The notes: generated by a model not told the origin, from the letters alone. DNA of 64,000 bases from Dicyema japonicum (GCA_011109175.1 RDEW01000108.1:1-64000); one strand, 5' to 3'. Positions 1 to 64,000 are shown, counted from the first letter of the stretch. A program made the numbers and translations.

Positions 1-156
1 TATAGAAGGGTAGTATATGAGTTGATGTTAACTTCAAAAGAATACATGCATGGAGCTAGCGCTATTGATCCTCGATGGCTAATAGAGTTTACTCCAAAGT
101 TTTTCCAGTTTTTTGACCCGACTAAGCTCAGTGGTGCAAATAAATGCACCTCTTGA
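1..156 (+). CDS. DHX8: 3' end of DEAH-box splicing helicase, PRP22/DHX8-like (C-terminal OB-fold region)
   Basis: Frame 1 reads [41 protein letters not shown], matching the recalled DHX8/Prp22 C-terminus (VVYHELVLTTKEYM...IDPRWLVEFAP.FF...DPTKLS). Ends early at TGA 154-156, just before a SINE tail. Confidence 0.7.
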
Positions 157-162
157 TAATAT

Positions 163-485
163 ATTTATTATTATTATTTATTAACCCCGGATACACCGAG
201 AAAGAAGTTAAAGTAAACAACTAATTAAGTTATCCAGTTTCCACTTATACAGAGTCCATCCGGAATCAGCATAAAAGGTAAGACGTCCATTACATGCAGT
301 TGTGGAAACCCCTCCAGTAGAGTGGGGGAGAGCAAATGATATTTTTTCATGCCGGCCTTGCACTGGGCGCCACCTAGACGGGTGAATCACATGACGCCAC
401 TCTAATAGGAAGAGAGAGGAGGAATAGATGAGCAAGCAGAAAACTTCAATCAATTAACCACGCAGCACCACATGGCGCCACGCGT
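163..485 (-). mobile_element. Non-autonomous SINE-like element, family A1 (hairpin head + pseudoknot core + Vingi-like tail)
   Basis: Near-identical to 47325-47631 (-) and 2323-2628 (+). (TAA)n tail; core motif at 337-398. Confidence 0.85.
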
Positions 486-584
486 TGGTATTTTGAATTA
501 ATAAATGCGTAGCACGGTATTTTGAAAGTCACGTCGAATGAAAATATTAACGATTAATAAATAAATATTAACGAAAATTTGGTT

Positions 585-2318
585 TTAATGCAAGTTGGCC
601 AGAGTAGCTGGTTTTCAGAAATTCAAGGGTCATTTTTGCCTAAGGTTGATTAAGTTAGCCAACCATGACTTTAATTTAGGGTGGATTGATGTAGTAAAAA
701 TTTTTGCTGTAAGGATCTTCCGAGATACTGAGTCAAAAGTCTTTTCTAGATAAGTTGTTGTTGAGTGTCTTTCGCGGAATCCATGTAGAAAAGATGTAGA
801 GTTATGAAATGACGGATCTTGAGAATGACTAGTTTTTCTAACACTCGTGATATGGCGCAGATGATGGATACCGGTCGGTAGAAGATATGGCGCAGATAAG
901 TTTTCTCAGGATAGATTGTGTATCAGAGATTCATATTGAAATGTTCTCGTTTATTGAGAGGTTGAAAATTTGTGTTATTTTGGCCGTCACGGAATGACCC
1001 AGGTGTTTCAGTTAGAGAATGAAGATGTCATCTGAACCGCGGGACGACAAGTTATTCATTTTCCTGATTACTGAGTGGACTTTGATGAAGGGTTGAAGAA
1101 GTCATGTTGGAAATTATTCCTTCGACCATTGCTAGAATGATAACATCCATGTCTTTTGAATATGGTTTATGACTAATATTGGATATGGCTCTTGATGTCC
1201 AATTAAATGTGGAGAGCACTTCTTAAGCCTCCTTATCGATTTACATTATACAGTGAGGGAAGTATTGTTCGTAACTTATCTGAGCAAGGGTTCCCAACGT
1301 TCTTTGCTGTTTTTCGTGATGTTCCGAGTGATTTCTTTGTTCAGTTTTAATATCCTTTCAGTATCGGAATGTATCTTTTGCGATCTCGGAGTATAATCTC
1401 ATTGAGGTATTCGACAGCAGCGTCGATAGATCCGAAGTTCTCTATCTGGAAGGTGTATGTGTAGTTCGATAAAAGATGTGAAGGCGGGCCATATTGTCTT
1501 TAAAAGTTCACATTTGTTCTCAGAGTGTTCATTAACTTATGTTTTTGTAGATCCTCATGAAGATCGGTTATGGTAGGTATGTAAGTCGTATATAAATCCC
1601 ATAAAATGACAGCCTCAAGAGAAGGGGCGGCAAAGAAATGTCTGGTAAAGTAGGGGAGTCGCCTTGACGGGAAGGGACCTTGTGTGTTTGCTTTGATTAT
1701 TGAGAGTGATCAAGTCGTCAAAACTGTCCAAATATAGGGGCCCCGTTGATTCAGTTGTTGGTCAGCATGCCATCGAAAACTCTTCGCATTTAAGTCACGC
1801 CAATTAGCGTGTGTTCCAACAGAGTGAATCGTTGAGTTCAGGGCGGTAGCCTTTTGGGCATGACGGTGGAGAAGGTACTTATATATTGACAACTGTCAAT
1901 CGGAAAGAGGGTAGGCAAATTTTCTGAGTTAGTTGCACCAGTGTGTCGTCTTGGTGGGAGGGGTCCGGGATGTCGTCCGAGATATTTATAATCATTATAT
2001 GCTTCCTGATTAAAGTAATTAAATTTCCTTTCTATCCATGACCTCTGTCTCGTCTGAAAACGTTGTTTCCCTTAAAGTTGGGGGTTGATCGCCGTGGGTT
2101 AAGTTTGGTATCTCGGGAAAGAGCTATATCCATTGAGTGTTTTATGAGAAAGAGTTGTAGTTCGGCAATTTTTGTTCGGATAGCATTGATGTTAATTTGT
2201 AATGTGACTAAATCTGGTCCTGGATTTTCCTCGACATCTCCACAGGAAGGAGTAGGATTCGACACCATCCGCGCGGGATAGGGAGTTTGTGACTCTTTTC
2301 CAACCTCGTGAAGTAATA
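585..2318 (-). mobile_element. Ingi/Vingi-like non-LTR retrotransposon, 5' half: 2A peptide, APE endonuclease, start of RT (degenerate)
   Basis: Minus strand gives CGDVEENPGP, then LQININAIRTKIAELQLFL, VVNIY and DLNAKSFRWH (APE motifs). A degenerate RT N-terminal region follows. 3' end missing. Confidence 0.8.
2215..2267 (-). other. 2A (StopGo) ribosome-skipping peptide N-terminal to the APE domain
   Basis: tgg tgt cga atc cta ctc ctt [t]cc tgt gga gat gtc gag gaa aat cca gga cca = WCRILLL(S)CGDVEENPGP after restoring one T. Exact D-V-E-x-N-P-G-P motif. Confidence 0.85.
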
Positions 2319-2322
2319 TATA

Positions 2323-2628
2323 GCCGCGTGCGCCATGTGGTGCTTGCGTGGTTGAAGTTGAATTCTGCTTGCTGTCTGTTTCTCCTCTCTCTTCTTATTA
2401 GAGTGGCGTCATGTGATCCACTGTCTAGGTGACGCCCAGTGCCAGGCCGGGACGAAAAAGGATCATTTGTTCTCCCCCATTCCAATTGGAGAGGTTTCCA
2501 CAACTGCATGTAATGGACGTCTTACCTTTTATGTTGATCCGGAGATGGACTCTGTAGAAGTGGAAACTGGATACACTTAATTAGTTGTTTACTTTACTTC
2601 TTTCTCTGTGTATCCGAGGTTAATAAAA
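2323..2628 (+). mobile_element. SINE-like element family A1
   Basis: Head GCCGCGTGCGCCATGTGGTGC, pyrimidine tract, core motif 2405-2465, tail ending TGTGTATCCGAGGTTAATAAAA. Confidence 0.85.
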
Positions 2629-2652
2629 TTTTATTTATTAACCCAAGACCAC

Positions 2653-3475
2653 GGTTGAGGTGGTGACGTCCCTCTATTGCACATATGAAAATACGTATTT
2701 GAATATCCTTTCTGGTTTCTACCCTACCTTCAATGCCAGGGGGCCTTAATGATTGATCGAAGAGGCACCTACTATGTCTGACCTTGCAAAATGGATGCTC
2801 TTTGCTGTCTCCAAGAGACGAAGCTCAGAAAAGGACTCGATGAAAACCTTGGAGACTACAGACTAATCCTCCTTCATCGTACTGTAAACACTATGGACAG
2901 GGTTTCGCTGTTCACAAGAATTTGCTCCCCAGATTACATCGATATTGGNCAACACGAATTGCCCCTCTTGATAATAAATTTAGAGGCAAGGATGAATGGA
3001 AAATCACTTCATGCGTATCCGAAATACATAACTAAATTCACTGTTTTAGACATGTATGTTTTTCAATTTCTTAGTTTTAATTATTGCGCTCCTGTCTTTC
3101 TCATCTTTATCACTGCTTGACCAATTCTAATAATCTGAAGGATGTCTAACAACTGTATTCGGTGACTACGTGCTCTTCTCCTGTATCCTACATCGAGAGA
3201 TTGAAAGCTCGTTCACTTGATCATAGGCAGATACTTGATTCCTTCTTTGGTTTTTTATCGCACTCGTGTGAAACGCGGTGAAAATTCAATATGGCATGGT
3301 TCTCTATACAAAAAAGCATCGCATGCAAATCTAGGCAAAATTGGAGAACCTTAGATAAGTCTGATGAAGAACAAGTTAGTTTAACGAGAGATAATAAAGT
3401 TTAGGATAAGCTCCGATTTGTCCCGAGAACAGACCTCATCGAGAAGAGGATTGTGAAATTTAACATAAAAAACAA
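2653..3475 (+). mobile_element. RTE-clade LINE remnant: 5' end, APE start and C-terminus, with the middle deleted
   Basis: FNARGLND...DALCCLQETKLRKG is RTE-type APE. The 5' end is shared with 42597. C-terminal region resembles other RTE ends in the window. Confidence 0.65.
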
Positions 3476-3789
3476 GCAATTAAAAAAAGTTAAATAATCC
3501 TTATTATTAATAACAACCACATACAGCATCAAACATATAGTATTTTTTCTTTACAATGCACATGACATGACCGGGAGTCGAATTCAAAATCAGTAAGGAT
3601 AAAGTCTATTGAATCCAGTCCATACACGTTAGAAAGATCAAGCCGACTGGAGGAATTTATAATAATTCGTTCCTCCTTTAAGCGATTTGTCAATTTTTTA
3701 TTGCTTTAAAATAATCAGTTCATAAAGTTGGTTAGCATTAAATATAGGTTTTAAGGTTTGTCTTACTTATTGCAAGATTACTGCTTTAA

Positions 3790-6100
3790 GACTTGTAGCG
3801 TAATTGTAGCGTGCCGTTATGTGGTCCACCAATTCAAAAAATTCAAAAGGATTTGGCAACGCCCAGGGGGCTTCTAATGCCCTCCTGAAAAGGTCCATTA
3901 GACCCTTTTCTCCTGGGGTCATTATCGATCCCCCGGCGATGTGCTTCAAAAATCCAAAATTCCCGGCGAAAACTCTCAGCCCGCTGTGGAGAAAGAAATT
4001 TACTGCTCTCCAATTGAAACATCAACGGAATTAAAGCAAGGTCAGGAACTCCGTTCAATCCTGGCAAATCAGAAGATCGACGTGGCCATGATTCAAACAA
4101 CTAAACTCCGCATGATGATCCACTCTTCATTCCCTGGATACGAGGCTATCAGGATAGACCGTAAAAAGAGAAGAGGGGGTGGACTACTTACTCTATTCAA
4201 AAAGAACCTGAAATGCAGAGACATTACTTCGGAAGTGAGGAAACTTGTTGGAAATGACGAGGTTACTGAGGCAATTGGAATTTTGCTTGGGACAACAAAA
4301 GGAAGTATGTGCCTCGTGAATATCTACTTGCCTCTTCCGGCTCCTGCCCAAAGGACTATGTTATTCCAAACCTATCAAGATTGGCTATCTACGATGAGAT
4401 AATCATATGTGGAGATTTAAACGCAAAGCACCCATTATGGTTGTCAACCCAACAGGCCGACACGAGAGGAAGCTATTGTTATTGAAATCAGACTCCCTAA
4501 CGATACTGAACGATCCAGCGAAAAATACAAGGACCCCACTAAGAGAGATGGATCAGCCTACCTCACCGGATGTAACACTCTGCTCATCGTCGCTTTCATC
4601 AAAAATTGATTGGTCAGTCTTCTACGAAACAAGAAGCGACCATAATCCAATTGTGATGAAGGTCATGAGAAAAGTCAGAGTGAGGAGAACACCTGCTAGT
4701 TATAACTACAAAGCTGCTAATTGGGAATTGTATCGCGCAATCTCTGATGATAGACTGAAGAATTGTTACTTGGTCAGCTTCAAATCGCTAGAAAAAGCGA
4801 TCAAATACTTTACTTGCACAATCCTAGAAGCAAGATCATTGGCTATTCCCAAGCATCGTCTAAATTCCTCTAATGATTGAGAGAAGTCGACATTGACCAA
4901 AGAAAGAAATCACTTCAAAAAATCTAATTGGATCACATTAGAAACGAAACTCCGGATCAGAGCTCTAAACAACGAAATAAAGGACAGAGAGTTCAAGGCT
5001 CAGAAATTAAAGTGGAATCGGATTCTTACAAAAATAAATCGCAACCATAGTACCGGAGAAGTGTGGAAAGTTATCCGAAATGTTGCAAAGTGCGAAGAAA
5101 CTTCCCCGAGGATGACTATACTCAACGAGACGTTAACAATTTGATAAAATTCTACACAAAAATTTCGTACAGAGAACACAGAAAGTCGGAAGTGCTTCTC
5201 TCTTCACGCAGAAAACTGAAAAAGGATTCTAACCCAGTTTACTACTCGGATGAAAACGTAAAGAATGCGCTGCGTTTTACATAAACAACGTCCTGACAAC
5301 ATTCCAGTAGTGTTATTGAAGAACCATGGAGATATGGGAGTCGATTTTCAACTATTCAATTAATTAAAATGTAATACCGTTGTTGTGGAAGCAACGACAT
5401 TGTTTTGGTCTCGCGTGATCGGGATACCAAAATGCTACAGAAATTAACCTGGACCGACTCAACGCTTGGGTAATGAAGAACCGACTCACGATAAATTCCA
5501 GAAAGTCGGTCACGTCTATGTTTACTTCGGACAAAAGGTTGGGGAAGATGACAGTCAAGTTAAAATTGGACAACGTTGAAATCCCCTTCAGCAAATGTCA
5601 GAAGATCCTGGGCGTGACACTGGATACGCACTTATGTTTGTCACCACACGTGGTAAACATTGTTCTGAAGTGCGAGAAGAGGATCAATGAATTAAAATGT
5701 TTATCTAGAATATGAAAGACAGGTACCCACCCAGTCTTGATAAACATTCACAAACAATACATCGAACCATGCTTCTCGTACGCGTGTGCTTCGTGGGGAC
5801 CTTCATTATCATGGACGAACACTAAGAAAATCGAGGACGTTCAAAAGAAGGTTTTCATAATGACAGAGCGGTGATCTTGTGGGAGACACAGAACCGGACC
5901 GACTACTCTAGAGGCCCTCATTAAACAAAACTCCGGCATACGGGAAGGTGACCTGCAAATACAGTCAGCCTCCCAGTACGAGCTTGTGTGGGTACGAGGG
6001 AGGAGCACCGGAAAAAAATGAGGATTTTGGCGGAACGCATCGGGATCACGTGATAGTTAGTTTTGGTTTTACCGTGGTCTTGGGTGATAAATAAAATAAA
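3790..6100 (+). mobile_element. Vingi-like LINE (family B), both ends present but RT core deleted
   Basis: 5' structured motif 3813-3897. APE motifs: IDVAMIQTTKL, GGGLLTL, LVNIYLP, CGDLNAKHP, SPDVTL, SDHNPI. Jump to DDIVLV/KILGVTLD near 5400-5620. ORF ends RIGIT*, followed by the 3' UTR and A-rich tail. Confidence 0.85.
3813..3897 (+). ncRNA. Candidate HDV-like ribozyme fold in LINE 5' UTR
   Basis: P1 gccgtt/aacgcc, P2 tggtcc/ggtcca, P3 acc...ggc (loop expanded by an AATTCAAAA duplication), P4 gggggc/gccctc, J4/2 starting with C. Same layout as the SINE A cores. Confidence 0.6.
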
Positions 6101-6212
6101 CTGCTTTAAGAAAAAGAAAGAGTCCTCAACTAAATAATTCAATTCCCGAGGTCAGAGTTGGACTCATCAATTACGATCATCACGTCCATCCATATCCAAC
6201 ATTGTGGGAATT

Positions 6213-6530
6213 TTTTTGAGCACTACCGCGTTGCCATAAGCACGTAAGATGCCTAGGGTTTCGCTCGTGCAGAACACACACTTTATTTGAGTAAAGAACA
6301 GTTATTATAACTAATCGTAGAGAGAATCAAGGAATGCTCTTCACTTCTTTGTTTTTTTGTGTGTGTTCTTTTGACTATCCAGTTCTGCATTGAATCTTCA
6401 TTGATGACAGCGTCACTCGTCAAGCCCTTTCCGCATCATAGATGCGTGGAACCTTCCACCAGGTGAACAGCAGCGAGAATCGAACCCGTGACCTAAGCCA
6501 CTTTAACCCGACACCTAACCACTATGCCAC
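6213..6530 (-). mobile_element. tRNA-derived SINE (family B), full length, with 14-bp TSD
   Basis: A box TGGCATAGTGG and B box GGTTCGATTC at the 5' end. TSD ACATTGTGGGAATT at 6199-6212 and 6531-6544. Second copy at 47660-47985. Confidence 0.9.
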
Positions 6531-6741
6531 ACATTGTGGGAATTAAAGTAATTAATGTTTAAATATTGAGTTTGTTGTAGTAATTATCTGCACTTACTTT
6601 ACATGATTCAAACAATAAATAGTTGATATTAAAAATCAAGGAGATTTAACCAGATTTTTGACTTTTGTTTGTAAATATTAACAGGTGAAAAGGCTGTTAT
6701 TATTATTGAAATATGGGTAAAAAATTAATTAACAATAAAAT

Positions 6742-7150
6742 ACTATTGACTAACTATGGAGGAGAGCGGCTGCTGATATTATGGAGTAAGCGTTTCCGCG
6801 GACAACTGCGATCCCAATTCGTTGCCTCAGCCAGACCTTTTCCCGCACGTCTTTCTTGCAGTGGGCCAATATCCCCCCGATTTCCTTCATGAAAGAGGCT
6901 GTAATACTTCCGGCCGTAGACGTCTCGATTGCCACCGGTAAAAACGGTAGCGGTCCTCAATTTCGCCATATTTGATAATCTTGATTTTTTCGGCCTGATC
7001 AGCTGCCGATCCAGCAGACTACGCCGAGCTGAGTATCATCGAGTTCGAGAAAGAATCCACAACAATGCAGTCCCATACGAGCGATTTTCCCTCAGTGAAC
7101 GGAAAGATAGTTAACCCATCAGGTCTTTTCCCGTCTCCGCGGGACCGAAA
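6742..7150 (-). mobile_element. CRE-like non-LTR retrotransposon 3' fragment (restriction-like endonuclease domain)
   Basis: RGDGKRPDGLTIFPFTEGKSLVWD...FLPVAIETS...WLRQRIGIAVVRGNA. Confidence 0.85.
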
Positions 7151-7355
7151 TTTTATATAAGTAAATAGTATTAAATTAAGGCAGTTAACATATCGACCAT
7201 ACGATGTGAATGATAAAAGTAATTCCTCATAAAAGGTTCGTCAATGGATGGTTGATACATTATAAATCAACAGACATTATAGTTGACTTATACTATAAAA
7301 TTGAATATATAATTCATTACAATTTAATAATAAGCCGGAAGATATTTATATTATA

Positions 7356-7600
7356 GCGTGGCGCTATGTGGTGCTACGTGGATAGTTTGTCATTGGTGCT
7401 ACGTGGGTAGTTGTATTTTCTTTCCTTCCGATGGCGTCATTGGATCCACCTTACTGAGGAGGCGCCCAATGCCTGGCCGTCATCAAGAGGATCCAATAAT
7501 TCTTCCCGGGGACAACGTCGTTACCTGTTCTGGAATGCTGGAACGAGTCAGGATCGAGGAGTTAGTTAGTTTGGTTACCTTTGGTCTTTGGAAATAATTT
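7356..7600 (+). mobile_element. SINE-like element family A2
   Basis: Head GCGTGGCGCTATGTGGTGCTACGTGG, core 7433-7494, tail TTAGTTAGTTTGGTTACCTTTGGTCTTTGG shared with 27830, 38325, 56120 and 63030. Confidence 0.85.
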
Positions 7601-7984
7601 TAATATTTCATGTAATTGCTCGTATATTTATAGGTTGGTATATAAAACTATTTGACATTGAATACTTATAAAAAATGTTATCAATTTTATTATTTTGAAG
7701 TTGTATTATATATTTCGAGCATACATCATCCAAATACTTACTCAATATTTATAAGTTCTAATAATAATTGATTTTATTCATCATGATGTTATATGTAAAT
7801 ATTATTTATCTACAAGTCCGTAAATAATACTTGGGTCCTCCTACCATACCCACTACCAAATTAATTGCACAGTGATGGACATATGTGAGTTTGTAGACTA
7901 CAGAGATTTATTAACAAGAGTTAAGGAGTTTTCTGGAGGGTATTACATCTGATTCCTACCATACGGCTTGAACTCTACACTTCC

Positions 7985-8560
7985 TCCTTTTTAAATTTTT
8001 TTCAGGACGTATTTCCCAGCTTTATATACGGCTCTTGGATCTTTGATTTCCTCCTGAAACCATAATCCGATCCTCCACAATCCTGCTAATCGGTTCTAAC
8101 AGCTTGTATTCGTCCTCGCTTAGACAGTCTTTCAGCTTCTTGTTTAAGGAGTGCTTAATCGCAGCTCTCCTAGTCTTCTCTAGGAGGGAAAAAATCTTCT
8201 CCCTTATCGAAGAGAAAAATCACCCCTTGTACCAATGAAGTAGGTTAGGGAGAATAACTCCCTTGAAGATGAACAGGTAGATGTCACGGATAACGTGTAA
8301 CTTCCGTGTACATAGGAGCGACTGAAAACCTTTTATTCTTCTCCCCTTTATGTCGTCCATGTAATCTCCTGCGTGTCCATATTCGACCCCAGGTAGCGCA
8401 GGCTGTGTGCATTGTTTACTCCCAGTGTGTGATCGCATCAACAATAGACATGACTGACAAAGTTGATCTAATTTATGTTTGATCCCATCAACGTTGTTAG
8501 ACTCAGTCGTTATGTCTTTAAATGTTTTGGGATTACCAAGGCATAGACGTGTCCAAATTT
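7985..8560 (-). mobile_element. Jockey/I-group LINE (family C) 3' fragment
   Basis: Homologous to 17830-18530 and 46400-46900 (QSLLCTRKL...FIFKGVILP). Confidence 0.7.
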
Positions 8561-8844
8561 TTTAATCAAAATCTACTAACAGTTTTAAAGGCTAATCGTG
8601 CAGATAGTGTAGGATCAGACGAGTCAGATTATCTGCAGCGTTGATCAAAGAAAAAAAAGTTGACCATTTCAAAAGACGAGATAATTTCTCCAAAATGAAA
8701 TGGAAATTTTGTCAAAATAAATCTTCAATAATTTCTGATTAGACGACGACCTCAATTGTTTTTCAGAAGGTCCTTATTTGAAAACACGAAACATTCCGTA
8801 GAGAGAAAAGGAAAAAAAGTGTTTGATGGATGCTCAGTAGGAGT

Positions 8845-9035
8845 ACTCGTGTAGTTATTAGTTGTGAGTTTGATTCCCACCCGTTACCTACTTGTCCAAA
8901 AGATTTTTAACTACTCTGGACTTTCTTCTAGTCTTAAGTGCATGTGATCCACCTGTCTCAGGAGACACCCAATGTCTAGCCGATATCCAAAAAAGGAGCA
9001 CTATCTTCCCTACTCCACTGGAGGAAGTCTATAAA
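8845..9035 (+). mobile_element. Family A variant with Pol III B-box-like head
   Basis: GAGTTTGATTCCCAC (B-box-like) at ~8866-8880, then core CATGTGATCCACCTGTCTCAGGAGACACCCAATGTCTAGCCGATATCC...GGAGCA. Confidence 0.65.
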
Positions 9036-9974
9036 AGACACGATTTTATCAATAATCAACTCTACTAAGGAATTCGTTTGTAGAGGGTCTTCATACAATC
9101 TAGACCACCCATCTCTGGACGACCTGTTGGGTAATCTGTTAACGGTTGCTTTCTATGCTCCATCGGGATTTCACGGAAACCTAAAAAATTATTTAATCAG
9201 GACTTAACTATCTTTCAAGCGGATTATAAACTATTACTAGAATTGGATTAAGACTGATCCCTGCAATATCGAGGATTAGTAGAGGTTGGGTAGATTATGA
9301 AAAAACGTCTCTATTACTTCACAAAGGTCTATGCAAATTAATCTTAGCTACGACGAGATGAAACCACGATAACAACATTCAATGTACGACGAGATGAAAC
9401 CACGATAATAAACAATCGAACTTTTCCTATAACTGGTATCTCTATTCGACTGTAAAGATCTCATCGAGAATCGGCATCAAAGGATCCTCATGTAAGAGGA
9501 GTTTTGTAATTCTGGGTGAGGTTCATTTCAAAGTATATTTAGCCAATTGGTAACTAAAGATAAATCAGTCACAAGATTACCATGTTTATGGAATCATTAT
9601 TATTCACGAATATATGCTTTGATGCTTGCCTCTGCTGTAAATTTCTTAAAACGGTGATGAGATGAAACGCTCACTGTTCCAAGAAATACCAAAGTCGCCA
9701 GTGTGGTTAACTTTTGGGGATTTCTGATCTGTAAAAAAATTGAATATAAATAAACAAAAATAAACAAAAAAATAAAAAAATATCATACCAGCTATTTAAT
9801 GTTAATATTTAATTATTATTATTTTAGTAGAATAAATTTTTTTTTTGTATATTAAACCATCCATAGGAGTTTTCTCTGGACGGCACTTCCTTCAAATCCA
9901 AGCATACGAAGACTGCTGAAAAAGGCCGGATCACCTGAATTTTTTCATTTTTTCTATGACGATGGTTTTCTGGT

Positions 9975-11720
9975 TTAATAAATTTAAGTTTAAGTATTCT
10001 TTCTACCCTCACATTCAATGCCGGGGGTCTTGACTGGTCGAAGAGGCACCAACTTTGTCTGACCTTGAGATGCATCGATGTCCAGTCTGCTGTTTCCAAC
10101 AGACGAAAGTCAAAGGAGGACTTGACTAACGTTCTGGAAACTACAGAGTAATCCTACTCCCATCGACTGTATATATTAAGAACAAGGTTTCGCTGTACAT
10201 AAAGATTTACATCTGAAGTCGTCCTCATTCATATTTATTGAAGGATATTAAAATGCTAAAGTTGGGGTACGAAAAAAGATACGAAAGTTTTATTGGGCCA
10301 CACGGGAGAGGGATCAGGAACTATCATATTTCTGGATGCCTTTGACTTGTTCATGTGCCACGTCCAATTCCAACATTCAGCACGCCATAAAACAAGGCTC
10401 CTGACTTTCGCACACCGGAAATCCGATAAAGATTTATAATCGATTATATTGTTTGTCGAATAAAAGACAAATCTTTCTTTAGCGACACGAGATCTTATGG
10501 AGAATTTACTGTTGACAGTGACCATATTGTGTATGCAAAATTCAACCCAAAATTTTTTCTAAGTTCGAAAAAAAAGATAGAAACATGTAGATTGTGGTAG
10601 CAAACAACATCGCGGAGACATCACTGACAATTGACTTAATTTTTTACGTCGTTGATCCCTGCTTTGTCGATAGAGGGGGTATCATCCAAACGCAATATCT
10701 TGTGCTTTCAACGGGATTAAGAAGGTATATGACTGAATTCTTGTGCTCGTCAGAAGTCTGTAAATAGAGTATCAAGAATATGTATCAAAGTCAATCAGAA
10801 ATATAGGAACGGATCTTCTACCGGGAAATGAATGTTTCGAAACTGTGAGGAGGATCATTTCCACAGCTGATAAACACCATGGGAAACCTAAACTCCAAAG
10901 CAGTCAGTGTCACCAGAAGTGCCAGCTCTATTAAATCTGCAGAAGGGTTAAGAGATCAGATCCTAAAATACTGCGCATCCGCAAACTGTTTTCCAAACTG
11001 AAACAATAACAAAGTCAATTCTAGAGGAAATCAAACTCAAACATGCAACATCACATACCCACTTGGAAAAAAAGATTAAAGAGGTCGAACTCTTCAAAAA
11101 CAACGCAGCAACATTTATGGCTATGCGGCTATTGCGGGGAAGGACTAATCAGGGAAGCTTCTTTTGTACGACTGAAAAGGAAAAACAATAAGAAATGCTG
11201 CCAAACAGACAGAGTTCGTCGCATCGAACTTTGAACAAGTTTTCTTTGTGACAAAAGAGAAATTGGATTTCACGCCATAAGACATCAAACTCGAACGGAT
11301 CATCTTACGGAGGAAGACTGCAGAAACGATAAAGAAGCTCAAATTTAGTCGTTCTCCTGGACCAGACAATATATCCTCAGAATTGTTAAAATTTGGCCCA
11401 GGAGAACTTTCAGATAAACTCTCAAGATTACTGTACGATATGATAGCAAACAAGGACTTTTCAGAGCTTGGAAAAGGGGTGCTATTACCAGCCCAGAAAG
11501 AAAATACCCTGCGGAAGATCCATGCCCTGATCATACTTAATTGGATCCAAGAGTCAGTGTACGGGCATTTGGCGCAAAGCCATCATCCGAGTTGATTTTG
11601 ACTTTGTTTTTGAATGAAGTTGTTTTGCTGTACTCTGACAATGTACACAGCACTCGCTATTGCGCCTAGGCTTCAGAATTAACGAGATGTTCAAAAGACC
11701 ACGTGGTTATATCGAAAAAA
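9975..11720 (+). mobile_element. RTE-clade LINE, degenerate APE through RT N-terminus
   Basis: TFNAGGL, GDFNAK-like segment, LKFSRSPGPDNISSELLKFG, and a QXGFR-like region near 11670. Confidence 0.75.
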
Positions 11721-11989
11721 TATTTTTAGTGATTTCTCAACAAGGGATAAACAAACGATCCTATAAATTACTTTTCGACAAGGGATAAACAAACGCTTAG
11801 AAGCATGGCCTGGGTCCGAGGCTCAGCAAAGGAAAGTGCATTTATCAACACCACTCATAAATTTGATCCTCACTTTCTTGACAACCAAGGTCATTTTTTG
11901 AGATGACATCTAAAGAGTTGAAGATGAATTGATAACGCGAAGTAACGAACAGGAAGAAATGTAAGAAAAATATGATATAATTAAAGAAG

Positions 11990-12215
11990 TAATAATTAAT
12001 AAACACAGCCATCAATCCAAAGTGGTTCCCCGCCGACATTATCAAAGTTGCGTTGCCTCTCACGATTGCAACAAAGATCAGCTGGAGAAGCCACTGGGTC
12101 TCACGTGCGTCGTAGCTAGGCGTCTATGTTTCTTTAGGAAGTGAAGCGATTTCCCACTTATTCCTCCAGTTGTCTCGACCACAATGGATAGAACGCGAAT
12201 CGGTCGCGTAGGGCT
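11990..12215 (-). mobile_element. CRE-like RLE 3' fragment
   Basis: RDRFAFYPLWSRQLE (FYPIVVETTGG with a frameshift) ...VRGNATLIMS. Highly similar to 55895-56100 and 58140-58500. Confidence 0.8.
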
Positions 12216-13149
12216 ATATTACTAATTAATTTTAAAATTAGAGTTTATTCGCAAACAAAACTTTATTTATAAAAAATATTTTTAGTGACTGCCTTGTGTT
12301 TGATGCGAATTTGTCAATCCTTTTATGTCAGCTTCCATAGTTAACAGACTTAGTCTCAATGCCTGAGAATACAATATTTGTAGTCTTTCTTCCTTATATA
12401 CATTATTTCCATACTATTGCATTCTTTAGCAATTGTCCTAAGAGTTATTGCTAGTCATTAATTATTAAAACTGGTTAAACTGAAACCCCTTAAATTTAAA
12501 GACCATTTCATATAAAATAAAAAGAATGCTCTTCCCTTTTCATGTCCTGGTAATTCTATGGGATATTGGTATGCTTGTTCTCGACCGATTACTTAATCAA
12601 CGTTTAGAGAAGTAAATTCTTAAGTTATTTCTTGTAACAAATCTAAATTATTCTCTTCATTAATCCTTTGAGCATGATTGCAGTAATTAGATAGAGATTA
12701 TACTTTATGTTCAAATCTATCGGAATTTACTACTGAGAGTTTGGTCTTGTCTACTAATCTAGCCTTTCTACCGCGCTTGTACTCAGCCATCATACTTTCA
12801 AAAGTTCTCTTCAACACGGCTGATCCAATGTAAGCCCTTGTAGCTTATCGACGGATAACTTATCCATATAATTCTTGGAACATTATCAGACAACTCCACC
12901 AGCAGACTAATCTTTACTCACAGTCGTAGAGAAGCGAGAACTCTCCTCAAGAAGGTCATACTTCCGACACTCCTACACCTCAACTTATTTTGATGCCACC
13001 CTATGAAGTAATAATCTTTATATCTATTTGGGCGATTTTCGTTGATTTTTTGCGACTCTCTTTGTTCAGAACTTATCAAATTTATTTTGCTTAGCTTTTT
13101 CCCGACTCATAAGTTAATTATTAGCTTCGAATGCGTCGTTATTGATTTT

Positions 13150-13385
13150 TGTCTGTAAATTTTTTTTTTAAAGCCTTTTCACGAGAGCCATAGTATTTTA
13201 TAGCTCCGCATAGGCAGGACACACACTTTATTTAAGTAAAGAACAGTTAATTTTAACTAATCGTAGAACCAAGGAATGATCTTCACTTCTTTTTTTCTTT
13301 TTCTTGTGTGAGTGTCCTTTCTAGACAAATCCAGTTCCGCAGTGAGTATTCACTGATGACGGCGTCACTCGTCAAACCATTTCTG
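13150..13385 (-). mobile_element. SINE family B, 5'-truncated, alternative tail
   Basis: Body matches 6213-6530. After AATAAAGTGTGTGT the tail is CCTGCCTATGCGGAGCTATAAAATACTATGGCTCTCGTGAAAAGGC, as at 39430-39590. Confidence 0.8.
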
Positions 13386-14794
13386 TAAATTTCTATGTGT
13401 TGGTTAATATCTGCTGACTGCGTTTTTTTCAGCAAATAAAAACAGTTCTATGAGACAGTATGAGATCCGGAATATCTCCGAGTAGCGGTATTTTTCTTGA
13501 TAGAAGATACCTCGACTACATTAACATTAAGACATATGATTACTACGATGAGTCTTCGAAAGTCGTTCGCCATCCTTCCGGGCTCTTCTGCCTCAATAGT
13601 GATGACAAAACTCTGTGCTGTATTTAACCATGAATTATCTAAGGACTATTCTGTCGAATATTGGAACTCCAACGGAGCTCCTCTGTCCAAAATTATCTGC
13701 CTCCATGAATCCACAAATAGGGGACTCGGTGGTCGACACGACTCCCCCAGGAAGCATTCTACACCTTCACGGTAGATTGGCAGAGTTTATTTAGTACTGC
13801 AACAAGGACTACCGGAATGTATGTAACGACACACAAAAAGCCACACATGGAGTTAAGGACTATTATTGGTTGGGTATGAAAAACCCCAGATCATTCTGGA
13901 GAAGGTATAAGGTTAACTAAAATAAAGCAAATTACGTGGAAAGTAAAGGACTAGCTTAGATGTTCGTCTATACCAGGGTTTCCCAAAGTAGGCGATAAGA
14001 AATTCAAAGGGGGCGTTTATGAGTAAATCGTTTATCGGGGGCGTTTTTAATTTCAAGGGCGATAATAAATTTTTCGTAAAATCTATATCATACATTTAAT
14101 AGAATTTCAGTATGGTGAACTTGTAGTTTTAAATTGACACTAGCGTGAATTGCGGTGTATTTTTATTATTCAACAAATTACTTTTTGCTCGAAAGCTTGA
14201 ATCTGATGCAAAGGGGAAATCAATGTTCGACAAAGTCCATAAATTTCTCTGTCTTACAGATATACCATTAACAAATATAGTTGCATGTGCAACTTATGGG
14301 GCACCTTCAATGATTGGTCGCTATCGCGGTTTTATGGCATACTTAAAACAACACGTACCAAATGTAATGACTATTCATTTCGTGATCCATCGACAGCATC
14401 TGGTAGCTAAAAATACAAATGGTCGTCTACATACTTTCTCAATACAGTTATTTCTGCTATTAACAAAATTAAATCCAACTCATTAAATTCACGTCTTTGT
14501 TGAGAGGCTATGTAGTATTTAATTTGTCGGTGATTTTTGGTTTTTAATAATAATATTGAAAATGATGAAGATTCTATACAACTATTAATACATACTGAAG
14601 TACAGTGGTTATCAAAGGGCGACTGTTTGGCGCGGATTTTTCTCTCTTTTAAGCACTGTCGTAGAATTTCTCAAATTGGCACGGAACTAGAATCCGCTAA
14701 ACATGATGTGGCTTATTTAGCGGATATTTTTGCCAAGTTTAATGAACTTAATGTGAAATTACAATTTGCTGATATTAATTTAATCTAGGTATTA

Positions 14795-15075
14795 TGCTAC
14801 TAAGAATCCCTTGGACTGCCAAAATAAACAAACACCGATGTACTCAAACGGGTAGAGACGGACATTTCGCTAGAAGGAAAAATCTTAAAACACAGATTAG
14901 CGTTTTTTTGGAATGTTGTCCGCTCTGACTCTTTAAAGAAAACTATTATGCTGAGCAAGATTACTGGAAAGAGAAGACCTGGTCGATCGAGGATTCGGCG
15001 GCTATCCACGATGGAAGACACGGAAATGCCTATATCAAGGCTACTCGAAATTGCAACGGATCGTGGAAAGTGGAA
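14795..15075 (+). mobile_element. RTE (BovB-like) 3' fragment nested in the hAT
   Basis: LSKITGKRRPGRSRIRRL...DRGKWKNLVHEISKGRTRL with an (ATAAC)n tail. Same family as 18530-18885. Confidence 0.8.
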
Positions 15076-15565
15076 GAATCTCGTTCATGAAATTTCCAAG
15101 GGTCGGACACGACTTAATTGGATAACATAACATAATTATTTTTTTTAAATTAATTTAAGCAAAGTCACTTATTTCTGCTTTTATTTCGAAACTACTTTTA
15201 TTTTGTAGGAATATTGGCAGGAAAAAAATTAATCCCAATTTCCAGGTCTCAACGGTCTTAAAGACTTCCTTTCTGAAGATGATTTTGAAATTTATATTGA
15301 ACATTTGATCACTCTTGAACGAGATATGAAGTGACGTTTCAAAGATTTATGTGAACTCAAAGTTCCAGATTGGGTGATAGACCCCTTTCAGAATGTAGAT
15401 GAAGTTGAATCTTGTAGTCAAGAGGAAACTAATTATGTTAAAAAAATGATTTTGAAATTAAACAGACTTTTTAAACACCAGTCGTTTTTATTGCTTTCCC
15501 CACTTCTTATTTGGTTGAGAGAGGCTTCAGTATTGTATCACATCTAATTACCAAAGAAGAAACCG

Positions 15566-15627
15566 NNNNNNNNNNNNNNNNNNNNNNNNNNNNNNNNNNN
15601 NNNNNNNNNNNNNNNNNNNNNNNNNNN
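15566..15627. other. Assembly gap (N run)
   Basis: Run of n characters. Confidence 0.95.
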
Positions 15628-15841
15628 CCGCTTGACATTGTTGAAAGAGGAGATCTACGGATTAGGCTTATAAACATGAACCCAAATATTGAGAAACTTG
15701 TGTCTAACTTTTTGCAACATCATTGTTCACATAATATTTCCCAACTCGTTACCATATAGGTTTTCCTGGTGAGCGATATTTTTTAAAAGTTTGTTAAAGC
15801 GGGCGATGACCTGTATAAGTTTGGGAACCCCAGGTCTATAC

Positions 15842-16320
15842 ACACCTGTGTTTGTCACCACACGTGGCAGACATTGTTCTGAAGTGCGAGAAGAGGATCA
15901 ATAAATTAAAATGTTTATCTAGAATATGAAAGACAGGTACCCACCCAGTTTTGATAAACATTCACAAACAATACATCGAACCATGCTTCTCGTACGCGTG
16001 TGCTTCGTGGGACCTTCATTATCATGGACGAACACTAGAAAATTGAGGACGTTCAAAAGAAGGTTTTCATAATGACAGAGCGGTGGTCTTATGGGAGACA
16101 CAGAACCGGACCGACTACTCTAGAGGCGTTCATTAAACAAAACTCCGGCATGCGGGAAGGTGACCCTGCAAATACAGTCAGCCGCCCAGTACGAGATTGT
16201 GTGGGTACGAGGGAGGAGCACCGGGAAAGAATGAGGATTTTGGCCGAACGCATCGGGATCACGTGATAGTTAGTTTGGTTTTACTGTGGTCTTGGGTGTT
16301 AAATAAAATAAAATAAAAGG
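15842..16320 (+). mobile_element. Vingi-like LINE family B, 5'-truncated copy
   Basis: Nearly identical to 5630-6100. Ends ERIGIT* plus GATAGTTAGTTTGGTTTTACTGTGGTCTTGGG tail. Confidence 0.9.
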
Positions 16321-17160
16321 GAAATCAAACATTCTTCGAACAGTAGCTGATTACTCGAACGACCAACAAAAAGAGTGTTTAACGCTCCTGTACAAACAAT
16401 TCATCAAGAGGAACTCTCAAAATTGCTGAATGATATGATAGCGAACAAGTATTGGAAAAGGGGTACTAATACCAGTACGGAATGGAAATAACCAACGGAC
16501 TGGTTGAAAACCTGCGTCCTGTCATCCTTCTAAATACTCTGTGGTAAATACGTGTCCTGATCGTATTTAATCAGATCCAAGATCCAGTGGAGGGGTACTT
16601 GGTCCAAAGGTAAAGTGGTTTCAGGACTTGGAGATCAACAGCATTATGGTGGCACAAGTGGTATTGCGCTATTCAGCAAAGATTCCGAAGTTGAAATCCT
16701 ATTCTTGGAATTGATCTCATTAGAGCTTTCGACACTGTCCGTCGAGGAAAACTCATTGAAGTGCTAGAAAGCTTCCTGATCAGGACTTGGTCACCCTAAT
16801 ACAGATGCTCCTATCAAACAGTCCTATGAGTGTGCATTGGAAAATGTATGTCTCGAGAAACCGTGACAACAGTGAGTACATCTCAAGTAGACTCCCTCTA
16901 TCTGGTACTGTTCGCTGTATACCTTGAATCTACTCTACAAGATCTCCGGGAGTATTACAGCCACGATATTATAAAATTTGTTTACTTCGATGACGTTGAC
17001 TTTGTCTCAAGTAACAAAGAAACACTTCTTCGTCTCCTAGAGCTAGCACCACACCTCCTGGCCACATATCTCTATTAGTGAACGCTTCGAAAACGGATAT
17101 CGTAACGATCAAGAGGATGGAACCACGCAGTAATGAAAATGGAGGAAGACAATAAAGCTT
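16320..17160 (+). mobile_element. RTE-clade RT fragment
   Basis: ENLRPVILLN...YFDDVDFVS. Homologous to 56350-57980. Confidence 0.7.
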
Positions 17161-18529
17161 CTCTCATGAAATTTCTAAAATTTAATATTTTAAGACAAAT
17201 TATAGTTTACCTAAGAAACATTGTATTCTCGATCACTGTCAAGCCAAATTCTTATTTGACGCTTATTTGATAACACAAAAATTTTAAATTTCGAATTATA
17301 GAGATTTCCAGTCTACTAAAAAATGATTTATATCGAGTGTGATATATAATTAATAAATCATGTGTATGAAATTTGGCTTTAATAAGATAATTTTACAAAT
17401 ATTAATTGACAAATTTTATTTACAGGAAAAAAAACTTCTTCGTCAGAGATGTGGAAACTAAGGTAACAATGGCGCAGAAAAGAATGACAATTCTAGACAT
17501 CCACCATCTTTTTTCAGTTTATACGCCAATCTGCCAATACTGATCTAAAAAACAGAGGGAAGAATTTTCAAAAAATCTTTGCTGATGGATAAATTTGGCG
17601 ATTTTATTGTGTCATGTTTTGCAAAAAAGATATTGAAGTTTTCTTTGCAATTATGAATCAACTTTAAGCACTCTGAAGTCAAAAAATTTTGGAAATGAAT
17701 CTGACTCCATGTCTGATTGAATATTATTTTTTGGCAGAATTGAAAAAATGAAAAATTAATTAAACAACAGGTTACGGAATAGTCCGCCAGTTGGCCTGGA
17801 CTGTTCATTCCGGTACCCCATTTCCTTGTTAACCATCCATTTGCTGGTCTAGGAAGTTACACATCCTGATATGAATATCTTCCCTGACTGGCCTGACAAG
17901 TTTGTTTTCTTCCTCAGTCAGGCCATCGTACAGTTTCTTCCCAAGGGATAGTTTAATCCTCGCTCGCCTTGTTTTTTCTAGTTGAGCGAGGATCCTCTCG
18001 AGGGGCTGTAGAACCATTTCGCTTTCGTAAATAAGTCTTGGAAGAATCACATTCCGAAAGATAAAGAGTGTGGTACCACCATCCAACCTTTGGCTTCTAG
18101 TGCAGAACAGTGCTTGCACAGCCTCTTCCTTCGCTCTTAGATGTCCTTCAGGTATGATCCTTTCCCATATACTGCAATCCCCAGGTATTTCAGAGATGAA
18201 ACTATCGGTATACGATCCGTGTAGGGCTTTTCGTGATGTCTACCCAGCCTGCTTGTCCGTAAGTAACTGGATTTTTCCGTGGAGAGTCTCAGAGCTCTCC
18301 GATCACACCATTCTTAGACTTTGTCGACAAAAGCTCCTACTCTCCGCTCTGAGAGGTACGCCCTCAAGGACGAATCCAGGATTAAGATGTCATCCGCGTA
18401 TATCATCAGTTTGGTCCTGACGTCTAGCGGCGACGGAAAATCTTCCATAAATATGTTGAATAACAGGGGGCTTAAATAGATCCCTGCGGCACTCTCCTTT
18501 TAAACGATATACCATTAATGCTTTTGAAC

Positions 18530-18885
18530 TGTGGTACTGGAGGAAGTTACTAAGAATCCCTTGGACCTCCAAAGTAACAACCATCAATGTACTCAAACGG
18601 GTAGAGACTGACATTTCGCTAGAGGGAATAATCGTAAAACACAGATTGGCGTTCTTTGGGCATGTTGTCCGCTCTGATTCACTGGAAAGAACCATTATGC
18701 TGAGCAATATTACTGGGAAGAGAAGACCTGGCCGACCAAGGATTCGGTTGCTATCCACGATGGAAGACACGGGAATGCCTATATCAAGGCTACTCCAAAT
18801 TGCAAGGGATCGGGGAGAGTGGAGGAAACTCGTTTATGAGATCACCAAGGGTTGGACACGACTAAATTGGACAACATAACATAAC
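18530..18885 (+). mobile_element. RTE (BovB-like) 3' fragment
   Basis: FFGHVVRSDSLERTIMLSNITGKRRPGRPRIR...DRGEWRKLV with an (ATAAC)n tail. Confidence 0.85.
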
Positions 18886-20897
18886 CATCAGAATATCTTC
18901 CACCGACTACCACATAAGATATCCTCCCAGTCAAATAGTCTTTCAACCATAGGAACATTTGTTTAGATATCTTTGATCGTACAAGTTGACGAAATAATAC
19001 TTCGTGGCATACACTGTCGAACACCTTCGAGATGTCAAGGCAAACAAGGCTCAACTGACTTTTCTTCTAAATGCATTTGCATTGTAATTTTGTAATTTCG
19101 TAATTTAGTGAGTAAATTCAATTTCCGCACGACAAAAACTCCATTGGTAAGGTCGTAGAAAGTTACTTTCTTCATATACCGATTCAATCTCTTGAATACA
19201 ATCCGTTCCATAATCTTTGAAATAGAACATATAAGGCTTATTGGTCTATAACTAAGAAGATCCTTCCTCGACATTCCAGATTTGAGGATTATCTTCACAA
19301 TAGAACGCTTCCATAGCGGAGGAACATGTCCGAGCTTAAAACTCGAGTTATACATCTTTTGTAGAACAAATAGTGGTTCATCGGACCCTTCTTTAAACAT
19401 TTTCATGGGAATGCTGTCGAATCCAGGAGCCTTGCTCTTGCACTCGCGAATTTCAGTTCTGACTTTTGTCAGAGTGATTTCCTCTCCCAGACTTTCCAGC
19501 TCGCTCATAGAGTAATCCATAAAATTAGATATCTCCTCTGAAAACTTCTCAGGTATAATACTAAGAGGGTCAACTTTCTGTATATTCTCAAACTGATTCC
19601 TGAACACCGAAAGTACTTTTTCCCTCAGGATCGGCCAGCACAATACTTTTCGCCTTTAAATTTCCATTAGTAAGCTTTCTGTACATTTTCCAGAAACAAG
19701 GGTTCTTTCAGTTAACTTTTGATTCTATTCTCCCCAGCTACTTTCCAAGCTATTTTCAATAATTTTTGAATCACAGAAATTTTGCTTTTCAGAGTTGTCC
19801 TGGCTCACAATCTACACAACGTCTGTGCTTCGCAATCAGAGTATCCCTCTCGCGAATAAGATTCCGTATTGTAGGTGGACAAGACTGTTTGTACTTCGAA
19901 AAGCTCTTGGAGTAGACCTTCTTTCCATACAATCGCAGATACACCAGCATAATATTAAATAGTTCCCAGTTAAAAACGTCCAGCTCCTCTGATGTAGAAA
20001 AAGAATTAGTTCACATTCGTAGGGTCTTCGACAAATAGTAGTGATAATGTCTCCAGTCAATCGACAAGGTATCATAATACAAGAAAATATATTCAACAGT
20101 ATTCGGTTCCAGGTTTATAGTCACCTCCTGTGGGATATGAACACTTCCTATTTCCCAGAGAATCTCAGTCTGGCCACATGATCCAAAAGTTGTAAAGACA
20201 CTAGAACAAATCCCAGCATATCACCGCAAGTGTGAGAAATGGTTAGGTTCCTCAAACGTCAAAACTTCAATTTCGCTAACCAGATCTGCTAGTAGTCGCC
20301 CGTCCCCGTTGTTTTTGCAACATCCGTAGCTCGTATTCTTAGCATTCAGGTCTCCTACCAAGATCGACATTGAGTTTCTCCCGAAGAACTCAACAATTTT
20401 AGCAGAAGATCGAGCCAAGTCCTTAGAGTATAGTCCTCCCACGCTTATCCATGTCTTTCCACATTGTACATCGACGGACACGAATTCTGAAACGGCGCCC
20501 AATAAATAGAGTCGTTTCGTGTTTGCAATTCGGAAAAAGATCGAGGTCCCAATCTCAACCAATGCTCCATCTTTCAACGGGATGTCCACGAGTCATATCC
20601 TTCCATACTATAATACCTTCCGTGTTTAATTTTCGTCTCGTTGACTACCAAGACATCAACCTTGGCATTACTCGCGAGTAGCGCTAGTTCACCATGCCTT
20701 TTCACAAAGGAGCGGGTATTCACCAGCACTATTTTTAAATTCTTTTTCATAGTTTTTGTTGGTGGCCTGCGCTTTCCACAGCCAAATCCACCAAATTCCG
20801 TAAATCCACTTTCAGCAGTGTACATAGGTTGTTCAGACGTGCGATTATTTCACTTAGCTCCCGATATACCGTCTCGTAAACTCCTGCCTTGCTCTGA

Positions 20898-21524
20898 TTA
20901 AGTTTCTGTGTAGCACTCCGCTCCATGTGATATATTGGTCCACTTCATATCTTGTCTTGACTTGATCGCTTCCTTTCTAGAATCTCTCTGTATGGGAATC
21001 ATTTTCTTGTATGCATCTTTCATAGCAGGACATTCTCTGTAACGGACATTATGTCCTGGTCCTCCACAATTAATACAATTTGTCTCCACGTTTGGAGAAA
21101 ATTCACACACAACAAGATTGTGCTTCCCTCCACACTTGAGGCACCTCTTCTTCTCCATGCAATGTGCGGCGATATGACCAATTCGTTCGCAATTGTAGCA
21201 AATAGGAGGGAGCCTCTTAATCCATTCACACGGGATCTTGTTCGACCCAATGTAGAAGCCACAACATATCAGCGATGTTGTCTCCGAATTACTACTAACC
21301 GAGGCCTTCGCCATTGGCATAGGCTGCGATCCTCTTGACATTCGGGTTACCTTCGAAGTTGAGGGAGCCATCTCCTGAAGGTAATCAAAGAGGTCGTTCT
21401 CACTCACCCAAAAAGAAATGTTCCTGAAGACAATCTCAGACGGTCTTGTTAGGAGTGTTCTAAATTGGTATTTGTCAGTTCCAAACGGACAGGTTTCATT
21501 TATGGCCTTCATATAAATGGCCAT
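20898..21524 (-). CDS. LINE ORF1 gag-like nucleic-acid-binding protein (3x CCHC zinc knuckle)
   Basis: CYNCERIGHIAAHC, CLKCGGKHNLVVC and CINCGGPGHNVRYREC in an open 208-aa ORF. Confidence 0.85.
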   Translation of the reverse strand: MAIYMKAINETCPFGTDKYQFRTLLTRPSEIVFRNISFWVSENDLFDYLQEMAPSTSKVTRMSRGSQPMPMAKASVSSNSETTSLICCGFYIGSNKIPCEWIKRLPPICYNCERIGHIAAHCMEKKRCLKCGGKHNLVVCEFSPNVETNCINCGGPGHNVRYRECPAMKDAYKKMIPIQRDSRKEAIKSRQDMKWTNISHGAECYTET

Positions 21525-21629
21525 GTGGGAACTGTTCCGGAAATCCAGTCGGAAGGAGCCCGGTCATCTAAGGCTCATCTTCAAAGATCCGTATTAGTCA
21601 TAATATTGTAGAATATTCGTAATTTTTAT

Positions 21630-21875
21630 CGTACTCATAGTAGAATGAACTGTGATCAATAGAGTCCTGTTGTCTATAGAATCAGCTTGAGAAAGAAAAA
21701 AAAAAGACTATATATGACATACACCCGAGAAAAAGAAAAAAAGAAGTGAAAAGATTTCCTTGATTCTTCCTCGTCGATTAATAATTAATAACAGTTCTTT
21801 GCTTAAAATAAAGTGTGTGTTTCGCCTGAGAGGAACGATATCTGATATGGCTCCTCGAAATGCCCATTGTTTTTT
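21630..21875 (+). mobile_element. SINE family B partial copy with a third tail type
   Basis: TTCCTTGATTC...CGATTA...ACAGTTCTTTGCTTAAAATAAAGTGTGTGTT matches the B body. It then continues TCGCCTGAGAGGAACGATATCTGATATGGCTCC. Confidence 0.65.
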
Positions 21876-22520
21876 TTAATGTTTTACCTCAATGAGGTGA
21901 CATTTAAAAAAGAATTCCTCCTTCCTTATCTTGTCAACAGGATGGATAGAAAGGTCCTACAACATGTAAATTACACGCTAAAATTTAAATTCAATTAAAG
22001 ACAATTTATTAGGTAACAAAACAATAATATTTGGTGAAATGAATTTCATATAAAACTTAGTTTCGGTTTTGTTAGAGGGGATTTTGATGATGCCAATAAC
22101 ACAATGGTGTATATAGTTAAAGAGGTGTCGACTTTTCATATGTTAACGATTATAAAAGAATTCTTTCTCAAGATAAATAAAAAGTAATATAATTTATGTG
22201 CGGAAAACAAATGTTATAATTACGATATAAATCATAATATTTTTAAAACTGGAAAGATTTATTAAAAAAAATTTTAAATAGTTATAAAAAATTATCCGTC
22301 AAACATAGAGCTCACTTCAATTGATACACAAGGCGTTCGACTCGGCTATACAGGGTTATCATCAAATATGAGATCTAATGTTGCCTCTCACTATAGCAAA
22401 GGAACGAAGAAGCAATTCAAAAGTGTTTGTGAAAATCAAATATCCTTAAAGCATTAGATGGTGAATAGATCCGGTGATAAAAATTGTAATCCATTCATTT
22501 CAGTGTTTTCTTAGTTGTAA

Positions 22521-22645
22521 TATGTAAATTCATTTCATTTCAGTCAGACAATAGGACTGTTTAATTTGTAACGGTTATGTAAATTCCCTTCAGTCAGACA
22601 ATAGGACTGTTTAATTTGTAACGGTTATGTAAATTCATTTCATTA
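22521..22645. repeat. Tandem duplication, ~50-bp period, ~2.4 copies
   Basis: CAGTCAGACAATAGGACTGTTTAATTTGTAACGGTTATGTAAATTC starts at 22541 and 22591. Confidence 0.9.
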
Positions 22646-23799
22646 CACAATGAAATCGACTAAATTTGTCAACAAGGATTCCAAAAAATTTTGTCTAGAA
22701 ATTAACATTGAACAAATTCACAAAAGACCAAATAATACTCGTACACGTGGAATTACTGAGTTTTTCATATGGTTGTAAAATAATTTGATATTTGTCAGAT
22801 TCTTGTCGTCTTGCTCTAACTTTACTTTTACTCAAATTTTATTTGTCTTGATTTTGGACAAACTCTACGATTTGAAAGAGTCAAACACACAATTCAAATG
22901 TTGCCGATGGAAAAATGTCAAAAAAGGATATCGAAGGATAACACAACTATTTCATGATAACTTTTCTGAAAAAAAGTAAATTTCAAAGTAGCAATAGAAA
23001 AAATTATGCATTAAGTATCGAACAAACAAATAGTGGAGAATTATCCATATTTATGGGTTAGCAAAATATATATATATTAGAAATTTTGATAACTGACTTC
23101 AACACTACTTGATTATCCAATAATCCAATAATATATAGAAGAAAATATATTACAATATAACAGCTAAAATAAAATATAGAACAAATAAAGCGACCACAAC
23201 AACGAGTAAAACTACACACGAATAATGAATAATGTATCATTAGGTTCGCCACATTGTAAAACAATTTTTAAAAATAAATAAATTAATAAATTAATCTATC
23301 TATAATTGAAGTATACTATAGTAACGGAGCGTATAAACATCGTTAAAAGTTGAGGTTCTGTTTCCCAAAGGAAATACCAGAAAAGTTAATGTAGATTATG
23401 AGATAGGCTGAGATGTCCTGGTAGTCTTCACGAAGAATTTTTTAATAACATTATGATTTTTGGCTTAATAATAAAAAATAGAGGAGACCACTCGGTATTT
23501 AAGTAAAGTTCGTCACTTATGCCTCTAGGTGTATTCCAAGAGAACAATATTTTTGCGTATAATCGCAGATTTGTTTTACCACCGATTGCATGAAACTAGT
23601 TGGTACCCAGCGAGATGTTGAGATGTTTTCCACTTTGGTAAGCATGTAAAAAAGGCGATAAATTCTGTTCTAGGATCGACCAGACCTCTGATGACGGAAT
23701 CTTATCGAGTTTTCGACATTCGAAATAAGTATGGTGACACAGTTGCTTACCTTTTTTAACTTGTAAACGTACGTGGTTGAGTTACTATTACTTTAATAG

Positions 23800-24420
23800 T
23801 TGAATTACAGTTTCTCATTTGTAGTTTGCAATTTCTTTCTCAAGAAATGTCTGTCACTACACGACTCTATTTGCAGTCGTATTCAAAAGGCGATTGATAA
23901 CCATGGATTAAATCCAGCTTGGATTTGCTGTGGAATAATCTTTTTGATTCCAAAGATTGGCAGTCCGAAGTCTCTGACAGATTATCGTCCGATAACTTGT
24001 ATGTTCACCATATACAAATTGATGACAGATTAGTGTCGAATGAGTTCAGAATTTTTGTCGAGGTTAACTTTATTCTATCCAGCATTCAATCTGGAACTAC
24101 ATGGAACTACCAGGGTGCTAAGGACAAAGATTTGATTTAAAACAGTCTTTGTATCCTCATTGGACTCATTTATGTGAATGTGCAAAAGCATTTGATTCTG
24201 TTGATCATATCTACTTTATCGAGTATGGCCTTTGTTAGCCTTTGTGGTTCACTCAGTTTGTTGAGTCGGTCATAAACACGTGGAGTATTCTTATTCATTA
24301 TAACAAAGAATTGTGTCCAATCCTAAATGTGGCCATCATTTACGAAGAGGTTTGTTTTATTACGAGTCACTTTATGTTCATTGATGGAATTTAAAAGATT
24401 AACTTAAAAGCACTTAAGTC
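23800..24420 (+). mobile_element. R4/NeSL-like (RLE-clade) LINE RT fragment
   Basis: GIIFLIPKIGSPKSLTDYRPITCMFTIYKLM...QGAKDKDLI...KAFDSVDH. Confidence 0.65.
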
Positions 24421-24659
24421 CTTTTCAAGGCAATTGATAACCCTTATGTTGGTGTTAAATCTTCAACAATATTGTTAAACTATGGTAATAATGCACAAAA
24501 AAGTAGGACATTTAATACATGAATTTATTTTAGAGTAGATCTAAGATGTATAAAATCAACGAGAAGGGTTATGGCTAAGACAAAAGATGTGTAAGTCAAT
24601 ATGATGCATATATGTTGATTTCTAAATGAGGGAGTATTTTCAGTTTAGGGTGAAAATCT

Positions 24660-25200
24660 TTTGCCACACTCATACCGATTCGGGGATCAGATTGACTGTT
24701 TTGGCCTGCACCCACTATTCTGCAGGAATACTGTGGGCAGATCTCCTAGACGAATAGACTTGAACGAAGTCGTTAAACGAGCTTTGGACGTTGCCGTGCA
24801 TTCTTCTATGCCCGAAACTGTCGGCCTCTGCAGACGTGAAGGGGAACGATCAGATTGGACGACAACTTTTTATCTGGGAAGTCACCTGCACCGCCACATT
24901 CGTCCCTTGCAACCTACATCAAAGTGCCTCTTGAGTTTGATATGCCGTTAAGGAAGCCGAGAAATCAAAACGAGCAAAATACACGATCCTACCTTAGGAT
25001 GTTTTGTTTTTGCTCATCTCGCAGTTGAAACATCCGGTTCTCTTGCAATTTCGACGCTGATATTCCTGGGTCGCCTAAGGAACCGGATATCTACACGCAA
25101 AGGAGATCTCAGTGATTGCTGCTGGCCATTTGAGCAAATCTCGCTCGCTACCCTGAAAGGGAGTTGCCACGCAATTGGAACGGCTACTGTATGACCCTCG
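24660..25200 (+). mobile_element. CRE-like RLE 3' fragment
   Basis: LNEVVKRALDVA...LAVETSGSL...RLRNRISTRKGD. Homologous to 48085-48505. Confidence 0.75.
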
Positions 25201-25329
25201 GTTGATGTTTTTTTAATAAATTAAATTTCTCGTTTAGAGTCAACATGAAGAATCATATTCTAATATTAACAAAAATACTATCAAACCTGTCTCAATTTTC
25301 TCATAAAAAATATATGTTTCAACCTGATA

Positions 25330-26160
25330 AATCCTTACATTTCACCTAACCATGGGATCCTCATATTCTTTGATAACTTGGGTTTTTTGGTAACCATTTC
25401 TTTTTGGGCGACCTAAATGCAATAAATCCATTGTGGCTCAAGATCTCGAATAAATCTGGAATATTCATTGAAGATAATCTGGACAAATAATTCATTCTAA
25501 TCACCCAAAAAAGTCACACCAAAAGCCCGAACAAGAAATGCACACTTCTACCTCTACAGACATCACTCTGCTAATATAATGATGCAACATGGAAGTCTAT
25601 ATGTCCTTCATTCAGAGAATAGTCCGATTCTGATCGAGTAAAGACTTCTTCGGCTAATTGGACTATCTACCCTAGAATATTAAATGAGCTAAATTCGAAA
25701 AATCAACAAGTAAATGAAAGGAGTTCATTTCATCCATAGAACACAAAACTGAAAATAAAATTTATGGATGACTAGCATATCTCTACATAGACCTGCATTA
25801 ACGGGGCACTTAAAAAGGTAGAAAAACAATCAATCAAATAACCTCATTATGCAAAAATCATTTACCTTGTATATAAAAAAACAAAAAGCAAAATCAATTC
25901 TCTAAATAATCAAAATCGAATAATGTGTCTAAATTCTTCTGAAAACGTTATTTTGTTAACTAAAAATTATTTTCCTCGAAGGAAAATAACATCTAGATCT
26001 ACCGTCTAAATCTTTGAAATATTTATACTTTGACTAATATCTTCAGTTAACACCAAACAAAATCACGTCACAAATGCATGAAAGAGGCTAGAATTATTCC
26101 CGTATGAAAACAAACAAACCCGGAAACAGACCAACCAGGTATATACAAATATCTCTTCCC
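25330..26160 (+). mobile_element. Highly degenerate APE-type LINE fragment
   Basis: GDLNAINPLW and TDITL motifs; ARIIPV.KTNKP near 26090. Confidence 0.55.
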
Positions 26161-26298
26161 CCTATTATTTATAAAATAATAAAAAATCATCAACGGGTTC
26201 CTTGTTCTTTCCTTTCAGTTATACAGTAGGCTTTCGGAAATTCCGTTCCACATTGAGTTTCTGTATATTCAAATGAGATAATTGGAAAATAAAGTTTT

Positions 26299-27400
26299 TT
26301 GTTAAGAAAGCATTATATGACAATAAATAGCTTTCTTTGTTCTGTTAGCTCGATTATTTTTCCTAATTTGATAAGCAATATATTTATGTTAGCTATGAAT
26401 GAAATAAAATCTAAAACTTTATATCAACTGTCACCAAAACGTATTGTGAGAAAGTATGAGAATAAAGTCATCTTTAAAGCAGCAAACAAAAAATCGATTC
26501 AAGGGAATCCAATAAACACTAAAATTACATCACCATAAATACATTGCGACATCAAGGTAATAATTGCATTCCAGGGTATCTTATAAGAGAGATTGGAACG
26601 AATCAATAGATAACAGTAATTTACTAATGTTGTGGCATCAAAAAAGAGTTGATGAGATCAAATCCAGCGAGGAGGTAAGCTTCATTGAATTGATAATTTC
26701 TGTCCAACCCTACTGCCGTTCTTGGATTATCGCATGAAACCAGAACATCATAAAGTAGTCTGATTCGTTCGATTGGAAGTTAATTTTATTAAATTCTCAA
26801 TTCCCAATCACTTCTTTGTATTATTTGTAATATTTCTTTAAATCTTCTCATTGAGTAATGAGCATTACATTATTATCATTTTCAATGTTTTCATGAGATA
26901 TTATTCGATATCTTTAATTTAAAACATTTCAACCTTGCTTATTGAACTTATCGCTTATTCTTGTTCCTCAATGGAAAATGTCTTTTCATCTTCATTTGTG
27001 ATGAAGACATAGGCCAAAAATGGTGCAGTGACAAGTCTAACTTGTTATCTTGGAAGATTTAATATACAAGTTAAGTTAAAGATATTTGCGGACTTCTATG
27101 ATCATGGTGTCTGCACCAAAAAATCAAAATATTCTGAAGTCTCGATAAACAAAAACGGATAACTGAAATTGGAAGCTTACACGATGGTTCTTTCTGAAAA
27201 ATTCTCTAATTCAGTGGCGAATACTTGGAAAAAATATTTCCCAGTCTGACTGATGGAACTTAATAAAACACTAGACACCTGCGCACATGGTCTAGCTCCT
27301 GTTGAGGGCCTGTTGCGAGCTTGGACTATTTGACAAACGACGCTAAGTCTCTTTTGGGACCTCCACAACCCGGATATGTGCACTTATTAAAGCTCAATGT
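26299..27400 (+). CDS. Possible unidentified protein-coding region with micro-introns
   Basis: Several open stretches and a candidate 19-nt GT-AG intron (gtaaataattgcattccag, ~26557-26575). No recognisable domain. Confidence 0.25.
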
Positions 27401-27829
27401 TGTATGTATATATGTGAAACAATAACTCAGGTGTCTAGTTTTGATTCAAATTGCTTAGGAGACTTGAAATAAGTATTTTATTATTGCATTTCGTTAAAAT
27501 AAGGATTAAATAAACAGTTTAAAAAATCAAGTTTTGATTTTTTACCCACGTGGATAGTCTCCTATTGTCCCCATCTCCGGGTCTCTGGGATCTTGTATAA
27601 GTGCCTAGAAATGGTTAAAGTTGAAAGTTTTTGAAATTATCATTTAAGGTCAAGCCACTTGACAGGAATGATATTGATCGAAATTATAAGACACTCAAAG
27701 TCTTCATATCTAGTTCACTCACTTTTTCGGAATTGTATTTAATTGTTCAAAACTTTTTTTACAATTAAAATTTCTAATTTATCCGGGGGTTATTTTGCCA
27801 CATACAACACTGAGCTTTAATAAATATAT

Positions 27830-28078
27830 AAAATAAAATTTATTCCAAAGACCAAGGGTAACCAAACTAACTAACTCCTTAATCCTGACACGTTCCAGCG
27901 TTCCAGAACATGTCTCTCGGAAACGAAATTGTCCCCGAAGAATACGTGGATCCTTTCCTGATGTCGGCCAGACATTGGGCGTCTCCTCAGTAAGGTGGAT
28001 CCAATTACAGCATCGAAGGAAAGGAAAATAATTATTGACCAACTAGCCACATAGCACCACATGGTGCCACGTGGCTAA
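27830..28078 (-). mobile_element. SINE-like element family A2
   Basis: Head GCCACGTGGCACCATGTGGTGCTATGTGGCTAGTTGG, core ~27948-28012, A2 tail. Confidence 0.85.
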
Positions 28079-28289
28079 ATTTTTAATATTTATATAGAAT
28101 ATAGATATTACAGAAATATCAGTGGTTATTAAAAATATTATGAGAAACCTCTAAAGTTATCAGTTCTACTTAGTAATCTAAGGTTCAGTGGAATAATACC
28201 CTTTCATAGAGAGGGTAGTAATGGTTCCACTAGTAAACGTGCAGGTCACAAACTTTATTTTTAGAGGAGAAGAAATTTTTAATTAATTA

Positions 28290-28740
28290 TTAGTAGGAAG
28301 GGAACTAGGCATCAAAAATGTTATTAACCTCTATTTGCAAACACTTTGGACCTCAGGTACGGGCCATATTATTAGACTGTACAAAGATCTCTCAACTACC
28401 ATACGCTACCTAATATATGGAAGAACTCCCTGATTACGCCAATTCTAAAGCCTGGAAAAACAATTTATCCGACCAACGATGACGTATGCAAGTCCTTCAT
28501 GGGCAATGCAAATGTCACGATCTTCCTTATTGAAATTATCTGCAATCGAGGAGACTGCAATAAAGTTAATTGGACCAGATCACAATATCCAACCCATTGA
28601 AAACTTTTTAATCGAACTACAACGGAAACTATTAAAGGAGGCTGTTCTACCGAGCTGCCCTCTATTCCAAATACTGTCACATGGGCCAAGCGATACCTAT
28701 GGGCTGCCTGTTACATTAACCTTGAACCAAGTTTAACTTC
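28290..28740 (+). mobile_element. LINE 3' fragment (L2/Jockey-like, clade uncertain)
   Basis: FIRPTMTYASPSW...LSAIEETAIKLI. Its 3' end matches a short minus-strand copy at ~29930-29990. Confidence 0.6.
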
Positions 28741-28949
28741 AATTAATTTTATAAATGATTTATTAACCACAAAAAATTAAATTTAAGTAACTTTATTCAG
28801 TCTACTCATTAATACAGTCGATATGTCTCCTTTCAAATTTTTTATCTATCAAATTTAATCTGTTCGCATTCGGACAGAAATTATCTGATTGGGAATTATC
28901 TAGATATAAATTTTGTAAATCAAACTACGTTAATTTTCAATAGATTCTG

Positions 28950-29600
28950 GTGTCAAACAATTAACCAAATCGTCAATTTGTTCTGGAATCGCACATAACC
29001 ATGAATTATTGAATTTATTCCCTTAATTCCTCGATATCCTTCGAAAGGACTTTCGTTAGAAAATGAATGGACCGATATGTTATAACTGTAGACACCACTT
29101 TCTAATTTATCAAGCCACTTTTTTTCACTGTTATCCAGCATTTTTGACAACTTCCTCGCGATCGTCTGATTAAATCTTTTGACAATTCCTTGTGCTCGTG
29201 GATTGTTAGGCCTTCCGTGAATTGGCTTAATGTTAAAAGCTTCGCAAAGTTTTGTTATTTATTGATTTTTAAATTCAGAACCATTGTCCGACTGAAGAAA
29301 TTTACATGGCCCATTCAAGCGGAACAAAGATCTTAAGTTTTCACATACTTCTTTACCAGACTTATTATAGAGTGGTCGTACAAAAGCGAATCTATAAATT
29401 AAAAAAAACAGCCTACTATATATGTCAATGACCGTTAAAATCCATTTGAAATTTTCATTTAATGTTGAAAATTTTTTCAGGTCTATTAGATCTACCTGAA
29501 AACGTTCATTTGGAGAAGCAAACACATGGTGATTTATATTTCCAATTTCAGTTGATTTAAGATACATTCTAAAATTATTGCAAATTTACAATACATGTCA
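28950..29600 (-). mobile_element. Ginger/KRBA2-like DDE integrase fragment with a micro-intron
   Basis: ERFQVDLID...WILTVIDIYSR-FAFVRPL...LQSDNGSEF...HGRPNNPRAQGIVKRFNQTI...W...YSYNISVHS. No RT or gag nearby. Confidence 0.75.
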
Positions 29601-30133
29601 TTGATAATAGAAAAATTCTCTATCTTTTTTAAAAGCCTATATTTTCTGTGCCTCGGAAGATTTTCGGGAAATTTATCATGCAAAGCATTTTTTAAAGTTT
29701 GTTATTCAACGCAATCTTTCACAAAACCCTTGTAAGAAGCCATTCCAACAAAATAATCTTCCATGCTATAAATCACGCTAGAAATCTAGGTTTACCGCTA
29801 TAAAAAATAAAATCTTTATAATCATAACATTTATGAATAAAAAACTAATTTAACAGGATTAAATCACGATATAAATCGGATATACAAAATTAAATGTCGG
29901 ATAATCAAAAGACCTTTTCAAGGTCGAAAAAATGTAACAGGCTGCCCATGAGTTACGCGCCACCCATGTGACATACTATCGAATTATCTACAATCATACA
30001 AAATTTTAACCCGATGCCATGTCCAATGAGAAGAGCTGTCCAGGATTCTCGACCCCGCCGGACTCGTCCTCACCTTTGTCGGTCTTGGATCACTTAGTTA
30101 GATGAGAACTTTTATTTCTTTCTCTTTGACCCA

Positions 30134-31315
30134 GTGATCCTGGGGGTAATAATAATAATAAAGCCTGGAAAACCAAAAGACGTTCTCTCTTCTTACCGCC
30201 CCGTCTCAATAACTTGTTTATCGAAAATGTTGGAAAAGCTTGCATTAATGTGTATCTCTCCTGTTCTACATCTATCAGAATTTCAACATGGATTCAGGGC
30301 AGACCGTTCTACAACGACTCGATTGGGTTCTATCTCTCAGTTTATTACTGACAGCTTCAACATGAGAACACACTTACGGATGGCCTTAGAATCAATCGAC
30401 ATACAGAAGGCCTTTGATTCTGTTCCGAAAAAACTCTTAACGCATAAGATTTTTAATTCGAAATACATCCGAACATCAAGCTATGGCTGGAAAATTTCTT
30501 AACTGGGCGACGCGGAAAGGTCCGGATTGACAAAACCACTTCAAAATCAAGATTACTCCTCCTTTTCAACCTATTTTTACATAATTTACCTACTACCAAT
30601 GACCAGGACACTATGTTTTTATCCTATGCGGACGACCTAATTATCGCTCCAAGAGATAAATCTCCTTCAGTGGCTGTAGCAATTGTTCAGTCACACCTAA
30701 ACCGGGTATGTGACTGGCTATCTGCAAATATGTTATGTGTGTCAGCACATAAATCCCAGTTCACCATTTTTACTACTGATCGAAGATTTAAGGATAAACT
30801 CGAACTGCTCTTTGGAGATACTTCATCCTTTCTACGCGTACGTAGTTTTCGACTATCTAATGATGTTCTCGAGTCACGTGGAGGAGGTGCTTGCCAAGTG
30901 TCTTCGGAAATAAAACATTTTAAAAGCGATCATAAATGAGAGCCTCTTCCCCCTGCTGCTTGCGTAAACAAGGTCTACCAACAAGTCATTGTTCCTACTT
31001 TATTGGCGGCCTCTTTCTGAGGAGGCGACGTTGAGGAATGGCCAGGGCTTCCTATGTTTTTGCAAGGAACTGAGAAACCCATTAAAGGAAAAAGTGGCCC
31101 ATGCAGAGGAATTTCGGTCGATTATAAAAAAGTGCACGATGATTGAATTCTTATGCAGAAGGAAAAGAAATCGCTTCCGGAATGCGGTTGGGTCATCAGA
31201 ATACCAGGCGAAGAGAATTCGGATGTTTTTGGAGGCTGGGATCACCTAATTAGTCAGTTTTGACCTATTTTTCTTGGTGGTTTTGGAGTTAAATAAATAA
31301 ATTAAATTAAATAAA
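30134..31315 (+). mobile_element. Vingi-like LINE (family D) RT and C-terminus, 5'-truncated
   Basis: YRPVSIT, QHGFRADRSTT, DIQKAFDSV, YADDL; ends LEAGIT* plus 3' UTR. Confidence 0.85.
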
Positions 31316-31599
31316 TTAAAAAATCGCACCTCGTTGAGAAAAACTGCATGTCTACAAGGCTAGCCATGTTTCTCATATGCATGCGCCTCGTGGAGACCGT
31401 CCATATCATGGACAAATAAGAGACAAATTGAGGAAATACATAAAAGGGCTTATTTTAATATCAAGAAGCCAAAAAATGATTCCAAATGAATATTATCACT
31501 GATTATAAAATCTACTCTTATCGTAATCGAGTTGAGATTCCACACTAAAATAACCCAAAGTACTACTTTTAGTATAAACACTTAATCGATTTAAAGGCG

Positions 31600-32190
31600 T
31601 CACAATAAATAAAGCATTGAAGGCAATACGAACAGCATCACTGGTAGTTATGGGTGGGGATTTAGTAAGTCTATAAGTGATATGAATATATTACGGGGAG
31701 GATATCTTATCCATAATCATTTTCTGAGAAGGTCCAATACAACATATGCTGTCTATGAATATATTCGCTTTGTCGTCTAATTTGATCATTTTAGAGAAGC
31801 CCGCTTCAAGTCCGACAATTATGACATCCTGGAATATAAAAATTCAACACCGTGCATTGTGATCGACTGACCATGTACGCTCTAAATTTGTTGGTAAAGT
31901 TGGTTATTGATATGTTGTATCGATATCGTTGAAAATATTGACTATTATTTATAATAACGTGAACTGGGCATAATTTACTGATATGTTGTATAACTCTATA
32001 ATTTCATGTGCTATTCCGACCATTCCAACGGCGAAAGACAGTGTGATTTGATATATTCTATAGCAAAGTTCGTCGCCATCAAAAAATCATTAAAAGGTTC
32101 ATTGAGGAACATCATTTTCCATGACAGAATTAAAGGCAATTATCACTGAATTTGAATACTGAAATGCTACTATTGCATTAGTCATCATTT
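31600..32190 (-). pseudogene. Possible divergent proteasome beta-type subunit (disrupted frame)
   Basis: MTNAIVAFQYSNSVIIAF, IYQIT.SFAVGMVGIAHE, VIIVGLE and ITTSDAVRIAFNAL follow the order of Ntn-fold proteasome beta segments. Several stops present. Confidence 0.4.
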
Positions 32191-32394
32191 GTAATTATTA
32201 TTCAATCATTTTTTTAATTTAGTTACATGGTTTTCCGAATTATTTTAATGAAATCATGAAATTTGATTTAAAAAATATAAAATTTGTTTTTTTAGATACT
32301 CTCATTTTAATAATTTTATTATATTCTACTTTAAATTCTATATTTTTGTAATATTTTGGAATTTCAGCACTGCGACAAAATTTAAATCAATATT

Positions 32395-33960
32395 TCTTAG
32401 TGGCTAATCGGCGTACAGTAAGCTGGGGACATTGTTCTTGTGCTCTATATGTCTCATCATAACATAACCACAACATAACATTTTTTTATTAGAGACCAAG
32501 ACAAAGCGATAGTCATGGGGGATTACGCTATTAAAAATCATGCTGTGAGTCCTGGATTCTTTCGCAGTTTTACCCTCTTTAGCTTTACAGTATCTTCTGA
32601 ATGAACGTGTCATCCACTTTGTCTTCAGAAGAAAACCCTCAATCCGTTCTACTACCACGTTTCTTACTGTTTGATCAGGGTTTCCTCCTCATCTAGTGGT
32701 TCCTCACCCTATTTATGAAGGGCCACTTGATTGCCATCCTCCTCGTCTCGTCCAAAAGATTGATTATTCTTTCTCTTTTGGCGAAAAATACCATCCTTCA
32801 CATCCGTAGACGAGAGAGGGTAGAATAATTCTTTCAGAAATAAAGATAAACGTCTCCTTCAAATGAGTTTTTTAGAACAGAAATGCTTGGTAAGCTTTTT
32901 CATTTTGACACTTCAACAGAATCTCTTCTATATCCAAAGCAGACACTCAAATAACGCAAATGATCAACATTTCCGATACCACTCAGAGTGACTCCTGTAG
33001 AAAAAACTTTCTATAGAGTGAAATACGCATGGCTTTTGACTTTTCCATTGAGAAACTTAAGTCATGGGATTCACTCTACCAGAGAATAGCTTTCAAAAAT
33101 TCGTGTAATATTCCTCACACACCATCGGACTTTCGAGATGTTTGATATCAGTACGTCATCCGCGTAAATAATCACATTAGTTCTAGGATTCCTGGTAGCC
33201 GGAAAATCTCTTATAAATATATTAAATAGCAGAGGAACTCAAGACTGAGCTTGTGCACTCCCTCTTCTTAACAATCTCTTCGGAAGTAAATCCTCCACAT
33301 CTCACAAATGATCTTCTCCCTGTCAGAAGATTTCTTAACCAATCAAGTAAAAGTTTTGAATGATAAAACAGTGTGTCATGCCAAACATTATCGAAGGCCT
33401 TCGATATATCCAGACAGACGACACTCAGCTGATATTTGAAATTCCTGGTTCTCAATATCAGAGTTCAAGATGAAAAAACAATCTCCACATGATTTCCCTA
33501 GACGAAAACATTGTTTTGCTGAGAAAATTCCGTGATTTGATATACGTGTAAGTCTTTTATAAATCAGCCTCTACGTGATATTTGAAATTGAGTTTATTAG
33601 ACTAATAGGGATCCGTCTCGATTTTCCTTTTGGGATCATCCGAATAATGGAATCCTTCCAAGCTTGATACATATCCCATTGTGACTTGCTCCAAATAAGT
33701 AACAGAGGACCTCAAAAAGGCAATCCGGACCCTCCTTGAATAACTTAAGGCGTATCTCGTCCATTCCAGGAGCTTTATCTCTCACTCATAATATTTGTTT
33801 TATCCTTCTTAGTAATTATTCCATGCGCATGTCCCAAAATGTTCTTCCTGAATTTTCATACTTGAAAGAGATTCTTCGGTCACTAGATCCTTTGGATAAA
33901 TCCCTTGAATACTCTTTAGCATCTCCCGAAAGGGATTAGAAACATCCGCCTTGGTGACAA
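32395..33960 (-). mobile_element. Jockey/I-group LINE family C, RT and 3' part (degenerate)
   Basis: KAPGMDEI, CLDISKAFDNVWHD and IYADDVL motifs. Confidence 0.8.
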
Positions 33961-34569
33961 CATTGCCATTGGATTTCTTCAAATTGCTGAATTAACAGAG
34001 TCAGACGGTAATACAGCCCCAAACATATAGTAAAGGATTTTTGTCTATAATTTTACAAAAGGTGATTACAAATTTGATTTTCCTCGAGTAGACTTAAATT
34101 CTCCTTATTATAAAATTATGAATAAAAAGATGGGAGTGCATCGACAAAGTATGAATTTAACATTGGAGTATTGTATTCAATTTATTAATACTTAAAAGGT
34201 TCGTATTCAGAAGGACTATGGAACTAATCCTTCACTACGTCTGCAAAGGTTTGAGCATCCCTACGGAGATGCTGTCACTAATGTTGCAGAATTGTCCCAC
34301 AATTTTGTCAATGTTAAAGATAGTGAGGGAATTGTGAAGAAGGTTCATCCATTAATGTTTCTCTCCCACATATCCGGGCAATTCTCAAAAACTCGGAAGA
34401 ACTTGGCATTTTCTATGAGACACTCTCAGGGATCGTCGCATCTCTTGTATAAAAGAGATGAAATGCGGAGAAAGTTTTATTAGGGCATACTATTGCCACA
34501 AGTTTGACTTATTTTCTGTATTAAAAAATTTTGGACTAAAACATGACACAAACTTGTCGATGGGGAAGG

Positions 34570-34850
34570 GCTCTTCTTTACAATTACTTCAACACGTTCA
34601 ATTAAGATATACCCAGTTCTCAAGAGCGGAGTAGGACGCATCCTTCTCTAAACATCCATATCCACCATTGTTGGAACACCTACAGTGGAGCAGAGAAGAA
34701 TTCTTTTTAAATGCTGGTCAGGCACTCCCGACTCAAGTGGATCCCATGACGCCTCTTAGGATTTGAAGAAAGCAAAGAGCATAAATCCAGATGTGGGAAT
34801 CAAACTGACACCACTTAATTTACTTAAAAACCAAAAATCGCCACTACTTT
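34570..34850 (-). mobile_element. Divergent family A element with B-box-like head
   Basis: Sense strand reads TGGCGATTTTTGG...AGTTTGATTCCCAC, then GGCGTCATGGGATCCAC (core start) and GAACTGGGTATATCTTAATT (A1-like tail). Confidence 0.6.
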
Positions 34851-34959
34851 AGAAGGAAACGCCCACTAGGTGACTCTAACTTATTAGTGACCTTTCAGCT
34901 TTTCTCGATGTTCTCCCACACTAACCATCGACTAAAAATATTATTTTATAAAAGCCAAT

Positions 34960-36655
34960 ATTAATTTATAAAGTCAAAATTAATATAATTTGTGTGCCTT
35001 TTTTTATGATAAATTTATGCTTAGTTAGGATTTTTGGATCTAAAGCATTGATCAAAGTTACAAGATCCCTGAAATAACAAAACTGATTACCAATTTGGGA
35101 GTAATTGGAGGTGGAATACTTTTACTTTTAAGATCATCCCAATTTAAATCGAAAAAATCAATTTAAAAATTTCATGTTCATATCCCATGCACCCCATCCT
35201 TTTTTCAGGATTCCTGACTATAAACTTTACTAATATTTCCTTGGCTTGACTGCTGAGTTTTTGGTATTATGATTTTCTGGTGCATAATGTTGGAGATAGT
35301 TCCTCCTCATATCACCGTCAAATGGAGCTGTCCCACCAAAATTCGTATGCGAGAACTCCGAATTCCCATAGTCGACGGAAAGTCATAAGGCTGTCTGATA
35401 AGTGTCTGCATAACACCAAATGTGGTACCTCGGGAGAAATGTAGTCTGGAGTCCACAAAATGTAGTTTTCACTCCCAGCATCCTTCTTGGACATCCAAAG
35501 TCAACTAACTTAACATATCCTTCACTGTCCATCATCAAATTCTCTAGTTTCAGATCCCTGAATAAATATTCACGAAAACCTGTTAATTATGTTCATTTTG
35601 TGAAGAAATACAGGACCTATTACGACCTGCCCCAAATAGAAAACCGCCATAGTTTCCGTAAAAACACCACGTTTTTGAAAGTAGAACATCATGTCACCAC
35701 CAGAATAATATCCATCATTAAAAAGCACATCCCTATATTATGCTCATATTAGAGTACTTTGTCTTGAAAGGAACATACTAACCTTCCAAGGAAGGTACAC
35801 TCATTCCCCAACAGTAAACAGTCCCTTTCAGCAATGAGGACTCGTAGTCTTCGTTCTCATCAATTATGTGCTTCTTTATAGCTTTAATAGCCACTTGGCT
35901 TTCGGACGCTTTCTTTGTACCCAAAAAGACCTTCCCGAAACTCCTCTCTTCAAGAACCTACCCTTAGAACTACGAGTACTAATTTCAAATCAAAATTATC
36001 CAAAGTTATAACATTGGAGGGGGAAACAACGTTGGACATCTAAAACCATTAGAACGTGTTGTACAGATTTCCTAATAGTGCTTACGTCGGTCGATAGTCC
36101 TATTATTCTCATGGTTTGCGCTAGATATTTCACGCTTATTCCGCAGTGATTGGGGATGTACTCTGCAACTTTTGTGAATGTTCATTTTACAATCTAAGAT
36201 CATATTTTCAGTTACTTGTGTCGGAGTCCTTGCTTAAATAATCCATAAAGAAGAGATCTACAATGTTTGCACGTGGTTGTGGTCTTATAGTTATATATTT
36301 CAAAATTGTGGGTACGTCTTTTTAATCCATTGCCAATAGGACTCTTAAATCAATATTCCATAATACTGCCTGAGAACAGCTAACCACGCTAATTGGTAAC
36401 ATTTGCATGAGTGACCATTGCACAGACTAAGATAATACAATTTTACTACATTGGCATTGATATCCTGTTTTTTGGTTATTCCCTTTAAATAATCACAATC
36501 ATTGCCATATAAATTCCTTGCACACTGAACAGAATGTAGGCTGTCGGAAGTATGTCATCATGAATCTGTGGTTGTTGAAAAACATAACTTTCCGTTTAAA
36601 TGCCCGTCCAATGGTAAAGCCTTTCCTTTTTACTGATGCCGTGGTATTTTTATCG
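34960..36655 (-). CDS. Novel-type protein kinase C (epsilon/eta-like): C1A, C1B, kinase and AGC tail; N-terminal C2 not seen
   Basis: [23 protein letters not shown] (C1A), [10 protein letters not shown]...[15 protein letters not shown] (C1B), [34 protein letters not shown](G)[13 protein letters not shown]. Seven GT-AG introns of 22-25 nt, one possible GC-AG intron, and many one-base deletions. Confidence 0.85.
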
Positions 36656-37329
36656 ACCAAGAGTGGGTCGTAAGTTACGCCCAGTATCTTGACCGAGTTG
36701 GTCGTGGGGAATGAGTTTCCATTTATGGTTACACATGGAGCGGAGTTTGTCAATCTTCTGTTGTGAAAATTGTTGTAATACATTATAATTATGCGTATTC
36801 AGAATATTTATGACCGCAATTAATCGTTTAGTTAAGTATATATTATTTTATTTTTTATTTCAATAAATTTATACATCTTTATTCCCCCCATTATGACTCA
36901 TTCAGCGCTGGCGACTACTTGGGCACATTCTTCCATGGATATGGTGAGCCATGTAACCTCATTATGGAGGGTTTTTCAATCAAAATGTGACTGGGGACTT
37001 TCGTAGACGGCAGAGAACTACTCTTCCTCTCTGTCTGGGTAATATTATCTCATATTGGTGGGAAATTGAGAAGTGGTTGACCTGATGAACTGCGAAGGCG
37101 AGTGAGGAAGAAAGTTTCATAGAGGAAACTGGTAGAACGGATTGGGAAAAATGCGACACAAGCGGAACTCCAAGTATTCATATGCTTATGGGTAACGTGG
37201 AGTTACTAACTAACTATTCGTGGATTATTGAGATAATATCAGTGCGACGTCATCTCAATGGAAGGAAAATGTCCTTCTCTTGAGGAAGTGAGGAGTTGAG
37301 GTTCTTTTGTCGTTATGAAATGAACAAAT

Positions 37330-37900
37330 TTCAATATGGGCGTGGCAATGAATACACGTCATTTGGTTCTTACAGAGGAGTCCTTCATAAAGTATTGAAG
37401 ATGAGACTTAAAAAAGTAATTTGCTCTGTCACCATGTTCAAATAGCTGCGATCTTCTCGGCATATGACCAAAAGATTGATAGTCTCCACGAGGCTCTGTA
37501 TAAGAAATGCATGGCTCGATGTAGTGCTTGGTTTCTGATTCCAATCTCTAATATTCTTGAGAGACATTTCAGTAGATTGATCTCACATTTACACTTTAAC
37601 GTATAAGGAAAAGCACATGTGCATGCCAAAAGTTACCATCAAAAATTTTTTAGATTTGTTGTAGGAAATTTTGGCAATTTGATTGTCTGTAACCGTCTCT
37701 TGTCTGAAGTGAGGAAAGTTGTAACAGATTTTTCGGTAGATCAATTCGGTCCAGGTATTGTTGCATTTTCCATGCGGCATTCTGTATGTCCCCATCGCAT
37801 TAGACCATGACCCATGTCATAAGTTAGTATAATATTATTTCATCGGTATAAAAAGGTCGGCCAGAAATAAGCCGAATAAAGACCCTTTTGGGGACACTAT
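37330..37900 (-). CDS. Unidentified coding region, weakly resembling DUF2431/BMT5-type methyltransferase
   Basis: ICYNFPHF recalls the NFPH motif and HG.NAT recalls HGVDAT. The frame is disrupted and the assignment is by memory only. Confidence 0.25.
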
Positions 37901-38154
37901 TAAATAAAAGACACAAGTTGAATCTACAACAATTCTCGATTGGAAGATATTCTGCTTAATATTGTTTCTTGACAGCGAATCAAAAATCTTAACTTTCAAT
38001 TGAACCGGAAAAAACACTTCATATCCAGAATAAAAAAATCATGTTATCCCGGCCTCCCTCAGCAATTGGACTTGAAGGAAATATCGTAAATGGAGAACTT
38101 ATCTGTATGGTTGTTTACTAATGGTCCTTTTGGGATATGATTTAGTATTATTTA

Positions 38155-38285
38155 TGGTGCCACCAGAGATGGTGAACCACATGATGCACGCTAACAATTT
38201 AAGCTCCCTGGTGACAAAAGGGACAAGGAAGAACAGAATAGACAATCTTCAATTCAGGTAGCCACACAGCACCACACTAACTTTG
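38155..38285 (-). mobile_element. Family A variant: head, pyrimidine tract and 5' half of the core
   Basis: GTGTGGTGCTGTGTGGCT head; TTAGCGTGCATCATGTGGTTCACCATCTCTGGTGGCACC. The upstream flank resembles the LINE 5' end at 3800-3830. Confidence 0.6.
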
Positions 38286-38324
38286 GAGCCACCGGTGTTT
38301 TTTTGGTTCAATCAATTTAAAAAA

Positions 38325-38563
38325 ATAAATTAAAATTATTCCAAAAGGGTAACCAAACTAACTAAATCGTTGAACCTGACTCGTTCCTGCATTCCAGAAC
38401 TTGTCTCCAGGTAAAGACATTGTCACCAGGGAACAAATAGCTGATCCTCTTGATGCCAGCAAGGCATTGGGCGTCTCCCCAGTTAGGTATATCCAATGAC
38501 ACCATAGGAAGGAAAATAGTTTTGACCAACTAGCCACATATAACTATATGGCGCCACTTGGCT
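38325..38563 (-). mobile_element. SINE-like element family A2
   Basis: Core 38442-38503 (P4 ATGCC/GGCAT), A2 tail and head. Confidence 0.85.
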
Positions 38564-38724
38564 AAATTTTCTAAAAATTAAACAAATAAATATAACGTCC
38601 ATTTTAGGATAGGATGGCCCACATCAAATAACAATAAATAATAATCAAATATGAACATTAAATTATTTATTTTGAATTAGTAAAATAAAAACACTCAAAT
38701 TGAATTTACTGGTGTTAACTATAG

Positions 38725-38950
38725 TGTTCTTGCATGTGGTTACTTGGTTGAAATATTTGTTTGTTTCTTATGTTTCTCTTTTTCCTTTTTGGCGTCATGT
38801 GATCCACATGTCTCAGGTACGGCCCAGTGCCTGAATAGGACATAATTGGATCATTTCTCTCCCATTGGATGGACTCTGGTTCTGTGACAGTGGGAACTGG
38901 ATGCACTTAGTTGGTAACTTTTTTCTCGGTGTATTCGAGGTTATTAATAA
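38725..38950 (+). mobile_element. SINE-like element family A1, internally deleted
   Basis: Core 38791-38853; tail CTCGGTGTATTCGAGGTTATTAATAAT. Confidence 0.75.
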
Positions 38951-39429
38951 TAATTAACATTCAACAGTAAAAACCCGTATAAGATATACATTCATAATCA
39001 TTTCCTAATCATGGCTCTATTCCGAGCAACAACCTGATAAAAAGGGTTCATCTACGATTTATAAACCACCCCTTCTAACAACCTACGTACGTTAACTTGA
39101 TTATGTAAAAGATGCTCTTTGTTTTTTGCAACTTCTCAGAGTTGACAGCAAATTACTTTTTTGAATGTAGTACGCTGTTTGTCTACCATGCCTAAGTGAC
39201 CGATCCATGGAGCAACCGTCATTTGCTGGTTTACTTATTAATTGCTGGTCTCCTATAGGTTAGTTGGTCGGGGTTACTTAACTAATTATAATCATAATAT
39301 AACGCTACAAGGTCGCTGAGAGATAACCTGAACTGAACTAGAAAAAATAGAACAAGCAACTGCAAACCATCATTGGAGAGTAGTGGTCGAGTAAGACTCC
39401 AATTAAAAGATTTATTTCCTTCCACAAGG

Positions 39430-39590
39430 TCAGGAAATTGTCTAAGATACACACAAGAAAAAGGAAAAAAAGAAGTTCATTCCTTGGTTTTACGATTAGT
39501 TAAAATTAACTGTTTTTTACTTAAATAAAGTGTGTGTCCTGCTATGCGGAGCTATAAATACTATGGCTCTCGTGAAAAGGCTATTAAAAA
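39430..39590 (+). mobile_element. SINE family B 3' part (tail type 2)
   Basis: Matches 13150-13300 in reverse orientation. Confidence 0.8.
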
Positions 39591-39599
39591 ACAAAAAAA

Positions 39600-39860
39600 T
39601 AGTGACTCTGGCGAAATGGCAGATCTTTGGACATGTCCTATGAGCTTCGGAAATGGGACTAGCTAATCAGGCCATGGAATCATACTTGCCTATATTAAAC
39701 AAAACAACGTATCAAGGTCGGCAAATAACTCATGTGCATAAAAAAGAAAGCTAAAATTGGGAGAGGATCTGAGGCCGGTTGCGAGAAACAAGGGAGGATG
39801 GAAACGACTCACAGCGCGTATCCTGAGATCCATGGAAGAAGTGGAATTTCAAATTAATTA
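39600..39860 (+). mobile_element. RTE 3' fragment
   Basis: KWQIFGHVL...LANQAMESY...GWKRLTARI. Confidence 0.65.
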
Positions 39861-39904
39861 ACTTTTTCTGGTTCCGCGTTCATTGCTATTTATAACAATA
39901 GGTA

Positions 39905-40430
39905 CAGTAAAAACTCTCGAATCCGCCAAATTTGGGACATATGTGCGGAATTAGGGATAATCAATAGGAATAAAATTAATTATTTTTGAGGATTCTTTTA
40001 TTTTCAAACAAGACAATTAACATATTTTTCTTTACCTACATCAGTTTCGTCGACAATAAAATAATGTTCTCATTTGAAAATTGTTTCAATAATTTTAGAA
40101 ACCATCCTTCAGTTAGAAGCTCTACAATATCACGGCGTCTGTTTTCCGAAGGAATAGGATGATCATATTTATATAAAAATTTACAGTTGCAGGATTTCGT
40201 AGCTTAAAATCGGTATTATTTTAGGATAAATTCTTGAGCTAGATCATTAGCAGAAACAATCAGGAGTAGAGTCATTTTTAATATAATTATGCAATTTATT
40301 GTTCGTATTTGAGTCTGCCTGTGTTTTTCTACAAACCATTGCTTCTTCAGAGATCGAATTCCCATCTTCAGATATGAGGCTACTCATAAGATTCTCAAAA
40401 TGATCCACGAATTTATTAATGATCTTTTTG
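39905..40430 (-). mobile_element. Tigger/pogo-like DNA transposon remnant
   Basis: TA + CAGTAAAAACTCTCGAATCCG terminus at 39903-39925; a degenerate IVDET (DET-G) motif on the minus strand. Confidence 0.4.
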
Positions 40431-40445
40431 GATATAATTTATATA

Positions 40446-40530
40446 TGGCGCCACAAGAGATGGTGAACCACATGACACTCGCTAACAATTCAAGCTCCCT
40501 GGGACCACATGCTTATGGGTAACGTGGGAG
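40446..40530 (-). mobile_element. Family A half-core copy
   Basis: Homologous to 38155-38210; sense strand reads GAGTGTCATGTGGTTCACCATCTCTTGTGGCGCC. Confidence 0.6.
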
Positions 40531-41058
40531 AATTTTATCAAGTTCTGTAGCATTTTACGCTAAAATTGATAGAATTGAAACTTCCCTATCTATCTTTATG
40601 GCAAATTCGGACAATCGAATTCGTCACTGTTCCATATTAACGATACGTATCCACCTTCCTTCCACGCCAGATCTATCGTGAACGTCGGTTTTGGCTTTTA
40701 CTTTCCTGACTGCCACAAATTTCCTTCGATAAGGAATTGTAGATAAATAAATGATCAGCATAGAGTCTATGAGTTATAACCGCATCAATGTGTCACATCT
40801 TAAAAAGGGGACACTTTGTAAATCAACAAATAACCATTACAGTTTTATTAGAGATTAATGTGAGTAATCATTATTAAACAAGTAACTTTATTGTAACACA
40901 ATCATACATCGTCACCTGAATGGATCGAAGCCACACATGTGCCTTGTCGTACAAATCTCTAGAATCAGGAAATTAACTTAATTTTTTAAAGAACGGCTAT
41001 GTTTATTAATATAGAAGAGATGTTATTACTTCTTTGGTTGTGGTGAGTCCCTGTAGAC

Positions 41059-42322
41059 CAGTGGTTCCCAACCTCTTCTTCCACATACAATAGGTTCGCG
41101 CGTTTTTTATCCTTTATATTTGTTAATGCAGAAAATCCACTTTCACAGAGATAAGTCGTTTAAAACTAAACCAAAACTCTTAAAACTGTTTGCCAGAATA
41201 GGATATTCTTTTTTTTACAATCAGCCAAAAAGAATCAATATCAATCTGTAAAATTTCATTTTTAACGTTCTGTCACTTGAAACAAACGCAAGTTCTTCTT
41301 CCTCTTTCAATGATAGCTCGTTTCCAGTTATTTCGTAATCAGCGAAAGGATTCCTTCCAATCATAGAGTTGATATGGAAAATAAATATTCGTACATGAAG
41401 AAAACAATGCATATGAATAATTTTCGGATTCTTATTTTTCGCAATAGAAACAAAGCCTTTAAGCCAGTCATTGCTGGAGACCATCATTGCAGAATACCAC
41501 ACATGATTCCAATCCAACTTTATATCCTCAAAATATGAATTTATAAGATTGAAAATGTCATATCCCTTTGTTGTTTCGAGAAACTCTTGCAGCAAAAAAT
41601 CTTCAACAATAGATTCATCGTTCATATATCGAACGAAAACAAGGAGTTGCATTCTTCCTGTAATATCTGAACTTTCATCCACTTGAAGCGCCAAAAAACA
41701 CAGATTTTTTATTCGCAATGTCATCAGACATATCCTTGATGTGCCTGCTCACAGAATTATTAGAAATAGGAATTAAGTCAAGCTCAGTGGCAACTATTTC
41801 TACGAACATTATCATCACTACATCTTTGCATTTAGGCAAATAACAGTTTCGACGTGAATATGCAATTTCATATTTTTAGCTGGCAATCTCAGTAACAGCG
41901 TTACTAACATGCTGTGCTTTGTTTATTTTGAATTTTTTGTAAAACAGGATGCTTTAACTTTATTCTGGTCCAATTTCCGCATAAAATATTCTTTTTTTCT
42001 TTGAATGTTGCGGGTGTTTGGTTGAGAAATAACGTCTAAGTTTCGTTGGAGACATAGCACTTTTCGCAAGTTTTTCACGGCAAACAACACAAGGTAGTAG
42101 AGGGCAATTAATGTCCCCAGTCCATGTGAAACAAAAGGCAATATAACTTTCTCGATACGACCGAACTTTAAGATATGCACTGTCACAAGACTCCATTTAG
42201 ACACGCGCAAATAAAAATTAATTCGTTTTGAAAAATTATTCTTTTAAAAAAAAATGAAAAATTTTTTGGAACTTCGCGGAACCCCTAGATTATTTCGCGG
42301 GAACCCAGGTTGGAAACCTCTG
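41059..42322 (-). mobile_element. hAT (Buster-type) DNA transposon, internally deleted, with TIRs and 8-bp TSD
   Basis: TIRs CAGTGGTTCCCAACCT / AGGTTGGAAACCTCTG. TSD CTGTAGAC at 41051-41058 and 42323-42330. BED-like CVVCREKLAKSAMSPTKLRRYF; ALQVDESSDITGRMQLLVFVRY; HCFLH. Confidence 0.92.
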
Positions 42323-42596
42323 CTGTAGACAATCAGGCACAGCAGTGAGGTATCACTAGATAAAGACGTTTCTCATCTATTAGGGACCATCGTAGATGCA
42401 TGTAACTTTTAGCCGGAATAGATAACTGTAAGATTTGAAACGAAAAGCATCTGAGCACTTATGACAATGCGAAAATATAACAAAAAATAAAAAATTTCAA
42501 AAGAAAAACCACAATATTAATAAACGTTACATAAAATTTAAATTTTACTTATTAAATAATTAACAAAATTAAAAATCATTGTATACAAATGACATT

Positions 42597-43870
42597 GGTT
42601 AAGGTGGTGACGACGCCTTTATTGCACTATGCCTTATTCGTATTCCTTACCGACTTCTCCGTTCACTCTGGGATCTTTCAATTGCAGAGGACTTAAACAA
42701 CCTTACAAGAAACACCAACTGTATGTGATCTAACCAAATACGACTGTGCTCTGTCTGTCTACAAGAGACAAAAACGACCGTACAATTTACAGAACTGTTT
42801 AGAAAATTCCACATTTTTACCCTATCATCGGCCTGCCGACATTATGGTCTCGCAGTCCATCAGGACCTGATTCACTGTGCGTACAAGAGGTGTGGGGATC
42901 ATCTAATATTATAATGGAAATGCGGACTACCTAAGAGTTCTAGTGCGCAACGGAGGATCATGGTCGGCTGACAGAGAGGATGATTAGGGAATACGGCACA
43001 AGGAAACTTAACTAATTTTATGTTTTCTCAGGAGTGCTTTTTAATAATAATAATAATACAAATGACATATCTTTTGTGACATATTGGGATCGGCACTTAG
43101 AGACTTCAGACCATTAATTGGCGACTTACCTCAAACTGAAGTGATTCATGTAGATGATATCGACTATATTTCCAGCGACGAGAAATCATTAAACTATATA
43201 CGGACAAGGATGCCATATGTGCTAGAAAATGGTTCATCAAAATCAATACGGAAAAGACGGAGATAACAACCATGCGCCGTGAATTAACCCGAACTGATGA
43301 AAAAATGGAGACACTAAAAAAAATTGGGGTCGTTGCTCGGAGACGGTGAGGATATCACTAACAGGAAAATATTGGTCGTCGCGGCCTTTAGAAAAATGGG
43401 AGTAGTCTGGAATCATAGTAAACAAATTAGCACACAATTACATGTAAGACTATACAATACCTTTGTGAAACTGGTCCTATTGTACAACGCTGCAACCTGG
43501 GGAGTCACAAGCGGTAATGGACAAACTAGATGCATTTTATCGTAAACAACTCCGACTGTTGCTTGACATCAACTGGCCAAAAAAAATTACAAACAAGAAT
43601 CTATACAAAATATGTATTGCAAGATCATTGAGTCTGGTTATCCTTGAATCAAGATAGCGTCTATTTGGTCACATCCTTCGGATGAGCCCGATGACCTTGC
43701 ATAATTTTGCCAGAGGTTCTACACAAGGACCTGACCAATGTAAGACAAAAGTTGAAAACAGGAGACGATCTGGATACGCTTAGAATAATTGTCAGTTACC
43801 GTGGAGCATGGTGGAAGTTAGCTAAGAGAATTGTGGGAGAAGAAAAATACGGCACAAACAAAACCTTAAT
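42597..43870 (+). mobile_element. RTE-clade LINE, internally deleted
   Basis: 5' end shared with 2653; LCLQETK, HVDDIDY, RLYNTFVKLVLLYNAATW, LFGHILR. Confidence 0.75.
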
Positions 43871-43985
43871 TAAAGAATTTTTTTAACAAATTAAACAAAT
43901 GTCAGTTGAGGAAGCCTGCTGCCTTAATTAAATAAATTAATTTTTTGATTCTTCGAAAGTGCTATTAATAATAATAATATTACAA

Positions 43986-44817
43986 ATGACACGAGAAATT
44001 GGATTATATGAGAGAATAGTTGCATCAACGACTGGTTCACTGATTACAGGCATATTTATGAATCCACTGGACGTCCTCAAAGTTAGGATACAAATGCATG
44101 GCTGTGTGGCCAGCATAAGTGGAGTGAGCAGCCTTTGGCGAGGACTGGGGGCAACATGTAGTGGCTAACAAAATATTTAGTTCATTCTCAATCCCCAACA
44201 ATGTAATATACTTTTCTTCGTACGAACACATTAAAACTGTTTGGGGGATGACTTATTCAAGCCAATGATAGCTGGGGGACTAGCCAGATGTATTAATTTG
44301 TTTGTTATCCTAGTCATTACTGTCACCAGTCTCAGTCCCATTGATCTCATCCGTACCTCTCTTTAGTCTGGTAAATACGGATACAACGATCTTTGCGTGA
44401 AAGCCTCTTCTCAGGGACTCAGACTCCTCTGGAGGGGTTGTTTCCCCTCTCTTTTGAGGGATGTACCCTTTTCTGGTTTAATTCTTATGTTATTAAGTCA
44501 TGTATTGGCCTTTAAATGAGGAATTCAAGTCTCACCATCTTACTCCGTTTGTCTGTGGACTCATTTCTGGATTAATTTCGACTGTCCTCACTATGCCTTT
44601 GATGTCCTCAAACACGAAAGCTAATTTAACTAATCCTAATTTGTGTCTATCCCACATTATTAAAACCACGTTGACTAATGATAGTCCACTAGCTCTGTTT
44701 CGTGTAGTATTACTATTGTATTGTAGGACTCACTCCCGTTTGTGTAAAGTTGTTCCCTCCTGTGATATCATGATCACCTCTTGTGAATATTTTAAGAACT
44801 ATTATGCTCTTTTGTGA
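43986..44817 (+). CDS. Mitochondrial carrier SLC25A39/40-like
   Basis: NPLDVLKVRIQ, LWRGLGAT, SPIDLIRT, LWRG..PSLLRDVPFS.MYW, PFDVLK, GL.PRLCKVVPSC.IMI..E. GT-AG introns at 44158-44180, 44290-44313, 44476-44497 and 44704-44726. One in-frame TAG and several one-base deletions. Confidence 0.85.
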
Positions 44818-45505
44818 CAGTTTTTTATATTTACTCTTGTCTTTATATTACACAGATTTTTTCCAAATAAGAATTTATCAGCCCCTTAGAATCAACCTGA
44901 TCTATGTGAACGAAAGCATGGCGCCACAAAGTAGCAACTAGCATCAAGTCAGACTTTTGGAGAAGTTGGTGAAGTCAGGGTTATTTAACTGAGTCACTAT
45001 CACCCTCTTTGATATGACTTGCTAAGTTTCTAGCAGCTATTTAGTTGTGGCTCTGATGAAACTCAAAGGGTTTTGGTCCTCCAGTGGCAAGAATTTTTAT
45101 TATTTTTCATGTTTTTTATCTTCCCTTGTTCTGCTAGATTGGCGTTTTTTTATCAAGCGCCTGCTCAGTGCTAGGGTGGGACGAAAAGAATTAATTCCTT
45201 CTCCCACTCCATTAGAGGGTTGGATGTTTTCTTCTCTTCCCACTGGTTGTGGATAGACTTACAGTGGGACAAATATGTCATGGCAACCCTACATAAATTC
45301 AAAATTTTAATTTTTATAACAAAATATAAATATTTCAACATAATTTAAAAATATCTAAATTTAAATAACTGTTCTCTATAAAAGTTTATTATTGTTTAGT
45401 TGATTCATTATTTTTATCGATGCGAATCTCAATTTCAAATTTGATTTTTTTAGTGGAAAAAAGTCATGGCAACATTTTGTATTGTACAAGAACATAAATA
45501 ATAAA

Positions 45506-47313
45506 TGTGACTGGTTGAATACGAGCCGTTAAACGAGCCGTTAAAGCCGTTAGAAATCAATAATTTTTTAATGAAAATAAATCAATAAATTAATTCCTAT
45601 CTTTATAATGATTAGTAATTTTAATAATTTAAATAAAAGGAGAAAGGTTCAATAAATTTAATTGAATTTAAGGCTGTCGAGTTTTCCAATCTAGCGGAGA
45701 TGCTAAGAAAGAGGTTGTGGATGAACGATTTAACGGTTTTCAATATTGGCGACAGAATTGTTAGAAGAGTACGCACTGACACAAATATAAAAACTTGTAG
45801 AGGTGCTCTGAATGAGCATATGGACATCAATATTTATTACGTTACTCAAACTATAGACCGATCAGCCTCATTTGCTCTATATCCAAGATTGCTGAGCGAA
45901 TTATCTTCAAGATGCTGAACTAGCACATAGAAGAGAGTGGATTCCTCCTTCGCGGAACAATGGGGCTTCAGACCTGGAAAATCCTGTACGGACTGCATCT
46001 ACCAGATGCACTCAACGGTATTGAAAGGTCTGGAATTAAAGAGACAAGTCAACCTAGTATGTCTGGATCTGTCTAAAGCCTTTGATATCGTGTGGCATGA
46101 AGCCCTCTTATCAAGGCTGCGAATATCCATAAGAAACACTTCATATAAATAATGAACTTTTTAACGAAACGAACTTCCCGAATACGTGTCGGACCATATA
46201 TGTCAAAAGATATTGCATTGAAGAGGGGAGTTCCACAGGGATCTATCTTGAGCCCGCTGTTATTCAATACATTTTTGTCAGACTTCCCAGTTCCACCAGA
46301 TATGAACACCAAGATGTTGATATACGCGGATGACATTCTAATCATGGATACTTTGGAAAATCTACTTCATCGGAAAATAGAATCAGGCTATTTGTTGATC
46401 AAGTTCAGGATTGGTGTTCCAAGAGACGGATGACACTCTCTACCGAGAAATCGAGCCATATGAGAGTCAGTCGCCTCCTGAGGCATCGTGTACAGCCTTA
46501 TTCACTTGGCATCCCAAAAGTGAATTCACTTCGCTGCCTCAGGATAGTCATCGATGGAGAAAATTCCTTCATGGAAGATATCAGACGAAGAAGGAAGAAA
46601 GCGCTACAAGCGCTTTTCTGTACAAGGAAGCTATCCGTAAGCTTGGAAATCTTGTTTATCTTCATGAGGATTATTCCTACCAGAGCTACTATACGGGTGT
46701 GAAACGTGGTTTTTTTCTCGCCAAAAAGATAAAATAATGTTACTCATGGAAAAGTCGAGAAGGTCAGAAATAAAGTTGGCCTTGGGGAAAAAGCTGTTTG
46801 ATGTCCTAAGCACGGAAGAAGACAAGATTCTTGCACCAGTGAAAAATATTATGGTGAAGAAGATCAAGGGGATCCGATGCTAAGAAGAAATTAAAATTGA
46901 GATGAGGTGCATCGGAAGAATCCAGGCCGCATAGGCGGACTCGTTAAAAATTTCCAAACTAACTCCTAATTTCTGTTGAATAAAGTGTTTCCGTTTCCCG
47001 CTTGTTTTGCTGTCCGAGCGGCAGTAATATAATGGTTTGTTAAGTTCCGATACTTAATGGGTCGATTTAACAGTCTCAACCGGTAATCGTTACTTTCGGT
47101 ACGGTTAAACGATTTTAACGGCAATATCGATTTTACGGATCGTACTCAACCTGGAGTCGTTTTTAAACGGTGACAATTTTAATAAAAATTTCTCACAAAT
47201 TTTTATTTTCTTAACCGCTTACATCGATAGAATAGTAATAGATTTTTGCCCACGCTCGAATATCGATTTTTAACGGCTCGTATTCAACCGTATCTCATTC
47301 TGAACCGGTCACA
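45506..47313. mobile_element. Non-autonomous TIR element (TGT...ACA ends) interrupted by a LINE
   Basis: Left TGTGACTGGTTGAATACGAGCCGTTAA; right end reverse-complements to TGTGACCGGTT...CGGTTGAATACGAGCCGTTAA. No clear TSD. Confidence 0.55.
45690..46950 (+). mobile_element. Jockey/I-group LINE family C, RT and 3' end
   Basis: QWGFRPGKSC, CLDLSKAFD, GVPQGSILSPLLFN, IYADDI; 3' hairpin CCAGGCCGCATAGGCGG. Confidence 0.85.
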
Positions 47314-47324
47314 ATAATAATTTA

Positions 47325-47631
47325 TTTATTAACCCCGGATACACCGAGAAAGAAGTTAAAGTAAACAACTAATTAAGTTATCCAGTTTCCACTTCTACAG
47401 AGTCCATCCGGAATCACATAAAAGGTAAGACGTCCATTACATGCAGTTGTGGAAACCCCTCCAGTAGAGTGGGGAGAGCAAATGATCCCTTTTCGTGCCG
47501 GCCTGGCACTGGGCGTCACCTAGACAGGTGGATTACATGACGCCACTCTATTAGGAAGAGAGAGGAGGTACAGACAAGCAAGCAGAAAACTTAACCAATT
47601 AACCACGCAGCACCACATTGCGCCACGCGGC
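47325..47631 (-). mobile_element. SINE-like element family A1 (best-paired core, 47483-47544)
   Basis: P1 ggcgtca/tgacgcc, P3 acct/aggt, P4 gtgcc/ggcac. Near-identical to 163-485. Confidence 0.9.
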
Positions 47632-47659
47632 TCTTGATCAAATACTCAAATAATTAATT

Positions 47660-47985
47660 ATTAAGCACTCCGCGTTGCCATAAGCACGTAAGATGGGTTT
47701 CGCTCGTGCAGAACACACACTTTATTTAAGTAAAGAACAGTTATTGTAACTAATCGTAGAGAGAGAACCAAGGAATGTTCTTTACTTATTTGTTTTTTCT
47801 TTTTCTTGTGTGCATGTTCTTTTGACAATCCAGTTCCGCAGTGAATCTCCACTGACAACGACGTCACTCGTCAAGCCCTTTCCGCATCGTAGATGAGTGG
47901 AACCTTCCACCAGGTGAATAGCAGCGAGTTTCAAACCCGTGACCTAAGCCACTTTAGCCCGACATCTAACCACTATGCCACCCGG
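47660..47985 (-). mobile_element. tRNA-derived SINE family B, full length
   Basis: Colinear with 6213-6530, including the A and B boxes and tail type 1. Confidence 0.9.
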
Positions 47986-48084
47986 TACTGGAATATATAG
48001 ATGGCAAAGGATATAGAAAGCTTTTTAAAACTTTTATTATTCCAATTAATAAATTTTATTGAAAAAAGAAAATAGAGTAAACGG

Positions 48085-48505
48085 TATATAGAAGCTGCCC
48101 TGACTGCGTGGCTATTCCTTCTCAGGATAGCGAGCAAAATTCGCTAAAAATAACCAGCAGTCCTCACGAGAATCTCCTTTTCGTGTAGCGATCCGATTCC
48201 CTAGACGACTCAAGAATTCAAGCGACGCAGGTGGAAGGGAACTAGACGTCTCAACGGCGAGTGGAACAAACAAAAAATCATTGGTAGGACCGTGTACCTC
48301 CAGAGGCACTCTGGAGTAGGTTGCAAGAAGCAAATGTGTCGGTGCAGGTAACGTCCCAGACAAGAAGTTTCCCGGCTTCAATAGGGAAGATTGTCATCCC
48401 ATCTGGTCGTTTCCTGTCCCGCCTGCAAAGACCGACAGGTTCGAGCATGGAGATGGTCCGGCGGCGTCCAAAGCTCGCCTAACGACTTCGTTCAAGGCCA
48501 TGTGT
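48085..48505 (-). mobile_element. CRE-like RLE 3' fragment
   Basis: LNEVVRRALDAAG...FVPLAVETSS...RLGNRIATRKGDSREDCWL. Confidence 0.8.
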
Positions 48506-49329
48506 CTGAGAAATCTGCCTGTCTGGAATGATGCGGAGACAAGATCAACTGTTTTGGCCTACACCCTCTCTCCTGTAGGAAGAGTGCAGGCAGATTTCCA
48601 ATCAATTAGAAATATTATTAGGAGATATAATCGATTTGCTACCACCATTATTCCACACAGGTCAGAGCACCAACAAAAATTACAAGACGTTCTCGATCTG
48701 TACTCGTTGAAAAAGCTACCAAACATTTTCAGACATGAAAAGAATTGTATGAAGATTTAACAATGTTAGACACGAGTGTATCGAATAACAAACACGTTTT
48801 ACAAAAAAATGGAATATATAATAAAAGACTTTATGGGCAGGAGGTATCATGATTTGTAGGAGTTTTTGTTCTTCAGGAATAGAATTACCTAACGTTACCA
48901 TGACTTTTTCCACAATAAAATTCATTTAGAATATTTGAATAGTTAAAAATCAAAAACAAAGATGAATCTCAGCTAATTTTTTTGTAGAAAGATAATAATA
49001 ATCACATTTTACGTAGCCATGACTTATTTGCCTTACCGTATATGTGATATTGAAAGACTCTTAGTTTGTTTGAATAGCTGTTTATTATAACCTTCTTCTC
49101 AGTGTATCTGAGATTGATAAATTAAATTAATTGATTAAAACTGTTCTTTGAAGTATTCTGCGGGACAATTCCTTCTATTTTGCCATAAAGAACAACTTGC
49201 TTACGGAGATATGGCCTATTAGGTATCAACGACAGAATTGTTGTTTCATTCAAAATAATCTGTAATTACATTATGCGAGACACAGTGATTGATTGAGAAA
49301 AATACTGGGGAAATTATTTATTATCATGT

Positions 49330-50460
49330 AAAGACACTGTAGGGGAAATTGTTTTTTCCTGAACCCAAAAAGACAAAAACTAAATGATTAGTCTATAGGA
49401 CGAAATCCGATAGTCAATATAAAGACTATACAACCAAGCAGTCTCCTTCATTAATCAATGACTGACCAACGTGGATATATTCACTCACATAATATAAAGA
49501 AAATACGATCTGGACAGCTTACAGTCTCATAAAACCTAATTCCTACTATCGGAAACACCTGAAAAAAGTCGACTTGTCAAGATTATAGCAAACAATCTCC
49601 CATGGAACCAGTCAAAAAGAAACAAAACTAAAAGAATTTCCAAGTAGGGCCAATGACTTGATGAGGTTTTACTTTTCTGTTAGCCACCTCAAGATGATCT
49701 CCCTTTCCCGCATTTACAAAAAACTGAAAGTCAAGGAGTTCCCATTTTATCAAATCGATGGAACCAAACTCATGGATCTTATCAAAAACTCGCGAAACTC
49801 TCCTGCGAAAAGACTTGTTGGCTTTAGTATCTTTCATTTGAAGAACCTCTGTTCAAACGAAAGGCCTTATTAAAATATTAGATAAATTCATATCACATTC
49901 CAACTTTATGGAAAAAATCGGAGATTATCACAATCCTAAAGTTTAACAAGAGTCCAGTATCTTCAATCATCAGTATTGCTTAAGCCTGCGGATAAATGTG
50001 CCTATACATCCGTAATTCATGGTTTCAAACGAGATTCCACAAAGTTCTATTCTCTCCCCTAGCTTTTTCAGCCTTTATTTGAGTAGCATTCAGATTTGAC
50101 AAAATTCAATTGGCCTTACATATGCCGATTACATTGTCATCGTTGCCGAAGACACAGACATTCAGAGAACTACTAAACATTTGCAGCATCACCTAGACCT
50201 TATGAGTGAATGGATGGACTCCAACTAGATGTCTCCTGTCTCTACGAAATCATTTGTCTCCATTTTCCCACAGAACTCGAGTATAAATCAGAATCATTCT
50301 CAATTTTCAGTAAACGATAACATAATTCACTTCTCTTCTATCTTCTACGCAACTAGACCTGAAATTTCTAATGCAAACTTTCCAAAGTCACCAATGTCTG
50401 TTCTTCAACTCAGGGATCTGCATTGCAGAAATAGGCAAATTTTTAAGGCTCGTTTTTGAA
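49330..50460 (+). mobile_element. Degenerate Vingi-like LINE
   Basis: TYADYIVIV...LQHHLDLMSEW (RT domains 5-6) and an APE/linker-like upstream region. Confidence 0.55.
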
Positions 50461-50812
50461 AGTTTAAAGCAATATCTTGGCTGATTAATTGTCTTTGTCT
50501 TAAATATGTTAATTCGAATAACTTCAGTATTTACGGATATTTTGATTTTTGGAGACTAACATGTTTATTGATAGCCAAATTAAATACTGAAGTTTGAAAT
50601 CTGAAAATATTCATGAAAAAGGTTAATATTAACCAATATGACATCCCTATACCATTGCAAGTAAAGAAGATCAAAATCCATTCGAAATCTATTTATACGT
50701 AGTCTTAAAAATGAAAGCTTAGACAGTTATAAAATTAACTAAAACGACTTTTTCGTAAAAATTATAAGAAAGTTATATAATAAAATTACGACATTATTGT
50801 AGCATTTTTAGA

Positions 50813-50988
50813 TTTTTCATATATTTCCGTCAGACTGTGTTTAATTTTATTAATCTTTTAATTTAAAAATTTAGAAAAAGATAATTACTGTTTGTGTTTT
50901 TTTTCATATATTTCCGTCAGACTGTGTTTAATTTTATTAATCTTTTAATTTAAAAATTTAGAAAAAGATAATTACTGTTTGTGTTTTT
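50813..50988. repeat. Tandem duplication, ~87-bp unit x2
   Basis: CATATATTTCCGTCAGACTGTG... occurs twice in tandem. Confidence 0.9.
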
Positions 50989-51443
50989 ATTCTTATTTTT
51001 ATTTCCATTTTGGGCTCGATTAGAAAGTGGTTGAGCTCTGTGAGCGTTTTGGCATAGTGACGCGTTTTTGACAGTCATGAGCTTCATAAAAATTAGCAAA
51101 AGTGTGTTTAATAATTAAATTTCCATCTTATGATTACCATTAATTTAAATATCTCCAAAATAATGAATTGTTATATTACGGTGATGATAAAGCTCTTTTT
51201 CATTGCATCTCATGTGGATAGAAAGAATGACAGTCAAGAAACATCGGATATACAATGTTTATGAGCGAGGAGTATCGAATGTACTATCTTATGGTTAGAA
51301 TTTCGTCTGACTTTGGGTCAGAATATCAGGCATATTCGATAATTATTACATAATAGATTATTATATAATGTTACGAATGTTTACTATATAAGATAGTGAA
51401 CGTAGAATGAATTAATAATACTATTCACGTATACATTATATTC

Positions 51444-51659
51444 TGTTAAACTCAGAGATCCATAATCAACGTAAAACATTATTCATAATAACAAAGAAAA
51501 AAACATCAATAAACAAACTAAATTCTTGGATTTGAAACAAACTACAGTAGATGTTAAACTCAGAGATCCATAATCAACGTAAAACATTATTCATAATAAC
51601 AAATAAAAAAACATCAATAAACAAACTAAATTCTTGGATTTGAAACAAACTACAGTAGA
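51444..51659. repeat. Tandem duplication, 108-bp unit x2
   Basis: TGTTAAACTCAGAGATCC... starts at 51444 and 51552. Confidence 0.9.
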
Positions 51660-52640
51660 AATATTAACTGATCTGTTCTACAAAATATTCACTTAAAAAC
51701 ATATAAAAAACATAAAAAACTAATTTTTGAAAAGAAGGAGTCAGTCATTAATTTTAATATATTATATGAAGCATTACATTTTAAGACTCTCCTAATGATA
51801 AGTATAAATGCGGCTTGGAATGATCATAAACATTATGGAACTCCAAAAATCACTCAAAGTAAACAAAACCAAAGAAAATTTATTCAGATGGAATAAATTT
51901 TATTTTTTTTTCAAAATGGTTCGATGATGAATTCTCCTCTAACCAATTAAATGATTCTCCTTTCAAAGTACCCCTTGATATCCTTACTGTTCCAATTTAG
52001 TGTTTGCTAAAATTCAATTTAAATTGCCACTTATTACTTGACTTCTGATGAAGTCAATAATCCAACAAGCAAGTCCACAACAAAATTGTGGCCAATCTAC
52101 ATGAATGTTTTGTCACATCAATTCAAACTCTCTATTCCCGATAAATAGATAGACTGATTTGGGTCTGTTCCTTAATAACCTTAAACATCTTCTCGCTCTA
52201 ATCTGATTGTCGGAAATAAGTTCGTATGTTTCAACGAATCTTGACAAGTCAGATCGCGTAGCAGATGAACATGGTGAATCCCCTTATTAACTTATTTAGA
52301 ACTCCAGTTTAACAGACTCTGAAGATTCTCGGTTCTTCTTTGTGACACGTTTTGAGATGACTAAAATACAAATCGATTTTTCTCTGGATTACAAATTGTC
52401 ACGACAATCACATTTAATATTATTTTTCACTAATGTTAATAATTATTCTTATTTTAGGACAAGTTTATTTTTGAAATAGCACAATGTCCTATTTTTTGTC
52501 CTAATAGTACAATTTAAGCCCTAATAATTATCATCTTTATGACCATTATGATTTGAGGTTCGTTAAAATAATAATTTAATCATGTACATCTGACAACTGT
52601 GAGATTAATTGGGATAATTTATTTTTTTAGAATAAATTAT

Positions 52641-52946
52641 AAAATATGTAATTATGCTAAATTAGTGAATACATTAATTGGACTGTTCTTTTCCCCACCC
52701 AAATCAACCTTTATTGATCAACTTCACTGGGAATCAAAAATTCACCGCATTACTGAAGTTCCTCTCCCAAGCCTACATTCCAGAATATCTGTCAAAATAT
52801 GTAATTATGCTAAATTAGTGAATACATTAATTGGACTGTTCTTTTCCCCACCCAAATCAACCTTTATTGATCAACTTCACTGGGAATCAAAAATTCACCG
52901 CATTACTGAAGTTCCTCTCCCAAGCCTACATTCCAGAATATCTGTC
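52641..52946. repeat. Tandem duplication, 153-bp unit x2
   Basis: AAAATATGTAATTATGC...GAATATCTGTC at 52641-52793 and 52794-52946. Confidence 0.9.
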
Positions 52947-55035
52947 AGGCTATGTGCAAATCCCCAACAATATAAAAAAAATAGTTTTTCATCCGAAAAG
53001 AGGGGACCGCAATGCCAATCANTCCAATCCTTCTAAAATTGAGAGGTCTTCGACGTTACAAGAGACGGCCGGCGGAATCAAAAAGATTCAAGGATTATAC
53101 GAAGGTAGACTGGTCCGGTTTCAGTAACCTTGTGGATAAATTCTTGGCCCGGAGATTATCCTCCCCAATACGCTCTATTGATGAGGCCGCAGAAATTATC
53201 AGCGCTGCCATTCAGAAAGCTGATCATATTTTTATTCCTGTATCGTCATACAAGAAGTTTATTCCTACCCTCAACTCTTATACAATAAGTCTTATAAAAC
53301 AGAGACCGGTTGCTAAGATGTTATCTGATGAACCTGGAGTCCTTGACGGCCCTCAGACAACTAAATAAAAGGATCTGTCAGAGCATAAAAAACACAAAGA
53401 CAAGAGATGGCAGCATCTAGCTAACCACCTCGACAGGAAAAGTTCATTCCGACATTTCTGGAAAACTCTTAAACAAGTCAACTCGGAGCTGGATGATGCA
53501 GACGGAACCGGAAAGCTTTTTCCTGAACACTTATGCCACTTACATCCTAACACCCTTATGAAACATTACGCTGGAATTAGCTTCAAAACCTTCTCGAAAC
53601 ACCTGGACATTAGGGTGCGGGCCTGACAAAGCATCTTCTATTCACCTAAAACACCTAAGCCACTACGCAATTGGTTACCTCACGCAAATATACAACCTGT
53701 CCATTAACTATAATATTATTCCCAAAATTTGGAAGAATTCTATCATCAGACCGATATTGAAAACTGGGAAACCAGAGACAGATCCTGCCTTTAACAGGCC
53801 TATCTCCGTTACCAGCACACTGTCAAAAATTGTGGAGAAACTTGTATTATCAGTCATTATTCCGTATTTTCCACGTCCTATATTTCAACATGGTTTCCTC
53901 CGCGGTAGGTCCACCGCTACATACTTGGCTACCCTATCGCAGTTCATTGCCGACGATTTTAACACAAACACACAATCTTGGTTTCTATTGACATCAACAA
54001 TGCCTTTGACACCGTTTCGAGGAAAATCCTGGTTGGAAAAATATTTTCTACTAATATTTGTCCGAATGTGAAATTATGTCTGGCCAACTTTTTGTCTGGA
54101 AGACGTGGAAGAGTAGTCAGTGGGGATCTCAGATCTAGATCACGATTACTATCGAACGGGGTACCCCAGGGGTCTCCACTCTCGCCAATTCTATTCAACT
54201 TATTCCTACACGACCTACCTAGTGATGGAATCGAATATTCCCTGCTATTATCATACGCAGACGATATAGTCATTGCAATACGGAACCGTTCGACGCAATT
54301 TACATCCTTTAAGAATCAGCCAAAATTGAACATTCTCCACGATTGGAATCGATTTCTGCAACCAAGTCTATTTGTACCATTTTCAGTTCGGACCGTCGTT
54401 TTAAGGATGAACCGAGTATCTTTATTGGTCCAACTCAAATTCCAGTGACAAGGTTCCCCACTGTCCTTGGAGTCAAGTACGACAGTTTATTCAATTTTAA
54501 CTCTTACGCAAAAGACATGATTACCAGGGGCCTCCAGAAAATTAATGTTTTACGGAGGATCCCGAGGAATATGGACTTTTCTGTTTCTACTCTCTACCAA
54601 CAAACAATCGCGCCACCCGTTGAGTATACCTCCGTTGCATGGAAATTCGCACTATCGGAGTCTATGGTCCAAAGAGTCAACTCAATACACCAGAAAACAA
54701 TCAGTATGCTTTGCCCACGTAATGGATCAACAGTCGACCCACTACTCATGGAAGCTAAGATCCGTAGTCGTGGCTCCGGATTTCTTCGCGTCTGTGAGGA
54801 AGATGGAAATCCGCTTCGCCTGATCTTTTCCATGGCAAGAGAAAACCGATTGGATAAGAAATTCCCGTCCCCGATCGGATTCCTCTGCAAGACCGAGAGA
54901 AGGCTCTTCCAGAAAGTAGTGGGGACAATGGAAGATCATAGACGTCGAATGGCACTATTGATTGCGGGGACTGGGATCACCTAACTGTTTGACTCTTTTG
55001 TCTTTTTTTCTCGGTGTTCCCGGGGTTATTAAAAT
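52870..55035 (+). mobile_element. Vingi-like LINE (family D-related): linker, RT and C-terminus
   Basis: RPISVTSTLSKIVEKL, QHGFLRGRST, DINNAFD, GVPQGSPLSPILFN, YADDI, LGVKYD; ends GTGIT* plus CTCGGTGTTCCCGGGG tail. No RNase H seen. Confidence 0.88.
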
Positions 55036-55354
55036 AAATAAAAAAATTGACCCAAGCGATCTTAGAAAAAAGACCTTGGGTTATATTATCTATCATCCTA
55101 TACGTGAAGTTTCAAATAAGTGACCTAAAAAGTTATTTCAATTTTTGATTAGAGGAAATTCAAACCCTGATCCTACGTGCAGTTGACATTTCTTTGCTTC
55201 GAAACTTCAAATTTCCAAAGTGTTTTGTGTCCGCTGTTCTTAATTTTGGTTTTTTTAATTCTCAAAGTTTATTTATTTTGATGTAAAATTCCTCTGAAAT
55301 CATGATTTTAAATAAAAAATTAACAAAGAATTAAAAATTTAAATTATTATTAGT

Positions 55355-55830
55355 CACGCTGCTCTGAACGAGGTGATCGTCAGAGCTCTGAAGGCTACAG
55401 ACTTCCCATCACAGCTTGAACCAGTGGGTCTCGATCGAGGAGATGGAAAGTGACCTGACGGGATGACCCTTTTCCCTTACACACCCTGAATATCTTTGGT
55501 CTGGAACGCAACTTGTGTTGACACATTTTCAAGCACGAATCTTTTCAAATCGGTTAAGACGCCTGGAGCAGCTCTTCGACCGCGAAAAACCTAAAAATCA
55601 AGAAATAATCTTTCCTCGGAAACCGGTACCGATTAACTTCTGTTGCGGTCGAGTCATCGGGAGTTTAAGACTAGAGACTGTATTATTTCTTGCGCGAACT
55701 CGGAGGAATGCTTGCCAGAAAGAAGAGGGATCAACGAGAAGCGTTATGGCTGAGACAAAAAATTGGAATGACCATACTCCGAGGGAACTCGTTTCTATCA
55801 ATGCAGCCGGCTTCCTCAACTAACATTGTT
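55355..55830 (+). mobile_element. CRE-like RLE 3' fragment
   Basis: [14 protein letters not shown]...[20 protein letters not shown]...LVWNATCVDTF. Confidence 0.85.
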
Positions 55831-55894
55831 AAAATAAAATAAAAATTAATAAATTTATTGTATTTGAAAAAAAATAAATAAAATAATTAATTAG

Positions 55895-56100
55895 AAGTCG
55901 CGTCCTATATCCGATTGTGGTCGAGACAACTGGAGGAATAAGTGGAAAATCGCTTCGCTTCCTAAAGACGCCTAGCTACACTAAAAAGCCAGGACGCACG
56001 TGAGACCAGTGGCTTCTCCAGCTGATCTTTGTTGGAATCGTGAGAGGCAACGCAACGTCGATAATGTCTGCGGGGTCCACTTTGGATGGATGGCTGTGTT
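55895..56100 (+). mobile_element. CRE-like RLE 3' fragment
   Basis: YPIVVETTGGISGKSLRFL...VRGNATSIMS. Confidence 0.8.
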
Positions 56101-56119
56101 AATTAATTATTATTATATT

Positions 56120-56310
56120 AACTTTTCCTTCTGATGGCGTCACTGGATCCACCTTACTAAGGAGGCGCCCAATGCATGGCCGACATCAAGAGGATCCAAC
56201 AATTCTTCCTCGGGGACAACGTCGTTACCTGGTAACAAGTTCTGGAATGCTGGAACGAGTCAAGATTGAGGAGTTATTCTGGTTACCATTGGTCTTTGGA
56301 AATAATTTTA
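56120..56310 (+). mobile_element. SINE-like element family A2, headless copy
   Basis: Starts ~14 nt before P1; core 56136-56197; A2 tail. Confidence 0.85.
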
Positions 56311-56349
56311 ATTTAATTAATCAACGGGTTAAATTTAACACAGGTTTCT

Positions 56350-57980
56350 CGAGTGTTTCCAACCTTCCATGATCTCTCAACGAAGTCTGGACGATGCCGG
56401 AGGTCATTCGAAGATCTGATGGTATCATCTAAGCAACATTGCGTCGTATTTCAAGGATATATTAACTGTCCGCGGAAAAATATCTGATCATACTTGTGGA
56501 TACGCCACCCAACTTTATAAAGCTATCACACCTGGCGAAATCTCAAATGCAATGGTCAAACTTAAGAATGGTCGCTCCCCTGGACCGGATGGAATCAATT
56601 TAGAACTTCTCAAATACGGGCTACACATTCACTAACAGACAAGTTGGCAAACTACTCAACCATCTTTATAAAAAAAGAATACCGCTCTTGGATCCGGATT
56701 ATTAATACAAATACAAAAACCTAACAAACATGCTGGGCCTGTTGAAAACCTACGTCCAATAATCCTGCTAAACACCTTACGGAAACTTCTGGCATTAGTT
56801 ACGCTGAACCGAATCAGAGAACAAGTGGACAACTATCTAGCCCAAGTCACAGTAGATTCAAGACAGGAAGATCCACTGCGGCTGTAGTATGGAGCACAAG
56901 TGGGGCTGCGCTATCAACCAGAGATTCAAAATTGAAACAGCAGTCCTGCGAATAGACCTCTCTATTGACTTTGACACGGTCTGTTGTGGTCCATTGCTCA
57001 GAATACTGAAACAATTCTTGGATCCAGATACTGTCAATATGATCAGAGTGTTGCTATCTAACACGAAGCTCAGAGTGCGAATCGGTAAGACGTTTTCCCG
57101 TGAATTTACGTGCAATGTTGGTACTCCTCAGGGAGATTCCCTCTCCCCTGCTTTTTGTCATATATCTGGAGGCGGCACTACGAGATCTACGGAAGTTATA
57201 TGATGGCAACATCGTCGAAATTGCACATGCCGACGACGTCGACTTTGTGTCAGAAGACAAATCGGCTTACTTCGACTTTCGAGGTGGCCACTGCTGAGCT
57301 GAACCGATGGTTCTTTGGAATGAACACCGCAAAAACTGACATTGTGGAAATCAGGAGAATGAAAAGCAGATCAAGTGAAACATGGCGAAGAACAAACAAA
57401 CTTGGCTTTACTTGGAGACAGTCAAGATATTGCCAAAAGGAAGGCCCTCGCTTAGGTAACAATAAACAAGTTGAAGAAAGAGTGGATTGTTCCTGCACAT
57501 CACTTCGTTTGAGACTGTATGAAGTCTTTGTCAAGCCGATCCTAATGTACAATTCATCGACCTGGGAACGTCAAAACCGAACAACTTGGACTAGACCTTT
57601 TCCATCGAAACAACTTAGATCCCTACTAGGGCTGAACTGGCCAGCAAGAATAAAAAAGGAATCGCTGTACAAGAGATGTTGCACGAGTCCACTGAGTCTC
57701 GAAATTGCAGATATGCGCTGGAGGCTATTTAGACATATCTTGCATATGGACTTGGGCGCTCCAGCAAACATAGAAATGGAGGTCTACTTTTATAGACAGG
57801 GACCGTGCTTTCGTAGACACCGGCCTATTACACTACCTGAAACATTTGACAGAGATCTTAAGAACAAACGTCTAAGATGTGAAGACGACCTGGACGAATT
57901 GAGGAAACCCCCTTACGATCGAGGAGGTTCGAAGAAGTTGGTTCTGAGGATTGTTTTGAATGCAATGAAATTATAACTAT
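56350..57980 (+). mobile_element. RTE-clade LINE, RT through C-terminus
   Basis: KNGRSPGPDGI, ENLRPIILLN, GTPQGDSLSP, HADDVDF, LRLYEVFVKPILMYN, WRLFRHILH. Confidence 0.88.
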
Positions 57981-57989
57981 TATGATTTT

Positions 57990-58063
57990 GCGAATGTTGC
58001 TTATAATAATAATAAATTTGTCGTGGCCGCAAAAAATCCCGGGGGCCGCGTTGAGAACCACTG
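57990..58063. mobile_element. Solo hAT/MITE terminus
   Basis: GGGCCGCGTTGAGAACCACTG reverse-complements to CAGTGGTTCTCAAC, a typical Charlie/Buster TIR. The partner end was not found. Confidence 0.5.
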
Positions 58064-58139
58064 ATGTTGACAATAATAAATTGTATGTAATTTATTTAAA
58101 TCAGAAACCATATTTACAGTAAATCATATTTAAAACTGC

Positions 58140-58500
58140 CATCCATCCAAAGTGGACCCCGCCGACATTATCGACGTTGCGTTGCCTCTCAAGATTGCAA
58201 CAGAGATCAACTAGAGTAGCCACCGGGTCTCACGTGCGTCGTGGCTTTTTATTGGCTAAGCGTCCAGGTTTTTTTAGGAAGCGAAGCGATTTTCCACTTA
58301 TTCCTCCAGTTGTCTCGACCACTATCGGATAAAATGCGAATCGGTCGCGTAGCGCTTCGTATTTCTTCTCCTTTGCCCTCATCGTTTTTCCGCGGAATAC
58401 AGTGTGTCTACCGCGCTCCCGACAATGTTGGACGGGCAAAGCGTGTCGACACAAGTAGCGTCCCAGACCACATGTTCTTTCAATTGGGGCCGGGCGGCAT
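58140..58500 (-). mobile_element. CRE-like RLE 3' fragment
   Basis: VVWDATCVDTL...KEKKYEALRDRFAFYPIVVETTGG. Confidence 0.85.
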
Positions 58501-58779
58501 TTGAATTATGATATTTTTTATATCGGACACTTTTCATTTTATATTGGAAAAGTTAGTTGGTTTGTTTTGAAGGTTGAGGCATTGATGTAGCTCTATTGCA
58601 CGAAATATTACTTCGTTATAATGGATGAAAATCCACGTCTTGATTTTTTTCTATAAACATGGAAGAGATTAAGAATAAATCTAAGTCTAATGTTTGTTTT
58701 GGAGGATCGGGAATTACCGTACCTTCGAATTCTTCATTAAGTGCCATATTTGTCCTCTATAGATCATCGAAGAATTTAA

Positions 58780-59410
58780 TAAACACGTCCTTAACTCTTA
58801 TTCCGGACTGAATGTATCCATGGACACCACCGGAAGCTGTGTAGTTGTGGAAGGACCTATACCTAGAGTTCCGGATGGCTGCGCTAATCAACAAGAGTAT
58901 TCGATACGTGTTTTTAAAAAAAAAGGGAGCACCTTGAGAGAATTGGGGATGGGAGAAGACTTACATGCATCAAAACGATTAGCTGCCATTCAGCAGATTT
59001 CTGGTTGAACACCTATCTTTGTGCTGAAATTGGTAACTTGCTTTGATAACGATGGTAAGTTTCGACGATGTGACAACATTCCCTTTTGCTAACGGTCGGA
59101 ACCTTGTTTGGGATGCTAAGTGTGTTTATACATACTCTCAGAAAGATTTGGCCGCTTCATTCCCGGACCCAGGTCATACTTCTCAGCAAGCCGATGATCA
59201 GAAGAGAAGTAAGTACCGAATCATTACGGAGGATTACTTGTTTGTCCCATTTGATGTTGAGATGTCAGGAATCCTTCACCCAAAAGCTGACGATCTAGTC
59301 CGTCGGATAGCTCAATGATTCAAAAGGTCACCAAGGATCCACGTGAAACTGGATAGCTCGAGAGCGTAACTCGATAGTTATCGTCAAACAAAACAGCATA
59401 AGCTTCCTAA
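58780..59410 (+). mobile_element. CRE-like RLE 3' fragment
   Basis: FPFANGRNLVWDAKCVYT...RSKYRII.EDYLFVPFDVEMSG. Confidence 0.8.
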
Positions 59411-59599
59411 CTTTTAACATTTTTTGCATAATTTAATTGAGTTTAATCTAAATTAAATTTAATACGAAATTAAAAAAAAACGTATGAGTTTTCTTTAGCA
59501 AATAAATTTAAGCGATAAAACAAACGTAACTTTAATTGAAGAAAAAATAGAAAAAAGACATTAACACTCGGAAAGTCGTAGCCGCAAAGTAAATTAAGG

Positions 59600-59810
59600 A
59601 CCCTTTTCGCTCTAACTCTCCATCAGATTGGTAAAGTTATTTAGCTTTGCTCCTTTCTCTTTAGGTTTTTCCTCTCGACCGTGATTGTGATCGAAGGAGA
59701 TCTCTCTCCGCTGACAAGAAGAATCGCATCAGATCCTCTCTGGAGGGACCCTTGCGAGCACTTAGCTTCTCCTAATCAAATACGAAAATCCAGGAGTCGA
59801 GATTCGAATG
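59600..59810 (-). mobile_element. RTE (BovB-like) 3' fragment
   Basis: Degenerate homology to the 18530-18885 C-terminus. Confidence 0.45.
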
Positions 59811-59879
59811 AGGATCAATAGTCAGTTATCATGGAATTATTCGAAGATCGAGAGGTCTACAAAAAACAATCCGTCACAT

Positions 59880-60110
59880 CCTGTCTCTGACAGGGAAACT
59901 AAAAAATATTCCTTATGTAAATTCCGGATCGAAAAATGGAAACTCTAAAAGGCTATATAACCGGATATGTGGTGGTTGGCTAAGATATTCGATCAACAGT
60001 CCTCAAGATATAGTTTCGTACATATGACGGTCAATCATCGTTATACTTTATTGACCCGAGTAGTGGTGTCATACAAAACATATAGAAACTCATTAAATTA
60101 TTATAGAATT
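59880..60110 (+). mobile_element. Merlin/ISXO2-like transposase fragment
   Basis: HMTVNH.Y.FIDPSSG.H...IE motif, allowing for frameshifts. Confidence 0.6.
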
Positions 60111-60389
60111 TGTAGTTGTACTAATTGAAAAATAAAAGAGATGGGAACCGCACGACACATCTGAACAACTATTACATATAATAAATATGGATGCAGAGAC
60201 ATAAGAAGCACTATTGGTAGCAATAGGGAATTTTCGTCCCCCAACAGCTAATTACAACTAAATGACACTTATAAATTTAATTATTTACTATTAAATTTTA
60301 AAATTATTCGTAAGCGAATAAAAATTAAATATGTAATTTTAATCAGAAGTCTTTGCAAGCAGGAAAGCAGAATCAGATGTCTTTGCAAG

Positions 60390-61130
60390 CATAAATCAAC
60401 CCATTACATGTGGAAGACCATTAAAAAGCTCAGATCACATACAAAACCCAATAACACAGGCCAACCAAATGTCCAAGAACTAAACAACCTAATGAAGTTT
60501 TATGTCGGAATCAGCCACAAGAAATTCCTGAAAACCAGCCATTCCTTTACGTCCACGAAGCCAAAAAGCTCTTCTTCATTATATTGCTTGTCACACTCCG
60601 ATATTTGGAATGAAATCAAAAATACAAAATTTTCCTTCTCCTGCGGAAAATTGGTTTAGTCAAAACCATATTTGGTGAAATAAAAAAGCCATTCTCTGCT
60701 TTCGGTATTCTCTATAAGCAATTTATCGAGCCAACAATCAGTTGCTCCTGTGCAGCATTGGGAATTAATCTCTCGTGGACCAACCGTCTTAAAGTTGATA
60801 ACACCCTATGTCGAGCGTCAACTACCATAATACACATCGCAAAGCTGAACAACATTCCACCCAGTCCCTTTGACCACCTTATTGAGCAAAACGGCAAGAG
60901 CTTCTTGACGTTAACCTCAGCAGGACCTGTTGTCGACAGTCCCTCCTGTATCAAGTTTCCAGAAGCACATCACCCCAGTTAGCTTTCTCACGAACCCTGT
61001 CCTCCGCCCATACATGAATGTGTCGGGTCAATAGTCCAGCATCTGGAGAAGTGAAAACTCTTCAGGATTGTCGGGATCACCTAATTAATTTCAACGAGAT
61101 TAACTATTGATGTTTTTGGGTTAAATAAAA
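60390..61130 (+). mobile_element. Vingi-like LINE remnant with large internal deletion
   Basis: WKTIKKL...LMKFYVGISHK linker joined to a C-terminal region ending IVGIT* plus tail. Confidence 0.7.
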
Positions 61131-61323
61131 AAAACTGTTAAAGCGATAACCGTAAAAATTATGTCATAAAGCAATAACCGTAAAAGCCAAGAACCGTTCG
61201 ACGAGTTGACCGTAAATATAGACATTCACAATATAATCACCAATGTTTAAAATATTCTAAAAATAAGTCAAAAATATAAAGATAATTTTAATTTACTAAC
61301 AAACAAAAAATTAAAACAAAAAG

Positions 61324-62180
61324 TTAAAAGATTAAGTTTTTCTTAGTCTTTCTAATAATCTTTTGCAGTTTATTAATTTTGTTTCGCTGTTCAAGCATAG
61401 TTCTCCATTTGTCTTTCAGCATAACAGTGTTCTTTTTGGAAGCAATCCAGTATCACTCATGACTTTCCAATTACCGCACCCAAATTTCTGACTAATTTAT
61501 AAAACATAATCTCTTCCTCCAAAGTCCATTTCCGACGCTTAGCTAAAAATTTAGTTTCGGAAAACAAACTTTTGGTGAATGAGATTCATTCCTTAATTTA
61601 TTTTCGGTAGTTAAATCAGGTTTGTATGTTGTCTTTAAAAGTCGGAGAGGTTCTGAACTCATTAAATTTACTTCTCCGTGCTTTGTAGGGTTCAGTCGAT
61701 ATTATTTCAGTTGAATCTTCACATGAATCAGAATTTATTATTGGAATATTTTTATCAACGTTCTCGTATTTAATATCTTCATGTCTCACGTCGACAATTT
61801 CAATGACTTTTTTATCTTCTGACTTAATTTCATTCAACTCGTCACCACTGCTAATAAGAGCCTCAGTACTTCAGACTTTAAAATTTTAACTAAATTAATG
61901 TTTTATTTCAAAAAACCAAGTTGATTTGAAATATTCGGATCGATAAAACAGAACGGACGAATCTGAAACTAAACCAGCATTGTCAAAATAACTTCTAAAT
62001 AGCAATAAGTTTAATACAGAAACTCCATACTCATCGAGCGTCGACTTTATGATGGAATAAACCTAATACTATCATTATAAATGTTTACTTCATTGAGAGA
62101 ATTTTGGTTACTACTATATTCGAGTAGTTCAACTATAAATTGGATCATTTTATCGTTCTCAGACATAACTTAGAACAACA
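61324..62180 (-). CDS. Telobox Myb-domain protein (TRF1/TRF2-like telomeric repeat-binding factor candidate)
   Basis: C-terminal KRRKWTLEEE...LG.GNWKVM...KRT.VMLKDKWRTM after restoring two single bases. Preceded by a charged linker (ORF 61616-61837) and a 27-nt GT-AG intron. The 5' boundary is approximate. Confidence 0.75.
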
Positions 62181-62339
62181 AGAAATAATAATATTTCCGC
62201 GCAAAATTTAATTTTTTAATTTATTTTTTAATTTAATTAATTTTATTTTTTTAATTAAAATTTTTGTAGTCAAATTTTATCCAATATGTGATTTAAAAAA
62301 ATAAACGATTTACTACTTCGTAAACATATTAATTGAAAA

Positions 62340-62570
62340 CAAAAACTTGGAGTTAGGAAACCGCAGCCTGACTGCATTGCTATTCCTTTTTTAGGAAACC
62401 GCAGCCTACTGCGAGGGAAATACGCTTGAATAGCAAACAGCGTTCGCAAAGGTCCCCTAAGCGGGTTGACATAAGATTTCAAGTCCTTCGAGAAAAACGT
62501 AGGACAACTGTCCCTGAGTTCGAAGATTTCCACAGGAAGAGGGACAAACTTCTCCTCATTTGGGATATTA
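62340..62570 (-). mobile_element. CRE-like RLE 3' fragment
   Basis: FVPLPVEIF...TRLGDLCERCLLFKRISLAV; nucleotide similarity to the 48085 end. Confidence 0.65.
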
Positions 62571-63029
62571 GCGTACTTTCACCACTTTAATTTCAGATTT
62601 TTTACTTATATTGTTTATTTAGTTATTTACCTAATAATTTACCATCTAAAAAGAAAAGTCATAATGCAATCAAAAGTGAGGATTAACATAGCTCTTGCTA
62701 ATGAAACTGGAACAATAAAAATTAAACCGTTGAACATTGAAAAATTTAAATCCAATTAAGAAGTTAGAAGGGTTGATTCAAAGGAATAAAAGACAGAAAC
62801 AACAATTTATTACTTCCTTAACATAATTTTTGATTTTAAATTTTTGTTACATTTTTTATTCTGATATATAAAAACATAAATATTAATCACAATGAAATGA
62901 GCATATTATTACAATCTGAAAGGCATCCAATTTTTTGTTCGGATTAACGAGGGTTTACTGCACATTCATATAAAATTGAATAAATTATTACTGCAGCTGC
63001 GAGTTGTTATGTAACTACTTGACTGAAGA

Positions 63030-63265
63030 TTTATCTTCATTTCCTCTAATGGCGTCAATGGATCCACCTTACTCCGAAAACGACCGATACCTGCCTGGCA
63101 TTCAAAAGGATTCATCTATTCATCTTTGGTGAAGAGTTTTTGAATCGACCTTAGCTTCCAGAGAACATCCTCTGGATCACTGTGCTTGGGTGAGGGTAAC
63201 CTGGACTGCGTCAGGATCAAGGAATTAGTTAATTTTTATCACCATCAGTCTTTGGAATAATTTAA
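63030..63265 (+). mobile_element. SINE-like element family A2, divergent headless copy
   Basis: Core 63051-63114; tail GTCAGGATCAAGGAATTAGTT...GTCTTTGGAATAATTT. Confidence 0.7.
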
Positions 63266-63734
63266 TTAATTAATCCATATGGTACCACATCAAGCTATTT
63301 TCACAAGTATATAACATAATTCGATTTCCAAAAATACTTAAAAAATTCAATTTAAAAATAGTTAAACTGAAAAATATCCAAATTATGTTAACATTCGACC
63401 GATACTTTGATGGAACAGCTTTAAAATAAATATTCATTCTCGTATAATCGGTTAAAGAATTTGCACAAAAATAGCAAACTGCGTTAACTAGTTTACTACA
63501 CTCAAGTTATAATAACCTCCAGAGAAGTAATAAATTTAAAATCACGAGAATACAAATTTATTTTAACATCAATTTTCACTTTATTGGTCGTCTAATATGA
63601 ACTGTTTTTTATTCGACTTTTCTGGTTATAAACTCACACATCAGGAATCCAGGAATTTGTACGTTGACGCAAATTATTCATCTTGTTGATAAATGTGATT
63701 ACTGAGAAAATATATAATTATGTTGACATTTGAT

Positions 63735-64000
63735 TTATTTATTTATCACCCAAGACCACGGTAAAACCAAAACTAACTATCACGTGATCTCGATGCGCTC
63801 GCCAAAATCCTCATTCTTTTCCGGTGCTCCTCCCTCGTACCCACACAAGCTCGTACTGGGCGGCTGACTGTATTTGCAGGGTCACCTTCCCGCATGCCGG
63901 AGTTTTGTTTAATGAGGGCCTCTAGAGTAGTCGGTCCGGTTCTGTGTCTCCCACAAGACCACCGCTCTGTCATTATGAAAGGCCTTCTTTTGAACGTCCT
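63735..64000 (-). mobile_element. Vingi-like LINE family B 3' end (continues beyond the window)
   Basis: Reverse complement nearly identical to 5840-6100 and 16050-16320. Confidence 0.9.

Follow-up and report, generated by a model that had tools for sequence, protein, structure and literature searches.

HDV-like ribozymes are known to process the RNAs of LINEs and are able to initiate translation (PMC3185411, PMC3774820, PMC13725137), a precedent for which those papers also cite Ruminski 2011. In the trypanosomatid elements L1Tc, NARTc, ingi/RIME and SIDER, L1TcRz/Pr77 is an HDV-like ribozyme within the first ~77 nt of a single-ORF APE LINE with an N-terminal 2A, in a block common to the LINE and its non-autonomous derivatives that may double as a promoter (PMC3185411, PMC4035085, PMC3383444). 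The motif described here, from a 64,000-nt window of a Dicyema japonicum contig (the whole stretch analysed), is alike in all these respects, and GGU directly precedes P1′ in both, as read from the primers printed in PMC3185411. In L1Tc the cut falls at position +1 of the element, whereas the predicted cut here is preceded by a conserved 11-nt leader in the LINE and by 50-100 nt of head plus linker in the SINE-like elements. The present host is a metazoan, RNase H is lacking from the nearest full-length relatives, and catalysis is predicted, the likeness being one of architecture. The R2 ribozyme and R2 SIDEs likewise show an HDV-like fold at a LINE 5′ end, which non-autonomous copies with internal deletions have kept (PMC3774820, PMC3414825), and share a P1 of 6-7 bp whose 5′ strand position sets the cut site, a variable P4 and a J1/4 of 0-2 nt. 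Unlike R2, which is site-specific, is co-transcribed with 28S rRNA and has its RNA 5′ end defined by the ribozyme, the present elements are dispersed, carry target-site duplications and keep upstream sequence of their own.

The short elements resemble SINE2-1_AMi and SINE2-1_ACar, with their Vingi 5′ ends, and the RTE-derived bipartite SINEs (Kojima 2018, PMC5786205), which also join a head, a LINE 5′ piece and a LINE 3′ tail and also stem from single-ORF LINEs that yield bipartite non-autonomous derivatives. No ribozyme fold was reported in those SINE bodies; in the present elements, by contrast, the piece taken from the LINE adopts an HDV-type fold that shows compensatory changes, and the head hairpin too is made from a copy of the LINE 5′ end. 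In gastropods and bivalves, LP-SINEs carry a ~70-bp LINE 5′-end block, proposed to be a promoter, that mollusc SINEs share with otherwise unrelated LINE families (Matetovici 2016, PMC4758252); compared by description, that block is the head there, whereas here the complete block is internal and the head is a partial copy. HDV-type ribozymes are already known in LINEs, but one kept mid-way in short repeats is unusual.

Motif-bearing short elements

All 12 stretches in which the original prediction placed a ~60-nt nested-pseudoknot motif carry it, at the same coordinates and on the same strands, and three further copies were found at 40420-40479 (-), 38122-38188 (-) and, truncated, 45156-45194 (+). 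The motif, 62 bases long and of the hepatitis-delta-ribozyme type of RNA fold, is the core of at least five SINE-like families composed of a 5′ hairpin head, a pyrimidine linker, the motif, a body and a LINE-type tail. The short elements in the window are:

174-484, minus strand: family A, head hairpin ~455-484, motif 337-398
2322-2627, plus strand: family A, inserted at the 5′ end of the minus-strand 2A-LINE listed below; motif 2405-2465 with one base deleted in ACC (the C missing after 2420 is present in other copies)
47322-47632, minus strand: family A, head hairpin ~47597-47632, motif 47483-47544
7350-7604, plus strand: family B, partly duplicated head, motif 7433-7497, P2 extended to 9 bp, tail homologous to the LINE 3′ end
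27821-28078, minus strand: family B, 16-bp head hairpin ~28040-28078, motif 27948-28011; head, linker and motif together fold with z = -4.5
38318-38565, minus strand: family B, motif 38442-38503
56123-56318, plus strand: family B, truncated so that only 13 nt of linker precede G1, motif 56136-56200
63005-63274, plus strand: family C, diverged, motif 63051-63113, LINE-like tail
38736-38954, plus strand: element with a family-A-type tail, motif 38791-38853, P1′ and P4 decayed
8867-9000, plus strand: element with a different head containing AGTTTGATTCCCAC (B-box-like), motif 8936-9000, P1 broken
34698-34806, minus strand: degenerate copy, P1′ lost by deletion, same AGTTTGATTCCCAC head motif as 8867-9000
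38115-38290, minus strand: family E, LINE-type motif 38122-38188, P2 UGGUUC/GGACCA, A+U-rich P4, leader AATTGTTAGCG kept, head upstream; ~76% identity to L001, a LINE locus of Octopus sinensis
40412-40502, minus strand: family E, motif 40420-40479
45156-45194, plus strand: family-A-like, 5′-truncated, starting inside P1′

The SINE heads align to the LINE 5′ end, the 5′ arm of the head copying the LINE's first ~27 nt. In families B and C, the 5′ part and the 3′ tail are both homologous to the partner LINE and there is no ORF, as in bipartite non-autonomous elements or SINEs with a LINE-derived body; the tails match the LINE 3′ end at ~75% over 55-60 nt, and that of family A found no partner within the window. 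ARAGORN detected no tRNA and Rfam no small RNA in the heads, which are thus not of the Pol III SINE type, the only Pol III-like trace being the B-box-like sequence in the two copies listed. A P1-like GGCGCC stands 7-11 nt downstream of the element 5′ ends. None of 14 copies begins at G1: in full-length copies the sequence ahead of the predicted cut is conserved, and SINE copies retain their 50-100 nt of head and linker there.

The window has an assembly gap (15566-15627) and two single Ns (2949, 53022), none of which affects a motif copy. The feature closest to the gap is a 5′-truncated LINE piece at 15838-16311, and no result relies on continuity across it.

Helices and covariation

The predicted helix order, P1-P2-P3-P1′-P4-P2′, is real and has the nested double-pseudoknot topology of HDV. 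In full, the strands run P1-(J1/2)-P2-P3-L3-P3′-P1′-(J1/4)-P4-(J4/2)-P2′ in all 15 parsed copies and in LINE loci elsewhere (L001, L004, L009, L011 and others). We aligned the 15 window copies structurally, parsing and fitting them by hand and checking them letter for letter against the sequence. On this hand-fitted alignment, and with partner shuffles that ignore relatedness among copies, P2 is 91% paired, with exchanges of U-A/G-C, A-U/G-C and C-G/U-A and a score reached by 1 of 2000 shuffles, and P4 is 82% paired, with whole-helix replacements and a score reached by 0 of 2000. The 6-bp P1 (GGCGUC/GRCGCC) is paired in 80% of cells; it decays mostly at CpG, and its 3′ strand is contiguous with P3′ in all lineages. 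P3 is an invariant ACC/GGU, reading GGA in family B and copy 8936, where an A.A mismatch leaves only 2 bp.

The original claim that pairing survives sequence change holds for P2 and P4, through compensatory changes. P3 does not vary, and P1 changes almost only by wobble among the SINE copies, true double changes in P1 being confined to LINE lineages. Some P1 assignments also had to be revised: GCCGUU/AACGCC, taken for an intact pairing, contains one C.C mismatch, P1 is broken in copy 8936, and P1′ is absent from copy 34698.

An unfitted MAFFT alignment of 10 SINE copies alone is 82.9% paired, vs 31-55% when the partners are slid; in it, double changes occur at two pairs, both in P4, and the covariation score, reached by 21 of 500 shuffles, is modest. 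A covariance model had been proposed as a check; built from 10 SINE copies, it scores those same copies at 62-82 bits (E 1e-16 to 1e-21), recovers 34699-34753 (-), 40420-40479 (-) and 45156-45194 (+, starting inside P1′), and matches 3813-3885 and 38122-38188 (-) weakly. Nested minimum-free-energy folds of the copies were no better than those of shuffles (z -1.5 to +0.5). The fold and its LINE origin are solid.

In-frame position ahead of the 2A peptide

Two 2A-LINEs in the window place the motif in its LINE context:

3791-6099, plus strand: decayed, internally deleted single-ORF LINE, with APE pieces at 3941-4402 and 4407-4880 (Pfam Exo_endo_phos_2)
3791-3812, plus strand: leader within that insertion, upstream of the predicted cleavage site, of two 11-nt tandem units, ACTTGTAGCGT and AATTGTAGCGT
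3813-3897, plus strand: LINE motif copy; P1 GCCGUU/AACGCC (1 mismatch), P2 UGGUCC/GGUCCA, P4 GGGGGC/GCCCUC, J4/2 CUGAAAA, 24-nt insertion in L3
1700-2321, minus strand: second 2A-LINE, 5′-truncated, with 2A GDVEENPGP at 2221-2238; its motif remnant, near 2290-2300, is the J4/2 and P2′ end only

The first LINE is flanked by an 11-bp target-site duplication, ACTGCTTTAAG, read directly at 3780-3790 and 6100-6110, and the DNA runs contain a contig without 3783-6102 (joint 3782->6103). The motif had been placed in the LINE 5′ UTR; it is not at the extreme 5′ end, as 22 nt of the insertion precede it, and it lies inside the 2A reading frame rather than in an untranslated leader. The second 11-nt leader unit is common to family E and L001. 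Because the locus's own unitig ends at 3832, the sequence from about 3803 is common to other copies. Position 3867 is A in 90% of genomic copies, which converts a G.U of P4 to A-U.

A search of related taxa, as had been suggested, recovered the same architecture with unrelated helix sequences in O. sinensis and in 9 of 78 metagenomic 2A-LINE 5′ regions. In L001, the homologous motif stands directly ahead of GDVEQNPGP and the APE domain, and the AUG of J1/2, which lies 6 nt from G1, is in frame. Run over the 450 nt ahead of each 2A, a mismatch-free generic HDV descriptor matches L004, L009 and L011, and at most 0.7% of randomised regions; in a second set, 70 such regions yield 5 matches, while the controls yield 4 in 1400 randomisations and none either downstream or on the reverse strand. 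When one mismatch is tolerated, 9 of the 78 regions match vs 1 of 780 randomised (~0.1 expected by chance), all nine 102-285 nt upstream of NPG. Their P1, P2 and P4 are unrelated in sequence, and they share RCC-UNNNCGC-GGU and a J4/2 of CAAA(U). Most of these loci have a 2A frame that is already open within 20 nt of G1, and the family's position is in the reading frame, ~100-150 nt ahead of the 2A peptide of single-ORF APE/RT LINEs. Judged by sequence, the versions found at this position in related LINEs elsewhere are classical HDV/CPEB3-like ones. The nearest full-length relatives (P0021, P0032, P0125) have APE and RT and no RNase H, which P0065 has; RNase H is present in the Ingi LINE clade and absent in Vingi.

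Active-site features and possible functions

Like the HDV and CPEB3 ribozymes, the motif combines a nested double pseudoknot with a C followed by NAA in J4/2 and, in part of its lineages, a 3-bp P3 closing an L3 of 6-8 nt. In every window lineage a C opens J4/2 and A-rich sequence comes next: CAAGA (B), CCAAAA (E) and CUGAAAA (LINE), as does CUAAAAA in L001, with family A needing a one-base register shift, as it reads C-GAAAA only with the last P4 pair opened. L3 has 6-7 nt closed by ACC/GGU in families A and E, L001 and L004, and 24 nt in the window LINE. A candidate P1.1, between the first two L3 bases and J1/4, changes together (UG/CA in A and X, AU/AU in E); UU/GG can pair in L001, family B has one pair and the window LINE none. 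The nine outside ribozymes have an L3 of UNNNCGC, resembling that of CPEB3, UUCACGU. In HDV, a conserved U at the start of L3 and a G near its end form a U.G reverse wobble. The U..CGC signature is absent from the local loops UGUCUA (A), AUCUCU (E) and UUUUCU (L001); family B retains U..G, but its P3 has the A.A, and its 9-bp P2 leaves no J1/2 spacer.

Unlike in HDV and CPEB3, the first local P1 pair is G-C instead of G.U, the partner of G1 being C and not U, the conserved L3 G is missing in families A and E and L001, and the motif is without an Rfam match: none of the HDV_ribozyme, CPEB3_ribozyme and drz models, which are lineage-specific and cannot model pseudoknots, reached the gathering score on the window or E<=10 on 47400-47650. 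No single window copy passes the mismatch-free generic descriptor, and 47322-47632 is the sole one to pass a family-specific descriptor. Catalysis, as predicted from these features, is doubtful for the SINE copies.

Topology, LINE origin and spread into several SINE-like families support the original proposal of a mobile cis-element that is either a divergent HDV-like ribozyme lineage or a derivative fold. [quoted passage not shown] In single-ORF APE/RT LINEs with an N-terminal 2A, the family occupies ~65-75 nt at the start of the coding leader. The LINE RNA would fold into P1, P1.1, P2, P3 and P4, with the cytosine at the start of J4/2, and the ancestral reaction, probably still that of the LINE, would be self-cleavage 5′ of G1. 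Cleavage would free the RNA from the upstream transcript and leave it uncapped, with a reading frame that is open from the ribozyme onwards, and the 2A would then separate the ribozyme-encoded leader peptide from the endonuclease/RT protein. The module was transferred into short non-autonomous elements with a head hairpin, pyrimidine-rich linker, motif, body and LINE-type 3′ tail, and its helices have been preserved there through compensatory changes. Neither these elements nor the full-length LINE copies owe their 5′ end to G1 cleavage: full copies may derive from uncleaved RNA alone, or else cleavage by the local fold is weak. What the data establish directly are the fold and its covariation, the LINE origin, the placement in the reading frame and the make-up of the elements; catalysis, a part in translation and the reason for retention in the short elements are inferred. 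An efficient 5′-processing ribozyme is disfavoured because 22 nt lie upstream of G1 in the LINE, the leader is conserved in family E and L001, the SINE head and linker are kept, and no copy begins at G1.

We consider it unlikely, and put it forward tentatively, that the core of the SINE superfamily is an HDV-type fold selected for a job other than making 5′ ends, as a handle for the LINE protein or as a switchable ribozyme. As a handle, the fold would have to be bound by the LINE protein at the 5′ side of the RNA; as a switch, the ribozyme would stay inactive in full-length RNA because the head hairpin, or a pairing between the pyrimidine linker and J4/2-P2′, restrains it. If true, this would give the SINE central domain, an open question for decades, a concrete function, and would settle the difficulty raised by Kojima, namely that a SINE carrying a ribozyme behind its head should be destroyed by it.

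Somewhat unlikely, in our judgement, is HDV-like descent with local loss of catalysis, the fold being kept as a structured 5′ module such as a LINE-protein binding site or a translation element. The 5′ RNA of R2 binds the R2 protein, and the SINE-like elements would then keep the fold because they must mimic LINE RNA at both ends. Helices kept by compensatory change around an L3 that has lost its signature are what such a loss would leave, as are the A.A of family B and its spacerless P2, a spacerless P1-P2 junction having abolished activity in one studied HDV-like ribozyme (PMC4908430). The sequence conserved upstream of G1 in LINE and SINE copies, none of 14 starting at G1, fits as well, since an active ribozyme behind the head would truncate the SINE (Kojima 2018, PMC5786205). 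However, all lineages retain the cytosine and A-run of J4/2, and P1, which mainly places the cut, is kept; HDV-like ribozymes tolerate much core variation (PMC3774820), and master copies may be intact because the individual copies are old and decayed.

It is improbable that the block is first of all a DNA-level internal promoter with secondary or incidental RNA pairings, a role proposed for LP-SINEs (PMC4758252) and shown for Pr77 of L1Tc (PMC3383444). The head copying the LINE's first ~27 nt, the short tandem repeats across the predicted cut (11 nt x2 at 3791-3812, 17 nt x3 in L009) and the element 5′ ends 7-11 nt upstream of GGCGCC would suit a promoter, but it leaves unexplained both the compensatory changes in P2 and P4 and the same fold with unrelated sequences in nine other LINEs; because promoter and ribozyme roles can coexist, as in L1Tc, it is more an addition than an alternative. 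To complementarity as a chance feature of an abundant repeat, with no RNA-level meaning, we give next to no credence. Unremarkable nested folding energies and the modest covariation among 10 SINE copies alone would be expected of it, but slid partners pair far less than the true ones, and it is already contradicted by the strong cross-lineage covariation and by the independent recurrence of the fold ahead of the 2A of other LINEs, ~100-fold more often than expected by chance.

Pairing in the window motif

The ~62-nt motif (strand order P1-J1/2-P2-P3-L3-P3'-P1'-J1/4-P4-J4/2-P2', with a predicted cut 5' of G1, the first P1 base) was found, on re-reading of the sequence, at all twelve stretches of the original prediction and on the strands proposed there. 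The window is eukaryotic and repeat-rich, with 37% G+C. A covariance model of ten copies from SINE-like repeats, its nested part comprising P1, P4 and two pairs of P3, was scanned against both strands with filters off. These ten copies score 62-82 bits; extra copies appeared at 34699-34753 (-), 40420-40479 (-) and 45156-45194 (+), the last of which starts inside P1', and weak matches at the LINE copy 3813-3885 and at 38122-38188 (-). Every motif copy lies clear of the two single Ns and of the assembly gap (15566-15627), to which the nearest related feature is a 5'-truncated LINE piece at 15838-16311.

Pairing had been claimed to survive sequence change. In a structural alignment of 15 hand-parsed copies, each row checked against the sequence, this holds for P2 (91% paired; 1 of 2000 partner shuffles reaches the score) and for P4 (82% paired; 0 of 2000), both with several canonical pair types per position. 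For P1 it holds in part: the helix is 80% paired, but its double changes come from the LINE lineages only. P3 does not vary. Because this alignment was fitted by the analyst and the shuffle test ignores relatedness, a count was added on the ten SINE copies as aligned by MAFFT without fitting. It gives 83% paired versus 31-55% with slid partners; double changes are limited to two pairs of P4, and the covariation score is reached in 21 of 500 shuffles. It is therefore the comparison across lineages, and not that among the SINE copies, which yields the strong covariation. Nested minimum-free-energy folding of single motifs gave unremarkable z-scores, as expected for a pseudoknot, and is uninformative either way.

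Likeness to the HDV fold is mixed. J4/2 starts with a cytosine in every lineage (family A needs a one-base register shift), and pairing is possible between J1/4 and the two leading bases of L3, with both sides changing in concert (UG/CA versus AU/AU). The comparison with Rfam that had been suggested returned no ribozyme match, neither for the whole window at the gathering score nor for four sub-regions at E<=10; the same searches gave no tRNA and no 7SL. G1 is partnered by C, not U; the L3 loops of families A and E and of the Octopus sinensis LINE locus L001 are without the U..CGC signature of the wider family; and in family B P3 contains an A.A and the 9-bp P2 leaves no J1/2 spacer. These features and the Rfam result count against full HDV-like membership. 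The first version of a generic HDV descriptor found only A+T-rich chance matches in the window and missed all real copies, each of which deviates in at least one feature.

SINE-like families and the window LINE

Self-BLAST and alignments place the motif internally in short repeats.

SINE-like repeats of the window that carry the motif
Family A, ~310 bp: 174-484 (-), 2322-2627 (+), 47322-47632 (-); self-BLAST, alignment
Family B, ~210-260 bp: 7350-7604, 27821-28078 (-), 38318-38565 (-), 56123-56318 (truncated); self-BLAST, alignment
Family C, diverged: 63005-63274
Family E: 38115-38290 (-), 40412-40502 (-)
Two copies with another head type: 8867-9000, 34698-34806 (-); AGTTTGATTCCCAC is common to both heads

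The heads of families A, B and E form a predicted hairpin of 11-16 bp at the element start, whose 5' arm can be aligned to the LINE's initial ~27 nt (leader, P1 and J1/2, and the beginning of P2). Downstream of the head come a pyrimidine-rich linker (20-50 nt), the motif, a body specific to each family and finally an end rich in A+T. Families B and C have tails with homology to the 3' end of the LINE. In the heads, ARAGORN and Rfam detected neither a tRNA nor any other known small RNA, and ARAGORN called zero tRNAs in the window. By summed contig depth in DNA runs, a rough guide since depth is not copy number, copies of the LINE 3' end and of the SINE-like families number in the thousands, with the LINE 5' end at about one-tenth of their abundance. 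Should the genome be that of a cephalopod, these repeats would belong to the heavy SINE load typical of such animals.

Motif copy 3813-3897 opens an APE-type LINE (3791-6099, +) that is decayed and internally deleted. Among DNA contigs of the same organism, one is without 3783-6102, and an 11-bp duplication, ACTGCTTTAAG, lies on both sides of 3791-6099; thus 22 nt of inserted DNA stand upstream of the predicted cleavage site. This leader consists of two tandem 11-nt units, the second of which, AATTGTAGCGT, has counterparts ahead of the motifs of family E (AATTGTTAGCG) and in L001 (TTTTTAGCG). Conserved sequence is likewise kept upstream of G1 in the full-length LINE and SINE-like copies, and 0 of 14 copies start at G1. 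A second LINE, one with a 2A peptide, lies at 1700-2321 (-), with GDVEENPGP at 2221-2238 and its 5' end interrupted by the family A SINE at 2322-2627.

Several further observations concern these repeats. Short tandem repeats across the predicted cleavage site, reminiscent of promoter monomers, occur at two LINE 5' ends (window 3791-3812, 11 nt x2; the outside 2A-LINE locus L009:1047-1100, 17 nt x3). The LINE 3' UTR has a conserved G+C-rich block at 5940-6030 (+), 16159-16220 (+) and 63825-63886 (-) with internal complementarity CCUCCC/GGGAGG; this block probably serves the LINE as its 3' recognition structure. At 3202-3370 all DNA-run contigs differ from the window letter at several positions and summed depth is ~10x that of the locus's own contig, so the insertion target of the LINE seems to have been a single copy of some low-copy repeat. 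An unrelated repeat family without the motif (6213-6530 (-), 47708-47818, 13202-13383, 39444-39542, 21717-21821) has a head that clearly resembles a tRNA, with GGTTCGATTCTCGC at ~6470-6483 of the minus strand. A gag-like ORF with CCHC zinc knuckles at 20898-21524 (-) is probably part of another retroelement.

Ribozyme candidates in other 2A-LINEs

With the N-terminal piece of the LINE as query, distant APE/RT proteins were retrieved, the best being from Octopus sinensis; protein word-index searches with decayed LINE pieces gave short anonymous RT fragments or three relatives. The octopus locus L001 matches the covariance model at 2995-3060 with 23 bits, and its motif region is about 75% identical to family E. 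After the motif, an open frame runs through GDVEQNPGP into the endonuclease, and an AUG in J1/2, 6 nt from G1, is in the 2A frame.

An N-terminal NPGP was present in 22 of 135 retrieved proteins, and the loci set comprised 8 of the NPGP-protein loci and 73 more obtained through a 2A/APE alignment. Without mismatches, the generic descriptor found L004, L009 and L011, and no more than 0.7% of randomised regions gave any match. For the larger set, 5 of 70 regions matched (controls, 4 matches in 1400 randomisations), and neither the sequence downstream of the 2A nor the reverse strand gave a match. Permitting one mismatch while holding J4/2 to CAAA gave matches in 9 of 78 regions versus 1 of 780 randomised ones. 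The nine candidates outside the window lie 102-285 nt upstream of the NPG codons; their P1, P2 and P4 sequences are unrelated, and they have RCC-UNNNCGC-GGU and CAAA(U) in common. Of ten loci, most have a 2A frame that is open from a point no more than about 20 nt from G1, and in several the stretch from G1 to the 2A contains no in-frame AUG. This open frame is partly a selection effect, because several of the ten were picked for called ORFs reaching far upstream of the 2A; L001, the top match, was picked otherwise.

Between ribozyme candidate and 2A codons, the following loci have in the 2A frame 5-6 consecutive U and, slightly further on, a G+C-rich hairpin. This arrangement resembles a slippery run with a stimulatory hairpin; it is found neither in L001 nor in the window copies.

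U-run and hairpin in LINE leaders
L004:1128-1170
L005:421-455
L006:396-430
L007:370-420
L009:1190-1225
L010:555-595
L011:309-350

Possible role and the SINE paradox

HDV-like ribozymes are established at the 5' ends of R2, RTE, L1Tc/Ingi, LOA, R1 and R4 LINEs (PMC5786205) and occur in LINEs and their internally deleted derivatives (PMC3185411, PMC4035085, PMC3414825, PMC3774820). L1Tc (PMC3185411) and R2 (PMC3774820) provide precedents, and self-cleavage alone is reported to be able to start cap-independent translation (PMC13725137, where Ruminski 2011 is cited for retrotransposons). By analogy with these systems, the ancestral role was most likely self-cleavage 5' of G1. Such a cut would free the LINE RNA from the upstream transcript and expose a reading frame that starts inside the ribozyme; the 2A would then remove a leader peptide dictated by RNA structure. 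Discarding that peptide offers a simple reason for the N-terminal 2A of LINEs, whose survey (PMC3708506) does not mention ribozymes. What is new is a LINE group with the putative ribozyme inside the reading frame and the 2A peptide after it, recurrent in many metagenomic LINEs.

Given the conserved sequence upstream of G1 and the lack of copies starting there, either full-length copies in this genome would derive only from uncleaved RNA, or this branch would cleave poorly and be kept for its structure. SINE bodies built from LINE 5' ends are known (PMC5786205), and mollusc LP-SINEs have a ~70-bp LINE-derived head described as promoter-bearing (PMC4758252). A SINE with a ribozyme behind its head should be truncated by it (Kojima, PMC5786205), an arrangement self-defeating according to the literature searched; the families with head and motif are a live example of this paradox. 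Also new is that the fold persists behind a head, with compensatory changes, in several abundant SINE-like families, and that element 5' ends lie upstream of the predicted cut, which makes having the fold separable from making a 5' end with it. In the same literature, no relevant paper was found for the motif string and none connected HDV-like ribozymes with repeats of cephalopods. That the motif is the Ceph domain was rejected, as it lacks the signature strings CCTTGGGAAAG and CCTCCAGCTATGGGTTAAATAGT of that domain (PMC5786205).

Predicted pairings suggest two elements that may bear on the paradox: the head hairpin, which would hide a second copy of the P1 strand, and the pyrimidine linker, which might act as an attenuator by pairing with J4/2-P2'. 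That the head GGCGCC instead serves as an alternative P1 strand and moves the cut to the element 5' end was rejected as the main reading, because the head's own leader is kept in copies and the head/P1' complementarity does not co-vary among window copies. The linker pairing with J4/2-P2' is predicted in 3 of 5 copies by nested folding, which is biased toward it.
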